Assembly (NCBI GenBank): GCA_964400145.1
Contig: CAYNTF010000005.1
Location: 2,176 to 66,175, forward strand
Direction: 5' to 3'
Source: an uncultured Lachnospiraceae bacterium
Lineage (GTDB): Bacteria; Bacillota; Clostridia; Christensenellales; UBA1242
Length of the DNA stretch: 64,000 nucleotides
The notes under the pieces are model-generated. The model was not told the origin of the DNA. It made no database searches and worked only from the letters and a program-made list of their open reading frames with translations. A program made the position numbers and the translations under genes. Of the stretch, positions 1 through 64,000 are shown in pieces. How positions within the stretch are numbered: the first letter of the stretch is position 1; the number at the start of each line of letters is the position of its first letter.

Positions 1-430
1 CGATTGGCGAGTTTGTTTTTCGACTGTCGTCCAAGACGAAATATATTGGGTCTATCGACAAGATTTCCATTTCATCAACATCAATTTTTTTGGAAGCCGA
101 ATTGGACAACTCATCAATCGTGCTTTGACGAATTAATTTTTTGAACCTAAAAACCGCTAGTTCTTTCACTGCGGTGACTTTGGAGAACTCCGCAGGAACT
201 CCGACATAAATTTTTCTGATTGCTTTTTTATAAACCGATTCAATTTGCGAAAAAAGGCTTTTCACAGCATCTTCCAGCAAAGACGGCTCAATAAATTCGC
301 CTTCAAAAAAGCCGGCGTATTCCACTTGTGCCCTTGCTTTTATGTTGAAAATGCCATTAATCCCCCTTTGTGCCACCACACAAGAGAGTTTTGAAGACCC
401 AATTTCAACAACAATCACATTTTCCGCCAT
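1..430 (-). CDS. ftsA: FtsA-like cell-division ATPase (actin/ASKHA fold). Only the N-terminal 143 codons are present; the gene continues past the left edge.
   Basis: The reverse complement reads without stops from ATG (428-430): MAENVIVVEIGSSKLSCVVAQRGINGIF...IYVGVPAEFSKVTAVKE...MEILSIDPIYFVLDD. It shows a phosphate-1-like VEIGSSK and an FtsA-style P..F..D segment. A GGGGAG Shine-Dalgarno lies just upstream. It is absent from the ORF track because it has no stop in the window. Confidence 0.55.
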   Translation of the reverse strand, partial: MAENVIVVEIGSSKLSCVVAQRGINGIFNIKARAQVEYAGFFEGEFIEPSLLEDAVKSLFSQIESVYKKAIRKIYVGVPAEFSKVTAVKELAVFRFKKLIRQSTIDELSNSASKKIDVDEMEILSIDPIYFVLDDSRKTNSPI

Positions 431-579
431 ACTCCCCTCATTGTTACCAATAGTTTAAAACATAAGAGCAACAAAAGTCAACAAAATTTGGCATAAAAAT
501 TTATAAAAATTAATTTTTTTTTATAAATATTCATGACAAACCTAACACTCTCACAACATCCGCTTTTCGTTTGATTTGA

Positions 580-608
580 TTGACATATATATTTTTTAAT
601 GATATAAT
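580..608 (+). promoter_or_regulatory. Consensus sigma-A promoter TTGACA-17-TATAAT abutting the sufC start codon
   Basis: TTGACA at 580-585, a 17-nt spacer, TATAAT at 603-608. The ATG at 615 lies 6 nt after the -10 box, leaving no room for a Shine-Dalgarno. Confidence 0.6.
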
Positions 609-614
609 TTGGCT

Positions 615-1331
615 ATGTTAACAATAAAAAATTTAAGTTTTGATGTCAGCGAAAAAGACAACAACAAAGATATATTAAAGGACATTTCACTGACTTTTGA
701 AAATAACAAAATCTATGCAATAACCGGCCCTAACGGAAGTGGAAAATCCACTTTGGTCAAGGTTATCATGGGCATTCTCTCGCCTTCAAATGGGAAAATT
801 CTTCTTGACGATGTTGATATCACAAATTTAAGCATCGACCAGCGTGCAAATATGGGGCTTTGCTATGCTTTTCAACAACCTGTCACCTTCAAAGGACTTA
901 AAGTGAAGGACCTGCTGGATGTCGCCTCTGGAAAAAAGAACGATGTCAACACCCTTTGCAACTATCTTTCAGTGGTCGGGCTTTGTGCAAAAGACTATAT
1001 CTTTCGACATTTGGACGACAAACTTTCTGGCGGCGAACTGAAAAGGATTGAACTTGCCATGGCATTGGCAAGAGATGGAAAGGTGAATATTTTTGATGAA
1101 CCAGAAGCTGGCATCGACCTTTGGAGTTTTGACAATTTGACGGACATATTCAAAAATCTTAATGGAACAAGCATAATTGTCAGCCACCAGACAAAAATTT
1201 TGGAAATTGCCGATGTTGTCATTCTTCTGCGCGAAGGAAAGGTGGAAAAAGCGGGAAAATATGCCGACATCAAACCTTACCTTCAAAAGAAAACTTGCGA
1301 CAAATTGGAGGAAGCGTATGGACAAAATTGA
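615..1331 (+). CDS. sufC: Fe-S cluster assembly ABC ATPase SufC
   Basis: Walker A GPNGSGKST, ABC signature LSGGELKR, Walker B IFDEPEAGID, H-loop VSHQ. The MLTIKNL start is typical of SufC. A SufB/D-family gene follows and overlaps it. The track's start at 609 is a TTG; I prefer the ATG at 615. Confidence 0.85.
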   Translation: MLTIKNLSFDVSEKDNNKDILKDISLTFENNKIYAITGPNGSGKSTLVKVIMGILSPSNGKILLDDVDITNLSIDQRANMGLCYAFQQPVTFKGLKVKDLLDVASGKKNDVNTLCNYLSVVGLCAKDYIFRHLDDKLSGGELKRIELAMALARDGKVNIFDEPEAGIDLWSFDNLTDIFKNLNGTSIIVSHQTKILEIADVVILLREGKVEKAGKYADIKPYLQKKTCDKLEEAYGQN

Positions 1332-2238
1332 CGAACAACTTTTGGAAAAAGTTTCCGATTTACACAAAATCGCTCTTGGCGCTTTCAATGTTCGCAAAAA
1401 CGGCGAAAGTATTGGTCGCCAAAGCACAAAAGAAATTGAAATTATTCCAAAAAAGAAGAAGAGCGGAATTGACATCTATGTTCAACCAAATGTGAAAAAC
1501 AAGGCAGTGCATATTCCTGTCATCATCACCATGGGCGGACTTAACGACCTTGTCTATAACGATTTCTATATCGGAGAAAATGCCGATGTCACCATTGTTG
1601 CTGGCTGCGGAATTCACAACAACACAAGCACAGACAGCATCCACAACGGCATTCACTCTTTCCACTTGAAGAAAAATTCGCATGTCAAATATATAGAGCG
1701 CCATGTTGGACAAGGCAATGGCAGTGGTGGAAAAATTTTGAACCCTGTCACAAAAATTTTTCAGCAAGAAGGTTCATTTATGGAAATTGAAACTCTGCAA
1801 CTTGGCGGAGTGACTTCTTCGAAAAGAGAAACCTATGCAAAACTCAAAGACGGCGCAAAACTCGTCATTCAAGAAAACATCTTGACAACAGACGACCAAA
1901 CCGCCACCACCCTTTTCAAAGTGAATTTGATTGGCAAAGGCTCAAGCGTGGAAGTGACAAGTCACAGTGTGGCAAGAGACAGGTCATTCCAAGAATTCAA
2001 GTCAAACCTTATCGGCGAAAACGAATGTTTTGGACATGTTGAGTGTGACGGAATTTTGCTGGACAATGCACGCATCATCTCCATTCCAATGATTGACGCC
2101 AAAGATTGCAATTCTTCGCTTGTTCACGAAGCAGCAATCGGCAAAATTGCCGGAGATGAACTCATCAAACTTATGACGCTTGGACTCACCGAAAAGGAAG
2201 CAGAAGACCTCATCATCAAAGGCTTTCTTCTTGGATGA
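1318..2238 (+). CDS. sufB: SufB/SufD-family Fe-S cluster scaffold protein (short, minimal-SUF type)
   Basis: ATG at 1318 is preceded by GGAGGA and overlaps the sufC stop. The sequence is beta-helix-like (GIHNNTSTDSIHNG..., ...SSLVHEAAIGKIAGDELIKLMTLGLTEKEAEDLIIKGFL), which matches the conserved SufBD C-terminus. The track ORF from 1177 is a 5' over-extension. Confidence 0.8.
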   Translation: MDKIDEQLLEKVSDLHKIALGAFNVRKNGESIGRQSTKEIEIIPKKKKSGIDIYVQPNVKNKAVHIPVIITMGGLNDLVYNDFYIGENADVTIVAGCGIHNNTSTDSIHNGIHSFHLKKNSHVKYIERHVGQGNGSGGKILNPVTKIFQQEGSFMEIETLQLGGVTSSKRETYAKLKDGAKLVIQENILTTDDQTATTLFKVNLIGKGSSVEVTSHSVARDRSFQEFKSNLIGENECFGHVECDGILLDNARIISIPMIDAKDCNSSLVHEAAIGKIAGDELIKLMTLGLTEKEAEDLIIKGFLLG

Positions 2239-2434
2239 GAAAACTCAAAATGCGTGAAAATTTTTTAGCGATTTGCAATTATCCGAAAGAATTATATAAT
2301 AGAAAAAAGGAGTTTGTATGGAAAACTTGGAAAAACATTTGATGACTTCAAATGTTTTTTTGTTTTGAAAATTTCAAATGAATGTGAAATAAATTAAAAA
2401 ATACAAAAAATAATTTGAACATTTGTGAATTTGC

Positions 2435-2465
2435 TTGACTTGGAGTTAACTCCAAGTTTTATAAT
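2435..2465 (+). promoter_or_regulatory. MerR-type promoter/operator: TTGACT, 19-bp spacer, TATAAT, with a perfect 20-bp palindrome in the spacer
   Basis: TTGACT at 2435-2440 and TATAAT at 2460-2465, separated by exactly 19 nt. ACTTGGAGTTAACTCCAAGT (2438-2457) is a perfect inverted repeat. It sits directly upstream of the MerR-family gene. Confidence 0.7.
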
Positions 2466-2488
2466 CTATTGCAGGAGGTAATATTGTA

Positions 2489-2878
2489 GTGACAATCAAA
2501 GAAGTAAGCGAAAAGTATGGTCTCAGTCAAGACACTTTGCGCTACTATGAAAAAGTCGGCATAATTCGCCCTGTCACAAGAAAAAGTGGCATTCGAGATT
2601 ATGGGCAAAAAGAACTTGACAACATTGAATTTGTGATTTGCATGCGAAGCGCTGGTCTTCCAGTTGATGTGCTGGCGGAATATATAAAACTGTTTGACAA
2701 AGGTGACGAAACAGCAGGTCAACGCAAACAACTTCTCATTGACCAAAGAGAGATTTTGAAACAAAAAATTGTTGAAATGAACAAAGCGCTTGACAAATTG
2801 AACTACAAAATTGATGTCTATTATTCTGAAATTGTTGATAAAGAAAAGGCATTGTTGAAAAAGGAGGATAATTCATGA
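2489..2878 (+). CDS. MerR-family transcriptional regulator
   Basis: N-terminal helix-turn-helix MTIKEVSEKYGLSQDTLRYYEKVGII and a coiled-coil C-terminus. GTG start with AGGAGG (2473-2478) 10 nt upstream. ATGA overlap with the next gene. Confidence 0.85.
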   Translation: MTIKEVSEKYGLSQDTLRYYEKVGIIRPVTRKSGIRDYGQKELDNIEFVICMRSAGLPVDVLAEYIKLFDKGDETAGQRKQLLIDQREILKQKIVEMNKALDKLNYKIDVYYSEIVDKEKALLKKEDNS

Positions 2879-3594
2879 AAAAACAAACAGCTGGAAGAAA
2901 AAATTTTGGCGAACTTGCACCAAAATTTGCCGAACTTAACGACGATATTCTTTTTGGAGAAGTTTGGGCAAGAGAAGACAAACTTCCATTAAAAATTCGA
3001 AGCATAGTGACAATTTCTGCACTTGTCAGCAAAGGAATTTTTGATAATTCTCTCAAATCTCACATTCAAAACGCCAAAAACAATGGCGTAAGTAAAGAAG
3101 AAATGGTGGAGATTATCACCCACCTTGCATTCTATGCCGGATGGCCAAACGCTTGGGCAACTTTTCCACTTGTGCGCGAAGTGTATGCCGACAACATTCA
3201 AACAACCACCCCACTTTTTGGGCTTGGCAAGCCAAATGAAGCATACGCAAAATATTTCATCGGAAAAAGTTATCTCAACCCGCTCAATGCAAAAGGTGTT
3301 TCAATCGCAAACGTCACATTTGAGCCAAGGTGCCGAAACAATTGGCACATTCATCACAAAGGCGGACAAATTTTGCTTTGCACTGATGGGGAAGGTTGGT
3401 ATCAAGAATGGGGAAAGCCTACGCAAAAGTTGATGCCGGGAGATGTTGTTTATATTGCCCCTGAAATCAAACATTGGCATGGAGCTGGAAAAGATGGCTG
3501 GTTTTCACATATTGCAATCGAAATTCCAGCAGTTGATGGAAGTAATGAATGGTGCGAACCAGTGACTGATGAATATTATGACAAATTGAAATAA
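2875..3594 (+). CDS. Carboxymuconolactone decarboxylase-family domain fused to a cupin domain
   Basis: N-terminal half: ...IRSIVTISALVSKG...NGVSKEEMVEIITHLAFYAGWPNA (CMD/AhpD-like). C-terminal half: NWHIHHKGGQILLCTDGEGWYQEWGKP...GDVVYIAPEIKHWHGA (cupin His motifs). Confidence 0.75.
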   Translation: MKKQTAGRKNFGELAPKFAELNDDILFGEVWAREDKLPLKIRSIVTISALVSKGIFDNSLKSHIQNAKNNGVSKEEMVEIITHLAFYAGWPNAWATFPLVREVYADNIQTTTPLFGLGKPNEAYAKYFIGKSYLNPLNAKGVSIANVTFEPRCRNNWHIHHKGGQILLCTDGEGWYQEWGKPTQKLMPGDVVYIAPEIKHWHGAGKDGWFSHIAIEIPAVDGSNEWCEPVTDEYYDKLK

Positions 3595-3696
3595 TTAAAA
3601 TAAAACAATAAAAAATCAAAATTTTATCAATTTCATCAAAAAAATCGCAAATTTTGTTAAAAATATTGAAAAAATCAATTAAAAAGGAGAATTTTT

Positions 3697-4638
3697 ATGA
3701 GTGATTACATTGCAAAATTAAGCAAAAATGTTGAAAGAAAACATGTGAGATTTAACAACCGTTATGGCATGGCCGTTGCTGGCGATTTGTATACTTCAAA
3801 AAATTTTGACGAAACAAAAAAGCATCCAGCCATTATTGTTGGCGCACCATATGGCGGTGTCAAAGAGCAAGGACCTTGCGTCTGGGCAGACGGTCTTGCG
3901 CAAAGAGGTTTTGTTGTTTTGACTTTTGACCAATCGTTTATGGGCGAAAGTTCTGGCGAACCAAGACACATTTCGTCGCCTGACATCTTTGTGGAAAATT
4001 TCAGCGCCTGTGTGGACTTTTTGGGTTTACAATCTTTTGTTGATAGAGAAAAAATTGGAGCGATTGGAATTTGTGGTTCTGGCGGGTTTGCACTCTCCGC
4101 CGCACAATGCGACACAAGAATTAAGGCTGTTGCAACAGCAAGTATGTATGACATGACCGTGGCAAGCAGACTTGGAATGAACGAAAAACAGATTGAAGAT
4201 GCAAAACAAAAAATTTCTCTTCAAAGATGGATTGATGCCGAAAATGGCTATCCAGAATATATTCCAATGTTTCCAGAAGAACCAATCAAAGAAGTTCCAA
4301 AAGATATGCCAGAGCCTGACGCAGAATGGTTTAGGTTCTATGCCGTCAAACGCGGACATCATCCAAATGCGCGTGGTGGATTTTCAACAACCAGCAACCA
4401 AGCCTTTATGAATTTCCGTTTGCTTGACTATATTGATGAAATTTCCCCTCGCCCAATTCTTTTCATTGTCGGCGACCGCGCACACTCAAAATTTTTTAGC
4501 GAACAGGCCTATGCAAAAGCAAAAAGCCCAAAAGAAATTTTTGTTGTTGAGGACGCCGAACACATCGACATATATGACCGCACGGACAGAATCCCTTTTG
4601 ATAAAGTTGAAAAATTTTTCAAAGAAAATTTGAGATAA
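3697..4638 (+). CDS. Alpha/beta hydrolase (dienelactone-hydrolase/YcjY-like)
   Basis: AAGGAG Shine-Dalgarno upstream. Nucleophile-elbow region IGAIGICGSGGFA, and a late acidic/His segment VEDAEHIDIYD. Confidence 0.7.
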   Translation: MSDYIAKLSKNVERKHVRFNNRYGMAVAGDLYTSKNFDETKKHPAIIVGAPYGGVKEQGPCVWADGLAQRGFVVLTFDQSFMGESSGEPRHISSPDIFVENFSACVDFLGLQSFVDREKIGAIGICGSGGFALSAAQCDTRIKAVATASMYDMTVASRLGMNEKQIEDAKQKISLQRWIDAENGYPEYIPMFPEEPIKEVPKDMPEPDAEWFRFYAVKRGHHPNARGGFSTTSNQAFMNFRLLDYIDEISPRPILFIVGDRAHSKFFSEQAYAKAKSPKEIFVVEDAEHIDIYDRTDRIPFDKVEKFFKENLR

Positions 4639-4747
4639 AATTTAAAACAATAATTTAAAATATTTAAAAAATTTTGGAATAAAAAAGATTTATAAACTGA
4701 AATAAAACTTAAAAATACAAAAAAATAAGTTAAATTTGATTGAAAAT

Positions 4748-4776
4748 TTGACTTATTTTTTGATTTGTTGTATATA
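4748..4776 (+). promoter_or_regulatory. Candidate promoter TTGACT-17-TATATA, 7 nt before the lipid-kinase ATG
   Basis: TTGACT at 4748-4753, 17-nt spacer, TATATA at 4771-4776, ATG at 4784. No purine-rich Shine-Dalgarno in between. Confidence 0.45.
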
Positions 4777-4783
4777 TAATTAT

Positions 4784-5677
4784 ATGGAAAAATGTTTGTT
4801 TCTTTATAATCCCAAAAGCGGAACGGGAAAAATCACAAAATATGAAAAATATATCGTGCAAAAATTGAGCGAAAAATACGACGTGGATGTCTGTTGCTCC
4901 AAGCACGCAGGTCATATCGGCGAAATTATAATCGAAAAAGGCGAAAACTTTGACCTTTTGGTTGTCGCAGGTGGTGACGGCACACTCAATGAAACGGTCA
5001 ACAGCATTGCACGATTACATAAAAAACCGATAATTGGATATATTCCAACAGGAACTGTGAATGATGTGGCACACTCGTTGGGTATTCCAAAAAACATTAA
5101 AAAAGCAACAAAAATCATTCTTAATGGCGCAGATTTCAAGCACGATATCTTCAAAATGAACGACCGTTACGGAATTTATGTTTGTTGCTCTGGACTTTTC
5201 ACCGAAACAAGTTATGCCACCAATCAAGATAAAAAGAAAAAACTTGGCAAGTTGGCATATGGGCTTTACGGCGCAAAAAACATCTTCTCCACAAGGGCAA
5301 TAAACCTTAAACTGACATATCAAGGCGGAGAAATAGACGGCAATTTTGCCATTATGCTGATTATCAATTCCAAAAATGTTGCCGGTTTTAAAGTCAATAA
5401 GCGAGCAGTTTTAAACGACGGAACTGTTGACATCGCATTAGTGAAAGCGAAAAAGTCAAAGATAACTTTGGCAGAAGTTTTCAGAGTTGGTTTTATGTTC
5501 TTGAAAGGATTGCCAAAAAAATCAAAGAAAAACATCCAAATTTTGCATCTTGACAAATTTTCTGTTTCCGTCGCTTCTGGAACAGTCATCAATCTGGACG
5601 GAGAGCGCATTGGCGACGGCAGTTTCACTTTTGAAACAATCAAAGAGGGCATAACTATCAGAGTGCCAAAAAAATAA
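4784..5677 (+). CDS. Diacylglycerol-kinase-family lipid kinase (DagK/YegS type)
   Basis: MEKCLFLYNPKSGTGK..., VVAGGDGTLNETVN, GYIPTGTVNDVAHSLGIP. The track start at 4736 (TTG) adds an implausible hydrophobic leader. Confidence 0.85.
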   Translation: MEKCLFLYNPKSGTGKITKYEKYIVQKLSEKYDVDVCCSKHAGHIGEIIIEKGENFDLLVVAGGDGTLNETVNSIARLHKKPIIGYIPTGTVNDVAHSLGIPKNIKKATKIILNGADFKHDIFKMNDRYGIYVCCSGLFTETSYATNQDKKKKLGKLAYGLYGAKNIFSTRAINLKLTYQGGEIDGNFAIMLIINSKNVAGFKVNKRAVLNDGTVDIALVKAKKSKITLAEVFRVGFMFLKGLPKKSKKNIQILHLDKFSVSVASGTVINLDGERIGDGSFTFETIKEGITIRVPKK

Positions 5678-5729
5678 ATAATTTTTCAAATTTTATATCA
5701 AAAATTGAAAAAAATAAAGATTTTTTTAA

Positions 5730-5778
5730 AAAAACTTGCATTTTTCGACTTTTCGAAGTGCAAGTTTTTATTTTTTCT
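5730..5778. terminator. Bidirectional rho-independent terminator between the lipid kinase (+) and DUF805 (-) genes
   Basis: The stem pairs ACTTGCA (5734-5740) with TGCAAGT (5759-5765), with an inner stem TTCGA/TCGAA. An A-run lies 5' and TTTTTATTTTTT lies 3'. Confidence 0.65.
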
Positions 5779-5804
5779 ATTTTTAAATTCAAAAATGAAG
5801 ATGA

Positions 5805-6170
5805 TTATGATTTGTAAAAATTTGACGGACGCGTGACAAGTTCCAAATACCATATCCACCCAAACAGCGGGAAAAGCAAAACCAAGATATATGCCCCGCT
5901 GAGCCCTATGTCGTGCATGCGCCTGATAATTAGAGAAATTGACGGCAAAAGTTCTGCCAAACAAAAAAGCGCAAACAAAACAATCATTGTTATGCTGAAA
6001 GCGTTTATAATTTCCGCAAAACAAGTCAAACTGACGATCAGCAAAAGAATCAAAGCGAGCATGAGCAACGCGTTGGCAAGCACTCCCCACCAAAACTCAC
6101 TGCGCGATGTTCTTCCTGAGAAATCCAAAGTGCGCACCCAAAACAACTTAAATCCGCTCCAAAGTTTCAT
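5805..6170 (-). CDS. DUF805-family inner-membrane protein
   Basis: ...FSGRTSRSEFWW..., several TM helices, RRMHDIGLSGAYILVLLFPLFGWIWYL (the DUF805 signature region). ATG at 6168-6170 with GGAG upstream. The track's 6176 start is a GTG two codons earlier. Confidence 0.75.
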   Translation of the reverse strand: MKLWSGFKLFWVRTLDFSGRTSRSEFWWGVLANALLMLALILLLIVSLTCFAEIINAFSITMIVLFALFCLAELLPSISLIIRRMHDIGLSGAYILVLLFPLFGWIWYLELVTRPSNFYKS

Positions 6171-6310
6171 ATCCACTCCAAACTTGACAAATTGATTATT
6201 TGCAATTTTTCGTGAATTATCAAACTTGTGTAAAAATTTTAGTAAAGTTTCAAATTTTTGCGAAATTTATAAACAGTTTGACAACGAAAAATAAATGGTT
6301 TTAAAATATA

Positions 6311-6348
6311 AAAAAATAAAAAACACCTTAACTTTTGCGGTTAAAGTG
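6311..6348 (-). terminator. Rho-independent terminator downstream of recR
   Basis: The minus-strand RNA reads CACUUUAAC-CGCAAAA-GUUAAGGUG followed by UUUUUUAUUUUUU. Hairpin at 6324-6348, U-run from 6311-6323. Confidence 0.6.
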
Positions 6349-6417
6349 AGTTTTTTCTTTGTTTTTATTGTTTTTTACAATTATTTTTCAAGATTTTTAT
6401 TCATTTGCGCCAAAAAA

Positions 6418-7011
6418 CTATATTTCCTGTCTTGAATTTAGAGCCTTTTCAAGTGTCACTTCATCGGTGAATTCAATGTCACTTCCAATCGAAATTCCCT
6501 GCGCAAGCCTTGTCACTTTCACACCCAATGGTTTCAAAAGTTTGGCAATATACATTGCTGTCGCCTCGCCTTCCACATCAGGATTGGTTGCCATAATCAC
6601 TTCTTCAACGCCATGTTTTTGAACTCGCGAAAGAAGTTCTTTGATTTTGATATCGTTTGGACCTTTGTTTTCCATTGGATTTATGCACCCAAAAAGCACA
6701 TGGTAAACCCCATCAAAACTTTTAACTTTTTCCATTGAAATGATGTCTTTCGGTTCTTGCACAACGCAAATAAGTTTCTGATTTCTTTTTTGACATATCG
6801 GGCAAATTTCTGATGCGCTGTAATTTCCACACTCTTTGCAAAGTTGAACCTTGTTCTTCACATCGATGATTGCCTTTGCAAAGTTTTCTGCTTTGTCGCG
6901 ATTGTTTTCAATGATATAAAAAGCATACCGCTGTGCTGTCTTTTTTCCAACACCCGGCAACGACCTGAAATATTCAATCAGTCTTTCAATCGGCTCTTCA
7001 AATTCACTCAT
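6418..7011 (-). CDS. recR: Recombination protein RecR
   Basis: LIEYFRSLPGVGKKTAQRYAFY (HhH), a C4 zinc finger CKECGNYSASEICPIC, and a Toprim segment VVQEPKDI...VIMATNPDVEGEATA. Confidence 0.95.
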   Translation of the reverse strand: MSEFEEPIERLIEYFRSLPGVGKKTAQRYAFYIIENNRDKAENFAKAIIDVKNKVQLCKECGNYSASEICPICQKRNQKLICVVQEPKDIISMEKVKSFDGVYHVLFGCINPMENKGPNDIKIKELLSRVQKHGVEEVIMATNPDVEGEATAMYIAKLLKPLGVKVTRLAQGISIGSDIEFTDEVTLEKALNSRQEI

Positions 7012-7030
7012 TTCGCAATCCTTTCAATTC

Positions 7031-7459
7031 TCATTCAAAACCTTTTTCCTTCAATTCTGAAATCAAAGTTTTGCTTTCAAGACTTTCAATTTCAATTCCA
7101 TATCTTAACGAAATATCTTTCAACCTTTCTTCATAAGAAACAAAGTTGCCTTGAAAATTTATATGCATATCTGCCCAATTCAATATATCCAAAAATTTGC
7201 TTTGATATGGACAGTTTGCCTTTCCGTGCCAAAAAATTTCTCGCCAAAACTTATATTTCTGTTTCTTCATGAATTCCCCTCCCACACGAGCATGCAGGTG
7301 AAATTCTTTTTCTTCCAAAAATTCATAACCAACATCATGCAAAAACCCAAGGGTGAAAAGGTTGACACATTCTTGCTCGGAAAATCCGTGCTCTTGTCCA
7401 TATTTTTTCATCAATTCTGCAACTGCAAATATATGATTTTTTCTGTTTTCATCAATCAT
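7031..7459 (-). CDS. Small HD-domain protein
   Basis: H..A........LGFLHDVGY HD motif. It sits 15 nt downstream of ybaB and 19 nt upstream of recR on the same strand. Confidence 0.6.
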   Translation of the reverse strand: MIDENRKNHIFAVAELMKKYGQEHGFSEQECVNLFTLGFLHDVGYEFLEEKEFHLHARVGGEFMKKQKYKFWREIFWHGKANCPYQSKFLDILNWADMHINFQGNFVSYEERLKDISLRYGIEIESLESKTLISELKEKGFE

Positions 7460-7474
7460 GTATCCACCAATATT

Positions 7475-7786
7475 TTACATGATGTTTGGAAGTTTGGATT
7501 GTTCGTCAGCGGTGATTTTTGATATGCAGTCGTTCACTGCGCTGACCATCAAGTCTTCCAGCATTTCAACATCGTCAGGGTCAACAACTTCTTGTTTTAT
7601 CTTCACACTTTTCACAGTTTTGTTTCCAAGCATAGTCACTTCCACCATGCCCCCGCCAACACTCGATGTATATTCTGTGTTATCAATCTCTTCACGAATT
7701 TTTTTCATATCTTCTTGCATTTTCTGTGCTTGGCGCATGAGTTGTTGCATATTTGCTCCGCCAAATCCTCCAAATCCATATCCCAT
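7475..7786 (-). CDS. ybaB: Nucleoid-associated protein YbaB/EbfC
   Basis: ...NMQQLMRQAQKMQEDMKKIREEI...SSVGGGMVEVTMLGNKTVKSVKI...DPDDVEMLEDLMVSAVND. AGGAGA Shine-Dalgarno. Conserved dnaX-ybaB-recR context. Confidence 0.9.
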   Translation of the reverse strand: MGYGFGGFGGANMQQLMRQAQKMQEDMKKIREEIDNTEYTSSVGGGMVEVTMLGNKTVKSVKIKQEVVDPDDVEMLEDLMVSAVNDCISKITADEQSKLPNIM

Positions 7787-7847
7787 TTTTTATTCTCCTT
7801 TTTTTTATTTTGTTTTTTTGTTGCATTTTCTCAACATTGTTTTGAAA

Positions 7848-8195
7848 TCAGTCTTCAATCTCCACATTGTCAAAAAAGCCTTTAAGTTTTTTTACGTCTT
7901 TTTCAATTTTTTGCTCGACACTTTCGAACTTAATCACTTCAAAGGCAAGTTCCAAACCTTGCCAACGAATTGCATTTTCGATGTCTTTACGCCCATTTTC
8001 CAAAACATCAATCAAGAAATCGTCACTTGAACGAATGATGAGTTTTCCGTCAGCAATCGTGGGGTTTGTTATGTCACCACAAGCAACATGAAGTGCAACT
8101 TTGTGGTGCTCTTTGAGATAAAGAACCACTTTTCCCCATACATTATTTGCTGAAAGTTTTGAAGGGTCTTTCTCAATTTTCAGTTTTTTTTTACT
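7848..8195 (-). CDS. dnaX: DnaX C-terminal (tau-specific-like) segment in the -1 frame relative to dnaX; probably the 3' part of dnaX reached by slippage
   Basis: The -1 frame is open from 8195: SKKKLKIEKDPSKLSANNVWGKVVLYLKEHHKVALHVACGDITNPTIADGKLIIRSSDDFLIDVLENGRKDIENAI... The track shows only the GTG-initiated 93 aa (7848-8129). Confidence 0.55.
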   Translation of the reverse strand, partial: SKKKLKIEKDPSKLSANNVWGKVVLYLKEHHKVALHVACGDITNPTIADGKLIIRSSDDFLIDVLENGRKDIENAIRWQGLELAFEVIKFESVEQKIEKDVKKLKGFFDNVEIED

Positions 8196-9283
8196 TCAAA
8201 GCCCAACATTGCCGTCAAACAAGTGGTTTCCAGAAGTAGACGCACAGAAAGGGTGTAGCGCAGTTCACTTTCCGCACTTGAAAAGACCTGCATATACCTT
8301 ATTAAATCTTTTTCCGAAAATCTATCTGCCTGCTCTTTGTATTTTGCAAAAACATCGTCAGGCAAATTGATGATTTCATTGGCATTTTGACAAGATTTGC
8401 ATACCAACAAGTTTCTTGCGTGTCTTGATAAGTCTTTTGAGAAAACTGCCAAATTTTTACCTTGTCTTTCAATTTCATCAATCAAACTCAGAACTCCACC
8501 AACATCTTTTTCACCAATCTTATCAAAGAAGTTCAGCATCAAGTCGTGGTCTATTGTTCCCAAAACACTCAGAGTCTTTTCTTTTGTGATGTCCCCTTGC
8601 GAGTATGACGCAATGCTGTCCGCGATTGAAAGCGTGTCCCGAACACTACCTTCGCCAGCACGCGCAATCAACTTCAAACTCTCTTCGTCATACTTGATTT
8701 TCTCTTTATCAAAAACTACGGAAAGATGTTTTGCAAGTTCGTCCACGCTGACAAGTCTGAAATCAAATCTCACACAGCGCGACAATATTGTTTGCGGAAG
8801 TTTGTGAACTTCAGTTGTCGCCAAAATGAAAATGACATAAGATGGTGGTTCTTCCAGCGTTTTCAGCAAAGCATTGAAAGCACTGTCTGAAAGCATATGC
8901 ACTTCGTCGACAATATAAACTTTATATTTTGCGCCAACAGGCATAAATTTCACTTTTTCGCGAATCTGGCGAATGTCATCCACTTTATTGTTCGACGCAG
9001 CATCAATTTCAATGATGTTTATGTCGTTTTCTTGTTCCAAATGTTTGCAGTTCTCACAAACTCCACAAGCCGACCCCTTCACAGGCGACAAACAGTTGAC
9101 GGAACGCGCAAAAATTTTTGCCACACTTGTCTTTCCCGTTCCGCGTGTGCCTGTAAAAAGATATGCATGTCCAATTTGGTCGTGCATAATCTGATTTTGA
9201 AGAGTCTTTGTGATGTGGTCCTGACCAATCACCTCGTCAAAAGTTTTAGGTCGATATTTTCTGTATAGTGCAATATGGTTCAT
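8180..9283 (-). CDS. dnaX: DNA polymerase III gamma/tau subunit; the frame-0 product (367 aa) covers clamp-loader domains I-III
   Basis: YRPKTFDEVIGQDHI, Walker A GTRGTGKTS, a Zn module CLSPVKGSACGVCENC, DEVHMLS, sensor/SRC region TILSRCVRFDF. It ends ...GTA AAA AAA AAC TGA. Confidence 0.95.
   Translation of the reverse strand: MNHIALYRKYRPKTFDEVIGQDHITKTLQNQIMHDQIGHAYLFTGTRGTGKTSVAKIFARSVNCLSPVKGSACGVCENCKHLEQENDINIIEIDAASNNKVDDIRQIREKVKFMPVGAKYKVYIVDEVHMLSDSAFNALLKTLEEPPSYVIFILATTEVHKLPQTILSRCVRFDFRLVSVDELAKHLSVVFDKEKIKYDEESLKLIARAGEGSVRDTLSIADSIASYSQGDITKEKTLSVLGTIDHDLMLNFFDKIGEKDVGGVLSLIDEIERQGKNLAVFSKDLSRHARNLLVCKSCQNANEIINLPDDVFAKYKEQADRFSEKDLIRYMQVFSSAESELRYTLSVRLLLETTCLTAMLGFEVKKN
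8184..8192 (-). other. A9 homopolymer (T9 on the + strand) slippery run at the dnaX frame junction
   Basis: GTA AAA AAA AAC TGA contains the A AAA AAC / A AAA AAA heptamers, and the frame-0 stop follows immediately. Confidence 0.6.
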
Positions 9284-9372
9284 GCTTATCCTTTTATTTT
9301 TTTCGTTTTTTTATAGATTTTTGTTGTAAATTTCTCATTTTTTATAAAAATTTCACTTTTTTCGCACTGAAA

Positions 9373-10122
9373 TCAATAATTTTCACGGCAAATAACAACA
9401 AAATTGTCCACATCCAAGCACGCGCCACCAATCAAAACACCGTCAATAGCAGGGTTGGAGATGATTTTGGTGTGATTGTTCAGATTTATGCTTCCGCCAT
9501 ATACAACCTTGATGTTCTTCCCCGCTTTGATTGAATATTGTTGCTCAATTTCTTTTCTGATGACATCAGCCATTTTTGTGATATCTTTGTTGGTGGCATT
9601 TTTGCCTGTGCCAATCGCCCAAATTGGTTCATAGGCAATGATTACACTTTCAAGTTCGTTTTCATAAATACCTTTAAGGTCATCGTCAATCTGCTTACGA
9701 ACAAACGCACATGCCTGTTTGTTTTCCCGAGTTTGCAAACTTTCGCCAACGCATAAAACAACTTTCAAGCCGTTTGCCAGCGCCGTTTTGATTTTTTTGT
9801 TGATAAGTCTGTCGCTTTCTTTGAATTTGTTACGCCTGTCTGAGTGACCCAAAATGACATAGTCCGCTCCCAAATCTTTGATCATACTTGCACTTATTTC
9901 ACCCGTGAATGAGCCTTTCTCCTCACCCGAAATATTTTGCGCTCCAACTGCAACCTTACTGCCACCCAAAAATTCTTTTGCAACTGCCAAATGTGTGAAA
10001 GGTGGACAAATTATAATGTCGTTTTTTGTCGATTTTGTTTTTGTTGCAAGTGCCATTGCATAAGTTTTAAATTCGCTTGGAACAGTGTTCATTTTGAAAT
10101 TTCCAATAATAATTTTTTTCAT
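9373..10122 (-). CDS. tpiA: Triosephosphate isomerase
   Basis: MKKIIIGNFKMN, GAQN, ILGHSDRR, AYEPIWAIGTG, YGGS. AAGGAGAG Shine-Dalgarno before the ATG at 10122; the track start at 10146 is upstream of it. Confidence 0.95.
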   Translation of the reverse strand: MKKIIIGNFKMNTVPSEFKTYAMALATKTKSTKNDIIICPPFTHLAVAKEFLGGSKVAVGAQNISGEEKGSFTGEISASMIKDLGADYVILGHSDRRNKFKESDRLINKKIKTALANGLKVVLCVGESLQTRENKQACAFVRKQIDDDLKGIYENELESVIIAYEPIWAIGTGKNATNKDITKMADVIRKEIEQQYSIKAGKNIKVVYGGSINLNNHTKIISNPAIDGVLIGGACLDVDNFVVICRENY

Positions 10123-10158
10123 GGTCACTCTCCTTTTATTAAACAAATCAATTTCTTT

Positions 10159-11331
10159 CTATCTCACAATGTCAATAACTTCCACGGCCGGCAATGTTTT
10201 GCCTTCCATGAGTTTCAAACTTGCTCCACCGCCTGTGGAAAGATGGTTGATTTTGTCCGCAACACCACACAGATTGACTGCGCTGACACTGTCACCACCA
10301 CCAACAATGGAATATGCTGTCGATTTTGCAACCGCTTTTGCAATCTTCATTGTGCCTTTGCTGAATGCAATCTCTTCATATTTCCCCATTGGACCATTCC
10401 AAATGATTTGTTGCGCCTTCAAAATTTCGTTCGTAAACAATTTTATGGTCTTTGGACCTATGTCAAGCGCGGTCATATTGTCCGCAATTTCATTCACCTT
10501 GACTGCCCTATCTTTGTTGCCAATTTTCACCAAGTGGTCGATTGGAAGCAAAATCTTGATGTTTTTCTCTTTTGCAGTTTGCAAAATTTGTTTGGCATTC
10601 TCAACCAAATTTTTCTCGCAAATGGAATTCCCAACACAATGCCCTTGCGCGAATAAGAAAGTGTATGCCATGCCACCACCGATGATGATTGTGTCTGCAA
10701 TATTCATGACATTGTTAATCAAATTCAACTTGTCACTCACCTTTGCTCCACCAAAAATCGCCACAAATTGATGTTTTGGATTTTTGAATGCTTGTTCAAA
10801 AACCTGCAATTCTTTTTCTATCAAAAAGCCTATTGCGCTTGGCATTTTGAGCGCCACGCCATAGTTTGACGCGTGCTTTCTGTGCGCCACGCCAAAGGCA
10901 TCGTCAACATATATTTCCGCAAGTTCACTCAATTTTTTGACAAATGTTGGAGAATTTTCTTCTTCGCCTTCATGAAAGCGCAAATTTTCCAGCAAAATGA
11001 TATCTCCATCCTTCATTTTGGAGATTGCTGAATCCACTTCGGCACCGTAAATCTTGTTGCAAAACTTCACTTTGTTTGGAAAATATTTCATAAGACGAAC
11101 CGCAACAGGAAAGAGCGACAAAAATTTGTCATAGCCCTTTGGTCGCCCCAAGTGAGAGCACAAAATCAATTTTGCGCCTTGTTCCGAAAGGTAAGAAATC
11201 GTTGGAATGGCAGCCACAATGCGAGTGTCATCCAAAATATCTCCCCAATGGTCCAAAGGAACATTAAAATCGCAACGAACAAGCACACGCTTGCCTTTCA
11301 AATCTTTTAAATCTCTTATCGTTCTTTTCAT
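10159..11331 (-). CDS. pgk: Phosphoglycerate kinase
   Basis: VRCDFNVPL, SHLGRPKG, FGGAKVSDK, NGPMG, GGGDS, STGGGASL. The start could be ATG 11331 or TTG 11343. Confidence 0.95.
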   Translation of the reverse strand: MKRTIRDLKDLKGKRVLVRCDFNVPLDHWGDILDDTRIVAAIPTISYLSEQGAKLILCSHLGRPKGYDKFLSLFPVAVRLMKYFPNKVKFCNKIYGAEVDSAISKMKDGDIILLENLRFHEGEEENSPTFVKKLSELAEIYVDDAFGVAHRKHASNYGVALKMPSAIGFLIEKELQVFEQAFKNPKHQFVAIFGGAKVSDKLNLINNVMNIADTIIIGGGMAYTFLFAQGHCVGNSICEKNLVENAKQILQTAKEKNIKILLPIDHLVKIGNKDRAVKVNEIADNMTALDIGPKTIKLFTNEILKAQQIIWNGPMGKYEEIAFSKGTMKIAKAVAKSTAYSIVGGGDSVSAVNLCGVADKINHLSTGGGASLKLMEGKTLPAVEVIDIVR

Positions 11332-11544
11332 ATCATAGTCCAACCTTTTTACATTTATAATTTTACACCATTTGAAAGATATTTCAAAACATTTTTAAAG
11401 AAAAATAAAATGCAAATCAAGCAAATCAAATTTACACGCACCTTATGCACCCCAAAGCAAATTGGATTGTCAACGCATTAAGTTTTTTAAATCCTTTAAG
11501 GCACAACTTTATAACATATAAACCGATCAACTTTGATACATTCT

Positions 11545-12480
11545 CTACATAACCGTTGCCATGTATGCGTCTTCCAAAATTTTCAGTGCTTGATCAACAT
11601 CTTCGCAAGTGGCGAGTTTAAGTCGCAAATTGGACGCCATTGTAAGCCCACCAGCATACCACAAAAGGTGTTTTCTTATATACTTTTTAAGCCAATTTTC
11701 GCTGAAATGTTCACGCAAGATGGAAATATGTTTTCGCACAGCCTCAACTTTTTCTTCGACTGTCACCTTTTCGCCTTTAAGTTCGGCAAAAAGCCATGGC
11801 TTGCCAAGCGCTCCACGACCAATCATAACGCCGTCCACACCAATTTGCTTCATAGTTGCCAAACTTTCCGCATCGACAACATCGCCACTTCCAACCACAT
11901 CAATATGAAGTTTTGCTTTAACCTTGGCAAGCGCCTCCCAATCGGAATGTCCGCTGTATCCTTGCGCCACAGTTCGTGGATGAAAAGTGATATAGTCAGC
12001 ACCGCAATCTTCACACATTTGTGCGAAATCAAGATAGTTCTCTTGTTTGTAACCTTTTCTGAATTTCACTGAAACAGGTTTGTCTGTGGAATTTTTGACC
12101 GCCGAAATAATCTTCCCCGCAAGAGAAAGATTGTCCATAAGAGAAGCACCTTCGCCATTTCTGATGATTTTTGGCGCAGGACAGCCCATGTTTATATCAA
12201 ACCCATCAAATTTTTCTAGTAACGGATTTTTCACAGCGCGCGCCATAACATCTTCTTCATGTCCAAAAATTTGCGCAATCTTGATTTTCTCATCTTTGGT
12301 CGTCAAGGTCATCGACATCGTCTTTTGTGGATTGTGCTCCATTGCTCTTGCCGAAAGCATCTCAGTGAAAGTGACATCAGCACCAAACTGTGAACAAACA
12401 GCTCTAAATCCAACATCCGTAACGCCAGCCATTGGCGCCAGCATGACAGGGTCTTTGATTTCAATATCTCCAATTTTCAT
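11545..12480 (-). CDS. dus: tRNA-dihydrouridine synthase (DusB family)
   Basis: LAPMAGVTDVGFR, GFDINMGCPAPK, FRKG, ITFHPRT, and a C-terminal helical domain. Confidence 0.9.
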   Translation of the reverse strand: MKIGDIEIKDPVMLAPMAGVTDVGFRAVCSQFGADVTFTEMLSARAMEHNPQKTMSMTLTTKDEKIKIAQIFGHEEDVMARAVKNPLLEKFDGFDINMGCPAPKIIRNGEGASLMDNLSLAGKIISAVKNSTDKPVSVKFRKGYKQENYLDFAQMCEDCGADYITFHPRTVAQGYSGHSDWEALAKVKAKLHIDVVGSGDVVDAESLATMKQIGVDGVMIGRGALGKPWLFAELKGEKVTVEEKVEAVRKHISILREHFSENWLKKYIRKHLLWYAGGLTMASNLRLKLATCEDVDQALKILEDAYMATVM

Positions 12481-12486
12481 AAAAAT

Positions 12487-12515
12487 ATAATATCACAATT
12501 TAACAACCAATTCAA
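12487..12515 (-). promoter_or_regulatory. Candidate promoter TTGAAT-17-TGaTATTAT, 6 nt before the dus ATG
   Basis: On the minus strand, -35 is TTGAAT (12510-12515) and the extended -10 is TGATATTAT (hexamer 12487-12492). ATTTTT then precedes the ATG (12478-12480). No Shine-Dalgarno. Confidence 0.45.
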
Positions 12516-12880
12516 AACTCTTTATTTGATTTTCAAAAATGTTTATAAAAATATATTGAAAAATAAAATTCCTAAAATCAAAAATTTGTAAAAAGAAAAA
12601 AAATTTGTGATAGAAAATTTTAAAAATAAAAAACAATTTATTGTGAAAATAATGAGATGTGTAAAACATAAAAAATAAAATAAATAAAATATAAAAAATA
12701 AAAATTATGAAAAAAATATAAAAACATCAAAATTATAGCGAAAATGCATTAAAAACATTAAAAAAACACAAAAAAATCGATTTTTTTGCATTTTTATGTT
12801 GTTTTTTTGTTTTTTAGACTTTAAATTTTCATTTTTTTATAAATAATTTTCTTTGATTTTGCGTCATTTTTTCGTGAAAA

Positions 12881-13477
12881 TTATTCAACAATTTTTTCGT
12901 CCAAATATGTAGCCATAAAGTCAGCGATGTGAAAAAGAAAAGCAGTTGGATATTTATAAAAAACTTCGCTCAATATATTTGGACTGCCCGTGCCTCGACT
13001 GTCAAATGCACCCATGTGCCAATTTATCGCCATGGCTTCTTCGCGCGTCAAACGCATGAATCCAGAAATCATATAAACCGATTTTTCGCCATGCCCATAC
13101 GGCAGAGAATCGTAGTATTTATAATATGGCTTCTGAACCCATTGTCCGTCCACTTTGACATTACGCATATCAACAGTATATGTGTTCACTTTGCAAATGT
13201 CGTGCAAAAGTCCGATGATTGCCACACTCTCCGCAGAAATCACCTGCGTCCAATTTTCGCCGTATTCACTCTGCAAAAGTTTGACGAAACGCTTATACAC
13301 ATTTATACTGTGAAGGCAAAGCCCACCTTCAAAATTTGAGTGGCGTCGCCCAGACGCTGGCGCGCTGAAAAAATCTGTCTTTTCAAGATATTCCAGCAAC
13401 TCTTCGGCGCCTTCCCGCTCAATATTTTCATAAAAGATTTCCAAAAATTCCGCTTTTGTTTCTTCAACATTTTCCAT
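12881..13477 (-). CDS. HD-domain metal-dependent phosphohydrolase
   Basis: ...APASGRRHSNFEGGLCLHS...IIGLLHDICK...GHGEKS...HIADFMA. AGGAGT Shine-Dalgarno. Confidence 0.65.
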   Translation of the reverse strand: MENVEETKAEFLEIFYENIEREGAEELLEYLEKTDFFSAPASGRRHSNFEGGLCLHSINVYKRFVKLLQSEYGENWTQVISAESVAIIGLLHDICKVNTYTVDMRNVKVDGQWVQKPYYKYYDSLPYGHGEKSVYMISGFMRLTREEAMAINWHMGAFDSRGTGSPNILSEVFYKYPTAFLFHIADFMATYLDEKIVE

Positions 13478-13558
13478 AATAGTTACTCCTGTTTTTTCAT
13501 ATGTTTTTCATTTGATTTTGTCAAACAAAAAATTGGTTGCATTTCCATCACTTCCATT

Positions 13559-14491
13559 TTAACAATAAAGTATGCCAAAAATCAAATAATAAAGCGCATT
13601 TTCCACCTGCATTTGACCATTTTTGATGTAAAAATCAACATCGTTGAGCATTTCGTATATATTTTTTAGTTGCAATTTGGAAAAATTCTTTGCAAGCGTT
13701 CTTGCTTTCATGACGGCAAACTCTTTCACCGACAAAAGTTCCGAAAGTTCTTTGTCTTGCAAATTGGAAACTGCCACAAAAAACAACCGTCTGAAATGAT
13801 TAAGTATCAGCGAAAATGTTTTTGTGTCCTTATCCATCAAACTCAAAAGCGTCACTGCCTTGTCCGCATTTCGCTTGGACAGCGCGTCGGTCAATTCAAA
13901 AACGGTAAATTCCGTTTCTTTGCAAACCAAACTTTCAATCTCTCTTTCAGTTATTTGAAAGGCATCACATGCAATCAATTTTTCAAGTTCGTTTTTAATC
14001 AATGAATAATAACCGCAACACGCTTCAATAAGATTTTGACATGCGTCACGGGTTATGTTCTTTTCGTGCTTTTCCAATTCGGCACGAATCAAACCTTGCA
14101 AACTTGCATCATCCAACCTTTTTGCACTCACCTTTTCAGCAATGAGAAAGTCAAATTTGTTGAAAAAGTCAAAAATAACAAGGCAAGTGCTTGGAACAGA
14201 CGCTTTGAGATATGCAACAAGATTCTTTTTGAAAGCGTCCGATATTTTGGTGATATTTTTCAACAAAATAATTTTCTTATCACTTCCGATTGGCAATGTT
14301 TCGCAAGCATCAATCACCGCGTCACCGTCAAAAGAATCTTCGTCAAAGACGATGAAATTAAACTCTTCCAAAGTCAAATTGCAAGCGCTTTTGATAAGTT
14401 CCAAAGCGCGCGAATAAAGAAGTATGTCTTCCCCCTGAACAACATAGCACGGCTCAATTTTTTTTGTCAATCTTGTTTTTAATGTTTTCAA
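13559..14491 (-). CDS. holA: DNA polymerase III delta subunit
   Basis: Right size, PCYVVQGEDILLY N-terminus, helical C-terminal domains, and the conserved comEC-holA arrangement. I prefer the TTG at 14489-14491 (GGAGGTG, 6 nt, TTG, forming a TTGA overlap with the comEC stop). The track start is 14506. Confidence 0.7.
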   Translation of the reverse strand: MKTLKTRLTKKIEPCYVVQGEDILLYSRALELIKSACNLTLEEFNFIVFDEDSFDGDAVIDACETLPIGSDKKIILLKNITKISDAFKKNLVAYLKASVPSTCLVIFDFFNKFDFLIAEKVSAKRLDDASLQGLIRAELEKHEKNITRDACQNLIEACCGYYSLIKNELEKLIACDAFQITEREIESLVCKETEFTVFELTDALSKRNADKAVTLLSLMDKDTKTFSLILNHFRRLFFVAVSNLQDKELSELLSVKEFAVMKARTLAKNFSKLQLKNIYEMLNDVDFYIKNGQMQVENALYYLIFGILYC

Positions 14492-16608
14492 TCTATACAC
14501 CTCCAAATGTAATTTTTCCCGCTTATATCGTATGCCACATTCCCGCTTGTTTCAAATGCAGAATCTGCAACATCGCAAGAATAGTATGTCAAAAATATGG
14601 AACTTTCGTCAAAATAAGAAGCATATTCGTCATGCTTGCCCAAAATGACAAAATCATAATTCTCTATCGGCAGAGTGGAAAGTTGAGTTTCCGTCAATGT
14701 CCAATCTCTCAGAATAAACACCGTGGTGTCATCAAACGAGATTTCCAAACCAATCATACGCGTGCCATAGCCACGATAGACAAACGAAAACCCGCCCACA
14801 GAAGCGCTTTCATTCAATTCGACCAGAACTTCGTTGTCATACCCTTGACCTTCGTCGGCACGAATCAATGTTTCCACGCCAATTTCTTCTGCGGAATCAA
14901 TCAAAACCGTTGTTTTTTGCAACACAAAAGCAGTTGTTATCTTTTCAATTCCAAGCGAAATCAACAAATTTCTGGTGAAACTCTCACTGCCAAAATCAAC
15001 AATCACCGATTCTCCACTGCTGTTGGTCAACAAAACAACGCTGTATGAATTGTTATAGCAATAGACCAAAGCCGAACCGACCGGAAATTGTATGTAACTT
15101 ATGCCAAACAAAATTCCACTCAGCGCAAAGACAGCAGAACAACTGACCACTCTCACTTTTTTGCTTGTCATAAAAAAGTAACTTGCAAGGAAGAAGAACA
15201 CAAACATGCTCGCAACAAAAAATATGTCGAAAGGCTCCACTGTTGTTTTCAAACTTGTATCGCCAAAAAATTTGGCAATATACTCGACGGCATAAAAACC
15301 GTATCCGCAAAATTTTAATAGAAAAGCCAAAAACGGCAACGCTGAAACCATCAAAACCAAGACAAAAAGGACGGGATATAACACCGAGAAAAATGGTATC
15401 ACAATCAGATTAACAAAGAATGAAAGCACATTGAATGTTCCACTGATCATACCCAAAAATGGCAAAATGCCAACTTCCACTCCGATTGAAACGGCGAACG
15501 ATTTTGCAACATATTTTGGAAATATTTTTCCAAAAACTCTTGTTAGCCAAGGCGCAATGATATAGATTGACATAACCGAAAAGAACGACATCAAAAAGCC
15601 AACATCAAGCGCCGACAGTGGTGAAAAAATCAAAATCACAAGTCCTGCAAAGCCCAAAGATGAAAGTCCGTCATAGCACTTTCCAGAAATTCGTGTGAAG
15701 AAGAGCACCAAGCCCATTATTCCTGCGCGCAAAATGGAAGGTGAGAAACTGCAAAAAGTGGCATACACTCCCAAAAACACCAAGCAAATCAAAAAGTTTA
15801 TGACGCCTTTAATCTTACATTTTTTGAGCACCCAACCCAAAAGCCCAATCAAGAAAGTGACATGCAAACCACTGACTGTCAGAAGATGAATTATCCCCGC
15901 TGATTTGTATGTTGAATAAACAGTGTCATCAACATCGTTTTTGTCGCTGAAAAGCACAGCATAGGCCACGGCGCCCGTATCTTCACCCATGGTTTCATAG
16001 AGAAGAGATTTGATTTTTAACCTAAAACTCTCAATCAAGGTCACAGAGTTACCTTGAAATTCCACTTCGTCGATGTCAATCGAAGCGGTGTAAGGTGTTC
16101 GGTCGCGATAATAATAACTGTTAAACGAGCCAAGCGTGAAAAGTTTGACTTTTTGCACATTAGTAGTGAAAGAAATTATGTCGCCGACAGAAAAATCGTC
16201 TTCACTGTCAAAACTTATTGTAAGCGAGATGTTCCCCGCGCTTTCACCATCGATTGTGACATCTTTCAAAATGACCGTCGCACTTCCGCCATATGTGGAA
16301 TAATCGACATCATCTGAAATTCTGCCGACAACTTGCACCTGCCCTGTGTATGTCTTTCCTTCAAAAGTGGACAGACCAACAAAAAACCACCCAAGCCCAA
16401 GTGTGAATACGCAAAGAATGACAATCAAAATTTTGAAATGTTTTGTCCACATTGCATATGCGAAAAAAATAAACAAAAGCACAGCGTCAAAAATTATATA
16501 TTTCAAATTCCCGTCAAAAATAAATTTTGCTGTTGCAATCGCCAGCAAAAAGGAAAGAAAAGCGTAAAAAAGTGGTCGTGAGTTGAAATATTTTTTCTTT
16601 TCGTTCAT
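14488..16608 (-). CDS. comEC: ComEC/Rec2-family DNA-uptake channel protein with a degenerate C-terminal metallo-beta-lactamase-like domain
   Basis: N-terminal TM helices plus an OB-like segment, a competence domain (IIHLLTVSGLHVTFLIGLLG...) and many TM helices. The C-terminal about 235 aa lack HxHxDH. Confidence 0.85.
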   Translation of the reverse strand: MNEKKKYFNSRPLFYAFLSFLLAIATAKFIFDGNLKYIIFDAVLLFIFFAYAMWTKHFKILIVILCVFTLGLGWFFVGLSTFEGKTYTGQVQVVGRISDDVDYSTYGGSATVILKDVTIDGESAGNISLTISFDSEDDFSVGDIISFTTNVQKVKLFTLGSFNSYYYRDRTPYTASIDIDEVEFQGNSVTLIESFRLKIKSLLYETMGEDTGAVAYAVLFSDKNDVDDTVYSTYKSAGIIHLLTVSGLHVTFLIGLLGWVLKKCKIKGVINFLICLVFLGVYATFCSFSPSILRAGIMGLVLFFTRISGKCYDGLSSLGFAGLVILIFSPLSALDVGFLMSFFSVMSIYIIAPWLTRVFGKIFPKYVAKSFAVSIGVEVGILPFLGMISGTFNVLSFFVNLIVIPFFSVLYPVLFVLVLMVSALPFLAFLLKFCGYGFYAVEYIAKFFGDTSLKTTVEPFDIFFVASMFVFFFLASYFFMTSKKVRVVSCSAVFALSGILFGISYIQFPVGSALVYCYNNSYSVVLLTNSSGESVIVDFGSESFTRNLLISLGIEKITTAFVLQKTTVLIDSAEEIGVETLIRADEGQGYDNEVLVELNESASVGGFSFVYRGYGTRMIGLEISFDDTTVFILRDWTLTETQLSTLPIENYDFVILGKHDEYASYFDESSIFLTYYSCDVADSAFETSGNVAYDISGKNYIWRCID

Positions 16609-16721
16609 GATTCACAAAAATGATATCACAAAACGACATTTTTTGCAAATCAATTTTATGTCAACACAATTATAAAATCATTTTATCAAACGCACTTGCA
16701 ATCAATTTTGCAACACTTTTT

Positions 16722-17555
16722 TCAATCAACTATCGACTTTTGTTTTCGATTTTTCATCACAAAATAAGCGATAAGCATGCCAGCAATCACCACCACAAGC
16801 GCGCTTAAATACCAAATTGGTGTGTTGATATACGAAACATAAAATGTTATGGTGCTGTTCTCTTCAATCTCGGCAAGCGACTTGATGAAAACATTGTGAT
16901 GAAAATCATCATCGTCATACATCACTTCTGACTTCAAACTGCTGGAAGTTGAAGCATAGTCATAAATGAAGTTCGAACTCTCCAAAATTTCCAAGAATTC
17001 TTCACTCTCGCGCTCGGCATTTGCGCACCACGCTTGAATTGCCATGGAACATATAAGTTTCAAGTTTTCTGCTGCTGTTGTGCTGATTGGAAAACTTATT
17101 GTCATCTCCATTTTCTTAACAAAAAATCCAGAAATTGAAGTGTCAGAGTCTGAACTGTCCTCATCGCTGACATCAAAAAATTCTTTTTGCGCGTCAATAC
17201 TGTCGAAAGTTATGGAAAAACCAAGTGCGTCCACATCTGTGAAATAAAGACAGCCCGAAACTTGCACTCCATCCCCTGCCTTGTCACGATTTTGTTGCGC
17301 AAGAGCGTTGATATAAGTGGCAAGATAGAATTTGTAAGTTTTGATTTCGCTTTCAGTCACACCCAAATTTTCAAAAAGCGCAGAGTTGACAGGGAATGTG
17401 TATGAAACAACAATTTTTCCATCTGAATCTGCTTGTCTGATTATTCGAAAAGCATTTGTCTGATAGACATCCACCTGTGATGTGCTTTCGTTGCATCCAA
17501 CACAAACAAAAAGACAAATGAAGATTAAAAAAAGAGATAAAATCGATTTTTTCAT
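16722..17555 (-). CDS. Hypothetical lipoprotein with an additional C-terminal TM helix
   Basis: MKKSILSLFLIFICLFVCVGC (lipobox VGC), an acidic middle region, and a C-terminal TPIWYLSALVVVIAGMLIAYFVMKNRKQK. It lies 97 nt downstream of the giant lipoprotein gene on the same strand. Confidence 0.6.
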   Translation of the reverse strand: MKKSILSLFLIFICLFVCVGCNESTSQVDVYQTNAFRIIRQADSDGKIVVSYTFPVNSALFENLGVTESEIKTYKFYLATYINALAQQNRDKAGDGVQVSGCLYFTDVDALGFSITFDSIDAQKEFFDVSDEDSSDSDTSISGFFVKKMEMTISFPISTTAAENLKLICSMAIQAWCANAERESEEFLEILESSNFIYDYASTSSSLKSEVMYDDDDFHHNVFIKSLAEIEENSTITFYVSYINTPIWYLSALVVVIAGMLIAYFVMKNRKQKSIVD

Positions 17556-17652
17556 AATCTATTTATACTCTTTTTTTATCCTGAATATTCTTTTGTTGAT
17601 GTTTAGGCAAATTCATGCCATGACATCGCATAATTTATTGAAATTGCAAATT

Positions 17653-20600
17653 TTATGACAATGTTGCATAGTTTGTGCCCCACACCCAGCTTGTTGAACC
17701 ACCTGTAAATGAGCATTCTCCATTCGCATTGCTGTTTGTTGCAGAAAATCCCGATTTTGCAAGTGCAACAACACCACCAACATAGCAAGCAATATCGTTA
17801 CTCTCTGAAGCACTCACAACAAAAGCATAGTTGTTTGTGCAATTTTCCATAGTTGACGAAGATGTGTTTGTGACCACAATTCCACCAATTTGCACAAAGT
17901 CTGCTCGGGCATTGCAGTTCATCGTCACACTTTGTGTTGTGTCCGCACCCGAAACACATCCCGAGATTGAGCCATAATTGGTGTAACATATTCCGCCAAA
18001 GGAAATCATAACTGATTGATTGTTGTCGTTGATTATCACAGAAGTGCTGATGGTGCAGTTTGAAATCGTCGCGGAACTTTGGTTGATTGAAGCAATTCCG
18101 CTGTATGCATGTGCGTATCTTGTCACCGAGTCACCATAGAAATATGTTTCAAAACTTGTGACTTCCACTCCGCTTATCGTGCCTGCATTGCTGATGACAA
18201 GTCCTGACATCAAGGCGTTTCTGGCGATTGAAGTGTATGTTTCGCCAAATTGAACTTGCAAAATCAAGTCGCTTGCGCCTGCTGTGGAAGTGAATGTTTC
18301 AAACAATGCACTGCCCGCCGTGTAAGTCAGCCCACCTGAAGTGAGAGAAAGAATTGTGTTGGTGGACTCTATGGTGATTGAACTTGTCAAATCGCTCACT
18401 CCTGTTGAAGTGTATGTGATTGTGTTATTGTTGCCAACAAGAACACCACCAAAATTGCCAGAGAAATAGAACCCTTCAAATTCGCCCAAATCAAGGTTAA
18501 CTTGAAGTGAGAAATAGAATTTATTTTCTTCACTCTGTGTTATGCTGTTTTGTTGATATGACGACAAATAACTGTCTTTTGTCATGCGATATATGATGTT
18601 GTCAAACTGTTCTTTGCTTGAAATGATGTATGGATTTGCCGATGTTCCGTCGCCACCATCAAAGAGATTGAACTGCGCAACTTGACTTCCAACTGAAATT
18701 GATTGCAAGTTGTTGCTGTCAATTTTGACGATAACTTCAATGGAAACATATCCGCTCACCGTTGGAGTGAAATTTTTCTCCGTTGTGGTGTAGACTCTTT
18801 CTTGGTCAATTATGTATGAATTTTCGTTTTCATAGTAAGAATAGTATGTCGCTTGAACAATATAAACAGGATTTTCACTTAAATCGCTTTGCTCAAAACT
18901 CCAAGAGAATGTCTGTGTGGTTTCGTCCCATGTCACATCACTTGCACCATAAGAGCGTTGCAGAACAATTTCTTCGCTCTCATCACTGAACAAAATGTTG
19001 TTAAGTTGTGGATTGACGCACTTTGCCACAACTGTGATTGTCATAACCGAATCATTGTCAATCACCAAAATTCTTGCATCAACATTCACACTGCCTTCTC
19101 TGATGATGTTCAAATAGTTGTTTTCAGCATCAAGTTCAAAGATGTAAGTTTCTTCTTCGTCATCGCCGTTTTTAACCACAACTGTCACAACAAGATAGAT
19201 GTCTGAATTCCCGCTGTTTTGGAAGTAATTTTCAAAAGTGAGCGTTTCTTCGTCGGTGCCACTGACAATTTCATAGTCGCCCTCTCCCAATATGGCAAGT
19301 TTTGTCACCGAAAAACTTTTCCCTATTGACTTGACAAGAAGCATTGAATTTGTTGCACTCTTTGTGGCATAAATGGTCAGAGTCTGCGTTCCGCTTGCAA
19401 TGCTTCCAGCACTTTCGTGGAAGATAATCTTAAATTCAATCACAGTAGGGTCGGAACTTGCAGTATCCAAAACTTCGAATGTTCCGTCAATCTCATTTCC
19501 TTCGCTGTCTGTGACAATAAATCTGTAATATGTCAAAAGTGTGCTTGATGTGACTTCATACAAAGTTGGAACGCCAAACAACCAAGTGAGTTCGCCGTCT
19601 TCCGTCACTGCGAGATTGGTCACGGCGTCAACCTGAGTTAATCCAGACAATTCTCCGCCGTCGCCCATGAGAACATAGGTTTCGTCGGTATACTGAATTT
19701 CACCGCCAACATATCCGCCTTCCACAAGTTGCAGTCCGTCACCAACATCCGTTCCGCCAAACGCTTGAACGGTCACTCTGATATACAACCCTGTGGTGCT
19801 GATTGTCAAATTCTTAAAGTCAAACGATGTCAATTTTGTGTAGAAAACTTCGCTTTCAACATCTTCGTTGGCAGTGATATTACTTCCCGTGTAGTTCGTT
19901 TCATAAGTTGTCACTGTCACTTTGTATATAATTTCGCCATTTGAAAGAGCGAGCGTGTCTTCATTTGTTGTTCTGCCTTCCACAGCATCCCAAACCAAAA
20001 CTCCGTCCGAATTCACTCTCACATTTGTGACCGCATCCAGCATGCTGGCATTGATTGTCACTTCTTCACTTTTGAGTGCAACATACGAACTTGGTGATTC
20101 TTCACAGACGACATTTTTGAGATAGTAATTTGAACCAGAAGAAGAACTTTCATCCTCTGTCAGCACTGCGGTGGAGCCAAGTTGACTTACGGTGAATGAT
20201 GTTGCGCTTGCTTCCGTCTGCTTGTATTCACTCTCGCCAACCATTCCCGTCGTTCCAACAGCATAGTTTGTCGACGAAGAATTTGATGTCAAGGTGTAAG
20301 TCACTTCCGAAGTGGAAACATCGTTATAGAGTTCATACCGATAGTCCCCGCTGTCCGAACTGCCTATATAAGAATTGCTTATTCGATCAGAATTCACACT
20401 TCCATTGATTACCAAATATCCATATGTGTTTGTGATTGTCGGTGAAGCAAGTTTATACACTTTGCTGAGATAGTAGGTTGCACTGTCAACATAGATGACA
20501 TTGTTGGAAACAGTGCCACGAATGATAAATCGCAAGTTATATGTTCCGCTTGGATATCCCGACAGTGAGAACCTGAACGATTTTGTTGAATCTCCAACTC

Positions 20601-23600
20601 CTTCAACGGTTTCTTCAATCAAACTTTCGCTGTTTCTTTGGATAAGCACTGTGGTGGCTCTGTTATATTGTGACACCCACCTGATTTCACCGTCAGTCAC
20701 CGACAAACTTTCGAATTCAAGGAATGTTACGGAATAATATTCCGACTTGCTTGATGCAGAATAATCTGTGCCGACTGCATATATCTGCATTTCCATTGCG
20801 CCATAACCTTCAAACAAACTTTCAAACACGCCCAAAATGGAGTTGCCGTTGTTATAGTTGAGGTATATTGAAATTGAATTGCCGTCTTCACTGACTGTCA
20901 ATGAAACAGTTTGACTTGAAGAAGTGTCATTCAAACTTAAACTATATCCACTGCTTCCTTTGACGATTGAGAAGGAATAATCACCCAAAATCATGACATA
21001 GTTTTCTGCGGTTTCTTGAACAAAAGCACCTTCTTTATATGTCCAAATCAAACTCTTTTTGAAAGTGATTATATAGGAAGTCAAATATGAGTCTGTGGAA
21101 GTTGTCACACTGACATCTGGCGTTGGATTGACATAGATTATGTCGTCCACTTCTCCGCCAAGACCGTTTGAGAATGTATACCAAGTTGAATTGAGTGTTC
21201 GACTTTCGCCCACAAGGCAATACTCCAATTTGTATGCCCCTGTCGGCAAAGTTTCGAAATATTGGTCAAATATGGTGTTTTGATTTGCCACGCCGTAACT
21301 TCCACTTTGAACAAGCGTGATGAAGTCACCCAAAACTGCCCACATTTCATCGTCTTGAACAGCATTATACGCTCTTTGCAAATTGTTCAAAATCACATCT
21401 GCACTCACATCGTTGTTTTCTGCTAAGTTCAAAAGACTGGAAAGGAACAAACTTGCGTCAACACTGTATATGTTTTGTGCATACACACCATCTTGATTTG
21501 TAAATCGCAAGCAAATTGTAAGTTCGCCGTTGACAAGGTCATAAAGTGTGAATGTGAACGGACTTGTGAAAGTTGTTTGATACAAAGTGTAGGCAAGTTC
21601 CAAATCACTCAAACCTTCGTTTGACGGAGTCGTCAACAAGATGTATAATTCATCTTCCACACTCCAATTTATTGAAAGCGTGCCGTCTTTCAATGTTAGT
21701 GGGGAGTTTATTTGATTTTTGATAACTTCCAATGGTTCACCGTCATCGTCAAGTTTGAAAGTCAGTTTTGAAGAGAGTGTGTATAACCCTTCGCCAATGC
21801 TTCGCACAGCCAAGTAGTATGAACTGTCTTCACCAGCGAATTTGGAAGCATTAAACGATGTGGAAGTTGTTGAAATGATGGTGTATGCATCTGCATCAAT
21901 TTTGGTGTAGAAATACACATAATATGCAACTGCATTCGGGTCATTGATTGACCAAACAATGTTCCCGCGGGACAAATCCACTGTGGCAACACTTGCAACT
22001 CTTGTGAAAACAATCTCTTCACTTTGTGCTGAAACAGTGTAAATTTCGTTAATTATAGAAATTCTTTTAAAGCAAATGGACAATTCACCTGTCAATTCAA
22101 TCGCATCACCATTTTCGTCAGTCAAATTGTCAAGAACATCAACCAAATTGACAGCAAAGTAGTCTTCTGAATTCAATTCGACGGCGTATTGTATCAATTC
22201 ATCAAGTGACACAAATTTGATGTATGATTGGTCATCTTGAATGATTTTAACCAAAATTCCCTTTGTGGTGTCTGTCTTTGTGAAGAGCGCATAAGTGTTT
22301 ATGTTATTCTCGTCTTTGACAATGTGGCCGCCGCCCCCTTCTTCATAGAAATTCACCGAACCTTCAAAGTTATATACAAACGAACTGTAAGAGTCTGAAA
22401 CAACATACTCAAAAGTTTCTTTTCCATTAAGTGCCCAGAAATAGAGTTGCTGATAGGAATCAACTCCCAACGCTTCCAAAATTTCAAGCAGACTGTATGT
22501 ATACAAATATTCGTCTGGTTCCAAGTCCAAATTTTCCGTCAAAGTTGGCTCGAATTCATAGAAATTGCCTGTGAAAATGCCGTCACTTTCAGTGCTTACA
22601 TAGATTTTTTCACCAGCAACACTTTTCCAAGTGAAGTAAATTGTGTCTATCGTCTGCTCGTTATATGAAATGTTTTGAATTCCCAAACTCTTGACAAACT
22701 CATCACTCAGCGTCCAAACCGAATCCAAAATGATGTTGGTTGCGTCTGACAAATCACCCAGAGTTAAGATTTGAACATAGAACACGCTTTCTTCGGTTAG
22801 ACTTGCTGTGTTGATGATATCTTGCGTCATCTCTGTCCAACCAACAAGCACGCTTTGTGCACTTTGTATGCGGTATAGATAGTCGATGTCTGATTCTCGC
22901 TCATATGTGACAACGCCGTTGACACTCTGAACATCCGTGCTGGCAATGTTGTTGCTGGCAATTTCCACACTGACAGGTTGCAACTGCGAATCATTTTTCA
23001 GTTCATCACCTTTTGCGATAAATTCAAGTCTAAGTTTTCCGCCGTCAGCCAAATTCGTCAAATATGCCGTCAGAGTTGAATAGTTCTCGCCAAACAATTC
23101 TGAGGAAGTGTATGTGATTGTGTCATTATCTGTATGGCTCGCGAAATTAGTTAAAGAAATGGTGGTGACATATTCGTATGAACCGTCTGCAAGATAGGTG
23201 TAAACATTGATTTCATATCCTGTCGCCCCATCAACTTCCGACCATGATACGATGATTTGATTGCTTTCATTTCTACCGAATGTGATATCAGTTATGATAT
23301 CCAAACGGTCTATGTCATAAGTTCCACTCAAAATTCCAGAAACAAGATATAATTCAGAAGCCCCCGTAGCCCCCGTCACAGCAAAAATGGAATAAGTCAT
23401 CGTTTCAGTCAATCCGTCTGGCAAAATGAAGTTCAGGTCAGATTGATTGGAGATGTAATACATCTCGTTTTCGCCGACATAGATGATGTAATAAACTTCA
23501 ACTGCGTTGTCATCAGCAATCACAAACCCACTGCTGTTTCGCTGTATGCTTGGGGTCGCCAAAATTGTGTAAGTTTGACTGTAATTATTTGCAGATGGAA

Positions 23601-26600
23601 GATAATAGGCATTTTCACCAGAATAACTGCTGATGTATGCTGAAATTGTCAATGTTCCGCCTTCTGACAAATAGTTGCTTATGAAATCTGAAAGGTCGTA
23701 TGTGGATGTTGTCACTTCAATCGTTTCCGTCTGTGAGCCCGTTGAAGTTGTTGCTGTCAAGACCAAAATCACATTGCCAAGCGCGTCCCCTTTGTCGATT
23801 TTCAACTCGTGTGTGTTGTAAGTCAAACTTATTTCTTCAATCGTTGCTGTTGTGAAAGATAAGTTTGAGATGTTGTCAAATTGATTTATTGTCAAAATTG
23901 TTGAAGAAAGAACATTGTTGATATTTTCATCTGTGCCTGCCACGCTGATCATAATTTCCAAGACGCCGTTGGAAACAAATTCCCAATAATAATATTCACT
24001 TGCGCTTATTGTGAAAGTGTATGAACATCCATTTCCACTGCTTGTTGCGGAAACGGAAGTTTCAACGGTTAAGTTGGAGTTTTCGCCAATTATATAGATG
24101 TTGAACGAAGCATTTTCACCATAATCACCTTCAAAAGTAATCTCAATGTCAGGTCTTTGCGTGAACTTCGAACTGAAATTAACCCCAACCACTTCTGGTT
24201 CTTCCAACTTTCTTATTTCAGAGTTTGATTGATATGTGTAATGATTATAAAGTGTCACTTCGCCAAAGACAGCCTTTTGCGAAGTGTAATAAATTGTTCC
24301 TGATGCGCCCACTTGATATGACCCCAAGTATGCCACAACATACACGGTTAAATCTCCCGTTGCAAGTCCGTTTTCCAACGAACTTAAAAGAGTGGTCACT
24401 TGATAGTAATTCACAGAAGTGCTGGAAGTTTCATACCTTGCATAATTGCCGTTTGTGTCGACAAAGTAGACATAATACACCAAAGAATTCAGTGTGACAC
24501 CGTTTCCAAAAGCGTTCCAACTGATAACTTGATTTGCAATCGTAATCTCATTATCACCTGGCGCGATGCTGTCCATTTGGGCAACAGTGTATTGTGTTGT
24601 TTGACTGTCCATATAATAAATGGTCACGCCGTCACTTGACACTTGGCTTTCACCAACACATTTGAAACTATATTGTCCAAAACCATAAGTGGCGATATCC
24701 AATTCTCCTGTGGTGTTTTCAACTGTGTTTTGCCCCACTGCGATTTGGATGTATTTCACACCTGTCACCAAAAATTCAGAAAAATTGAGTTTTCCGTTCG
24801 TCACCTGCACATTCGACACGCTTGAAAGTTGTCGAAGTTCAATTATGTTCGATTTTGCCGAATCAAGATAGTTTGGACTTGTTGCAACAACATAATATCT
24901 TCCTTCTGTGCTGGTTGTGTAACTGTCTGTTGTGACTGTGTCAATCGTTTCGTCAGTGAGTGCGTCATAAATCACATATTCAGCGGCATCGTCAATCGTT
25001 TCCCAAACAAGAGCACCGTTGTCATAAGAGAACGAAAGTTCCACCGCGTCCAATTTCTCGACCGTCAAAACATATGACGCATCTGATTGTGTGGTGGCAT
25101 ATTGAGAAGAGAGTTGAATGACCCCATCTCTGTCCGCTGTTCTGTGTGCATAAGCAGAAAATTCCACCGAAACAGCCTGTGCGTAAACCGTTGCCAAGTC
25201 TGTTCCTTTTATTTGTTCAATCAAGTCGTCCAAATTGATTGTCACACTTGATGAAGCAATGGAAAGGAAGTCGCTCAATTCGCCCAAATCATATGAATTT
25301 TCGCCATAAATCGCTGTGACGGTTGAACCAAATCGAACATATATAACATATCTGTCACCCGAGGATGTCACACAAGTGAGTTCCAAAACATAGTCATCAA
25401 CATATGCCGTTGCGCTGTGAGCAAAAATCAAATCGCCGTCATAATATCTCAAATTGGTTGGTGCGTCAATGCGTTGTAATTCCAAAGTCGTCACTGCACT
25501 GTCCAGATAGATAATTCCGTTCGTTTCCCCAAACAACTTTGTTTCGTCAGAATATGTGCCGTAATAATAGAAACTCAACGAATAACTGCTTTTAAATTCA
25601 ATACTTCCGCCCATTAAGGTCAAAGTTATATCTTGGTCTGAACCAATGGAAAGATTATCCTCCCGTTCATAGATTTTCAAACCTGTTGCGCCCGTCTTGT
25701 TTTTGAGCGTCACCGTTGTTGTTGGTTTGTAATCTTCAATCAAAATGTCGCTTGTCACTGTGTTGGTGCTGAAACTTGCCTGTGCAATTCGTTGAATTGT
25801 CAGCCTCACACTCTCTGTGGAAATATATATCGTGCTGTCACTGTTTACGCCTGTTATTGTGAGAGTGTATGCCACAGATGAATCGTCAAAAGTTTCCGTC
25901 AAATTATAAATTCCGCCCGTGCTGTATGTGTAATTTTGAGTGATTGCTGTTTCATTCCCTTTTTGAATTTGAACTTGATATGTTGTTATATTTGAAGTTT
26001 GTCCAATTTGAAGGTAATACCCCGTTGCGCCAGTGTTTAAATCAATTTTGCTCTCATCATATCCAAGTTGCACTTCTCCCAGCAAAAGTTGTTCGGAAAG
26101 ATAGAATGTTTCTTCAAAATAGTTCACCGAAGAGATATATTCATTCTCGTTGTTTGAAAGAGTGTAGATTCGCACACGATAATAGCCAACATTTTCAAAA
26201 GTATATGAATTTGTTTCCACAATTTCTGTTGTCGGTTCAGTGCTTGCGCTTGGCACTGATGTCAAAGAATAATAAATCAAAAGTCTGTATCCGCCTGCAT
26301 TCTCGCTTGCTGTCCAAGTGTATGTCATGTTCGTTGAATTGCCACTTTGTGCTGTTGTTGGTGGGTATAGAATTGTTAATGTTTTTGTTATCGCCGAATT
26401 TATTGTGAACTCATTATTCTCAGTCACTGCAACAATTTGAAGAGAAATCTCTCCGCCTTCAATGTCAAAAAGGCTTTCAACTCCGCCGTCAAGCGTTATT
26501 GTTTCGCCCTGCACGGTGTATTCCCCTTCATCAACTTTTTCATAATTTCCGTTTACCAAAATGTAAAGCGCATAAGAAGTTGCCCCATCAACTTCGTTGA

Positions 26601-28104
26601 AAGTTAAAACAGAATTTCCTTGTGCATCATATTCGTGTGTGACTTCGCCAGTGAAGTTTGCAAGTTTGGTCACGCTGACATCTTGGCTTGCATCAGAATT
26701 AAGCACATAGACAGTTTCCCCGTTGCTGACATAACTCTCAGTCACAACTTTTTGCATGGCGCTGAGAGTGTAATTGCCCGCTTGTTCAATTTGAAGTGTG
26801 ATTTTTCCGTCTTGCACGCTGACATTTCCAAAATCATTCCCCAAGACCACAATCTGTGTTTCAACGGAGCCTGGAACAGCAGATTCGCTTGCCACATTGA
26901 TGCTTAAAGTTGTGCTGTTCACATCTGTGTCACCCGAACTTGAAAGAACCACCGAAGGCAACTTGTATACCTTGTTCAAAACAATGTCACTGTGGAAGAA
27001 GAACCCTTCACTTTTCACTGTGATTTCAACTGAATAGACTCCCGCGGACTCACCGTCCAAACTTGTGGAGATTGACGACAATGCGTTCTCGAATGAAATA
27101 GTTTTTTCATATTCATTGTCGTCATACAAATAGACATCAAATTGCTGTTCGTCGGACAAGTATTCCATATCCGACGGAGAGATGACAATTTCGCCATCAA
27201 CAAAGGTGACAGTTGGCGTGGAAAGTTTTGTGATTGACAGAATTTCGCTTTGTCGGGTCATTCTCTCATCATTTTGGTCAATCACATACACACGAATTTC
27301 GTGTTCGCCAGCAGAAAGGGTTTCAAAAATCGCCGTCAAATCAATCGATGTTTCTGATTGCTCTTGCAAAAGCATGTCATCAACTTGCACTTGATATTTT
27401 GCATCATATTTTTCTATGTCATACTTCTCTTCGTCAATCGCCCAAGACAAAAGTCCGTCATCCCACTGAAAATCTTCAATCGAAAGTTCTGGCATATACC
27501 CCACATAAAAAGTGTTTGTGGAAGGAGCGCTGTCGTCAAAGTACCCCGTTCCAAGCGCAGTGACAGAAAGCGCATAATCTCCTTCATCATTCATTTGAAA
27601 GGTTGTGTCGGTTGTGATAATTTCAATCTCTTGTGCTTCCTGCGCAACACCATCTTCATCATAAGAAGTGTATGTCCCCACAATTTTATATTCCGTCGCA
27701 ACCGTAACTTCGCCGTCAAAAATTCCAGAAACAGCCTCCCAAGACAGAAGCCCGTCTTCGTTGAAATAAAGAACAGGACTGTCAAAGGCTTTCTTGACAA
27801 CCACAGACATTGTGGCAATGGAACTTCCGTTATACATTGCATACACATAAGTTCGTCCCGAAGAAACGCCCACCAAAGTTTGCTCGTCAATCTCGACCAA
27901 TGAATTGGAAGCATAGAAAGTCACATCGTCTGCTGAAATGTTTTCAAAAGTGGCGTAATCAACCAAATTGATGCTTTCATCAACGGAGATTACCACTTCA
28001 TCCTGAGAAAAAGAAATTGTAGGGTCTTTGAAAGAACACCCCACAAGCACAAATCCAATGATGCATGTCAAGATAGACATTGCCATAATGCCAATTTTTT
28101 TCAT
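17653..28104 (-). CDS. Giant (3,483 aa) surface lipoprotein: Big_2-like N-terminus, long array of Fn3-like modules, C-terminal GLUG-type beta-helix
   Basis: AAGGAG lies 5 nt before the ATG at 28104, so the track start at 28128 adds 8 codons. Signal peptide MKKIGIMAMSILTCIIGFVLVGC. The motif 'L.W..V.GA..Y.+' recurs (LSWEAVSG, FNEVDGATSYALYI, SWSEVDGATGYEINVY, WTASENAGGYRLLIYY...). The ORF is 10.4 kb with no stops. Confidence 0.85.
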   Translation of the reverse strand: MKKIGIMAMSILTCIIGFVLVGCSFKDPTISFSQDEVVISVDESINLVDYATFENISADDVTFYASNSLVEIDEQTLVGVSSGRTYVYAMYNGSSIATMSVVVKKAFDSPVLYFNEDGLLSWEAVSGIFDGEVTVATEYKIVGTYTSYDEDGVAQEAQEIEIITTDTTFQMNDEGDYALSVTALGTGYFDDSAPSTNTFYVGYMPELSIEDFQWDDGLLSWAIDEEKYDIEKYDAKYQVQVDDMLLQEQSETSIDLTAIFETLSAGEHEIRVYVIDQNDERMTRQSEILSITKLSTPTVTFVDGEIVISPSDMEYLSDEQQFDVYLYDDNEYEKTISFENALSSISTSLDGESAGVYSVEITVKSEGFFFHSDIVLNKVYKLPSVVLSSSGDTDVNSTTLSINVASESAVPGSVETQIVVLGNDFGNVSVQDGKITLQIEQAGNYTLSAMQKVVTESYVSNGETVYVLNSDASQDVSVTKLANFTGEVTHEYDAQGNSVLTFNEVDGATSYALYILVNGNYEKVDEGEYTVQGETITLDGGVESLFDIEGGEISLQIVAVTENNEFTINSAITKTLTILYPPTTAQSGNSTNMTYTWTASENAGGYRLLIYYSLTSVPSASTEPTTEIVETNSYTFENVGYYRVRIYTLSNNENEYISSVNYFEETFYLSEQLLLGEVQLGYDESKIDLNTGATGYYLQIGQTSNITTYQVQIQKGNETAITQNYTYSTGGIYNLTETFDDSSVAYTLTITGVNSDSTIYISTESVRLTIQRIAQASFSTNTVTSDILIEDYKPTTTVTLKNKTGATGLKIYEREDNLSIGSDQDITLTLMGGSIEFKSSYSLSFYYYGTYSDETKLFGETNGIIYLDSAVTTLELQRIDAPTNLRYYDGDLIFAHSATAYVDDYVLELTCVTSSGDRYVIYVRFGSTVTAIYGENSYDLGELSDFLSIASSSVTINLDDLIEQIKGTDLATVYAQAVSVEFSAYAHRTADRDGVIQLSSQYATTQSDASYVLTVEKLDAVELSFSYDNGALVWETIDDAAEYVIYDALTDETIDTVTTDSYTTSTEGRYYVVATSPNYLDSAKSNIIELRQLSSVSNVQVTNGKLNFSEFLVTGVKYIQIAVGQNTVENTTGELDIATYGFGQYSFKCVGESQVSSDGVTIYYMDSQTTQYTVAQMDSIAPGDNEITIANQVISWNAFGNGVTLNSLVYYVYFVDTNGNYARYETSSTSVNYYQVTTLLSSLENGLATGDLTVYVVAYLGSYQVGASGTIYYTSQKAVFGEVTLYNHYTYQSNSEIRKLEEPEVVGVNFSSKFTQRPDIEITFEGDYGENASFNIYIIGENSNLTVETSVSATSSGNGCSYTFTISASEYYYWEFVSNGVLEIMISVAGTDENINNVLSSTILTINQFDNISNLSFTTATIEEISLTYNTHELKIDKGDALGNVILVLTATTSTGSQTETIEVTTSTYDLSDFISNYLSEGGTLTISAYISSYSGENAYYLPSANNYSQTYTILATPSIQRNSSGFVIADDNAVEVYYIIYVGENEMYYISNQSDLNFILPDGLTETMTYSIFAVTGATGASELYLVSGILSGTYDIDRLDIITDITFGRNESNQIIVSWSEVDGATGYEINVYTYLADGSYEYVTTISLTNFASHTDNDTITYTSSELFGENYSTLTAYLTNLADGGKLRLEFIAKGDELKNDSQLQPVSVEIASNNIASTDVQSVNGVVTYERESDIDYLYRIQSAQSVLVGWTEMTQDIINTASLTEESVFYVQILTLGDLSDATNIILDSVWTLSDEFVKSLGIQNISYNEQTIDTIYFTWKSVAGEKIYVSTESDGIFTGNFYEFEPTLTENLDLEPDEYLYTYSLLEILEALGVDSYQQLYFWALNGKETFEYVVSDSYSSFVYNFEGSVNFYEEGGGGHIVKDENNINTYALFTKTDTTKGILVKIIQDDQSYIKFVSLDELIQYAVELNSEDYFAVNLVDVLDNLTDENGDAIELTGELSICFKRISIINEIYTVSAQSEEIVFTRVASVATVDLSRGNIVWSINDPNAVAYYVYFYTKIDADAYTIISTTSTSFNASKFAGEDSSYYLAVRSIGEGLYTLSSKLTFKLDDDGEPLEVIKNQINSPLTLKDGTLSINWSVEDELYILLTTPSNEGLSDLELAYTLYQTTFTSPFTFTLYDLVNGELTICLRFTNQDGVYAQNIYSVDASLFLSSLLNLAENNDVSADVILNNLQRAYNAVQDDEMWAVLGDFITLVQSGSYGVANQNTIFDQYFETLPTGAYKLEYCLVGESRTLNSTWYTFSNGLGGEVDDIIYVNPTPDVSVTTSTDSYLTSYIITFKKSLIWTYKEGAFVQETAENYVMILGDYSFSIVKGSSGYSLSLNDTSSSQTVSLTVSEDGNSISIYLNYNNGNSILGVFESLFEGYGAMEMQIYAVGTDYSASSKSEYYSVTFLEFESLSVTDGEIRWVSQYNRATTVLIQRNSESLIEETVEGVGDSTKSFRFSLSGYPSGTYNLRFIIRGTVSNNVIYVDSATYYLSKVYKLASPTITNTYGYLVINGSVNSDRISNSYIGSSDSGDYRYELYNDVSTSEVTYTLTSNSSSTNYAVGTTGMVGESEYKQTEASATSFTVSQLGSTAVLTEDESSSSGSNYYLKNVVCEESPSSYVALKSEEVTINASMLDAVTNVRVNSDGVLVWDAVEGRTTNEDTLALSNGEIIYKVTVTTYETNYTGSNITANEDVESEVFYTKLTSFDFKNLTISTTGLYIRVTVQAFGGTDVGDGLQLVEGGYVGGEIQYTDETYVLMGDGGELSGLTQVDAVTNLAVTEDGELTWLFGVPTLYEVTSSTLLTYYRFIVTDSEGNEIDGTFEVLDTASSDPTVIEFKIIFHESAGSIASGTQTLTIYATKSATNSMLLVKSIGKSFSVTKLAILGEGDYEIVSGTDEETLTFENYFQNSGNSDIYLVVTVVVKNGDDEEETYIFELDAENNYLNIIREGSVNVDARILVIDNDSVMTITVVAKCVNPQLNNILFSDESEEIVLQRSYGASDVTWDETTQTFSWSFEQSDLSENPVYIVQATYYSYYENENSYIIDQERVYTTTEKNFTPTVSGYVSIEVIVKIDSNNLQSISVGSQVAQFNLFDGGDGTSANPYIISSKEQFDNIIYRMTKDSYLSSYQQNSITQSEENKFYFSLQVNLDLGEFEGFYFSGNFGGVLVGNNNTITYTSTGVSDLTSSITIESTNTILSLTSGGLTYTAGSALFETFTSTAGASDLILQVQFGETYTSIARNALMSGLVISNAGTISGVEVTSFETYFYGDSVTRYAHAYSGIASINQSSATISNCTISTSVIINDNNQSVMISFGGICYTNYGSISGCVSGADTTQSVTMNCNARADFVQIGGIVVTNTSSSTMENCTNNYAFVVSASESNDIACYVGGVVALAKSGFSATNSNANGECSFTGGSTSWVWGTNYATLS
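17656..18660 (-). other. C-terminal beta-helix region with about 5 GLUG-like motifs
   Basis: DGGDGTSANPYIISSKEQFDNI entry motif, then MSGLVISNAGTISG, YSGIASINQSSATISNC, FGGICYTNYGSISGC, IGGIVVTNTSSSTMENC, VGGVVALAKSG. Confidence 0.55.
28036..28104 (-). other. Lipoprotein signal peptide with lipobox LVGC
   Basis: MKKIGIMAMSILTCIIGFVLVG|C: a basic n-region, a hydrophobic h-region and L-V-G-C. Confidence 0.75.
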
Positions 28105-28546
28105 TTGAACTCCTTGACTCATTCTCATACTATGTAATCACTCGCATGTTTCAAGTTGTGTTATTGCTTGTCTTTAACAATAATATTTTAACACTAAATA
28201 TAAGAATTTATCAAATAAATAATCGAAAAAACCGCTTCAAATAAATATTTTTTTGTGATGAATATTTTAAAAAATAAGACAAATTTATTTTGTCCCTAAA
28301 TATCGGCACAAAAAATAAAGACAAAAAATAATTAAAAATATAATAAAAAAATAAGAAAAATTGCAAAAAAATTGCAATTTTATTAAAAAATACGCAAAAA
28401 ATAATTAAAATTATCAAAAATATTTATATTTTTTATTATTTTTTTTATTTTTTAACTTTTTATTATTTTTGTTTTTTACTTTATTTTTTTATATTATCTA
28501 TTCAACCATTGTTTTATTATTCTTTAAACATTAATCACAAAAGACC

Positions 28547-29017
28547 TTAAATTTCGTTGTTCATTTTAAAATAATTTTCCTTTAACATCTTTAAGGAATT
28601 TTTCTTATTTTCTATAACAATTTTTAAATCTTGTCTGATATGCAAATTTTCCACTTTTTCAAAAATGTTTTTTGCTTCAATGATACTTATCTCCAAGAGT
28701 TCAATATCTTCGGAAAATATTTCGTGCAAACTTTTTATGTACTCAACATTATACCCAGACAAAAACTTCCGCGAAGAAGAATAATATTTGTTGTCACCAC
28801 CTATTTTCAACAAGATTTTGCTTAAAATTTGACAATTTTTCAATTCGTTTTTATATAACTTTTCAAAACAATCGCAAAACCGCTCATTGAAAACAAGCAT
28901 TTGATTATATTGATAAAAAAACTGCATAAACAAAACGAACGAACCTTTTGACCCGCCATATAAGTTTTGAATCAACCCCTCATAATAAGAGTTGGTTTTA
29001 TAAAATTTTTCAGCCAT
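28547..29017 (-). CDS. Ferritin-like/manganese-catalase-fold (CotJC-like) small protein, divergent
   Basis: LIQNLYGGSKGSFVLFMQFFYQYNQM...ELKNCQILSKILLKIGGD resembles the ferritin-like helix pair. ATG at 29017. It immediately follows the RluA-family gene. Confidence 0.35.
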   Translation of the reverse strand: MAEKFYKTNSYYEGLIQNLYGGSKGSFVLFMQFFYQYNQMLVFNERFCDCFEKLYKNELKNCQILSKILLKIGGDNKYYSSSRKFLSGYNVEYIKSLHEIFSEDIELLEISIIEAKNIFEKVENLHIRQDLKIVIENKKNSLKMLKENYFKMNNEI

Positions 29018-29035
29018 AGTCTTTGATATGCACAA

Positions 29036-29854
29036 CTATTTTTTTATGTTCGCCCATTTTGGATATTTCACAAATTCTTGAAAATCTAAATTTTTTATCC
29101 CCAAAAAGTCAAATTTTAAACAAAAACATGCCAATTTTTGTCGATTTTCTTTAAATTTTTTATTAATTTCGTTTTTGCCGTATTTTCCATCACCGACAAT
29201 GGAGTGCCCCAGATATGCCAAATGGGCGCGAATTTGATGTGTTCGCCCCGTCAAAAGTTCCACTTCAACAAGCGTTGTTTCCGTTCCCGCTTTCAAGGTT
29301 TTGACCTTTGTGGAAATTTGCACCGCGCCTTTCTCTTTCTTTTCGCTCACTCTGACATGCGCATTGGTCGAATCTTTAACCAAAAATGCGTTATATATTT
29401 TGTCTGTTTGAAAACAACCTACCACTTCTGCCAGATAGAATTTGTGCACTTTGTGATTTTTGAAAGCACTCTTCAAAATCTCCGCACTTTTTTCATTTTT
29501 TGCAAAGACCATAAGCCCTTCTGTGTTGCGATCAAGACGATGGACCGCAATCGCCTGCAAAACTTCTTCCGAACCTTTTTCGCCGGTCGTTTCGATGCCA
29601 GCATATTTATATACAACCAAAACTTCATCATCTTCAAAAATCTTCTCAAATTTCTTCTCCAACATATTTGAAGAATAATAAAAAACCACTTTATCCCCAC
29701 TTTCAAGCCAGACATTTTCCCTGACCGCAGAGTCATTCACTTTGACATCCTTGTTTCTTAACATTTTGTTGACATCGGCAAAAGAAAAACCATAATCTTG
29801 CAAAAAGGTTACCAATTTTTTCTTCTTTTCGACTATTATTTCTTTTTTGTTCAT
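29036..29854 (-). CDS. RluA-family pseudouridine synthase with an S4-like N-terminus
   Basis: HRLDRNTEGLMVFAKN (catalytic Asp motif), KFYLAEVVG, TGRTHQIRAHLAYLGHSIVGDGKYG. Confidence 0.85.
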   Translation of the reverse strand: MNKKEIIVEKKKKLVTFLQDYGFSFADVNKMLRNKDVKVNDSAVRENVWLESGDKVVFYYSSNMLEKKFEKIFEDDEVLVVYKYAGIETTGEKGSEEVLQAIAVHRLDRNTEGLMVFAKNEKSAEILKSAFKNHKVHKFYLAEVVGCFQTDKIYNAFLVKDSTNAHVRVSEKKEKGAVQISTKVKTLKAGTETTLVEVELLTGRTHQIRAHLAYLGHSIVGDGKYGKNEINKKFKENRQKLACFCLKFDFLGIKNLDFQEFVKYPKWANIKK

Positions 29855-29860
29855 ATATAT

Positions 29861-29889
29861 ATTTTACAAATTTACAAACAAATTTACAA
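29861..29889 (-). promoter_or_regulatory. Candidate promoter TTGTAA-17-TAAAAT, 6 nt before the RluA-family ATG
   Basis: On the minus strand, -35 is TTGTAA (29884-29889) and -10 is TAAAAT (29861-29866). ATATAT then precedes the ATG (29852-29854). No Shine-Dalgarno. Three TTTGTAAA direct repeats span the region. Confidence 0.4.
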
Positions 29890-29906
29890 ACAAAAAAGGG
29901 GTGAAA

Positions 29907-30155
29907 ATGGAAAGTATCAATCTTGAAGACAGAAAAAAGTTGACACTTATGGGTGCAACAAAAATGATTTCTTCAACAAATTCTCAGGCTGTGGTGGAAG
30001 TCGGCGATAACAATGTTGTGATAAGCGGAAGCGACATTGAAGTGACAAGACTCAATTTGGACAACAAAGAAGTTGTGTTCACGGGAAATTTTATCGGCAT
30101 TAAATATGCTTTAAAAACACAAAAAACACCATTGCTTAAAAGGTTGTTTAAATAG
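29907..30155 (+). CDS. yabP: Sporulation protein YabP
   Basis: ATG at 29907 after GGGGTG. ...LEDRKKLTLMGATKMISSTNSQAVVEVGDNNVVISGSDIEVTRLNLDNKEVVFTGNFIGIKY matches the YabP pattern. yabQ follows. Confidence 0.8.
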   Translation: MESINLEDRKKLTLMGATKMISSTNSQAVVEVGDNNVVISGSDIEVTRLNLDNKEVVFTGNFIGIKYALKTQKTPLLKRLFK

Positions 30156-30518
30156 ATGTTATATGAAACATTATCTCAACCGCTCATTTTTCTGTTCATG
30201 ATTATTGGCGGAATTTTAAGCGGTTTTCTTTTTGATTTAAAAAACATTGTTCTTTATTTTTTCAATAAAAACAAATTTATTTGCCACTTTTTGATGTTTT
30301 TTTCGTGTTTTTCTGCGTTTTTTATATTTTTTTTGATAAATTTGAAAGTTAATTATGGCGAATTTAGATTTTTCATAATCGCAACTTTTGCACTGACTTT
30401 TTCACTTGAAAGATTTATAATCAAAAATTTTGTTGAAAATCGCATTGAAAAATGTTATAATAGATTCAAGGAAAAACACAATGCAAGAAGAAACAAAAGA
30501 AACCAAAAGAAGATTTAG
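30156..30518 (+). CDS. yabQ: Spore cortex biosynthesis protein YabQ
   Basis: Small polytopic membrane protein with the NYGEFRFF motif. It starts the nucleotide after the yabP stop. Confidence 0.7.
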   Translation: MLYETLSQPLIFLFMIIGGILSGFLFDLKNIVLYFFNKNKFICHFLMFFSCFSAFFIFFLINLKVNYGEFRFFIIATFALTFSLERFIIKNFVENRIEKCYNRFKEKHNARRNKRNQKKI

Positions 30519-30732
30519 CGCTTTTCAAATCACCTGCATGGTGCTGGTTGGCATTTTGCTGGTGGTTATCATTGTGCAAATCGGAATCATGGTCAACCTA
30601 AAACAAAAAACCGAAGAACTGTATGACAAAAACGACAACTTGCCGGTTGTTGATGACGACGAATCGGAAACTGAATTTGAATGGTCAGTGAATTTTTTGT
30701 CGGCAATTAATGATTTTGAAAGGTCAGAATGA
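30481..30732 (+). CDS. Small bitopic membrane protein in the DivIC/FtsB position
   Basis: MQEETKETKRRFSAFQITCMVLVGILLVVIIVQIGIMV plus a short charged tail. The yabP-yabQ-divIC order is known from Bacillus. There is no sequence-level proof. Confidence 0.35.
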   Translation: MQEETKETKRRFSAFQITCMVLVGILLVVIIVQIGIMVNLKQKTEELYDKNDNLPVVDDDESETEFEWSVNFLSAINDFERSE

Positions 30733-30884
30733 AAATAGTTTTTAGTGACATGAAAAATATGGACTAAAAGAAAGTTAAATAAGGACAAAATTCAGATTTA
30801 GACATTAATGGAAAAGATAAATAAGAACTTTTCGAATAAAGGTCAAAATAAACAAAACATAAAACCTTGAACTATGGGGAAAAT

Positions 30885-30925
30885 CAAAAAATATAGACAA
30901 AAATCTGTCTATATTTTTATTTTTC
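30885..30925. terminator. Bidirectional rho-independent terminator between the yabPQ operon (+) and tmk (-)
   Basis: ATATAGACA (30891-30899) pairs with TGTCTATAT (30906-30914). It is flanked by an A-run 5' and TTTTTATTTTT 3'. Confidence 0.65.
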
Positions 30926-31567
30926 CTATTTTTGTTTTTTGTTATATCTTCTCTCAAATTCGCTGACAATATCGTCAAAAACTTCATCAATTTTCTTCGA
31001 TGCGTCCACAATATGAAAACGCTTTTTGTTTTCTCTGGCAAGTTTATGATATCCTGCGCGCACTTGATTGTGATATTCCTTTCCCTTCTCTTCAATTCTG
31101 TCAAAATTTTTGAGTTTGTCATCTTTCAATTTTCTGCCCATGCCAGCATCATAACTCAAATCCAACAATATAGTTAGGTCTGGGATTGCGCCGTCGCCTA
31201 TCGCAAACTTTGTTATCGTCTTTAAATCGTTCAATTTCAAATTGCCCGCAAAGCCTTGATATGCATAAGAACTGTCAAAATATCTGTCCATGACAACAAT
31301 CTTTCCGCTTGCAAGCGCAGGCTTGACCACAGTTTCAATCAATTTGCTTCGACTGGCTGAAAGGAGCAAAAACTCAGTCTGCGGAGAAAGTTCAGTTTTT
31401 TCGTGAAGTAATATTTCTCTGATTTTTTCACCTGTGTCCGTTCCGCCAGGCTCACGCACAAGCACAAAATCATACCCATTGCTCTTCAAATATTCAGAAA
31501 ATTTTTTAATTTGTGTGCTTTTTCCGCAACCTTCACCACCTTCAAAAGAAATTAAAAACCCTTTCAT
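30926..31567 (-). CDS. tmk: Thymidylate kinase
   Basis: MKGFLISFEGGEGCGKSTQ (P-loop), VREPGGT, MDRYFDSSYAYQG. GGGGTG Shine-Dalgarno before the ATG at 31567. Confidence 0.95.
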   Translation of the reverse strand: MKGFLISFEGGEGCGKSTQIKKFSEYLKSNGYDFVLVREPGGTDTGEKIREILLHEKTELSPQTEFLLLSASRSKLIETVVKPALASGKIVVMDRYFDSSYAYQGFAGNLKLNDLKTITKFAIGDGAIPDLTILLDLSYDAGMGRKLKDDKLKNFDRIEEKGKEYHNQVRAGYHKLARENKKRFHIVDASKKIDEVFDDIVSEFERRYNKKQK

Positions 31568-31801
31568 TTTCACCCCTTTTCATTTGTTGAAACCGATATT
31601 TCATTAAATGCCCGCCAAAAACACTATCCACTCTTCCCTGTGGATTTCATCCAATTTCAATAATCTCGACAAAACAAACGATGAAAAATTTAATTTTTCT
31701 TCATGTTTTGACTTTTTATGTATTTTTTTTGAATTATTTCTTCAAATTATTTGAAATTTTAATCTATTCAAGCGAAACTGATTGATTTATTTTTTTGATT
31801 C

Positions 31802-32971
31802 TTATTTCTTTCCCTTCTTGGAGTGGCAACCACAATCATCTTCACCGCAAGCACATTTGCTTTCGTGATGGTCATCGCAGCAATCGTCTTCCACTTCAAG
31901 AATATATTTTTCCAAACTTTCTTGTTTGTAGAAATTCTCTGGCATATACTCTGTGGTGAAATATCCCGCCGGTGCAACAAGCACTTCTGGAATTCTGTTC
32001 ACAACACTTGCACATGTCAATTCAACAGTGGCTGGACGCTCAATGACAACTCTTGTGTTTGGCTCACCTTCAATCGTCCAATCGTTGCAATCGAAATCGT
32101 TGCTGTCATACACCTTGCCGATACATTCAGTTTCAAGCACAATGCCTTCTTTTGTCATTGTTGTGACAACCGCGCTCATGCCCGTGCAAGCACCCTTTGG
32201 AATTGTTATTCCCAAAGTTGAACTTTTGATTGCTTTCTTTGCAATTTGTGGAACACATTTTTGTGTCTGTGATTTGACAGTCAAACCAAGTTTACTGCAA
32301 AGCCAACCATTCACATTCCACATATAACTTGGTGCATATTTGCCCGAATTGATAACTTTTTTGCGCTCTGCATCACTTATTCTGTCAGCAGAAGCAACCT
32401 GATCATCAAACTCTTTGAGAGAAAGTCCTGCGCCATGTGCCCGTGCAAGCGCAATGCCATAATCTTCAACATTATAACTTGATTTTCCCGTAATTTTTGT
32501 GATTTTGTGTGTTGCGCCAGCAAGCACGCTTATCAAATTGCCCCAGAAAACATCTTGATATCCACTTCCACAAATTGTGCATTCATTTTCTTCTGCCAAG
32601 TCGTTAATCTTTTTGAAGAGTTTTGGATTGCTGTTTTGTGGGAAAAACGCTTCTTCGCAAGTTGTTATGGCATTGACACCACATTTTGCGCAAGTGAGAA
32701 GAGCATCACCAACATCTGCAAGCAGACTCATTGTTGTGACAATAACAATGTCAACATCATGGCTCATCAAAAACTTTTCAAAGTCCTTGGCATCCTGCAC
32801 TTTCACTTTGTAATTCTTGTTGTCGCCAATAATCTGCCCTATATCTTTGCCAATAATGCTTTCATCAATATCGAAAGCTCCGACAATTTTTGCGCCCTTT
32901 TCAAAAACATAGCGCATGGTGTATACGGACATTTTTCCGCATCCATATTGAACAACATTGATTTTATTCAT
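31802..32971 (-). CDS. NAD(P)-binding DapB-like/amine-dehydrogenase-family oxidoreductase with a Cys/His-rich C-terminal tail
   Basis: Rossmann start INVVQYGCGKMS; the GSGYQDVFWGNL region resembles the 2,4-diaminopentanoate dehydrogenase/DapB-N family. GGGAGGG Shine-Dalgarno. Tail: DDCCDDHHESKCACGEDDCGCHSKKGKK. Confidence 0.5.
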   Translation of the reverse strand: MNKINVVQYGCGKMSVYTMRYVFEKGAKIVGAFDIDESIIGKDIGQIIGDNKNYKVKVQDAKDFEKFLMSHDVDIVIVTTMSLLADVGDALLTCAKCGVNAITTCEEAFFPQNSNPKLFKKINDLAEENECTICGSGYQDVFWGNLISVLAGATHKITKITGKSSYNVEDYGIALARAHGAGLSLKEFDDQVASADRISDAERKKVINSGKYAPSYMWNVNGWLCSKLGLTVKSQTQKCVPQIAKKAIKSSTLGITIPKGACTGMSAVVTTMTKEGIVLETECIGKVYDSNDFDCNDWTIEGEPNTRVVIERPATVELTCASVVNRIPEVLVAPAGYFTTEYMPENFYKQESLEKYILEVEDDCCDDHHESKCACGEDDCGCHSKKGKK

Positions 32972-33052
32972 AAAATCCCTCCCTTTTTGTTGTTGTGAGA
33001 ATTTTTCTCACATTTATTTTATTATATTTTGCAAAAAATTCAAAATAAAATA

Positions 33053-33092
33053 CAGAAAAAAAAGAGGAATTTCTTAAAAATTCCTCTTTTTA
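33053..33092 (-). terminator. Rho-independent terminator of the giant gene (palindromic, could work in both directions)
   Basis: AAAGAGGAATTT (33061-33072) pairs with AAATTCCTCTTT (33078-33089) across a 5-nt loop. The U-run on the minus-strand RNA comes from the A-run at 33053-33060. It begins 13 nt after the TAG. Confidence 0.8.
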
Positions 33093-33104
33093 TTTTTTTG
33101 ACAA

Positions 33105-36100
33105 CTATTGCTTACTCATGTATTTTCGCTTCTCGTCTTGTTTTCGTCTTACTATCAAAATGATTATGATAATCAAGATGAGCAAGAGAAGCAAAATCAA
33201 GAGTAACCACAGCCACCACAATGAAGCTTTTGGTGCTTCCCAAACAGCGTAAAGAATGAGTGAGCCGAAGTCTACATAAATTGTTTCGCCGTCGGTATAC
33301 ACAACTTCACCGTCTTCGCTTGTCGCCCAACCCACAAATGTCATGTTGCCATTTGTGAATGTGTTGATTCTCAAAGTCACATATGTGCCATAATCAACCA
33401 CCTGCGAAATCCAAGCGCCGTCAATGTTTGGACTGTAATAGATGTATGATGTCGACTGAGTTACTTTCGCTGTCAAAGCAAAGTCGGTGGAGTATGCCAT
33501 GAACACATATCCTGAATCGCTGGAAGAATTTGGAAGAGTTATTGTGCTGTCATCCAACAACCAGCCGTCGAAAATGTAACCCGATTCTGTTATGACTGTC
33601 AACTTGATTTGTTTGCTATACACTGTTTTGTATGTGTATGTTTTTGTGTCTTCGTCATATTCACCAACCATTTCAAGATTTATCGAACTGTTCACACCTT
33701 CAACAATCACTGATGACACACCGTCCGTCAATGTCACTGTGAATGTCACTGACATCAAAGTGTAGTATATGCTTATAACTGTTGTGCCGTCACCGTTAAT
33801 TGTTATGCCATTTTCGTAATCGTAATCATCGTTGTCGTATTCATAGCCTTCAAACTCTCTTTGAATCCACTCATATATGTTAATCAGTGAACCCGTTGTT
33901 CCAGAGCCATCATTTCTGTCCAATTCAATAAACCTATTTGCATCTGGGTCTTCACCATAGTAGATGACTGTGTAAGTCACTTCTTCTGCTTCTGTGATTA
34001 ATTTCACTTCATAAGTTTCAATGCCTTCAATCACAAATTGCAATTCTTCATTATAATATCTTTCTCCGTCAATTTCCCAATAAGCAAATTTATAACCCGC
34101 TTGCAAGTTTGCAGTCAATGTCACGGTTTCACCAAAACTATATTCTCCCGCGCCACTGACAGAGATGACTTCTAATCCTTCAAAGGTCACAGTCACATTA
34201 ACAGTGACAGGTTCGTAGTATATCACTATTGTTGTTGAGCCGTCACCTGAAACTGTGATGTCGCCTGAATTGTAGGAGTATTTATAGCCATAAAGACTCT
34301 TCAATTCTTCCTCATCAAGAATGTCACTGATGTTTTCAACAAAGATTGAGTATATCTGTTCTTTGGTGAATTCTGTGTTTGTATAAGCAGAATATTCCAC
34401 TGACACAACAGTTGTCACTCCGTCCGTAACATGCATGATTGCATATTCGATTGTCACTTTGACTTCAACTTCTTCTGGTTCAAGTGTCAGGGTGACATTG
34501 CCTGCTGGCATGTCAAATACGATTGTGATTTCAATCGTTCCGTCTGCGCGTGTGGTTGACGAAAATTCAAAATCAATGTCTTTCGTTTCTTCGTCATCAT
34601 CATCGGTGACAAAAGTTAAATCAATTCCATCTTTATCCAGAGAGTATCCTGGTTTGACAACAATGGTGATTGTCACTTCATCGTCATAACGATAACTGCT
34701 GTCCACTGTCACACTGTCAATTCCGTCATGTTCAGTCGAGAAGTCTAACGAATATGAATTGCGGGTGAAATATGCGTTCACAACACTCGACCCGTCGCTG
34801 GCAATCGTTGTTGACCCTGTGATTTGTGGAGTGGCATTGAAGCCCGATATGTCAACATTTGCTTTGATTGCAGCAATGACATCTTCGCTTGTAATTTCAG
34901 AATTTGTTGTTCCTGTCATTTGAATTTCTTTATCTTTTGTGTAACCACTCAAATCGACATTTTGGAAGTGAACAATGATTGTGTATGGAGTGTCGTCGCT
35001 TTCTGACGCCGAAGTTGTTAATGTAACTTCGCCAGCAATCATCGTGAATTCATTGTCAGTAAGTTCAACATCTCCGCTTGTCACTGTGAATATCGCGTTC
35101 TCATACCCTTGGGCTGCGACGATTGTCAGCGTGACAGTGTCTTCATACAAGATTTTGTAGATGTTGAATTCGTCATTATCTTCACTTGCCTCAACCACTC
35201 CGTTTGTTGTTGTGACAGTGAAGGATGCAACGCTTTCTGACTTGTAAATTGTCAAATCATAGGTCTTTCGAGCAAAGTAGATGTTGATGACTGTGTCATC
35301 TCCAATCGTAACCGGACTTGCGTTGTTTTCGTTGCCTGAATCATATTCAAAGCCCACGATTGCAGTTTCGTAATCTGTATCTTTGATGAAACTGTTATAG
35401 ATTGTCGAAGCAGAAACACTTTGCCCATAGCCATATATGAAGTTTTCATCTGTGATTGTTTTTGATTGAGCGTCTTCGTATGTTCCGTCCAAGTTCTGCA
35501 TAATGATGTTCACGGTGAACGAAATCTGTCCCAATCCCCAATTCACATAGAGTGTCACAGTGTTGCCGTCGATTGCTGTCAATTTGCTCAACTCTAAGGT
35601 TGCGGTTTCGGAAGTTAAAATTAAGTCGATTTTGTTTCCATTATCATCGTAATAATACCAACCATAGAAGTAATGTCCAGCATATTCCCAATTCAAGTTC
35701 TCATCGGTGAATGCAGGAATGGTGACAGTTTGATTGTATTTGAATGTGCCTTCAAGTTTGTAGATTTGTCCGTTTTCTTCCGACGAACTCAACACAATCT
35801 CATAAGTAATCTCTTCCCAAATTGCATAAATTGGAACGATTACATCATCGTCGGTTGCCAAGTTGTATGCATAATATTTGCCGTCATAGAGATAAATTCC
35901 TGCGCCCTCGCCTTTGATGTATTCTTCGATTGTCGAATATGCGCCCAAGTCGTCTATAACAGTCACGCTTGAAGCTAATTCTGTCAAGCCCCAGCCGACA
36001 AACTTAAATCCTGTGAATTTGAAGCCGTCTGCGCTTGCAAGTTCAATAACTTCGTCATAAATTCCTTCAGTTGAAGTAATCTCACCTTCCGCGCCATTTC

Positions 36101-39100
36101 CGCTGTAATAAATGGTGTATTCGTTTTCTTTCCAAACGCCATACAGTGAAATGTTTTCTGTCACATTAGATATCGTGTCGCCAAATCTATATGCAATGAC
36201 TGGCTCTTCTGCATCTGCATCTTCTTTGGAAGTTGCCCAACCCAAGAAAGTTCTGCCGATGCTGGAGAATTCAAAGTCAATGACATAGTCTGTTCCATAC
36301 GCAATTTCTCTTGTCTGTCTTTCAGAATCTCCATTTTCCAAGTTAAGATTTCTGATGTATGTCAAAGTCAATCTCTCCATCAAAGTCTTGATTGTCACGG
36401 TGATGTCATTTGTACTTGACAAGGTGTATGTGTATGGACTTTCTGACAACACAACATCTGCTGAACCACCTGTGATTGTGATACTTTCGAATGTGAAGTG
36501 GTCTTCAAGTGCAAATGTGATTGTCAATGTGGAAGTGTATTGCACTTTAAATGAGTTGTTTGTTTCGGAATAGGTGTAGGTCTTTTGACCATCCGTTGAA
36601 GTGTATGTGATTGTGACAGAAGCCACACCATGTGCTTCAAACTCGCCTTCCAAGGCAATAGTCACATTATACGATTTGAGTGTGTAGTAAACCACTGCTT
36701 CGCCACTGCCGTCAGCCAGGATTGTTGCATCTTCTTCAAAGTATCCAAACTCATATCCTTCCATTCCATCGATTTGTATAAGTCCGGTCTCTGCATTGGT
36801 TTGTGTTATTGTTTCGCCCGTTGTGCCGGAGAGAACTGCGGAGCCCATTAAGTGTTCTTCACCGTTTATATCGATGGTGTAGTAATAGATTCTATACGAT
36901 GTGCCTGTGCTTGGAGTCCAAACTGCTGTGAGTGTGACATTTGAAGGTGTTGAAAGTGTGAATTCGTCGCCGTCAGAATATGTCTTTCCACTTGCGTCAA
37001 CCCAATGGCTGAATTCATATCCAGCATATGAGAATCTGTTGGCAATCAAGGTCACTGTGCCAAGATATTGCACTTCTTGCGTGTATGAGTCTGAACTGCC
37101 AAAAGTTCCGCCTTCTCCAACAAATGTGATTGTGTATGTTTCTGTTGATGTCGTCACATTGAGCGTCATATCTGCCGTGGTCATTGTGATGATGTTGTCG
37201 GCATATCCAACAACTGTTGCATCGCAATAGCCTTCGGTGTATTCCACAAAGACAACTTCAAATCTGACACCAAATTTAACTTTTGCAACAAGAGTTCCTT
37301 CTCCGTTTGAAGTGATTGAAATTCTGTCATCTTCTCCTGTGCCTTTCCATTCGTCAAGTGCCGAAACTGAAATCTCTTGCAAGCCTTGGTCATAGTTGAC
37401 TGTCAAGGTGAAGTATGCTCTTGTGTAGTAAACCTTAAACACACTGCCTTCTTCCATTTGTTCAATGGTCAAAATGCTTGAATTTGTGTCAAGGACATAG
37501 TTTTCAACACTTCCGGCTTCGATTGTCAAACTTTCGTCTTGTTCCGCACTGCCATTTTCAGTTCTGGTGTTTTCAAATTCGCCCGTCGCTGTTTCGAAGT
37601 AGTATTCAACCGTATAGTTAACATAAACAATGTTTGAAACCCAAACAGCATACAATGTCAGACCATATGTGAATGGATATGCATCGCCAGATATGTCGTT
37701 TTCGTCTGCAAATGTATATTCAACCTCACCTGCGTCTGCGTTTTCTTTCGTCAAAGCCCAACCAACAAAGTCATATTTATCTCTCGACCAAGAGAACTCA
37801 GTGTTTGTGATGTATCTTATCACATATGCTTCGCCATAGTTGAATGTTTCGCTATATTCAAGGTCGGAGCCATCTACATTGTAGTAATATGTGATTGTGT
37901 ATTTGATTGGATTGATGATTGGTGTAATTGTAACACTAGCGGCTGGCATTTTTGAAAGTGTGTATGTTCCGTCCGCATTCAAAGTGAGAGTGAAGAATGT
38001 GAAGTCATACACGCCTTCTGAACTTTGTTCAACTGTCAAAGTTTCTGTGTCGCCACCAACTGTCACTTTCCAACCGCCAAACTCATAACCACTTTGCAAC
38101 TGGATTGTGATTTTCAAAATGCTTTCATAGTATGCACGGTAAGTTCCAGAAACAGATTCCATGCCACCTTCGATTGCTTCCGCTGTGAGTGAGTATAGAC
38201 CTTTGACATCTGTGTCAAGCACAAACTCATAGTGCAGTCTTGAATAGTAGACTGAAATCACTGTGTAGCCTGCTTCGTTTTCGCTGTATCTGATGACAGA
38301 ATTTGAATTTCCAAGTCCATCAGTCAAATCTGAGAAACCAAATCCTTCAAATTCTTTGTATGCCTCGATTGATTGGAGATAGGCTTGTGTCACGATTGTG
38401 TCGGTCGTTCCTGTGAACACAAATTTTGAAGTGCCATTTTCTTCGTAAAGTGTGTATTCCGACGAAGTGAAGCCTTGCAAGTAGTATTCAACATAGAATT
38501 TTGCCTCGCCCGCTTCCGTTTCAATTTGAACGGTGACATCGCCGACAACCGTGAATGTGCATTCCGAGCCACTTCCTGTGTTCTCTGCACCTGTGACAGT
38601 GATTGCTTTGAAGTTATATCCAGCAACCAAAGCACTGCTTGCATTGATTGTCACAGTGTCGCCATAATTTACGGTTATAAGTGTTGCATAAGTGACAACT
38701 GAATTGTTGACCATGATGACAAGTCCGCTGGTGTCTGTTCCGACATCTGCGCTTATAATAAGGTTATAACCATTTGCCGTCCAAACTGCATAGAGGTCAA
38801 CATTCTCTTGATAAGTTCTCAACACAAAGTCAGCACCATCGATGTATGTGACAATTCCATCATCTGCATCTTCTTGGGAAGTTGCCCAACCTTGGAACTT
38901 ATATCCTTCTCTTGTGAATTTCGCAGAATCAAGTTTGACTGTTTCAAGGTAAGTTGGGTTGGTTTCTTGCGTGTATGAGTCTGAGTTGTCATATGTTCCG
39001 CCATTACCATGGAATGTGATTGTGTAGGTCTTTGCCGAAGCGGAAAGTGTGATTGTCACCGCTTCTGCTGGCATTGTGAAGGTGTCTTCTGTAATTTGAA

Positions 39101-42100
39101 CATTTTCTGGTGTAACTGTGAATGAACCCAATTCATAGCCATTGTTCGCTGAATATGTCAGTGCGACTGTCGCGCCGTATCTGACAGAATAGTTATTTCC
39201 CGAAGTGCGAACATAGAAGGAATCAGTTTCAACCGACAACGAAGCCCCTTCTGAAGCGTTCAATGTCAAGGTGTAATATTCTCTTGCGTATCTCAAAATC
39301 ACAACTGCATTTCCGTCCGCTGTTACGGTTGCAAGTTGAATTTCTTGATAACTGAATCCGTCAACAGTTGGCATTGTTGTCAAGTTTTCATAGCCTGAAA
39401 TCTTTTTGAGTGCTTCCAAAACAGCATTTTCTGTCAGATATTCATCTGTTGTTCCAGAAAGTGTGATGTCTGAATAACCTTCAAGCGAACTGTAAACTGC
39501 TTCGTTGTCTGCATTAAGGTCAAGTTCTTCAAATTCAAATCTGAGAATGAAGTTTGAAGTTGATTTTTCCCAATGAGCATACAATATTGTGCCTTCTGTG
39601 ATTAAAACAGTGTCGCTTTCAGTGATTTGAACGCCACCTTCTGGGTCTGTCCACCAACCTGCAAAGATGTAGCCTGTTCTTTCTGCGGTTGGCAAACCAA
39701 CAATTTCACCTTGTCCGTTGACTGCCAAAGCATAAGTGCTGTTATAAGTCACAATCGCTGTGTCAAAATCGACACTTGCCGTGCCTGTGCCTATGCTTGC
39801 ATTGGCGTCAAATGTGATTGTGTATGTGTTTGGAGTGTATGTCACTTTCCAAACATATTCATCTTGTTCAGTATAATCCCATGTTCCATAGAAACCTGAA
39901 TAGTCTGGTGTGTAACCTGTAATTTCTGGACTTGTTATGCTGTATTCTTCCCCGTAAGAGTAGTAGTATGTGATTTTGTTGAATGGGTTTTCTTCGCCTT
40001 CATAATAATATTCCACAATCAGTGTGTAACTGTTTGTATCATAATTCGCACGAAGTTCAACATCGCCATACATTCCTTCCAATGTGAATGGAGTGTTGTT
40101 GCTTTCACTGTATTCTCCAATCACAAAGAAGTATCCATCATTTGTTTCAACATAAGTGAGAACAGTGCCAAGCTCCCAATTTCCACTTGCAGAAGTCACT
40201 GTCCAAGAAACAAAGGTATAGCCTTCCATTGTTGGAACATCAAGTGTGTCTGTGCTTTCAATGTTATAATCTTTTGTTGTCAAATTTGTTGCGTTGGAAT
40301 ATGTGATTGTGTAAGTATCCAATTCCCAAACAGCATAAAGTGTGCATGTTCCGTTTAACTCGCTTGTGAAGTTTGGTGCTGTCAAAGTTGCACCTGCCGT
40401 CATGCTCACACCGCCAACACTTCCAACAGTTGTTCCATTCTTTTCTGTTGTCCAACCAACAAAGACATAACCATTGAGCGTGAAGCCGTTGCTTTCAAGT
40501 GTGACACTTCCGTCATAAGTTGCTGATGTTGAAGGTGTTTCGCCTGATGCTGAACCAATCAAGTTGGCGTCGTTGGCATCATAAATGATTGTGTATGGGT
40601 TTGCTGTCCATTGAGCATAAAGAACAATCTCACCGCTTTCAATCAGTTTTGAAACACTGTCGTCAGCGTTGAATGTTCTGCTGTCATCAGAAAGCCAACC
40701 AGCAAACGAATAACCTGTCAATGCAAAGCCCGCATCGCTATAATTCAAAATTGACAAGATTTCTGAGTAACTGTAAGACACTGAATAAGTTTTGTCATCA
40801 GCGTCAGTTGTGTTGTCCATTGTGTAGTTTGAGTTGTAGGTGATTTTGTATGTGTTGTCACCCCAAGATGCATAGAGTGTCACTTCATCGTCGTCGATAT
40901 ATGAAAGGTTATATGCATAATACGAGCCGTTATAGAGATAAATGCCCGCGATGCCAACACTCTTGATGTATTCTTCGATTGTCGATGAGCCCAAGTTGTC
41001 ATCAGTAACTTCAATAACACCTGCAAAGCCCTGTGCTGTCCAACCAGAGAATGAATACCCTGCAAGTTCGAAATATTTGCTTCCGTCAATAAGAAGTTGA
41101 ACTGTGCTGTCGTATGTCAGCGTCACGCTTGCTGGTTCTTGCGCTCCGCTAATCAAACTTCCGCCGTTGGCATCATAGGTGATTGTGTATGTGATTGCTT
41201 GCCAAACTGCATACAAATCAACTGTTGATTGATATTTGTCTTCGCTGGAAATTATGAATGTGTCATTATTATCGTATACAACACCACCGTCTTTGGAAGT
41301 TGCCCAGCCAAGGAATATATATCCCGTTCTTTCAAAACTGTTGGAGTTGAGTGTTTCAGGATTGTTATATGTTGCGTTTTGAGTTGTTGTTAATTCTGTT
41401 TCGTCTTCACTATAAACTCCGTTTTCGTGGAAGACAATTTCATATCCCTTTCCTTCTGCAACTGCTTGCACAGAAACATTTGAAGTGCCTGCGGTCAAGG
41501 TGTATGAATCATAATAATTTGTTTCATCAACCACCCAATTCACAAAGGTATAACCCGTCTCACCCTCAACCATGTTAAGTGTGTATGTGAATGATACAAT
41601 TCCACCAAACTTCACAGAGAATGTTTCGCTTGATGTGAAGGTTTGGTCTAGACTATAATTCGATGCGCTGACTGAAACGCTTGCCACGCCTTCCGTCATC
41701 GAAACACTGACTTCGATTGTGTTACGCTTGAAATAAACACTCAAAACTGTTGATCCGTCAGCTGTAACATTTCCGCTTGCAACAAAGGTCAAGTATGTGA
41801 AACCTTCGATTGTCCTTAAATTCAAGTCTTCAACCGTTTCAATTACACTTCCCGTGCTTGCCTGCCTTGTTTCGTCATATCCTTCGCCAAGGTAGGTGTA
41901 ATCATCAGCGTTAAACTCTTCGCTGTCCGCAGTGATATCTTCAATGTAATATTTGATTGTGAAATTTACAAGTTGTGCAGTTGCAACGATGTAAATTTCA
42001 ACATTGTCTGCTGGCATTGTGAACGAATACACATCCCCTTCGGCCTTAACAATATCAGATGACCAACTGCCAAAAGCATATCCGTTTTCAATTTTATATT

Positions 42101-45100
42101 CCAAAACAACTGTTGCGCCGTATTTAACCGTGTAGGTTATTGTGTTTTCAGAAGTTGTTGGATTGCCAACATATCCGCTTGTTGCTGTGAGGCTTTCAAC
42201 ACCTGTGGTTGTTTGCAATGTGAGTGTATACTCAATTCTTTCAAAATATACATTAATGACATTTTCGCTTTCAGTCGCTGAAATCACGATTGAATCTGCG
42301 CTCTCAAATCTGAAGCCTTCCAAAGTTGCATTTTCAATTTCTGTAAGAATGTCACTGCGCCCAACAGTGCTTCCAACTGTTGCACTTCCTGTCGCTTGTG
42401 CATCTTCGTCTTCATCATATCCGCCAGTGAGTGATTCATACCAGAATTTGATGACATAATCTCTGGATTGCGCTGTCACATTGATTGTGAACACCATGTC
42501 TGATGTGATGTTGAAAGTGTAACCATTTACATATGTGTAATCACCAATCGAGAAGCTTTCAAATGTGTATCCGTCTTCCATAGTGGCAGAAATTGTGACA
42601 ACTTGATTATATTTATAAGAATCTTGTCCAGAAGTTGTTGCCACACCCGTTGGAATTGTGAATGTCACAGTGTAAATCTTTCGAGTGTAATACAACTTCA
42701 AAGTGAGAGAACCGTCGCCTTGAACAACGCCTTGCAAAATGTTGTTTTCATTTGTCAAATCAACTTCAAAGCCTTCATATGAAACTTGTTCAATCGTCAC
42801 ATTTGCACCTGTGGTGCTGGTGATGATATCTGTGTGTGTTGTCAACTCAACATCTGTAATTTCTGTGTCAAGAACAAATGTGCCATTCAATGTTTCCAAG
42901 TAGTATTCCACTTTATAAGTTGCTTCGCCAACATTCCAAATTGCGTAGATAGGCACTTCAACACCACTTTGTGTTGTCAAATTGAAAACATAATATATTC
43001 CGTTATACAAGTAAATTCCGCCGTTTGCACCCGTTGCAACCAAATATTCGCTGACAGTGGTGTATGTGTCACTGCCACTTGTCAAACTGTCAATCTCTGT
43101 TGCATTCGAAGATGTGCCATTTGTTGTTGCCCAGCCAAGGAATTCATATCCTGCGAGTGTTGGTGTTTTGGTGATTTCGAGCGCTGTGTTATATGTTGCT
43201 TCAACACTTTCGATTGTGCTTCCACCGTTGGTTTCAAATCTCACTGTGTATGAAATTTCGCTCCAAATTGCATATATTGTGCAACTGTCATCATTTTCTT
43301 CGCCTGTTGCAAGGTTGTATGCATAATATTTGCCGTCATAGAGATAAATTCCTGCGCCCTCACCTTTGATGTATTCTTCGATTGTCAATGAGCCCAAGTC
43401 GTCGATAACAATCACGCTTGAAGCCGATTTTGTCAAGCCCCAGCCAGCAAATTCATATCCAATTCTGACAAAGTCTGAGCCGTCACTGATTTCAATAACG
43501 CTGTCATATTCCGCCGTTAATGAAGGAATTGAGGCGTCACCGTCGTTGCCGTCATAATTTATTGTATATTCATTTGCTTCGATGTTGACAGTGATTGTCA
43601 AGTCACCCTCAGTTTGATATTTGTAAGAAAGTGTTTCGTTTTGACCAATAACTGCTTCGCTGATTGTCCAACTCACAAAGTGATATCCTGTGTCAGTTGT
43701 TGCTGTCAAGTTCAATAATTCGTCATATTCAACATTGTATGTTCCGTCTGCGTTGGCAGTCTTGCCGTCAACAACAACAGAAACATGGTCTATGTTGGAA
43801 GTTATCGTCAATTTGTATGAAGCCGTTCCCCAAACCGCATAGATTGTTTGCCCGCTCAAACTGCTGCAAAGATTTTCATCTGTCACTTCATTGCCGTCTT
43901 CGTCGATCCACTTCACGAAAACATAACCATCTCTTGAAAGCACGATATCAGAAAGTGAGAAGTATGCATCGTTTTCGCCGATAACTTGTGAAATGTAGAG
44001 TTTTGAATAATCTTCGCCGTATGTTGCATAAAGAGTGATAACTCCGTCCGTTGCAGTCAAGTCGTCACTGCCAACTTTTGCCGTTGCTGTTGTTGAACCA
44101 TTCGAGAAGTTGACATCGTTCAAATTAAGCACGAGTTCATATCTGTTTGCAGTCCAAAGAGCAGTGATTGTGTCGTTGCCTGCGCCGAAGGTGTAGGTGT
44201 ATGTGATTGAACCGTCAGAACCATTAGATTGAGTTATTGTCCCGTATGCACTGCTGGATATGCTCCAACCTGCAAAGGTGTATCCTTCTTTTGTCGGTGT
44301 TGCCAAAGTGTATGTTGTCTTGTAGTTCTGTGTGACTGTCACACTGCCTGTTTGTTGTTCGTATGTGCCACCATTTAATTCGATTGTCAATGTGCATGGA
44401 TTGATTGTGGCATTTGCTGTGATTGTCACATCTCCAAGACCCATTGTCACTGTCTGCAAACTGTTGTTTGTGAGAACAAATCCTGTTGGTGTCACTCCGC
44501 TTACAGTGTAGTTGTTCCAACTGTATCCTTCTGCCACTATTGCTTCGATTGTGAAGCTTTCGCCATAATACAATGTTATTGTGCTTGTGTATTCTTCCTC
44601 GTCAATCTCAACGCTTGAAATTCCTTCTTGTTTTTGGATTGTCAATTCGTATTGATTTCTTGAGAAGTATAGGTCAACTCTTGTGTTTCCGTTTGCACTG
44701 ACAGTGTATGTTTCCAAGTTACTTGTTTCTGAGTCGAACGAGAAGCCGTCGAAAGAGTATGTGACGCCATTGATTGTCACTGATGTTTCTGTTGTGGTTA
44801 TCGTCAATTCTTCTCCGGTTGTTCCGTCTGTTCTTGTGTAGTATGTTGTGTAAGTGCCATAACTGCCAGTTGTGTCCATTTGATAGATGTAAACATAGTA
44901 GATTGTGTCTGTGTTTGCCACCCATTGTGCCTCAAATGTGACATCTCCATACATACCAGCAGATATTGTTGTTGTGTATACAGTGTCAACAACAAACGAA
45001 CCGTTTGACGATGTCACTTTCCAGCCAGAGAATGTGTATCCTTCTCTTTCCACTGTTGCAAGTGTTATACTGCCTTCGATTGTGTATGTTGTGCTGTGCC

Positions 45101-48100
45101 CTGTCGATGTGATTGTTCCTTCGTTTCTTTCGTATGTGATGTTGTAAGTAATCGCTGTGTATGTCACCTCAACTGTCACAGCCTGTTTTGGCATTGTGCC
45201 AGAAACTGTTGTTTGACTTGCTGTATAACCCGTGATTGTTGGGCTAGTGAAACTGTATGATGCATTATATTTGAATTCTTGAGAAACACTTTCGTATGCT
45301 TCACTGCCGTCTGCATATTGATATTTAATTGTCAAAAGGAAACTGTCGATTGTCCAATATGCATAGATGACTGTGTTATCATTTGCAGTGAGGAAACTTG
45401 TCAAGTCTGTCACTTCAACTTCGTTTGTTAAGCCGTCAGCAGTGATTTGTGTTGTATACCAGCCCGCAAAGGTGTAGCCATCACGCGTTGGAACCAAACT
45501 TGAAAGTGTAAACGAATCTGTTGCCGTTGAACTGAGATAAAGTTGTGCATAAGTGCCACCATACACAGCATAAACTTCAATAGTTCTCAAAGTTGCTGGG
45601 TCTGTGGTGTCATCATTCAAATTCAGAGTCACCTTATATCTGAGTGCTGTTGCCAAAGCAGTGACATTCAACGCATTGTTTGGCATTTCAAATGGATTTC
45701 CGTCAACTCCGCTGAATCCTGCTGTGACATAACCTTCTTCCGCTGTTGAAGTGAGTGTCACTTGTGCGCCATATTGAACAAGATAAACTTTGTTTTCAAC
45801 ATCATCTTCGGTGATATCCGTAACGCCAGTGCCACTTGCAGACGCGCTCTCAATTCCAACACCCATTTCCAAGGTCAAGGTGTGTTCTGCGCGGGTGTAA
45901 TAGTATCTCACTACAGTTGTTCCGTCTGCCGAGATTATCACTGTTTGTGTTGTAGGTGCAACAAAACCTGTCAAACTCAAAACTTCAGGAGTGATTTGTG
46001 AATCTGCCAAAGCGTAGTATGTTGTTGACAAAGTTTCATCGTTATATGTGGTCACCAATGTCCAATTTCCACTTGATGTATCTCCATATTCACCAACATT
46101 TGCGGTGTAATGATACACTTTATATTCAACTTGACCGTATGTCCAATATGCGAAGATAATTGTGCTGTCTTCTGCTGTTGCAAAAGATGTGCTTGCAAGA
46201 ACTTGCGACCCTGTAATCCCGCCATTAAGCATAATTTGACTTGTATAGAAGCCCTCAAAGGTGTAGCCATCTCTTTGAACTGTGCTTGCTGTCAAATCGG
46301 CAAGGCTGATATACTCATCACCCGTTCTTGAAGTATACATTGTTGCGTAAGTGCCGGCGTATTGAACATACAATTCGATTGTTCCGTTGGTGATTGTCAG
46401 GCTGACATCGCCAATCGTTATGCTTTCAACTGCTGTCGTTCCGTTGCCTGCTGTGACATCGTTGAGATTGAGTGTCACTTTGTATCTGTTTGCAGTCCAA
46501 AGAGCAGTGATTATGTCGTTGCCTGCGCCGAAGGTGTAGGTGTATGTGATTGAACCGTCAGAACCATTAGATTGAGTTATTGTCCCGTATGCACTGCTGG
46601 ATATGCTCCAACCTGCAAAGGTGTATCCTTCTTTTGTCGGTGTTGCCAAAGTGTATGTTGTCTTGTAGTTCTGTGTGACTGTCACACTGCCTGTTTGTTG
46701 TTCGTATGTGCCACCATTTAATTCGATTGTCAATGTGCATGGATTGATTGTGGCATTTGCTGTGATTGTCACATCTCCAAGACCCATTGTCACTGTCTGC
46801 AAACTGTTGTTTGTGAGAACAAATCCTGTTGGTGTCACTCCGCTTACAGTGTAGTTGTTCCAACTGTATCCTTCTGCCACTATTGCTTCGATTGTGAAGC
46901 TTTCGCCATAATACAATGTTATTGTGCTTGTGTATTCTTCCTCGTCAATCTCAACGCTTGAAATTCCTTCTTGTTTTTGGATTGTCAATTCGTATTGATT
47001 TCTTGAGAAGTATAGGTCAACTCTTGTGTTTCCGTTTGCACTGACAGTGTATGTTTCCAAGTTACTTGTTTCTGAGTCGAACGAGAAGCCGTCGAAAGAG
47101 TATGTGACGCCATTGATTGTCACTGATGTTTCTGTTGTGGTTATCGTCAATTCTTCTCCGGTTGTTCCGTCTGTTCTTGTGTAGTATGTTGTGTAAGTGC
47201 CATAACTGCCAGTTGTGTCCATTTGATAGATGTAAACATAGTAGATTGTGTCTGTGTTTGCCACCCATTGTGCCTCAAATGTGACATCTCCATACATACC
47301 AGCAGATATTGTTGTTGTGTATACAGTGTCAACAACAAACGAACCGTTTGACGATGTCACTTTCCAGCCAGAGAATGTGTATCCTTCTCTTTCCACTGTT
47401 GCAAGTGTTATACTGCCTTCGATTGTGTATGTTGTGCTGTGCCCTGTTGATGTGATTGTTTCATCTGTTTTCGTGTTATATGTGATGTCGTAGGTTGTTG
47501 CTTTGTAATATACAGTGATTGTGACATTGTCACCATTAATCACACCGCTGATTGTTGCCTGTGCACCATTCACAAGTTCATACGCTGTGATTGTTGGGCT
47601 TGTCACACTGTAACTTTCTCCATGTTCCAAAGTTTCAATATAACTTGTGTATATAGTTGTCCCTGTTGTTTGGTTGTAGTAATTGATTGTCAATGTGTAT
47701 TCTATTCTTGAATAGTAAACATACACAGTTGATGTTCCGTCACCTTTAATTTGAACACTTGAGAATGTGTTGTCACTTTGCAAAACGCCAAATCCAGCAT
47801 ATTCAAAACCTGTGACAGTTGGAATTGAGCCACCGTTTGCTGTTTGAATCATTTCAAGTGAGATATAACTTTCGGTTTCTCCTTCACCTGTTGTCGCAAA
47901 ATCACTTGACAATGTTGAATCTTCCACAAAGGTGTCATCCAAAGTTTCGAACAAATAAACAATGTTGAATTTTGTGTCAGAATTTTTTGTTGTATATGCT
48001 GCAAGTGTCAATTCACCCGCTGGCATTGAGAAGGTGTAAGAATACACTCCTTCACTTCCTTGACATTCACTTGCCGTGATGTCACCCATTATTGCCGTAT

Positions 48101-51100
48101 TGGAAGAAGTGAAACCAGCAAATGAATATCCCGCATTTATCGTTGCTGTGATTGTCACCAATTGACCATATTGATAACTGTCTGAACCGCTGACAGTGTC
48201 AATTCCATTGTCATAAGTTGTGGCAACCACTGTTAATTGATATGTGTTGCGTGTATACCACAAATTGATGACAAGGTCACCTGTGTTGATGACAAGTGTG
48301 CTGTTGTCTGTGCCATTTGTGGTGTATCCATTATACTCAAAACCTGTGAAGCTTTCAATCAATGTGCTGATTGTGATTGTTGAACCTGTGTATGCTGTCT
48401 TTGTTGAGTCCGTGTAAAGAGTGTAGTTTGTTGTGTTGTATTCACTTCCAGCACCAATATTTTGTTGATAAATGTTCACTGTGAACTTAACTTCTACTGC
48501 CGTCCAAATTGCATAGAGTGTGACTGTGTCAGTGCTGTCAACATAATTCCACAAATCTGCAATCGTTGGAGTGCTTGTGGCTTGGTATACAACCGAACCC
48601 GTTGCACTTGTTGCCCAGCCCGCAAATTCATAACCTTCGCGAGTGTATACACCTGAAAGAACGGCATTTTCACTCTCATATTTCAATGATTGTGATACCA
48701 ATTCCTGAGATACAACTACTGCTGTGCCTTGATAGTTATCGTCATTTGCGTCAAGATTGAGTTTGTATGTGTTTTCGCTCCAAACAGCAAAGATTGTGCA
48801 AGTTTCATAGCCTTCTGCACCTGTTGCCAAGTTGTATGCATAATAAGTGCCATTATAGAGATAAATTCCTGCGGTGCCAACACCTTTGATGTATTCTTCG
48901 ATTGACGAGCATGAACCCAAATCACTAACTTCAATGGCATTTGAAGTTGTTGCACCTTCTTGTGTTGACCAGCCAATGAATGTGTATCCTGTGCGGTCAA
49001 AGTCAACTTCTGTCAATGCTTTTGGCGTATCATAATAAGCCTCTGTTCTTGGCATAACCCCATTTCCACCATTTGAATTGTAAATGATTGAATATGAGTT
49101 TTGTGCCCAAACTGCATAGAGAGTGAGCCCGTATGTGAGATTATATTGCTCGAATGAATATTCGTCTTCATAGTCCACATTTCCAGCATTTGCATTTTCT
49201 TGAGATATAGCCCATCCCCTGAAAACATAACCGTCTCTCACAAATTCATTTTCTGGAAGAGTGAGAGAATTGAGATATGTCACTGTGACTTTCTCCATTG
49301 TTCCACTTGTTGAACCATTTCCGTCGAATGTAATCTCAAATTCTCTTGGATCTGCTGTTGCCGTCAATGTAACTTCATCGGAAGGCATGTTGAATGAATA
49401 TTGTTCAGTGCTTCCAACTTGTGTGATATCCCCACTTGCAAGTCCCGAGTCAATTCTCCAACCAGCAAATTCATAGCCAGCAGAAGTTAATGTATATTCA
49501 ATAACAACTTTAACATTATACATCACTTCATAAACATTTGAAGTTTGCCCATCGTCGCCAACAACCGTTTGAGTTATTCCCGTTCCTGTCTCTGCGGTCG
49601 CCGATGCCACACCTGTGCTTATGTTGATTGTCAAAGTGTATGTTTCGCGAACATAATACAGATTGATGACAAGACTTTCGTCACCGTCAATGTTGAGATT
49701 GCCACTTGTCACCGGAGTTGAACCATTTGTGGTGGAAGTTACGGTGTAATATGAATATCTCATCCCCTCAAATGTGATTGCATTGTATGTTGAAATTGGT
49801 GCCAAGGTGTCAGTTGTGCCAGTGCGAGAACCTGAAGGGTCTGTGATGTCATATTCATCAAATTCACTTGCGTGAACAAAATTTCCGTCCACTTGTTGAA
49901 CATAATAGTTCACTGTGTATTTCGTGTTGGTGTTTGCAGTTGCTGTTGCCGTCACCACCAAATTGCCGGCTGGCATACCAAACGCACTGCCACTGACAGT
50001 CACTTCTGTTGACCATGTCCAGTCGCTCACAGAATTGATTGTGTAGCCATCCTTTGCCATTGCTGAAAGTGTGACAGTTGCACCATATTTCACTGTGTAA
50101 ACGCCATTTCCGTCGGAAGTAAGTCCTGTTTCTGCGCTTGCTGTGATTGAACTTACACCTGTGCCTGCAACAAGAGTTAAGGTGTATGTTTCGCGAACAT
50201 AATAAATCTTAATGACAAGACTTCCGTCGCCGTCAATGTTGAGGTCGCCGTTTGTCACCTCACTTGAACCATTTGTGGTGGAAGTTGCGGTGTAATATGA
50301 ATATCTGAACCCTTCATATTCTTTTGAAGTGTAAGTCAAGATTGAAACATTTGTGTCGGTTGTGCCCTTGGTTTCGTCGCTGGAAACTGTTGACTCGTAA
50401 GTGAACGAACCATCAAGTTCTTCCAAATAATACATCACCGTGTATTTCGTGTCAATGTTTGCACTTGCCGTCGCTGTGAGATAAACGCCAAGATTTGCTT
50501 CACCCATCGTGAATGAATTGCCTTCATCTGAAAGTGTAAACACATTGTAATTAGAATCAAATACCCAATTATCGAAAGTATATCCCGCTTTTGGAGTTGC
50601 TGTCAGTGTGACAGTTGCACCATACTTAACCGAATAAGTTGTTCCAGAAACAAGTTCAACTCCTGTTCCACTTGCACTCACACTATTCACACCTGTGCTC
50701 GCTGTCAAAGTCATAGTGTAAGAATTTCGCGTATAGAAAGCATAGATCAGCGTTATACCCAAAGTCACATTTTCACCGGTGCTTTCATCAGTGGTAGTTT
50801 CACCCCCTGGACTTGCCTGAATTATATCACTTTGATATTCATAATATGCATAAGTGAAACCTTCAAATTCATATTTATTGATGTAATTTTCAACTTGATC
50901 TGCAATCAAAGCATTGCTGTTTACTTCAACTCTATACACAGTGTATGTTCTTTCAACACCGTCTTCACCTGTGTAATTGATTTTGTCACCCACTTTTGAA
51001 ACATTTGTTGGATATGAGTTTCCTTCCGATGGATAAGCAAAATCATTTTCATCTTCGTCGGTTGATATGTCTTCAATAAGATAATAAACTGTGTATGTGA

Positions 51101-54100
51101 TGTCATTTCTTCCAATCCAAGTTGCATAGACAGTCAATGAACCAGTTTCATCCATTTCTTCAAAGTATGAAGCATCGCTTGTCAAAATGTCGTCACCACT
51201 AATAAATGTCGCTTCAACTGTTTCAACTTCCACAAGGTTTATTGTTGGAACTGCAACACCTTCAACCAATTCGACCGTCACATAAACATATTTTGTTGGT
51301 TCAGTTGTCCAAGTGTCGTCCTCATCTTGTTGTCCACCACGCACAAAAATATACTCTGAACCAATTTCGCTTTCAGTTAATGCGCCTTCCATACTGAGAT
51401 AAGTTGTAAGTGCAAGAGCGCGATATGAATTGCTTGTTGACCAACCAGCGAAGTAGTAACCCGCAAGCGCTGGCGTTGGCCAAACAGATTCACCAAACTC
51501 ATAGCCATATCTTACAGTTGTTTTTTCTGCCGAAATAGTAACTGTTCCGACTTCTGGTTTTGTGGTTTCAGTATTAAAATATACTGTATATTCTTTTGCA
51601 GAATATGTGGCAACAACAGATCCACCCGTATGATTAATGAATATCATATTTGCGTTGAACAATGGAGAGTTCGCCACACCATATCCGCCACTGTCAATGT
51701 GAATGGAATTCGCATTTTCGCTTCTTCCATAGAAACCAATCAATTCGTATCCTGTTATTTCATAAAGTGATAAGTCAGTGATAACTTGCTTATTTTCATA
51801 GGATGCGCCATAAGTTAATTTAAGTGTCTGAATCACAGTTTCGTTGTTTTGGGCATAAACTTTGATGTCGTATGTGTTTGCTTCCCAAACAGCATAAAGT
51901 GTGTATGTTCCGTTTGATTCGCTTGTGAAGTTTGGTGTTGTCAAAGTTTGCCCAGCAGCGTATTCTGCTTCTGTTGCATTCTTTTTCGTTGACCAGCCAA
52001 GGAATTTATAACCCGTCAAAGTGAAGTCGTTGCTTGCAAGGGTGACATTTTCGTCATAAGTTGCCTCTGTCGATGGTGTCGAGCCTGACGCTGTGCCATA
52101 AAGCGAATTTCCATTGGTGGATGTTTCACTGTTCCAATCATAAACGATTGTGTATGAGTTTTGTTCCCACACAGCATAGAGCGTCAAATCTTCAGCCGTT
52201 GTGAAGTTGATTCCAACTCCGGCAGTGTATTCTGCCGATGTTGCACCTGCTTGTGTTGACCAGCCAATGAATGTGTATCCCGTTCTTGTCCAGCCCATGC
52301 CGTCGGCAGTGGTGTTGTCAAGAACAGTGTATGTGCTGTCAAATGTTGCGCCGTCTGTATCCGTGTAAGTTGTTCCACTTCCGCCATTGGCGTCGTAAAT
52401 CACATCATAAGTGTTTGCCGTCCATTGTGCATAGAGCGTCAAATTTGTTGTGGTGCTTTGTGTGTATTCTTGCCCACTTGTGTATGTTGTGCCATTGCCG
52501 TCAGCCTGCGTGTTCCACGATGAGAAAGTATAGCCAGTGCGTGATGCAATGCCCGAACCATTCAAAATTGTTGTGCTTTCCGCAAAGGAAATGCTCACTG
52601 TTATAGATGTCAAACCAGATGAAGTGCCGTCAGACAGCGTTCCATTGTTGCCATAGTATGTGATTGTGTATTTATTTGCCACGATCACTGCTGTGACTGT
52701 CAGATTTCCTGCTGGCATTTTAAATTTGTTGTCACTTATCGTTGGAAGTGTTGCTGAACTTGAACCAGTCCAAGCCACCGTCCAACCTTCAAAGCCATAG
52801 CCTGTTTCAAGTCCGGTGTATGTGAGTGCCACTTCGGCAGTGACTTTGACGGTGTAGGTCGAATCACCAGATTCACTCACGCCAGCACCGCTTGCTGAAA
52901 CAGAGCCAAGATGTTCATCGCCCACCAAGGTGAGAGTGTATGTGTCAAGAGTGTAGTATACATAAAGTTTCAAACTGCCGTCACCGTTGATGTTTCCAGA
53001 AATGGTCGACAACTCTGAGTTGTAATGATAGTTTTCATAAGTTCTCACAGTGGCTGTTGCCGGTGTGTCGGTTGTGCCTGTCAATTCTTCGGTCAGAACC
53101 AAATCATATCCGCCCGCCAAGTTTTCTTGATAATGATATACTGTGTATGCTGTGTCAGTGTTTGGAGTTGCCACAATTCTTATTGTAATGTCAGAGTCTG
53201 GCATGTTATACCATCTATCGCCTGATGCCTGACTTTGATCCCAATATGTATAATTTCCTTCGTCAACAATTTCAATTTTTTCAAAAGTGTAACCCGCTGA
53301 AATTTCGTAGTAAATATAGATTGCGGAATTATAGTAAATTGTGTAAACATTGTCACTACTTGTTGAAGGATAAGAAGTTGTAACTGAAACACTATCAACA
53401 CCTTTGTCAGATGTCAAAATGGTCAATTCAAATGTTTGTCTTAAACTATACAAGTCAATGATAAGATTTCCGTCAGCAAGAACAATAAATTCGCCATCAA
53501 CAGTGTTATTTGAAACTGTGAGAGATGAATCATACACAAATCCGTATGTCGATACATCAAGACTATATTCAACTCCATTTATTGTTGCGACATTTTGACT
53601 TACACTGATTGAAACTGCAGAATCGGTCAATGCTGTTGTGTTGATTGTTTTTTGAACCTGGAATGTTCCGCCGTCGTTTATGGCGTAATTATTTATCCAA
53701 TATCGCACTGTCACTTGCACTTCGGTTGCAGTCCAGATTGCATAAAGTGTCACTGTGTCACCATCAACATAATCCCACAAATCTGCAATCGTTGGAGTGC
53801 TTGTGGCTTGGTATACAACATCGCCGTTTGCACTTGTTGCCCAGCCTGCAAATTCATAACCTTCGCGAGTGTATACACTTGAAAGGTCAGCTTTTTGCGA
53901 TTCATATTTCAACGATTGTGTTGTCGATTTTCCAGAAATGATTTCTGCTGTGCCTTGATAGTTGCTGTCATTTGCGTCAAGATTGAGTTTGTATGTGTTT
54001 TCGCTCCAAACAGCATAGAGCGTCATATTATATGTCTTGTTGTATGTGAATGATGCACCGTCACTATATGTTGCCGTTGTGGCACTTTGATTCTCAGACC

Positions 54101-57100
54101 AGCCAAGGAAGGTGTATCCTGTGCGTGAAATTGAACCATCAGAATTGCTTATCAATGTCACATATCCGTCATACACAACATTCATTGGGTCGATTGAGCC
54201 CGTTCCGCCATTGTTGTTGAATGTGATTGTGTATGGATTTGCTTCCCACTTTGCTGAAACGGTCACTCCGCCAGCATAAATCCAATTTCCGTTGCTGTCG
54301 GTGTAGCCTGAAACATTTGCCACAAGTGCACCACTTGCACTGATGATTTGTGTGTCACCAAGATACCAACCAAGGAAGGCGTATCCCACTCTGACTGCTG
54401 TTGGGTTGATTTCGCCCGAAGCAACACCATTTGTGTTTGTGGAATAAATCTTGTTGCTGTCCATAACAACATAAACTTGAACATCCGTGCCTGATGACAA
54501 TGTGCCTTCGTTCACATCCAAAATGATTGTGAACACATCAGCCGTCCATTGAGCATAAAGAGTTGTTGCTTGCGCTCTTGCCCATTGTCCTGATGAGTTT
54601 GTGTATCCGCTCACACTTGCCACAAATGCGCCGGTTGTGTCAATAACAAGTGTTCCACCCGATTCTTCTGTATACCAACCTGCAAAGGTGTAGCCGTCAA
54701 GTTTTGGAGTTTCGATTGTCAAACTTGTTGTGGTGTTGTATGTTGCTTCCACAGAAGTTTTATTTGAGCCACCAGAGAACTGTCCGCCGTTGGCATCAAG
54801 AGTGATTTCGTAACTCTCCCACGACATAGAAATATAAATATATCCTGCATATGTGGAAGTTGGTTCTGAACTGAAGCCTGTTGCTGTGTATGTCCAAGCG
54901 TTGTAGGTTTGTCCGTTATACTCATAAGTTGTTTGTGTCAATGTTCCCATTCCAGACAAGCTTACACTGCTAAGTTTCATTCCTGTTGCTGGTTGAATGT
55001 TGAAGATTGTGAAACTGTTGCCATAGTAAACGCGAGAAAAACTGCCTTCATTGCTACGATTTGTGTAAACTGTTCCATTTTCATCCACAACATCAAAAGT
55101 TCCCGCTTCTGATGCAACTTGCGTTCCGTTTGGATCCATGAGATTTATGTCAATATAATATCTGTTTTCTGTCCAAACAGCATAAAGTGTCACTTCATCT
55201 CCGTCGGCTGTCACGGCGATTGTCGAAGATGTTGCCGTTGAACCCGCAGTTACGGTTGCACCGTCTGTGTAGAGCACACTTCCGCCAGAAGTTGTTGCCC
55301 AGCCAGAGAAGACATATCCAACCTTTGTGAATGTGTTTGTTGTGAGCGCTTTTGCTGTGTGATAAGTCATTGCAAGGTCACTCATTGTGCCACTGCCGGT
55401 GTTGTTGTTGAATTTGATTGTGTATGCCACTTCCCGACTTGACACAACGAGATAGTATGCAGTTCCGCCGACTGCACTTGCGACATAGTTGAATGTGAAT
55501 GTGTATGTTGCGCTGTAATCCACACCTGCGTTTGTTATGCTTGCGCTGACTGCTGTGGTTGGATTTGCTGTTGTTCCGCCATTGATTGCTTCGATGACAT
55601 ATCCCGTTGCGCCCGTCACAGAAATTGTCACGCTTGCGCCATATTCGATATTCACCGAACCGCTTGCTGTGTAACTTGTTCCATTGATTGATATGCTTGA
55701 AATTTGTGTGCTGTCAATGGTGAAGTTGAGTGCATAACTGTTCACACTCCAAATTGCATAGAGTGTCACTGTTCCGCCATTCACAGCGGTGAGTTTGCTT
55801 ACTTCCTGCTTGTCATTGTATATTGCCGATGTTGCATTTGGATTTGTATTCCAACCAAGGAAAGAATATCCCGTCTTGACATAAGCATTTGTTGTCAATG
55901 TCACTTCATCGGTGTATTTGATTCCTGTCATTGATGACATTTCCACACTTGTGTTGGTGTTGCCGTTGCCGTCAAACTCAATGGTGTATGTGTGTTCTGT
56001 CCATTTTGCATAGAGCGTGTGATCGCCCACCGTTGTCACAATGGTGTCTGCCGTCACTTTGGTTGTGCAAGAAGAGTCAAGATACCACCCTTCAAGCGTG
56101 TAACCCGTTCTTGTTGCGGTTGGAAGAGTGCCATATCTTGCCATGTAAGTTACACTGATTGATGATTCTGATATTACAATGCTTTCATCAACTGCATTGC
56201 CTACATTGCCGTCAAAGGTAACACGATAACTTTCCGCCGTTGTTGTTGCCGTGAAAGATATTGCATAGTCTGGCATTGTGAATGTGTAGGAATATGTGCT
56301 TCCACTTACTCTGCAATCTTCTGCAGAAACGCTGAATGATGAGGCAGAAGATGTGAACCCTGCAAAAGTATATCCGTTTTTAACTGTTGCGGTGATTGTC
56401 ACGCTGACGCCATATTTGACATTATATGTCGAAGAATTATCTCCCTGTGTGACACCTGTCACGATTTCCGCGCTCACACTGTCAATTCCGTCATCTTGAT
56501 TGAGTTGAAGAGTGTTTGTGTTGCGTTCGTAATAGATGTAAATCACAAGAGACCCATCGCCAGCAATAACCAAACTTCCACCAATCGTTTCTGTGGAAGA
56601 CGAACTTGTTGTCGTTGAATATTGAAGATATGTGAAACCTGTTCTTGTTGCTTTATATGATTCAAGTTTTGCGTCAGAAACAGTTTCATTTGTTGTGCCT
56701 GTGTCTGAAGTTGTGAGATTATATTCTGAAATCTCACTTGATGTGGCTTCAACATATGTTCCGTCAATCGCTTGGAATTTGTGAACGATTGTGTATGCCG
56801 TGTTGGTGTTTGCCACTGCATCCGCTCTTATTGTCACACTGGAAATAACATTGTGAGTGTATGAGTTGTTTGAAACCGTCACTCCGCCCGACACAACTGT
56901 CCAGCCTGACGAGAATGTGTAGCCAGCCAATGTGCTGACTGACAAAGATACAGTTGCGCCATATTGCACGCTGTATGTGCCAGAGCCACCGCTCACACCC
57001 GTTCCGCTTGCTGTGACTGAACTCACACCTGTGCCTGCTGTCAAGGTCAAAGTGTAGGAATTGCGTGTGTAATAATAATTCACTGTCGCATTTCCATCAC

Positions 57101-60100
57101 CCGTGATTGTCACTGTTTGTTCACTTGGTGCTGTAAACCCGGTGATTGTAATCAAAGGTGCTGTCACTGTGCTGTCTGTTGTGCCATACAGTGTTGAACT
57201 GCTGTGCAATGTGTAAGTCGTTGCACCCAAATCTTGAATGTAATAGTTGACTTTATACGCCGTGTTGGCATTTGCTGTCCAATATGCGTAAAGAGTCACC
57301 GCTCCGTTTGTCGTGTTGGCATTGCTGAAATATGAAGTGCTTGCCACGATATCGCCGTCTGCGTCAATAATTTGAGTTCCCGAACCAATTTTTCCTGTGT
57401 AATATCCTTGGAATGTGTAACCTTGATATGTTGGTGATGTGATTGACGAAATTGTTGTTCCGCTTTCATTTGTCCAATTCGTGTCAAACACAACTTTAAT
57501 CACTGTTGTTCCAGAAGATGTCACCGCACTTCCTGTGGTGTCAGTTGTGGAAGAATAGTATTTGCTGTCCAAGTTCACTGTGTATGTGTTTGCTGTCCAT
57601 TGTGCATACAAAGTGTGGTTTTCAAAGTTTGTCACTTCCGTTGTTGATGTGACTTGAGTGCCCCAATCTCCGTTGGTGCCGTCTTTTGTCCACCAACCTG
57701 CAAAAGAATATCCCGTTCTTGTTGCTGTTGCAAGAGTGCCATAAGTGCCGTTGAAAGTTACATATTTTGATTCCATAGTTGTCACGGCGCTTGAATCCGT
57801 GATGTTGACATCAAATGTGACAAGAACTTGGTCTGCACTCCATTTTGCATAGAGAGTCACATCGCCAGCATAGATCCAACCACCATTGCTGTCTGTATAT
57901 CCGCTCACACCAGCGATGAGAACGCCACCATTTGTGATAACCTGCACGCCATAATCTCCGTCAGTGCCGTCTTTTGTCCACCAACCGTCAAAGGTGTATC
58001 CACTCATGTTTGCAGTTGGAGCGACAGTTGATCCTGACACACTGTTTGGATAATCTGCTGATGTGCGAGAAGTATAGAAAGTCATTTCAGAGTATGCGAT
58101 ATATGCAACACCATTGTTAGAAACTGTGGCTGATGTTGTGCTGTCACCTTCGTTTGAATCTAATGTGACTTCATAAACATTCTTTTGCCATTGAGCCGTC
58201 AAAGTTGCGTTGCCCGCACCGAATGTGTAGTACATTGAAGAATAAACAACATTTCCTTCACTGTCCACAATCATAACCGCTGCAACATCAAAATCCATTG
58301 TTTGAGTGACAGTTGTATCACTTGCAAGGTCTGCAGTGTAAATTTCAAGTCTTGGATTCGTTGAACTGCTCGTTGAACTTTGTGTATATGTGTCACTTGT
58401 TATGGTTCTTGTCATTGTGATAAGCACCCAACCTGCACCAACATTTGACGCACTAAAACTTTGTGCAACGCGACCTGTTGTTCCATAGTCGTTTGAGATG
58501 ACCGAATGGCGAAGATTGAGAGACCCAACATTGTCAGCCACATTCAATCTAATCAAGAAAGTTATGGTGTATGTTTCTCCAACTTCGTATTCATACACAG
58601 GATAACGAATATTGTACCAAGTGCTACTTGTTCCCGAAGTTCTTGTGAAGTAATAATTTGTATATACAAGTCCAGATCCACCATTTGTTAATGATGTTGA
58701 AGATGATGTAAACCCACTTGTTGAATTTGCACCACTATCACTCAAACTTCCAGCGCCCGTCAATGTCCAGCCAATGAAGGTGTAGCCTTCGCGTGTTGGC
58801 GTTTCCAAATTGTAGGTTGTGCCATAGTCTTGCGTCACATCTGTTGTTGAAGTTGTGCCGTTGTATGTTCCGCCATTTGGATCGATTGTCAAGGTGTATG
58901 AAATCGCTGTCCAAATTGCTGTCAATTTCACATTTCCATACATTCCCGTGAGAGATTTTCCAGATTGATAGGTTGCTGTGCCCCAATTATATTCGCCGTT
59001 ATCAACAGCGCTTGCCGTCCAACCGCCAAAGGTGTAGCCTTCCTTGTTCGCACCAAGCAATGTTCCTGTGCTCTCGGTGGTGTAGGATGTCAAACTTCCG
59101 CTGGCAAGCGTTCCGCCGTCGGTATCATATTCGATTGTATAATTGTTTGCTGTCCATTGAGCAGTCAAAACTGCATCATCCGCACCAAAAGTGAAAGTTG
59201 TTCCACTCAACGAACCTGAGCCTGTAAGTGTCCAATAACTGAATGTATAAGCTGTGCGCCCTGTTGGATTGGAAACTGTCACTGTGGATTGATAATATCC
59301 CTTCACAACTGTCTCTCCTGTGGAGTTGTTGTATGAACCGCCACTTGGGTCGATTGTCAATTCGTATTGCAAGCGTTCGTAATAGAGTTCAAACACTGTT
59401 GTTCCAACAGCAACGCCGTCAACATATTCTGCCGTGATTGTTTTTGTTTCGCCAAGGTCACCACTTGCATATTCAAAACCCTCGCCAACAGTGACAGGCT
59501 CAACGCCCACCACTCTGCTTCCAATTTCAGCCTGCATTGTTATCGTCTGACTTGGAGTGGAAGAATATGCTCCGTTAGTGTCCATGATGTAGATTTTATA
59601 TGTGTAGGTAACTTCTGTCGTGCTTGCAGAAACAGAAAGTGTGACTGCATTGTTTGGCATTGAGAATGTGTTGTTGGACATTGAAGAAATTCCGCTGACA
59701 ATGCTGAAAGTTGCATTTGTGTATCCAGCCAAAACTGTGGCAGAAACAGTGATTGATTCGCCGTAATAAATTCCGCTTATTGTTGCAACGCTTCCAGATG
59801 TTGAAATGCTCAAAGATGATCTGCTTCCACTTGTTGCTGTGACAGTGTCAATTCCCGTGCCGATGTTGATTGTCACAGTGTTCGAGTTGCGTGTGAAGAG
59901 AATGTATATGTTAAGACTTCCGTCTGGAGAAATTTTCAAAGACCCCGTGTTTGTCACAATGGTTGAATATGTTGAAAGCACGGTGTAGCCTGTGAAAGTT
60001 CTGCTTAAATAAGTTTCCAAATCACTTGAAGTCAATGTTTCGTCACTTGAACCTGTTCCTGTGGCGTTGCCAAGTTCGGAATAGTTGCCTTGGCTTGCAT

Positions 60101-63100
60101 AAGTGAAACTTGTTGAGCCACTTATTGCCGCAGAAAGAGTCTGTCCCATGAAATGAACAGTGAATACAGTGTCTTCATTTGCCTGCCAAACCGCATAAAG
60201 CGTGGTTGATCCCGAAGTGATCAAGTTTGAAATTGTTGTTGTTGAAGTGTAGTTTGAACCACTTGAAGTTATTGTTCCATTTGAAATTCCAACACCAGAC
60301 ACAAGTCCTGTTTCGCTTGTTGACCAACCAATGAAGGTATATCCCGTTCTTGTCACTGTTGTTGTGAATGTTCCTGACAAGTCATAAGTTGCTGTCAATG
60401 TGTTCTCAGAAGCCGTCAAGTTGGAACCCGCAGATAAACTCACAATCGTTCCGTCGTTGCCGTCGAGAGTGACTGTGTATGTGTTTGCTTCCCAAACTGC
60501 ATAGAGCGTGACATTTGCCCCTGTGCTAAGGTTGCGGTAAGAAACGCCAAGGGAGTATGAAACAGCTCCATTTTGTTGCGTGCTCCACCCTATAAGTGTG
60601 TAGCCCGTGCGTGTGAAATTTGTGAACGATGTTGCACTTCCAGCCGATGTCGCCGTTGGAAGAGTGTAATAAGTGTCATACACAGCGTTTATCGTTCCCG
60701 CACCAGTGTTTCCGCTGTTGTTGTTGAATGTGATTGTGTAGCTATTTGCCGTCCAGCGAGCATACAATGTGTGTGCGCTTGCCGAAAGGATTGTTGAACT
60801 GTTTGTCACTTGCGTGCCCCACTCTCCGCTCGTTGAGCCGTCAGCTGTCCACCAACCTGCAAAGGTATATCCATCACGCGTTGGACTAAGAAGTCCGGTG
60901 TTGTCACCCTTGTTTGCCCCAATCGTTGCGTAGGAAGATGGAGAAGTGGTGTCACCATATTTAACATACCAAACCGGGTTAGTTGAAGAAGATGTGTATG
61001 TTGTGCTGTTGAACGAAACATTTGATGAGCCAAAATCAACATTCAAATCAAGTGTGACTGAAACATACTCTGCTTCCCAAATTGCATAGAAAGTGATTGT
61101 GTTTCCGTTGGTCAATTCACTGGAAGAAAGTCCCAAAGCCGAGATTGAAGTTGGGAAGGTTATCGTTGTTGAATCAGCGCTCAAACTCCAACCCACAAAG
61201 GTGAACCCTGTTCTTGTGAATCCATTTGTTGGGCTTGAAATGCTTTCTGTGTATTCAACCGTCAAATCGGTCATACTTCCGCTTGTTGCACCGTTGCCAG
61301 CAAAAGTGATTGTATATGAATTTTCTGTCCAATTTGCATAGAGTCTGTGATTGCCTACCGTTGACACAATGGTGTCCGCTGTCACTTTGGTTGTGCAAGA
61401 CGATTCAAGATACCATCCTTCAAAAACATATCCTGTGCGAATTGCCGTTGCCAAAGTGCCATATGCTGAATCATAATAAACATAAATTGTTTCAGGACTG
61501 ATTGTTGTGCTGTCAGTTGTGTTGCTGTCAAAGGTGACAGTGTAGCGCTCTGCATCCCATTGAGCAACATATATTCTGTTTCCAAGACTTTCTTGTGAAA
61601 CGCTGGTCACAGTGTCAGACGCTGTGATTGTGAAGTTCGTCCTTACAGACGCACTTGCACCCCATGGCAAAAGAATGTAAACAACAACATCTTGACTTGG
61701 AGTGTAGGATATTGCTGTCACACTTCCAATGTAAGAGCCGTCAAGAGCGAAAACTCTCCATCTGAAGTTTGAACTGTCAATTCCAGAAGCAGTGTAAGTT
61801 ACGCCTGATCTCAGAGTGATTGGTGTCAAATAGACTGCACTTGTATATTCTGAACGGATAGCATACATACCTGTGTCTGCATTGATAAAGCCAGTGAAAT
61901 AATCATTTTCTCCCCAAACAAAAGTTTCTTTCCAACCTGCAAATGTGTAGCCTGTGCGAGTTAATGTTGCAGTGCTTGTGGTTGGCAAGTTCAAGTTTGG
62001 TGAATCGCTTTCGGTGTATGTATACCCCGTTGGAGTCAAATCGGAAGTTTCATTTCCTTCATTCATATCATATTCAATGTTGTATTTATTTGCTTCCCAA
62101 ACTGCTGTGAGAGTGACATTTCCCCACATGTTTGAAAGTGATGCCCCAGCAGAGTATGTGCCCGACCAATTTCCAGCCGATACACTAACTGTCCAGCTGG
62201 TCAAGGTGTAGCCAAATTTGCGAATGCTGTCTGCCGAAAGAAGAGTGAAACTTTCCAAAATAGTGAATTCTTGTTCGTAATCTCCTGTTGATTGTCCCAA
62301 ATTCACCCAATATTCTTCATTGCCGAGATCATAGGTGATTTTGTAATCCACATAGTTATAATAAAGGTTGATGACAAGATTTCCAGAACCGTCAATCGTC
62401 ACTGAGTCATTTTCGTTGTTGAATGATGTTGTGCTTCCAGATGTGATGTAGTATGTGCCGTGGTCAAAAGCATATCCATTGATACTGCCGATGATATCCA
62501 AAACATCTCCCAAAGTGATTGTTGTGTCTGTGATTCCATCCACACTTCTGGTGGTGTTGATTGTATACCCATCTGTTGTTTGAGTGTATGTGTATATTGT
62601 GTAACCAACATTTTGTGCAGTTGCCGAAATTGAGAGATAATACCCTGATTCATATTTGTAAGTGAAACTGTAAGAAATCGACGCCCCGTCACTGCTGATT
62701 GTTCCGCCTGTCGTCGTCAAACTTGATGACGAAGTGCCCATTTTGAACAAATCTGTCGTTTCAAATTTGTAGCCAGTCTTTGCTGTTGCTGTCACAACGA
62801 TTTCGGAGTCATAATCAACTGCAACATTTCCACTTGTGGTGTAGGTTGTTGACGAGCCATCAATCGAAATTGTCAAACTTGCAACGCCTGTGCCGATTAT
62901 GTAGTTGAAATTAGATGTTTCTGCTGTCCATTGAGCAGTCAAAACTGCATCGCCCGCACCAAAAGTGAAGGTTGTTCCACTCAACGAACCCGAGCCAGAA
63001 AGTGTCCATCCAGCGAAACTATAACCTTCGCGGGTTGGTGTTGCCAAAGTGTAGGTTGTGCCATAGTCTTGCGTCACTTCTGTTGTTGAAGTTGTGCCGT

Positions 63101-64000
63101 TGTATGTTCCGCTGTTTGGATTGATTGTCAATGTGTATGAATTTGCCGTCCAAACTGCTGTGAGAGTGACATTTCCATACATGCTGTTAGCAGAAATTGT
63201 TGCGCCAGCATCGTATGTGTTTCCAACCGTCCAATTTCCGTCTGTTGATGTCACTTGCCATTTGAGAGAATAACCTGTTCTGGTGACCTGAGTTCCACTA
63301 TAAAGAGTTGTTGAACTTGTGTATGTGTATGACTGAGTTGAACTTACGCCACTTGCGAAATTTCCACCATTTGTGTTGTATGTGATTGTGTATGAATTCA
63401 AAGACCAAGACGCTGTGAATTCCGCTGAACCGTTATAAACCCAATTTCCATTTGTGTCGGTGTAACTTCCGACATTCGCTTGAAGAGTTCCACCTGTGCT
63501 GACAATCGTTGTGTTTGTGCCACCGACAGGAATTGTGTAGCCGTTGAAAGAGTATCCAACACGCGAGAAGAGCGATGTCAGTTGTGTTGCCGTCATCTGG
63601 GTGTAGGTGCTCCCAGATTGTGTATAGAATTGATTTGAGTCATAAAGCACATAAACTGTTGTGCTGCTGCCTGAATATCCGTCATAGACGGTGATTTCAA
63701 AATAGTTTGCAGTCCACTGTGCGTAAAGCGTTGTGGCGCTTGCTCTCACCCATTGTCCTGATGAGTTTGTGTATCCACTCACGCTTGCCACAAGAGAGCC
63801 AGAAGTGTTGATGACAAGTGTTCCACCTGTTTGCGCCGTATACCAACCATTGAAGGTATAGCCTGAGCGCTGTGGGTTTGTGATTGAGAACGATGTTGTC
63901 GAATCAAAAGTTGCCGTCACACTTGTTGTTCCCGTTGTTGTGGCGTTTGTTTGATTGAGTGTGATTGTGATTGGATTTGCCGACCATTGTGCATAAATCA
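33105..64000 (-). CDS. Giant (>10,297 aa) cell-surface repeat protein. It has Listeria-Bacteroides/InlB B-repeat units, MucBP-like plus divergent-B-repeat pairs and a C-terminal TM anchor. The 5' end lies beyond the window.
   Basis: A single open frame runs from 64000 to the TAG at 33105-33107. By eye I count about 50 repeat ends of the form (R/K)(T/E)GY.F.GW....G.......TLYA.W..N.Y.(I/V)T, and about 25 modules ending ..YY.R..Y.LT. The 'start' at 63920 is an internal GTG; the 26 codons upstream read IYAQWSANPITITLNQTNATTTGTTS. Confidence 0.9.
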   Translation of the reverse strand, partial: IYAQWSANPITITLNQTNATTTGTTSVTATFDSTTSFSITNPQRSGYTFNGWYTAQTGGTLVINTSGSLVASVSGYTNSSGQWVRASATTLYAQWTANYFEITVYDGYSGSSTTVYVLYDSNQFYTQSGSTYTQMTATQLTSLFSRVGYSFNGYTIPVGGTNTTIVSTGGTLQANVGSYTDTNGNWVYNGSAEFTASWSLNSYTITYNTNGGNFASGVSSTQSYTYTSSTTLYSGTQVTRTGYSLKWQVTSTDGNWTVGNTYDAGATISANSMYGNVTLTAVWTANSYTLTINPNSGTYNGTTSTTEVTQDYGTTYTLATPTREGYSFAGWTLSGSGSLSGTTFTFGAGDAVLTAQWTAETSNFNYIIGTGVASLTISIDGSSTTYTTSGNVAVDYDSEIVVTATAKTGYKFETTDLFKMGTSSSSLTTTGGTISSDGASISYSFTYKYESGYYLSISATAQNVGYTIYTYTQTTDGYTINTTRSVDGITDTTITLGDVLDIIGSINGYAFDHGTYYITSGSTTSFNNENDSVTIDGSGNLVINLYYNYVDYKITYDLGNEEYWVNLGQSTGDYEQEFTILESFTLLSADSIRKFGYTLTSWTVSVSAGNWSGTYSAGASLSNMWGNVTLTAVWEANKYNIEYDMNEGNETSDLTPTGYTYTESDSPNLNLPTTSTATLTRTGYTFAGWKETFVWGENDYFTGFINADTGMYAIRSEYTSAVYLTPITLRSGVTYTASGIDSSNFRWRVFALDGSYIGSVTAISYTPSQDVVVYILLPWGASASVRTNFTITASDTVTSVSQESLGNRIYVAQWDAERYTVTFDSNTTDSTTISPETIYVYYDSAYGTLATAIRTGYVFEGWYLESSCTTKVTADTIVSTVGNHRLYANWTENSYTITFAGNGATSGSMTDLTVEYTESISSPTNGFTRTGFTFVGWSLSADSTTITFPTSISALGLSSSELTNGNTITFYAIWEAEYVSVTLDLNVDFGSSNVSFNSTTYTSSSTNPVWYVKYGDTTSPSSYATIGANKGDNTGLLSPTRDGYTFAGWWTADGSTSGEWGTQVTNSSTILSASAHTLYARWTANSYTITFNNNSGNTGAGTINAVYDTYYTLPTATSAGSATSFTNFTRTGYTLIGWSTQQNGAVSYSLGVSYRNLSTGANVTLYAVWEANTYTVTLDGNDGTIVSLSAGSNLTASENTLTATYDLSGTFTTTVTRTGYTFIGWSTSETGLVSGVGISNGTITSSGSNYTSTTTISNLITSGSTTLYAVWQANEDTVFTVHFMGQTLSAAISGSTSFTYASQGNYSELGNATGTGSSDETLTSSDLETYLSRTFTGYTVLSTYSTIVTNTGSLKISPDGSLNIYILFTRNSNTVTINIGTGIDTVTATSGSRSSLSISTSGSVATISGIYYGESITVSATVLAGYTNATFSIVSGISSMSNNTFSMPNNAVTLSVSASTTEVTYTYKIYIMDTNGAYSSTPSQTITMQAEIGSRVVGVEPVTVGEGFEYASGDLGETKTITAEYVDGVAVGTTVFELYYERLQYELTIDPSGGSYNNSTGETVVKGYYQSTVTVSNPTGRTAYTFSYWTLTGSGSLSGTTFTFGADDAVLTAQWTANNYTIEYDTDGGTLASGSLTSYTTESTGTLLGANKEGYTFGGWTASAVDNGEYNWGTATYQSGKSLTGMYGNVKLTAIWTAISYTLTIDPNGGTYNGTTSTTDVTQDYGTTYNLETPTREGYTFIGWTLTGAGSLSDSGANSTSGFTSSSTSLTNGGSGLVYTNYYFTRTSGTSSTWYNIRYPVYEYEVGETYTITFLIRLNVADNVGSLNLRHSVISNDYGTTGRVAQSFSASNVGAGWVLITMTRTITSDTYTQSSTSSSTNPRLEIYTADLASDTTVTQTMDFDVAAVMIVDSEGNVVYSSMYYTFGAGNATLTAQWQKNVYEVTLDSNEGDSTTSATVSNNGVAYIAYSEMTFYTSRTSADYPNSVSGSTVAPTANMSGYTFDGWWTKDGTDGDYGVQVITNGGVLIAGVSGYTDSNGGWIYAGDVTLYAKWSADQVLVTFDVNITDSSAVTTMESKYVTFNGTYGTLATATRTGYSFAGWWTKDGTNGDWGTQVTSTTEVTNFENHTLYAQWTANTYTVNLDSKYYSSTTDTTGSAVTSSGTTVIKVVFDTNWTNESGTTISSITSPTYQGYTFQGYYTGKIGSGTQIIDADGDIVASTSYFSNANTTNGAVTLYAYWTANANTAYKVNYYIQDLGATTYTLHSSSTLYGTTDSTVTAPLITITGFTAPSEQTVTITGDGNATVNYYYTRNSYTLTLTAGTGVSSVTASGTGVSGGSGTYSVQYGATVSLSVSTLAGYTFSSGWTVVSGGVTVSNNSYTHNVISSVTIRADAVANTNTAYTIVHKFQAIDGTYVEATSSEISEYNLTTSDTGTTNETVSDAKLESYKATRTGFTYLQYSTTTSSSSTETIGGSLVIAGDGSLVIYIYYERNTNTLQLNQDDGIDSVSAEIVTGVTQGDNSSTYNVKYGVSVTITATVKNGYTFAGFTSSASSFSVSAEDCRVSGSTYSYTFTMPDYAISFTATTTAESYRVTFDGNVGNAVDESIVISESSISVTYMARYGTLPTATRTGYTLEGWYLDSSCTTKVTADTIVTTVGDHTLYAKWTEHTYTIEFDGNGNTNTSVEMSSMTGIKYTDEVTLTTNAYVKTGYSFLGWNTNPNATSAIYNDKQEVSKLTAVNGGTVTLYAIWSVNSYALNFTIDSTQISSISINGTSYTASGSVNIEYGASVTISVTGATGYVIEAINGGTTANPTTAVSASITNAGVDYSATYTFTFNYVASAVGGTAYYLVVSSREVAYTIKFNNNTGSGTMSDLAMTYHTAKALTTNTFTKVGYVFSGWATTSGGSVLYTDGATVTAGSTATSSTIAVTADGDEVTLYAVWTENRYYIDINLMDPNGTQVASEAGTFDVVDENGTVYTNRSNEGSFSRVYYGNSFTIFNIQPATGMKLSSVSLSGMGTLTQTTYEYNGQTYNAWTYTATGFSSEPTSTYAGYIYISMSWESYEITLDANGGQFSGGSNKTSVEATYNTTTSLTIETPKLDGYTFAGWYTEESGGTLVIDTTGAFVASVSGYTNSSGQWARAQATTLYAQWTADVFTIILDVNEGTLSSGTDVQVYVVMDSNKIYSTNTNGVASGEINPTAVRVGYAFLGWYLGDTQIISASGALVANVSGYTDSNGNWIYAGGVTVSAKWEANPYTITFNNNGGTGSIDPMNVVYDGYVTLISNSDGSISRTGYTFLGWSENQSATTATYSDGASFTYNKTYNMTLYAVWSENTYKLNLDANDSNYQGTAEIISGKSTTQSLKYESQKADLSSVYTREGYEFAGWATSANGDVVYQATSTPTIADLWDYVDGDTVTLYAIWTATEVQVTVRYWINNYAINDGGTFQVQKTINTTALTDSAVSISVSQNVATINGVEYSLDVSTYGFVYDSSLTVSNNTVDGEFIVLADGNLIIDLYSLRQTFELTILTSDKGVDSVSVTTSYPSTSSDNVYTIYYNSAIYIYYEISAGYTFEKIEIVDEGNYTYWDQSQASGDRWYNMPDSDITIRIVATPNTDTAYTVYHYQENLAGGYDLVLTEELTGTTDTPATATVRTYENYHYNSELSTISGNINGDGSLKLYVYYTLDTYTLTLVGDEHLGSVSASGAGVSESGDSTYTVKVTAEVALTYTGLETGYGFEGWTVAWTGSSSATLPTISDNKFKMPAGNLTVTAVIVANKYTITYYGNNGTLSDGTSSGLTSITVSISFAESTTILNGSGIASRTGYTFSSWNTQADGNGTTYTSGQEYTQSTTTNLTLYAQWTANTYDVIYDANGGSGTTYTDTDGATFDSTYTVLDNTTADGMGWTRTGYTFIGWSTQAGATSAEYTAGVGINFTTAEDLTLYAVWEQNSYTIVYDWNSETSTNGNSLYGTASGSTPSTEATYDENVTLASNDFTLTGYKFLGWSTKKNATEAEYAAGQTLTTPNFTSESNGTYTLYAVWEANTYDIKVYAQNNETVIQTLKLTYGASYENKQVITDLSLYEITGYELIGFYGRSENANSIHIDSGGYGVANSPLFNANMIFINHTGGSVVATYSAKEYTVYFNTETTKPEVGTVTISAEKTTVRYGYEFGESVWPTPALAGYYFAGWSTSNSYRALALTTYLSMEGALTESEIGSEYIFVRGGQQDEDDTWTTEPTKYVYVTVELVEGVAVPTINLVEVETVEATFISGDDILTSDASYFEEMDETGSLTVYATWIGRNDITYTVYYLIEDISTDEDENDFAYPSEGNSYPTNVSKVGDKINYTGEDGVERTYTVYRVEVNSNALIADQVENYINKYEFEGFTYAYYEYQSDIIQASPGGETTTDESTGENVTLGITLIYAFYTRNSYTMTLTASTGVNSVSASGTGVELVSGTTYSVKYGATVTLTATPKAGYTFDNWVFDSNYNVFTLSDEGNSFTMGEANLGVYLTATASANIDTKYTVMYYLEELDGSFTYESTVSSDETKGTTDTNVSILTYTSKEYEGFRYSYYTATSTTNGSSEVTNGDLNIDGDGSLVIKIYYVRETYTLTLVAGTGVSSITASAETGLTSDGNGVYTVKYGATVTLSAMAKDGYTINSVSDWTWSTEVTVSGSAFGMPAGNLVVTATATANTNTKYTVNYYVQQVDGNFVHASEFDEYDITDPSGSRTGTTDTLAPISTYNAITFEGMRYSYYTVTSTTNGSTPVTSGNLNIDGDESLVINLYYVRETYTLTINISTGVASATAETGTGITQTVVGDDGQTSNVYEVMYNVKVVIEYTLTSAGYEFAGWRIDSGLASGDITQVGSTEQYSFNMPSDEVTLTATADPREFEITFDGNGSTSGTMEKVTVTYLNSLTLPENEFVRDGYVFRGWAISQENANAGNVDYEDEYSFEQYNLTYGLTLYAVWAQNSYSIIYNSNGGNGVMPRTEAYYDTPKALTEVDFDRTGYTFIGWSTQEGATTSNAIEVSDLGSCSSIEEYIKGVGTAGIYLYNGTYYAYNLATGAEGYETCTIFAVWSENTYKLNLDANDDNYQGTAVVVSQELVSQSLKYESENAVLSGVYTREGYEFAGWATSATGSVVYQATSTPTIADLWNYVDSTDTVTLYAIWTAVEVKFTVNIYQQNIGAGSEYNTTNYTLYTDSTKTAYTGSTITISTLIESFTGFEYNGYTTNGTDNSTLVINTGDLVINLWYTRNTYQLTVVATTYDNGIDTVSGSDSYQYGQLVTITATINAGYSFAGFTSSNTAIMGDITASECQGSEGVYSYTFSMPAGELTLAAYTTKNSDTKFNIVYLFETLDDTFVEDSTLSSDFATTGEGETESYISLEMIQTANGGSIPTVTGFEYAGFGVLQSDNTFSSVQIKGDGTSTVYVYYSRIEYTLTINYYNQTTGTTIYTSYIETLEHGESYSVTSPTITAYELVNGAQATISGVINGDNVTITVYYKATTYDITYNTKTDETITSTGHSTTYTIEGSITLATVEREGYTFSGWKVTSSNGSFVVDTVYTTTISAGMYGDVTFEAQWVANTDTIYYVYIYQMDTTGSYGTYTTYYTRTDGTTGEELTITTTETSVTINGVTYSFDGFSFDSETSNLETYTVSANGNTRVDLYFSRNQYELTIQKQEGISSVEIDEEEYTSTITLYYGESFTIEAIVAEGYSWNNYTVSGVTPTGFVLTNNSLQTVTMGLGDVTITANATINPCTLTIELNGGTYEQQTGSVTVTQNYKTTYTLATPTKEGYTFAGWSISSSAYGTITQSNGSDGSITYTYTFGAGNDIITALWTANRYKVTLNLNDVTAGNGTTAVESITIGDVSLTITNGTIELYVQYAGTYATMYTSRTGDEYISLADLTASTVQRDGYTFEGFYTSQIMLNGGITGSQVLASTSFATAEDSTIIFAYWTYGQVEYKVYHYTANVGEYGDTSSGNWTLVTTYNDETLSTTYYALADSQITPEVLSLTGFVAPTTQTVIISADGTTVVRYYYTRAEHTLTLEMGVGIESASASGTGVTDITEDDVENKVYLVQYGAQVTLTSTAEEGYVTAGFSGVDGNPFEMPNNALNVTALATALRYKVTLNLNDDTTDPATLRTIEVYAVYGGTYAQLYLSSTATDSFTLSSLVPTRDGYTFAGWYTTQITADGLTNEVEVTDLTSFLTANDNTVIYAYWTIDSFLLTIKYQYADGSEAYESVSQEFKYNASYSFTSPTITGYTASQTTVSGTMPKQAVTVEVTYTAITYNITYERNEGTITSTGHSTTYTIEGSITLATVEREGYTFSGWKVTSSNGSFVVDTVYTTTISAGMYGDVTFEAQWVANTDTIYYVYIYQMDTTGSYGTYTTYYTRTDGTTGEELTITTTETSVTINGVTYSFDGFSFDSETSNLETYTVSANGNTRVDLYFSRNQYELTIQKQEGISSVEIDEEEYTSTITLYYGESFTIEAIVAEGYSWNNYTVSGVTPTGFVLTNNSLQTVTMGLGDVTITANATINPCTLTIELNGGTYEQQTGSVTVTQNYKTTYTLATPTKEGYTFAGWSISSSAYGTITQSNGSDGSITYTYTFGAGNDTITALWTANRYELVLNLNDVNFSNGSTTATAKVGSDDLTATDGVITLYATYGEDYSKLYISQVIGENDAYFSLSDIVLSRDGYVFVKWIDEDGNEVTDENLCSSLSGQTIYAVWGTASYKLTITSNIDHVSVVVDGKTANADGTYNVEYDELLNLTATTDTGYHFVSWTISEAVIGQNETLSYKYQTEGDLTITVNIEANEYTINYDGNDGDASIPSLTAEYDSVIEISDGSDFVRIGYEFAGWGLTKSASSVIVIDDLGSLTIEEYIKGEGAGIYLYDGKYYAYNLATGEENDDSCTIYAIWSEISYTVRFETNGGSTIESVEATYNTALEITKTPTLAGYEFLGWATTNGTSSNATEIDSLTSGSDTYTTVSEYLVATGANGGIYLYNGIYYVFNLTTQSGVEVPIYAIWNVGEATYKVEYYLETLNGTFVLDTEITDVELTTHTDIITSTTGANVTIEQVSYEGFEVDLTNENNILQGVVQGDGSLTLKLYYTRKIYTVTFTIPTGVATTSGQDSYKYNQVVTISATMEDGYTFESFSIGDYTYVNGYTFNITSDMVFTINVTAQSRDYVIKFWYESLTGGYDEDEDAQATGSATVGSTVGRSDILTEIENATLEGFRFESADSIVISATESENVINVYFERIEYTLTLQTTTGVESLTATSGYVGNPTTSENTITYTVKYGATVVLEYKIENGYAFGSWSSDIVKAEGDVYSFTMPADNVEIYIVATAQLVNFTIKYYIEDITADSEEFNADDYTYLGEGYDETRQASTGSVIETVEDLNLRTIEGFTYLTFVASGNVTADGSTVLSVYFKRNTIEVSVSMTEGVASVSVSASNYSLDQTFTSSETFSVKFGGIVSFTYTLNMVEGETGYTFVNWVVDETNYYDSYTLTAGTSNVSVQAVAEGKGYEIVFHENGVYSEDETELTTTQNATYNNPETLNSNSFERTGYIFLGWATSKDGGVVYDNNDTFIISSEDKYQSTVDLYAVWQAITYTITYDANGGSLISGAQEPASVTLTYDSTVQLLIDGSKYFELAGYSFSGWTAQGFAGVIEVTDDNLGSSTIEEYIKSVGIAGIYLYNGSYYAYNLSYIDDDEVTLYASWGDNTYKITYNSNYTMDNTTDADDKTYSVSYSYSEILSILNYSDAGFALTGYSFAGWLSDDSRTFNADDSVSKLIESGEIVLYAQWTANPYTIIYDANDANLIGSASGETPSTSATYDGSVTLESNGFTLNGYVFVGWTTEKNGTTVGSVGGVSMTAGATLTAPNFTSELNGTCTLYAVWELDTYTITYSNATNLTTKDYNIESTDTLDVPTMEGYTFVSWTVTSASGNWELGTVLTYVETNDGYFFVIGEYSESNNTPFTLEGMYGDVELRANYDTNSYTLIVEYYYEGEENPFNKITYYYSYGEEYSITSPEITGYTPDYSGFYGTWDYTEQDEYVWKVTYTPNTYTITFDANASIGTGTASVDFDTAIVTYNSTYALAVNGQGEIVGLPTAERTGYIFAGWWTDPEGGVQITESDTVLITEGTILYAHWEKSTSNFILRFEFEELDLNADNEAVYSSLEGYSDITLSGTTDEYLTENAVLEALKKISGYENLTTMPTVDGFSYQEIQLATVTADGNAVVILRYAREYYTLTLNASEGASLSVETDSFYVRTSGNNYSVRYGATVALTYSANNGYELGSFTVTPENVQITEDTFTMPAEAVTITLSASAKTYTITFHGNGGTYDNSDSYTQETNPTYLETVKLDSAKFTREGYKFQGWATSQEDADDGIVTYIDGADFVLRTYQENVDLYAVWTANGYNLIISADVGTDTSGLVIMVNNSVVTYATLITVNYGDTVTINASSALVAGYNFKAITVTGAENTGSGSECTFTVVGDVTVQIETEAGEAKFYVEYYLQGFTSSEYTLYEENGTSKFVFTGTTDTIVTQAYLQSIEAYKEFEGFGFSDLTDGLGNSNSVIRYSENEAGYTVISVYYSRLHYEFVLDTDVKGLYSLTAEAIEGGMESVSGTYRAYYESILKITIQLQSGYEFGGWKVTVGGDTETLTVEQSSEGVYDFTFFTLTLNADGTYTLSKMPAASVTITPIINPIKYTITYYYNVDGSDLEYSETFNYGEAYVIRYITNTEFSWSRDKYDFVGWALTKENADAGEVEYTFADENDISGDAYPFTYGLTLYAVWVSNIVYVNYTVEYYFETATGEFENTRTENGSAEQDESLTIEAGSVENYVLDTNSSILTIEQMEEGSVFKVYYTRAYFTLTVNYDQGLQEISVSALDEWKGTGEDDRISITSNGEGTLVAKVKFGVRFEVVFVEYTEGYCDATVVGYADNIITMTTADMTLNVTTSTETYTITFVGEGGTFGSSDSYTQEVQYLGTVTLIANRFSYAGYEFSHWVDASGKTYSDGDEFTLSTPSNVTLTAVWTPSTGTSYRIYYYTIDINGEEHLMGSAVLSGTTGETITQTNAETGLIQIDGMEGYEFGYFEEDATILADGSGEAVVYYTLKSYNVTIALEGEFEAHGVASVTITYTSTDGQKTYTYSETNNSFKVQYTSTLTITFALEDHFTFESITITGGSADVVLSESPYTYTLSSTNDITVTIKTLMERLTLTYIRNLNLENGDSERQTREIAYGTDYVIDFEFSSIGRTFLGWATSKEDADAEEPVIAYRFGDTISNVTENISLYGVWKENEYTIYYSGNGAEGEITSTEGIYDEVIELASADGFKFTGFKFVGWGLTELASSVTVIDDLGAYSTIEEYIKGEGAGIYLYDGKYYAYNLATDDDVIVPIYAIWEEITYEIVLSSSEENGQIYKLEGTFKYNQTVTIPAFTDENLNWEYAGHYFYGWYYYDDNGNKIDLILTSETATLELSKLTAIDGNTVTLYVNWGLGQISFTVNIIMQNLDGTYEDAQSKTITDENFIYGYGQSVSASTIYNSFIKDTDYETAIVGFEYDSGNENNASPVTIGDDTVINIYFARKTYDLTIYKSESVASFTVTTTNGVVEASEDNDEFNIYKILYEDTVTLTIVAAQGYENAIFTVTSGDVELTDNEFTMIAGEVTLTTSASESDDTPYTIIVHFQNVDLSGYTKDKEIQMTGTTNSEITSEDVIAAIKANVDISGFNATPQITGSTTIASDGSSVVNAYFTRNSYSLDFSTEHDGIDSVTVDSSYRYDDEVTITIVVKPGYSLDKDGIDLTFVTDDDDEETKDIDFEFSSTTRADGTIEITIVFDMPAGNVTLTLEPEEVEVKVTIEYAIMHVTDGVTTVVSVEYSAYTNTEFTKEQIYSIFVENISDILDEEELKSLYGYKYSYNSGDITVSGDGSTTIVIYYEPVTVNVTVTFEGLEVISVSGAGEYSFGETVTLTANLQAGYKFAYWEIDGERYYNEELQFVIEGIETYEVKLITEAEEVTYTVIYYGEDPDANRFIELDRNDGSGTTGSLINIYEWIQREFEGYEYDNDDYDYENGITINGDGTTVISIYYTLMSVTFTVTLTDGVSSVIVEGVNSSINLEMVGEYDEDTKTYTYKTVYSKQIKLTVITESGYIFDGWLLDDSTITLPNSSSDSGYVFMAYSTDFALTAKVTQSTSYIYYSPNIDGAWISQVVDYGTYVTLRINTFTNGNMTFVGWATSEDGEVVYTDGETIYVDFGSLILYAVWEAPKASLWWLWLLLILLLLLILIIIIILIVRRKQDEKRKYMSKQ
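33150..33221 (-). other. C-terminal transmembrane anchor of the giant protein, followed by a basic tail
   Basis: ...YAVWEAPKAS-LWWLWLLLILLLLLILIIIIILIV-RRKQDEKRKYMSKQ*. No LPXTG-like motif precedes it. Confidence 0.8.
44141..45117 (-). repeat. Intragenic direct repeat, copy A (977 bp)
   Basis: It matches 46484-47460 with 2 mismatches that I can see (44170 G vs A, 45105 C vs T). 44171-45104 is identical. Confidence 0.9.
46484..47460 (-). repeat. Intragenic direct repeat, copy B (977 bp)
   Basis: The offset is exactly 2,343 bp (781 codons, in frame). The ORF track shows identical antisense and out-of-frame ORFs at 44224/46567, 44719/47062 and 44804/47147. Confidence 0.9.

Follow-up and report, generated by a model that had tools for sequence, protein, structure and literature searches.

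The window, i.e., the whole 64,000-nucleotide stretch of DNA analysed here, carries a 3,483-codon gene that, on balance, appears to encode a lipid-anchored, fibrillar adhesin-like surface protein, roughly 100 nm long and ending in a beta-helix binding tip. The architecture of this giant protein is well supported, and we infer its adhesive function, its exposure on the cell surface, the length of its rod and the role of a small partner protein encoded next to it. The guts of animals and humans commonly harbour uncultured Christensenellales-like Clostridia, about whose cell surfaces, to our knowledge, almost nothing is known. The clade-conserved, one-locus family to which the giant protein belongs, together with the partner, offers a testable candidate for attachment to, or spacing from, mucus, particles or other cells.

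An intact gene under purifying selection

The giant gene occupies positions 17653..28104 on the minus strand and, when read directly, consists of 3,483 codons followed by a TAA stop, exactly as originally predicted. The claimed ribosome-binding site is likewise in place: a Shine-Dalgarno sequence, AAGGAG, lies on the minus strand at 28110..28115 (read from 28115 to 28110), with a 5-nt spacer to the ATG at 28104. We prefer this start over the upstream ATG at 28128 because of the position of the Shine-Dalgarno sequence and because the relatives, too, start with MKK. The 440-bp intergenic region upstream of the gene is AT-rich (GC 0.295) and contains a sigma-70-like promoter candidate from a consensus scan (TTGATA-18-TAAAAT with an upstream TG, 28185..28214, minus strand); an Rfam scan of the window gave no match. 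All peptides quoted in the original prediction were located in the translation, at residues 37, 119, 500, 1618 and 1032. The protein is strongly acidic (469 D+E versus 139 K+R) and rich in serine, threonine and tyrosine.

The gene is real. An open frame of 3,483 codons in DNA of 40% GC is far beyond chance, and a check for breakage of the frame in independent assemblies found it intact: two independent Logan assemblies, SRR7039257 and SRR7039263 (L001 and L002), contain the identical protein, and the ortholog at the syntenic locus of a related species (L003, ~56% identity) is intact over its last 1,413 aa. With pN of 0.30 and pS of 0.65, the gene is under purifying selection. At the same time, its non-synonymous evolution is about 5 times that of PGK, and it is the fastest-evolving gene of its locus. 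The idea that the frame is non-functional (a chance ORF, a pseudogene remnant or an assembly artefact) could draw on the fact that the window protein has neither a name nor a domain match in the databases; searches of the whole protein against Pfam, NCBIfam, PHROGs and PDB sequences yielded no significant match. However, the same protein was found in three assemblies, ~50 colinear full-length relatives are known, pN lies far below pS, the structure models are confident, and both a ribosome-binding site and a signal peptide exist. For practical purposes, this evidence refutes the idea, whose probability we consider negligible.

A predicted lipoprotein with a Big_2-like first domain

The N-terminus of the protein reads MKKIGIMAMSILTCIIGFVLVGC and contains a lipoprotein signal peptide at residues 1-23 (28036..28104, minus strand), in which an MKK n-region is followed by the hydrophobic core IGIMAMSILTCIIGFV and the lipobox L-V-G-C, with cleavage predicted at LVG/C and Cys23 as the first residue thereafter. 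This layout comprises all elements by which a lipobox signal was defined, namely, a basic n-region, an h-region and the motif [LVI][ASTVI][GAS]C with the cysteine within about the first 35 residues. The signal peptide claimed in the original prediction is, hence, a canonical lipoprotein signal sequence, and the lipobox is kept in essentially all N-terminally complete relatives: 61 of the 75 sequences match the strict lipobox regular expression, and 9 of the remaining 14 read L-M-A-C. The giant protein is accordingly annotated here as probably lipidated at Cys23.

Next to the membrane, residues ~30-110 (27775..28017, minus strand) form a putative Big_2-like Ig domain. Residues 24-112 score 19.6 bits against Pfam Big_2 (PF02368; E 8.9e-4), which is under the gathering cut-off of 22.8. 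The same model is matched by 10 of 25 relatives (best E 1e-5), and the family profile of this first domain matches the Big_2 domain of PDB entry 7quz (E 5.4e-5). The Big_2-like segment announced in the original prediction is thereby upheld, as a domain that appears Big_2-like but falls short of scored Pfam Big_2 membership.

A predicted, ancient stalk of Fn3/Ig-like domains

Residues 111-3146 (18667..27774, minus strand) appear to comprise ~28 further Fn3/Ig-like beta-sandwich domains of ~90-135 aa each. We estimate ~29 domain-sized units in total, of which ~10-11 were modelled directly and the rest, chiefly in residues 111-1950, which make up two thirds of the stalk, are presumed. The AF2 model of residues 1951-3150 (pLDDT 85.8) is mostly beta, with ~10-11 sandwiches, and a Foldseek search linked this model to FnIII/Ig arrays through 188 PDB matches at E<=0.001, the best being to GhpA, contactin, gp130/LIFR/LepR, fibronectin Fn7B89 and LAR FNIII1-4 (E 1e-15 to 1e-6). 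The alignments under our structure models are shallow (13 and 22 rows); residues 1951-3150 are nonetheless predicted with high confidence to adopt the Fn3/Ig-like seven-stranded beta-sandwich fold. Pfam fn3 (PF00041) has no match on the window protein at its gathering cut-off of 25 bits. It is passed by two relatives, P0058 and P0049 (29.5 and 28.4 bits), in the positional orthologs of the module at residues 2038-2124 (21733..21993, minus strand), the match mapping to residues 2038-2118 of P0001, and the whole-family profile matches the Fn3-like PDB entry 3mpc at the same module (E 0.023). The beta-sandwich model, the FnIII/Ig matches and the two relatives that pass fn3 together sustain the Fn3-like reading with which the original prediction began.

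Two elements of that prediction have to be given up. The first is that dozens of modules carry the Fn3-style signature: the signature G.L.W / A..Y / G.Y..V.A / KL..P is recognisable in 14-15 of the ~29 units, i.e., about half. The loosened full Fn3-style motif occurs 3 times in the protein, and its G.[LIV].[WF] core 11 times versus 2.6 expected. Profile methods recognise 12-15 mutually related modules, with 11 modules interrelated at an hhalign probability >94%. The second is the notion of a repeat family, since self-BLASTP found no internal similarity at E<=0.01 and a DNA repeat scan found no tandem repeats in the gene. The stalk domains are ancient and fixed in position, not a recent or an expanding and contracting repeat family.

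Within the stalk, residues ~2131-2330 (21115..21714, minus strand) are modelled as a beta-sandwich with a conserved alpha-helical insert of ~130 aa, the helices spanning residues 2152-2283 in the secondary structure of the model. This domain is among the better conserved stretches of the family, and profile searches with it against PDB and Pfam gave no match.

A predicted beta-helix at the C-terminus

The last 337 residues of the protein (3147-3483; 17656..18666, minus strand) are predicted with high confidence to fold not as Fn3 but as a right-handed beta-helix of the GLUG or 'putative IgA1 protease' type. Their model (pLDDT 84.9, pTM 0.87) has PDB entry 3n6z as its top Foldseek match (E 2.2e-4, probability 1.0, TM-score 0.47-0.49), with further matches to 7uvl_P (probability 0.99) and 6xja_P, and the best BFVD matches are also GLUG-type beta-helices. 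The sequence profile of the region matches 3n6z as well (E 0.0016), and Pfam Glug (PF07581) is matched by 3 of 13 relatives (best E 2e-4) and not by the window protein. The region carries the cap motif FNLF.GG.GT..NPY.I....QF.NI and rungs of the form N.G.I.NC. Two checks proposed at the outset had mixed outcomes. On the window protein, hmmscan left Big_2 below its cut-off and found neither fn3 nor Glug, all three of which do match in relatives; structure prediction returned the expected beta-sandwiches in residues 1951-3150, but one of them holds the helical insert and the last 337 residues are modelled as a beta-helix instead.

The invariant residues of the tip are glycine, asparagine, aromatic residues and cysteine; no aspartate, glutamate or histidine is invariant, and Arg3173 (R44 of alignment A1) is nearly so. 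The HExxH motif is absent from the entire giant protein, which contains 11 histidines in 3,483 residues. Both the lack of invariant Asp, Glu or His and the lack of HExxH are more in keeping with binding or a structural role than with catalysis, and the modelled beta-helix is likely a candidate distal ligand-binding tip. Models of known adhesive domains do not score on the giant protein. The C-terminus, which reads ...SWVWGTNYATLS, is not hydrophobic, and there is no LPxTG in the last 80 residues, in agreement with the claim that the protein has no C-terminal anchor. PDB entry 3n6z is a structural-genomics entry whose function is not known, and the tip has no characterised close relative.

Colinear relatives at a conserved locus

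An exhaustive HMMER search identified 75 relatives, ~50 of which are full-length (3,030-4,041 aa, 22-58% identity) and colinear with the giant protein from end to end, with length change in the family confined essentially to one indel hotspot. In a related cluster, 40 intact members of 3,738-3,747 aa are spread over many contigs. A word-index homologue search with residues 2284-3483, 3060-3483 and 1-400 returned no relatives, which we read as a limit of the index rather than as biology because HMMER then found 75; a scan of genome contigs with the giant protein also gave no relative. Our literature search on giant lipoproteins in Christensenellales found nothing relevant, one for the SRA accessions gave no paper, and the family is without a name in the databases and literature searched.

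In the window, an rluA-like gene (29036..29854) is followed by a 156-aa gene, orf156 (28547..29017, minus strand; start taken at Met7 of the listed ORF), the giant gene and the partner gene. The latter (277 aa; 16722..17555, minus strand) begins 97 nt past the stop codon of the giant gene, an interval that holds no terminator-like site, and its product has a lipobox, CVGC, and a C-terminal transmembrane helix with a basic tail. The order rluA, giant gene, ~280-aa membrane partner is seen in the window and at all 4 of the relatives' loci examined. The partner immediately follows the giant gene in L003, L083, L086, L087 and L088 (64, 48, 26, 46 and 46% identity, respectively), is adjacent to it at every locus examined and co-diverges with it; searches of Pfam and PDB, including a profile search, revealed no known relative. 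The window orf156, which has no Pfam match, shares 62-63% identity with its 156-aa counterparts at this position in L083, L087 and L088 and was not found in L086, so that a gene of this kind follows rluA in the window and at the examined loci except the most distant one. Divergently upstream are yabP and yabQ, in the window and at all four relatives' loci, and L086 has spoIIP and a Spo0A-C gene nearby. The remaining neighbourhood is generic housekeeping (typA, dnaB and tRNA synthetases, or comEC and holA). The divergence of the giant gene co-ranks with that of rluA and yabP, and with its fixed locus, co-divergence and fixed domain order the family resembles a core gene that is passed on vertically. 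Many adhesins, by contrast, are accessory and variable in repeat number.

Comparison with known surface proteins

Fibrillar adhesins are defined by an anchor, a stalk and a distal domain, and their known stalk domains include Big_2 and fn3 (Monzon & Bateman 2022, PMC9210967). The giant protein resembles them in its great length, its tandem Ig/Fn3-like rod, its predicted surface anchor, the different domain at its far end and its fast sequence evolution. It differs from them in being anchored through an N-terminal lipobox rather than a C-terminal LPxTG, and the distal domain is therefore C-terminal. Further differences are that its stalk domains are ancient and without BLAST-level similarity among themselves, and that the family combines a fixed domain order with core-gene-like synteny, the tip being a candidate only for adhesion. 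A sortase-anchored adhesin was rejected, given the absence of LPxTG and of a hydrophobic stretch at the C-terminus. Periscope proteins have near-identical tandem repeats, the number of which varies between strains (Whelan et al. 2021, PMC8201768). They share with the giant protein a rod-like stalk that projects a functional domain off the cell surface, but a repeat protein of the periscope type can be dismissed here, there being neither internal similarity nor DNA repeats and a single indel hotspot.

The best matches of the tip are the GLUG-type beta-helices of BACOVA_03286 (3n6z) and of the N-terminal part of the S. pneumoniae IgA1 protease (6xja, 7uvl). Common to them and the tip are the cap motif LF..G.GT..PY.I....Q..N. 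and a short, smooth right-handed helix; the distance is nevertheless considerable, with ~16% identity, a TM-score of 0.40-0.49 and no Glug score on the window protein. The beta-helix of the IgA1 protease makes contact with the substrate and gates it, and is not the catalytic domain (PMC7695701). The giant protein is not itself an IgA1 protease (M26), as it has no HExxH, no M26 metalloprotease domain and no match to a peptidase family. Beta-solenoids also form the adhesive ends of L. reuteri SRRP and A. kunkeei Giant1-4 (PMC5866549, PMC12863079). Both SRRP (5nxk) and Giant1-4 of Apilactobacillus kunkeei are, like the giant protein, long surface proteins of gut-associated Firmicutes with a distal beta-solenoid on an extended stalk, and among PDB entries the SRRP binding region ranks second as a match to the tip, although the match is weak (E 0.012-0.06, TM-score ~0.25). 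However, their solenoid is N-terminal, they rely on LPxTG or aSec and they contain serine-rich repeats, whereas the giant protein has the reverse polarity and an Fn3/Ig stalk. A prophage tailspike was also considered and rejected, because the gene lies among housekeeping genes at a conserved locus and matches to tailspikes are no better than E ~0.1-1.

Adhesion and its alternatives

According to the adhesin-like reading, the giant protein would be exported by Sec and then lipid-modified at Cys23; because of these two steps, its N-terminus would hold it on the outer side of the cytoplasmic membrane in a Clostridia-class cell, presumably one with a single membrane. The Big_2-like domain and the ~28 Fn3/Ig-like domains would form a rod that, at ~3.5 nm per domain, may be on the order of 100 nm long. 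This rod could span the cell wall and present the C-terminal GLUG-type beta-helix well away from the cell, where its ligand, a glycan or a protein, might be carried by host mucus, food particles or other cells. The ~280-aa partner, putatively co-transcribed, may have its place at the membrane end, where it could serve export, docking or retention.

The core-gene-like inheritance, fixed domain order and single hotspot count against adhesion. The protein might instead be a structural component that forms part of the envelope of every cell in this lineage, either a spacer or brush of fixed length or a structure tethering an outer layer (S-layer, sheath or capsule), with the partner as its membrane base. 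Strict colinearity within a narrow range of 3,030-4,041 aa from 58% down to 22% identity, the same slot beside housekeeping genes in all four relatives' loci, a divergence that parallels rluA and yabP, a dedicated conserved partner gene and the lack of repeat-number variation all speak for such a component. Nevertheless, we consider it doubtful: a non-synonymous rate ~5 times that of PGK and the highest of the locus is typical of exposed, interaction-driven proteins, a distal beta-helix of the binding-protein type would be superfluous for a mere spacer, and S-layer and cell-wall-binding domains were not detected. Bolder, and rather unlikely as well, is the proposal that the giant lipoprotein and its ~280-aa partner constitute a lineage-defining, vertically inherited envelope apparatus of an uncultured clade of gut Clostridia, a fixed-length fibre of ~100 nm whose ~29 domains, including the insert at 2131-2330, each have a position-specific role. 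If true, it would be no interchangeable-repeat adhesin; it might, for example, serve as a molecular ruler or as a tether that organises an outer layer or the spacing between cells.

It is quite improbable that the tip belongs to a surface-tethered enzyme, whether a pectate-lyase-superfamily polysaccharide lyase or hydrolase or a portion of a protease, degrading polymers away from the cell. Right-handed beta-helices are common to pectate lyases, polygalacturonases, alginate lyases and phage tailspike depolymerases, which the tip matches in Foldseek only at E ~0.07-1, and the best-matching family is annotated 'IgA1 protease', the beta-helix of which is, however, non-catalytic (PMC7695701). Moreover, the tip offers no invariant acidic, His or Lys candidate for catalysis, only the nearly invariant Arg3173; HExxH is found nowhere among so few histidines (11), and no CAZy-type or peptidase Pfam family matches the window protein or 13 relatives. 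We give even less credence to a sporulation-linked surface structure, such as an appendage of the spore or forespore, as might be suggested by yabP and yabQ upstream in the window and at all four relatives' loci and by spoIIP and the Spo0A-C gene near the giant gene in L086. Against this stand the location of yabP and yabQ on the opposite strand, with rluA and orf156 intervening, the giant gene's own AT-rich upstream region with a sigma-70-like site and the otherwise housekeeping neighbourhood; spore-coat and exosporium domains were not detected.

The giant family runs counter to the usual view of giant adhesins as variable repeat arrays, and a stalk of ~29 domains maintained domain by domain down to 22% identity is an unusual design. 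A new domain or family model could be built from the family alignment, and expression and structural studies are feasible for both the beta-helix tip (337 aa) and the helical-insert domain.

The neighbouring 10k gene

The original prediction described the giant gene as the second one of its locus, lacking GY.F.GW units and not paralogous to its 10k neighbour, which encodes a Flg_new (Listeria-Bacteroides repeat) protein. Our results support this description: the giant lipoprotein has 0 such units versus 41 in the neighbour, has no match to the Flg_new domain and shows no similarity to the 10k protein (blastp best E 0.15), so a paralogue was rejected. Both are giant, acidic, Thr/Ser-rich predicted surface proteins encoded on the same strand of one locus, but the 10k protein has a C-terminal transmembrane anchor, whereas that of the giant lipoprotein is N-terminal. 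In L083 and L086, the 10 kb around the giant gene contain no Flg_new gene; in one other genome with the giant lipoprotein, a Flg_new gene of at least 6,112 aa is found at a distance of 8.5 kb.

The giant gene and its family

As predicted, the giant gene spans 17653..28104 on the minus strand (3,483 codons plus TAA), and AAGGAG at 28115-28110, separated by a 5-nt spacer from ATG 28104, bears out the proposed ribosome-binding site. An alternative in-frame ATG at 28128, eight codons upstream, lacks a comparable AAGGAG site, and the proteins of relatives start at the MKK equivalent to ATG 28104. At the N-terminus, MKKIGIMAMSILTCIIGFVLVGC, Cys23 lies inside an L-V-G-C lipobox, which by its sequence has the textbook form of the claimed lipoprotein signal. 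All peptides quoted in the original prediction were located (residues 37, 119, 500, 1618 and 1032), and its two negative claims held: a motif scan counted zero GY.F.GW units, and there is no C-terminal anchor, neither LPxTG nor a hydrophobic tail. The protein is strongly acidic (D+E 469 vs K+R 139), with abundant Ser, Thr and Tyr. The 440-bp intergenic region 5' of the gene (28105..28546) has a GC content of about 0.30, long A/T tracts and low-complexity repeats; a gap of similar size (about 330 bp) precedes the giant gene in two relatives' loci, L083 and L087.

Sequence searches of Pfam, NCBIfam, PHROGs and PDB with the window protein returned nothing significant, and the exact protein forms a singleton cluster without a name. 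The identical protein was called in two Logan assemblies. An artefact is ruled out for practical purposes. An exhaustive HMMER search of 1.84 billion representatives with residues 1-1200 recovered 75 proteins, about 50 of them 3,030-4,041 aa long; the relatives align colinearly from residue 1, and no generic Fn3 or Ig proteins were among the 75. Across 51 members aligned over their full length, colinearity extends through the last residue, with identities to the window protein of 57% for P0003, 28-38% for the main group and 21-25% for P0042 and a distant subgroup. Length differences are localised, the main hotspot following residue 3077 (window about 18874), where most relatives carry an additional 50-176 residues, roughly one extra domain, missing in the window protein and its closest ortholog; most of the distant subgroup has a 50-residue gap at 1771-1820. 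None of the 10 family clusters looked up bears a name in any source; one family cluster holds 40 intact members spread over many contigs.

Stalk and tip

Residues 1951-3150, modelled from a shallow family alignment of 22 rows (pLDDT 85.8), form about 10-11 beta-sandwiches in succession. Foldseek returned 188 PDB matches to this model at E<=0.001, led by Ig/FnIII arrays (GhpA, contactin-2, OSMR, gp130, LIFR, LepR, fibronectin Fn7B89 and LAR FNIII1-4), with low TM-scores, as expected with long flexible chains. The Pfam fn3 gathering score is exceeded in the relatives P0058 (29.5 bits) and P0049 (28.4 bits), at residues orthologous to 2038-2118 of the window protein, and the whole-family profile weakly matches 1wj3 (FnIII) and 3mpc (Fn3-like). 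Scattered weak Pfam matches among relatives fall nearly all in beta-sandwich families. The Big_2-like first domain proposed originally is recognised in 10 of 25 relatives, and the family profile matches the Big_2 domain of 7quz (E 5e-5), whereas the window protein itself stays below the cut-off (19.6 vs 22.8 bits). By curated cut-offs, the giant protein is Fn3, Big_2 and GLUG at fold level only. One modelled beta-sandwich (residues 2131-2330, window 21115..21714, minus strand) contains an alpha-helical insert some 130 aa long that bears the family motif FD..FE..Q.G.Y.LEYCL.G, ranks among the family's better conserved stretches and found no relative in PDB or Pfam.

The giant protein departs from the usual kind of repeat array. 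Self-BLASTP detected no internal similarity at E<=0.01, and Tandem Repeats Finder no tandem DNA repeats in the gene. The module signature anticipated for dozens of units is real, its number overstated: the loosened full signature occurs 3 times and its G.[LIV].[WF] core 11 times, vs 2.6 expected. An HMM built from clear modules recognises 12, the same approach applied family-wide marks 14 positions, and comparing the module profile with the family alignment in hhalign yields 11 matches at >94% probability plus a few weaker ones; from these module counts, about half of the domain-sized units bear the signature.

The C-terminal tip (residues 3147-3483) is a beta-helix. Residues 3130-3483, modelled from 13 family rows, again a shallow alignment, are all-beta (pLDDT 84.9, pTM 0.87). 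In PDB, this model best matches 3n6z, annotated as a 'putative IgA1 protease' from Bacteroides ovatus (E 2.2e-4, probability 1.0, TM-score 0.47-0.49), and next the binding region of the L. reuteri SRRP and the beta-helix of the S. pneumoniae IgA1 protease (probability 0.99 for the latter); lower-ranked matches are generic pectate-lyase-like helices (E about 0.07-1). The best matches in a viral structure library are likewise of 'IgA1 protease' type. The tip's sequence profile also matches 3n6z, at the cap motif LF..G.GT..PY.I....Q..N (E 0.0016), and 3 of 13 relatives have a Pfam Glug match.

Locus organization and evolution

The window phosphoglycerate kinase (PGK) is 89% identical to that of L003, a locus from a MAG labelled uncultured Lachnospiraceae, and 66-78% identical to those of gut MAGs (chicken, rabbit, deer, mouse and human) that carry the labels uncultured Clostridia, Christensenella, Catabacter and Candidatus Caccovivens. 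L003 is syntenic with the window, and identities there are 85% for the HD protein, 84% for HolA, 79% for Dus, 78% for ComEC, 64% for the small downstream gene and about 56% for the ortholog of the giant gene, compared over its last 1,413 aa, which are intact. At non-synonymous sites the giant gene has diverged by 0.30 and PGK by 0.065, with synonymous divergence alike for both at about 0.6, which is saturated; the giant gene is therefore under purifying selection yet evolves faster than any other gene of the locus.

Contigs of three other members share a core order of divergent yabQ-yabP, an rluA-like gene, a 156-aa gene, the giant gene and a 266-284-aa gene, except that the 156-aa gene is absent from L086 (P0058, 22% identical). 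Relative to the window, identities in L083, L087 and L086 are, respectively, 68%, 66% and 47% for rluA, 67%, 61% and 48% for yabP, 48%, 46% and 26% for the partner, and 34%, 31% and 24% for the giant gene. Because the ranking L083 > L087 > L086 holds for every gene, these sequence comparisons indicate vertical co-inheritance. The 162-aa TTG ORF listed at 28547..29035 (minus strand) probably starts at Met7, giving a 156-aa protein that has no Pfam match; L083, L087 and L088 encode 156-aa proteins 62-63% identical to it at the corresponding site, upstream of their giant gene.

The partner gene (16722..17555, minus strand; 277 aa) encodes a lipobox (CVGC), a C-terminal membrane helix and a basic tail, and its protein has no Pfam or PDB match. 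It adjoins every giant-gene homologue examined (identity 26-64%), starting 34-97 nt past the giant gene's stop codon, and no terminator-like site separates the two in the window. Past the partner, the window (8000..17600) and L003 carry comEC-holA-HD-dus-pgk, whereas L083, L086 and L087 carry typA/bipA-dnaB-tRNA synthetases, which places a rearrangement breakpoint just after the partner gene.

Proposed function

Collectively, an anchor-stalk-tip architecture of the giant protein is well supported. Following Sec export, lipidation at Cys23 would tether the N-terminus to the membrane, given the envelope type that we assume for the host. An Fn3 domain is about 3.5 nm long, so that about 29 sandwich domains, extrapolated from models covering residues 1951-3483, could form an exposed rod roughly 100 nm long. 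The beta-helix, held distally, may serve as an interaction module, with the partner protein presumably acting at the membrane end.

We infer that the giant protein works like the fibrillar adhesins, which likewise combine an anchor, a stalk and a tip (PMC9210967). SRRPs (PMC5866549) and the A. kunkeei Giant proteins (PMC12863079) offer examples of beta-solenoid tips, and the pneumococcal IgA1 protease uses a related beta-helix to contact and gate its substrate (PMC7695701). Distinctive here are the combination of a predicted N-terminal lipid anchor with a C-terminal beta-helix, a stalk without repeats kept position by position, the conserved partner gene and the family-specific helical insert, all in a family nameless in every source and without a significant Pfam or NCBIfam match for the window protein.

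Core-gene behaviour, namely a fixed locus, a fixed domain order and a partner gene, suits a structural role in the envelope no less naturally than it suits a classical adhesin; we hold such a structural role to be unlikely. An enzymatic tip is less probable still, as it lacks conserved catalytic residues: in the tip alignment, Gly, Asn, aromatic residues and Cys occupy the invariant positions, no acidic residue or His does so, and no HExxH motif occurs anywhere in the protein. A part in sporulation, to which only proximity to yabPQ points, appears very improbable. The giant protein does not belong among periscope proteins, LPxTG adhesins, Flg_new proteins or IgA1 proteases.

The neighbouring 10k gene

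In the other giant gene of the window, the Flg_new-type 10k gene (33105..64000, minus strand), the frame remains open upstream of the listed GTG start as far as the edge of the window; the gene is therefore truncated by the window and longer than 10,271 aa. Its protein carries 41 GY.F.GW units, a C-terminal transmembrane anchor and a basic tail. No Flg_new-type gene occurs within 10 kb in L083 or L086, whereas in L087 (contig Ga0257077_10001062, 29844..31307, plus strand) one that encodes at least 6,112 aa lies about 8.5 kb downstream of the giant homologue; linkage of the two giant types is thus occasional rather than fixed.

Follow-up and report, generated by a model that had tools for sequence, protein, structure and literature searches.

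A gene open over 10,297 codons in a gut relative of Candidatus Caccovivens probably encodes a membrane-anchored surface fibre

Results

A single open frame holds almost half of the window

The window analysed here is a stretch of DNA of 64,000 nucleotides, and 30,896 of its bases (48%) are held by one open reading frame on the minus strand. The frame runs from base 63998 down to a TAG stop codon (CTA on the plus strand) with 0 internal stops, and it is followed by a terminator-like hairpin, one of three terminator-like sites in the region (0.3 expected from shuffles).

33105..63998, minus strand: partial coding sequence of a putative giant surface protein, 10,297 sense codons plus TAG at 33105-33107, with the 5′ end beyond the window edge
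33059..33091, minus strand: terminator-like hairpin and T run, 15-pair stem, 14 nt past the stop codon

The ORF listing enters this gene as 33105..63920 (minus strand, 10,271 aa), beginning at a GTG that is the first start codon past the window edge. The open frame itself begins with IYAQWSANPITITLNQTNATTTGTTS, followed by the V of that GTG, and the codons upstream of the GTG are the end of another repeat. The original prediction had described a stop-free frame filling about 48% of the window, an internal GTG at 63920 in place of a true start, and a product rich in Thr, Ser, Gly, Tyr and Val. Each of these points was reproduced, the last by the computed composition of the encoded protein (T 16.2, S 10.2, G 8.9, Y 8.4 and V 7.4%). 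The window-encoded part has a molecular weight of 1.119 MDa and a pI of 4.05.

An open frame of this length has a chance probability of ~10^-310, calculated from the base composition. The GC3 of the giant gene (0.38) is within the range of the neighbouring genes (0.36–0.44), and the best named matches of Pgk and the DAP_DH_C-like protein are from Ca. Caccovivens sp. and Clostridia. Recent horizontal acquisition is unsupported, given a GC3 like that of the neighbours and a locus that is syntenic in relatives. An alternative genetic code was also rejected: under table 11 the neighbouring genes stay intact and have strong RBS-like motifs. A second large protein, a lipoprotein of unknown family (3,491 aa, 10.5-kb gene), is encoded 5 kb away.

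When 1.84 billion protein representatives were searched, the giant protein itself was absent from the matches, and the longest of the best 150 relatives has 6,841 aa. This is in keeping with the rarity that had been ascribed to bacterial proteins above 10,000 aa. The class itself is not without precedent, since gut Clostridia proteins of 10,000–30,000 aa that carry the same repeat are already in the literature.

Two interleaved module families make up the protein

Custom repeat profiles resolved ~111 β-rich modules that cover 94% of the protein. Of these, 85 are of Flg_new type, counted with a profile that was seeded on one Flg_new match and also captures Flg_new_2-type modules and two Pfam MucBP copies, and 26 belong to a second family, ~85 aa each and interleaved. 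Matches to PF09479 (Flg_new) reached E=1.4e-156 and 1.5e-117 (509 and 384 bits, cut-off 27), with 38 stretches across ten 1,000-aa tiles. PF18998 (Flg_new_2, the divergent InlB B-repeat) matched residues 4701-9600 (E=1.9e-40, 137 bits, cut-off 23.6), with ~20 stretches across the tiles, and TIGR02543 scored 78.6 bits (cut-off 20.95). PF06458 (MucBP), which had been named for comparison alongside the first two families, was matched as well, by two copies that are paralogues of each other and that make up the total of true PF06458 matches.

45156..45332, minus strand: Pfam MucBP match (PF06458), residues 6223-6281, E ~5e-06 (5.5e-06), 27.5 bits, above the cut-off of 23
47502..47696, minus strand: Pfam MucBP match (PF06458), residues 5435-5499, E=2.4e-4, 22.3 bits, just under the cut-off of 23

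The second family carries the motif Y-x-V-x-Y...G-T-T...G-F-x-Y...D-G-x-x-V-x-x-Y-Y, whose resemblance to MucBP is by eye only. In per-copy Pfam scans, PF06458 was matched by one of the 26 copies (E=0.068) and MucBP_2 by one of the 26 (E=0.11), and the family is accordingly left unassigned rather than labelled ‘MucBP-like’; a profile search of the PDB with the family returned only chance matches, to antibody light chains. The recurring unit is thus the Listeria-Bacteroides, or InlB B-repeat, as the original prediction had it from its sequence pattern, but it alternates with a family of 26 copies that Pfam does not recognise. Judged by their divergence the repeats are old, with a median identity of 33%.

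A tile of three modules was modelled.

49899..50771, minus strand: modelled tile of Flg_new_2-type, second-family and Flg_new_2-type modules, residues 4410-4700 (AF2)

With a 22-row paralogue alignment, AF2 gave an all-β model of three domains in a row (pLDDT 90.2, pTM 0.77). Foldseek searches with this three-domain model retrieved elongated Gram-positive pilins and adhesins, at TM scores that are low because of the multi-domain geometry. Sequence searches of the PDB, run with a tile of three modules and with one of ten repeats, returned no match. The modules may adopt the β-grasp (SUMO-like) fold of the InlB B-repeat, and the high-confidence model of the three modules supports a predicted rod of the beads-on-a-string type.

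The C-terminus carries a membrane helix and a basic tail

In the entire window protein, a Kyte-Doolittle value above 1.6 is reached at a single place, which lies close to the C-terminus and is followed by a short basic tail.

33150..33221, minus strand: predicted C-terminal transmembrane helix, LWWLWLLLILLLLLILIIIIILIV, residues ~10260-10283 (Kyte-Doolittle)
33108..33149, minus strand: short basic tail, RRKQDEKRKYMSKQ, ending ...MSKQ, kept in orthologues

The transmembrane element is also found in the orthologues L080, L082 and P0356, and the orthologous proteins end in ...KQKYMSKQ (L078), ...KLMSKQ (L080), ...KYMSKQ (L082) and ...MMAKQ (P0356). No LPXTG, NPXTG or LAXTG motif was found near the C-terminus, the sole motif match being LPTTS at residue 671. 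As read from the sequence, the anchor is a membrane helix rather than a sortase signal or a wall anchor; since there is no sortase motif, the protein is expected to stay membrane-anchored, like Ebh of Staphylococcus aureus. With a single C-terminal helix, the basic tail would be cytoplasmic. The surface location that had been proposed for the protein is supported by this helix, by the positive charge of the tail and by the signal peptides of the orthologues.

Collinear giant genes occupy the same locus in relatives

In independent assemblies of Ca. Caccovivens-like Christensenellales, collinear giant genes were found at the same locus, beside the DAP_DH_C-like gene and tmk. The orthologue in GCA_051888935.1 has 8,914 aa, and a Logan contig carries the same gene. 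In GCA_964405555.1 (L082) the orthologue is present as 6,082 and 1,662 aa around a run of N, and has at least 7,744 aa. In JGI Ga0080708_1000319 (L084) it is present as 3,063 and 6,326 aa (~9,390 aa) with a one-base frameshift between the two parts. The assembly of the closest relative is broken within the giant gene. The alignments to the window protein are collinear over 2,900–4,300 columns (E=0), at an identity of 31–39%, compared to 88–90% for the neighbouring gene in the same genomes. The lengths differ between orthologues (8,914, ~9,390 and >10,297 aa), and these come from different species, not strains.

A signal peptide opens the orthologues, together with a non-repeat head of ~300 aa that they have in common. 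The head has no Pfam match and, from its sequence pattern only, looks β-solenoid-like. In L083 and L084 the head contains a WDFENKW motif, and the giant gene is preceded by a Zip-family gene in the opposite orientation. By comparison with the orthologues, ~2,000–2,250 residues would precede residue 1 of the window protein, which agrees with the earlier placement of the true N-terminus outside the window and brings the full length probably to ~12,300–12,550 aa. Protein look-ups place the window on an NCBI contig of 83,220 bp. A 59-mer taken from the window edge had no exact match in the genome and metagenome contigs searched. The first 600 aa gave only matches of 24–53% identity in a homologue search, all to proteins of 1,049 aa or less, and had no close orthologue among GTDB genomes and JGI metagenomes (best identity 38% for long matches, at most 46% for short ones). 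A search for contigs encoding tmk returned only a 2.8-kb Logan contig (SRR7039263), and the search with the DAP_DH_C-like protein returned none.

The open frame weighed against assembly error and decay

A frame of 30.9 kb could in principle be an assembly artefact, arising as a chimera of shorter Flg_new genes or through collapse or expansion of repeats. The source is an assembly of the metagenome type, and assemblies of relatives fail within this very gene, at a contig end (L078), a run of N (L082) or a frameshift (L084). In addition, the gene contains one long direct repeat.

46483..47492, minus strand: near-identical repeat, copy A, residues ~5503-5839, 98.9% identical over 1,010 nt to copy B
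44140..45146, minus strand: near-identical repeat, copy B, residues ~6285-6620, partner of copy A

At the protein level the two copies, offset by 781 aa, show 98% identity over 219 aa. Since this 1.0-kb pair is 98.9% identical, a short-read assembly leaves it uncertain how many copies of the 1-kb block there are, and the pair is the single place where such an assembly could have collapsed or expanded. Apart from one 90-nt pair at 93%, no other direct repeat exceeds 86% identity or reaches 260 nt, and TRF detected no DNA tandem repeats in the gene. The absence of tandem repeats by TRF, together with the median repeat identity of 33%, argues that the ORF is not the product of repeat mis-assembly. 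A chimera, in turn, would be very unlikely to leave one frame open over 10,297 codons. The giants of three independent assemblies speak against it as well, since they lie at the same locus, carry the same C-terminal anchor and give long collinear alignments. We regard an artefact as highly improbable.

The single-base frameshift at AAATTAAA that splits the orthologue in Ga0080708_1000319 might suggest that the locus is decaying or phase-variable, for example through a split by slippage, and that no single polypeptide is made in vivo. An error in sequencing or assembly would account for this frameshift equally well, and the gene in the window extends over 30.9 kb without a stop or frameshift and without a homopolymer of 7 or more bases. 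We give this explanation very little credence.

Two inserts stand apart from the repeats

Two stretches of the protein fall outside the coverage of the repeat profiles.

58227..58688, minus strand: unique insert 1, single copy, all-β, residues ~1771-1924
50760..51398, minus strand: unique insert 2, acidic, non-repeat, residues ~4201-4413

Insert 1 has no Pfam or NCBIfam match and one homologue, in P0254. Its AF2 model, made from the single sequence without an alignment, has a pLDDT of 53, and the top Foldseek matches of this low-confidence model were CBM16 and CBM4 (E ~1e-3, TM ~0.4). Insert 1 is tentatively viewed as a CBM-like jelly roll and kept as a lead only. Insert 2 has no Pfam match and has a counterpart in the orthologue P0356, where a similar stretch lies within the alignment of P0356 1124-2018 to residues 3731-4656 of the window protein. 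Across the 10,297 window residues, no recognised adhesive domain was found with Pfam and NCBIfam.

Discussion

We consider it probable that the open frame is a genuine single gene, native to a gut Clostridia relative of Candidatus Caccovivens (Christensenellales, family UBA1242), and that its product, longer than 10,297 aa, is a cell-surface fibre with an adhesin-like stalk. Our best reading of the product is a Sec-exported, tail-anchored and fast-evolving fibrillar adhesin-like stalk, several hundred nm long, for which adhesion itself, like the role of ‘adhesin or coat fibre’ in the original prediction, is an inference.

The pathway that we propose would begin with Sec export directed by an N-terminal signal peptide, which is deduced from the orthologues because the N-terminus lies outside the window. 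Outside the cell, the chain would fold into the ~111 β-rich modules in a row, giving a fibre with an estimated length of several hundred nm. The C-terminal helix would then serve as a stop-transfer anchor that leaves the basic tail in the cytoplasm. Binding would probably be the task of the non-repeat parts, namely the N-terminal head and the CBM-like insert 1, a tentative assignment. The stalk would evolve very fast, with its length changing by divergence, segmental duplication and possibly gene conversion. The divergence and the length differences are seen between orthologues, and selection on an exposed antigen or on an adhesin that has to match its receptor may be their cause.

The same protein with the same topology could also be non-adhesive, and act as a surface shield, a spacer or a structural element of the envelope, as proposed for Ebh. 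As a shield, it would form a dense acidic brush, hundreds of nm deep, that would hold off phages, host factors and cells. The lack of a known adhesive domain in the residues seen, the very acidic nature of the protein, and the combination of C-terminal membrane anchoring with a mass of ~1.1 MDa, shared with the clumping-hindering Ebh, are all consistent with such a function, and the lipoprotein of 3,491 aa encoded nearby suggests a heavy investment in the surface layer. Conversely, fibrillar adhesins usually have a head at the membrane-distal end, and the orthologues show a distinct non-repeat head in that position. Insert 1 has weak CBM-like structural matches, and both Flg_new and MucBP are families linked to surface proteins that bind the host or glycans. 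We judge the non-adhesive function to be a real but rather unlikely alternative to the adhesin-like stalk.

The gene offers a clean and checkable case in which a bacterial gene exceeds 30 kb without being an artefact of assembly, from a barely studied branch of gut Clostridia with small genomes. The type genome of Caccovivens has ~1.1 Mb, so the giant gene would be ~3% of such a genome. Together, the giant gene (predicted at ~37 kb) and the 10.5-kb lipoprotein gene would occupy ~4% of it. A bolder proposal, which we hold to be a long shot, is that the fibre is a half-micron tether essential to a lifestyle attached to host mucus, food particles or other microbes, and that the ...MSKQ tail marks a dedicated partner for anchoring or export. 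If true, this would be the longest fibre of β-grasp modules described and would stand at the centre of the ecology of the group. Since the orthologues sit at one conserved locus, they provide a natural system for the growth, shrinkage and divergence of giant stalk proteins, and the gene can help to explain both the export of a protein larger than 1.1 MDa and its retention by a single membrane helix. Because giant genes break the assemblies of relatives at contig ends, runs of N and frameshifts, they are under-counted in metagenomes.

Comparison with known giant surface proteins

In its mass of ~1.1 MDa, its C-terminal membrane anchoring and its rod of many tandem modules, the window protein is similar to Ebh (GSSP) of S. 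aureus, which is often truncated or variable between strains. Ebh has a proposed role in cell size, envelope integrity and steric masking, and sterically interferes with clumping. Its modules are helical and of the FIVAR/GA type, whereas the window protein is all-β and of Flg_new type, with no Pfam match to FIVAR/GA helical modules at E≤0.1 in any tile; it is an analogue rather than a homologue, and only the size and the anchor are shared. Periscope proteins have near-identical tandem repeats that vary between strains, which is not the case here, where the repeats have a median identity of 33%, form no arrays and include only one near-identical pair (98.9%, 1 kb).

Monzon et al. (bioRxiv 10.1101/2021.12.07.471604) list Flg_new among the stalk domains of fibrillar adhesins. 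Like these adhesins and the B-repeat of Listeria InlB, the window protein has a Flg_new stalk, and, judged by the head of the orthologues, the arrangement of a head far from the membrane, a stalk and an anchor would be common to both; the long tandem stalk (111 modules, 94%) is present, as is a surface anchor, which is a transmembrane helix and not a wall anchor. It differs in being 10- to 100-fold more repetitive than typical members, in having no LPXTG, GW or other wall anchor, and in having no recognised adhesive domain in the available part. The surface proteins Giant1-5 of Apilactobacillus kunkeei have 3,000–8,000 aa (PMC12863079). They resemble the window protein in being very large, extracellular and elongated, in their small genome, in an N-terminal head that is a β-solenoid in Giant1-5 and putatively so here, as read from the sequence pattern of the orthologues only, and in fast diversification by recombination. 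They belong to other repeat families and another lineage, and form a five-gene cluster in place of the single gene found here.

The closest likeness is to the gut Clostridia proteins of 10,000–30,000 aa with Listeria-Bacteroides repeats, for which a role in adhesion has been proposed (West-Roberts et al., 2023, bioRxiv 10.1101/2023.11.21.568195). The window protein exceeds 10,000 aa in one ORF, comes from Clostridia with gut-type relatives and consists mainly of Flg_new repeats, and an adhesive role is proposed for it too. In that work the class was treated in one paragraph, without dissection. To this the present analysis adds the C-terminal membrane anchor and the second, interleaved module family, as well as the conserved locus in Caccovivens-like genomes, the differences in orthologue length and the extreme divergence of the giant relative to its flanking genes.

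A single open frame continues past the window edge

The giant gene takes up 48% of the window, as the original prediction had put it, and its minus-strand frame is confirmed to be uninterrupted and still open at the window edge, from which residues are numbered here:

33105-63998, minus strand: partial coding sequence of the giant gene, 10,297 sense codons without an internal stop; the TAG stop is the plus-strand CTA at 33105-33107

ORF prediction returned 33105..63920 and 10,271 aa, a call that is shortened because it begins at the first GTG inside the window edge. The 26 codons upstream of that GTG translate as IYAQWSANPITITLNQTNATTTGTTS, which is indeed the end of another repeat. From base composition, the chance of an open frame of this length is ~10^-310. 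The encoded part of the protein has a mass of 1.119 MDa and a pI of 4.05, and its computed composition (Thr 16.2, Ser 10.2, Gly 8.9, Tyr 8.4, and Val 7.4%) bears out the predicted enrichment in these five residues. Homopolymer runs of at least 7 bases are absent across the 30.9-kb gene (33105-64000), which may reflect a low content of Lys and Phe.

Two families of repeat modules

The three families that the original prediction had named were all matched by the giant protein in Pfam: PF09479 (Flg_new; E=1.4e-156 and 1.5e-117), PF18998 (Flg_new_2; E=1.9e-40), and PF06458 (MucBP; 27.5 bits, with the cut-off at 23), together with TIGR02543 in NCBIfam. When the protein was also scanned with Pfam as ten 1,000-aa tiles, Flg_new-type matches were found in all ten, with 38 Flg_new stretches, 20 Flg_new_2 stretches, and two to MucBP. 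An iterative profile, with the best Pfam stretch as its seed, counted about 85–89 modules (median length 99 aa), and the gaps of 50–95 aa between them proved to be 26 copies of a second family of homologous modules, with the motif Y-x-V-x-Y ... G-T-T ... G-F-x-Y ... D-G-x-x-V-x-x-Y-Y. Once overlaps were resolved, 111 modules accounted for 94% of the giant protein. A MucBP label for the second family was withdrawn because, copy by copy, PF06458 was reached by only 1 of the 26 (E=0.068); the two Pfam matches to MucBP are short modules distinct from that family:

Residues 5435-5499: MucBP match
Residues 6223-6281: MucBP match

In a protein-level self-comparison the median identity between repeats was 33%, so the repeats are old and are distinct at the DNA level.

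The same giant gene in independent assemblies

TRF detected no tandem DNA repeats in the giant gene, direct repeats were with one exception ≤86% identical and <260 nt (apart from one 90-nt pair that reached 93%), and GC3 was 0.38 against 0.36–0.44 in the neighbours. The exception pairs 44140-45146 with 46483-47492, direct repeats that match at 98.9% over 1,010 nt; since this block exceeds typical short-read inserts, its copy number is the one real uncertainty.

The same locus was fetched from relatives via homologues of the flanking DAP_DH_C-like protein. In GCA_051888935.1 (Ca. Caccovivens sp.) a gene of 8,914 aa lies directly upstream of the DAP_DH_C-like gene, and is also present on a Logan contig from another run. 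GCA_964405555.1 carries genes of 6,082 and 1,662 aa in this position, with an N run between them. On JGI contig Ga0080708_1000319 the order is a Zip-family gene, two ORFs (3,063 and 6,326 aa), and the DAP_DH_C-like gene; the two ORFs lie in different frames with 5 nt between them, and because they meet at a one-base frameshift, at AAATTAAA, within an otherwise normal repeat end, they make up a single gene of about 9,390 aa. The contig of the closest relative, GCA_964594865.1, begins inside the giant gene, within its final 60 nt (...YMSKQ*). The relatives' proteins are collinear with that of the window over 2,900–4,300 alignment columns (E=0) at just 31–39% identity, and the visible parts of their genes read open without stops. 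These collinear, stop-free genes at the same locus show that the giant gene is real, conserved in position, variable in length, and very fast-evolving; it is unlikely to be either an assembly artefact or a pseudogene.

Among three of these loci (L080, L082, and L084) and window 31802-64000, the DAP_DH_C-like gene is 88–90% identical, as against 31–39% for the giant gene, whose length differs by thousands of residues, an extreme difference in evolutionary rate between adjacent genes. Each public assembly damages the giant gene differently, by the frameshift at AAATTAAA (L084:9940-10060, in Ga0080708_1000319), by the N run (L082 around 4800-4860, in GCA_964405555.1), or by a contig end (L078:1-60, in GCA_964594865.1), so that gene callers give 3,063 plus 6,326 aa, 6,082 plus 1,662 aa, or no gene at all. 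Giant genes are probably undercounted in metagenomes.

Both ends of the protein

The prediction that the true N-terminus lies beyond the window is supported by two orthologues. Residues 2094-3876 of P0259, a 3,971-aa N-terminal fragment from a Clostridia MAG, align to residues 44-1751 of the giant protein (31%, E=5e-133), and position about 3,068 of the Ga0080708_1000319 protein aligns to residue 814. Both alignments place roughly 2,050–2,250 residues upstream of the window, and from them we infer a full length near 12,300–12,550 aa. The NCBI contig is 83,220 bp long, and the 19.2 kb outside the window are compatible with this estimate if they lie upstream of it. The orthologues begin with a signal peptide, e.g., MERMRRGMLYFILMGMFLLTAGVGTFKLAANN, followed by a head of about 300 aa with short repeats and a conserved WDF(E/Q)(N/D)KW motif; the head matched no Pfam family and its sequence reads like a β-solenoid.

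Three stretches lie outside the coverage of the repeat profiles:

Residues about 1771-1924: insert 1
Residues about 4201-4413: insert 2
C-terminal 40 residues: include LWWLWLLLILLLLLILIIIIILIV and then RRKQDEKRKYMSKQ

The hydrophobic C-terminal stretch is the sole TM-like segment of the protein, no LPXTG-type motif precedes it, and a terminator-like hairpin lies 3′ of the stop codon. A TM helix and an ...M(S/A)KQ tail form the common C-terminal end of all these giant proteins. The helix always starts WW(L/I)W or FWLW in the orthologues, and the putative cytoplasmic tail (33108-33149, minus strand) ends ...(Y/L/M)M(S/A)KQ in all of them (L078:1-60, L080 and L082 immediately ahead of the DAP_DH_C-like gene, and the C-terminus of the protein P0356) despite 31–39% overall identity; this conserved tail could be a partner-recognition motif.

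Structure was predicted for a tile of three modules (residues 4410-4700) with an alignment of 22 paralogous-tile rows. The model (pLDDT 90.2, pTM 0.77) is all-β, with three domains in series. Foldseek against the PDB matched it, with low TM scores, to PitA, SpaC, SpaA, TIE, and the MucBP-containing YwfG, all elongated Gram-positive pilins and adhesins; these matches to the predicted tile fit a multi-domain rod and do not identify the fold of single modules. Insert 1, modeled with no alignment, gave a pLDDT of just 53 and best Foldseek matches to CBM16 and CBM4 jelly rolls (E about 1e-3, TM about 0.4); we take a possible CBM-like nature as no more than a lead. PDB sequence searches with segments of the giant protein gave no match.

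Neighbouring genes and host lineage

The neighbours are unremarkable Bacillota genes for housekeeping and sporulation (tmk, pseudouridine synthase, comEC, pgk, and yabP/yabQ). The best named matches of Pgk are to Candidatus Caccovivens sp. (74%) and Clostridia, and the adjoining DAP_DH_C-like gene shares 90% identity with its counterpart in a Ca. Caccovivens sp. MAG. Caccovivens (GTDB genus UBA11517; Christensenellales, family UBA1242) was described from chicken faeces and has a type genome of 1.1 Mb. The pseudouridine synthase gene and tmk are separated by small genes encoding YabP and YabQ (window about 29860-30920; also locus L001:1830-2655), and hence at least some of the sporulation genes are retained in this small-genome lineage.

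The window contains a second very large gene:

17653-28128, minus strand: protein of 3,491 aa, rich in Ser and Thr, whose signal peptide is of the lipoprotein type, MKKIGIMAMSILTCIIGFVLVGC
16722-17555, minus strand: 277-aa protein with a similar lipobox, following the 3,491-aa gene
28310-28495: very AT-rich, low-complexity intergenic region with short tandem repeats, just upstream of the 3,491-aa gene

Over its full length the 3,491-aa protein had no Pfam or NCBIfam match, and its 3,457-aa orthologue in the closest relative is 55% identical, versus 77–90% for the housekeeping neighbours. The intergenic region is probably the promoter or leader of this lipoprotein gene; GC is about 0.30 across window 28-30 kb.

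Giant repeat proteins are rare and form a known class

When the first 1,200 aa of the giant protein were run with HMMER against the full set of 1.84 billion representative proteins, 31,432 relatives were found at E ≤ 1e-3; the longest among the best 150 has 6,841 aa. Frames of at least 5,000 aa occurred in 3 of 80 metagenome loci. Among 76 GTDB loci, frames in two Clostridia MAGs are open over the whole 22.6-kb locus. These Flg_new-containing loci, L006 (BRZ_PH bin59) and L017 (BRZ_CQ bin29), show neither end of the frame, which means proteins of at least 7,500 aa, and they could be additional genes of more than 10,000 aa. Predicted proteins of 10,000–30,000 aa with the Listeria-Bacteroides repeat have been reported from gut Clostridia, with adhesion suggested (West-Roberts et al., 2023, 10.1101/2023.11.21.568195). 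Given that report and the lengths in our survey, the claim that bacterial proteins above 10,000 aa are rare holds, with the qualification that this size is already known for the class.

A proposed model for the surface fibre

The giant protein is a chain of domains that ends in a single C-terminal TM helix and a basic tail without a sortase motif, a layout conserved in the orthologues. We suggest that it would be exported by the Sec pathway via an N-terminal signal peptide, with the C-terminal helix acting as a stop-transfer anchor and the tail left in the cytoplasm. Solved MucBP and B-repeat domains measure roughly 3.5–4.5 nm per module, and on this assumption the chain would form a rod several hundred nanometres long. 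The distal head, and possibly also insert 1, may bind a ligand. The original reading as a fibrillar adhesin or coat fibre is supported as an interpretation, with adhesion as its putative part.

The layout is that of fibrillar adhesins, in which Flg_new serves as a stalk domain (Monzon et al., 10.1101/2021.12.07.471604). The protein is anchored in the style of S. aureus Ebh (about 1.1 MDa), which is fixed in the membrane through its C-terminus, and the main rival to adhesion is a non-adhesive shield or envelope role as discussed for Ebh. The giant gene is a well-documented addition to the known class of giant repeat proteins.
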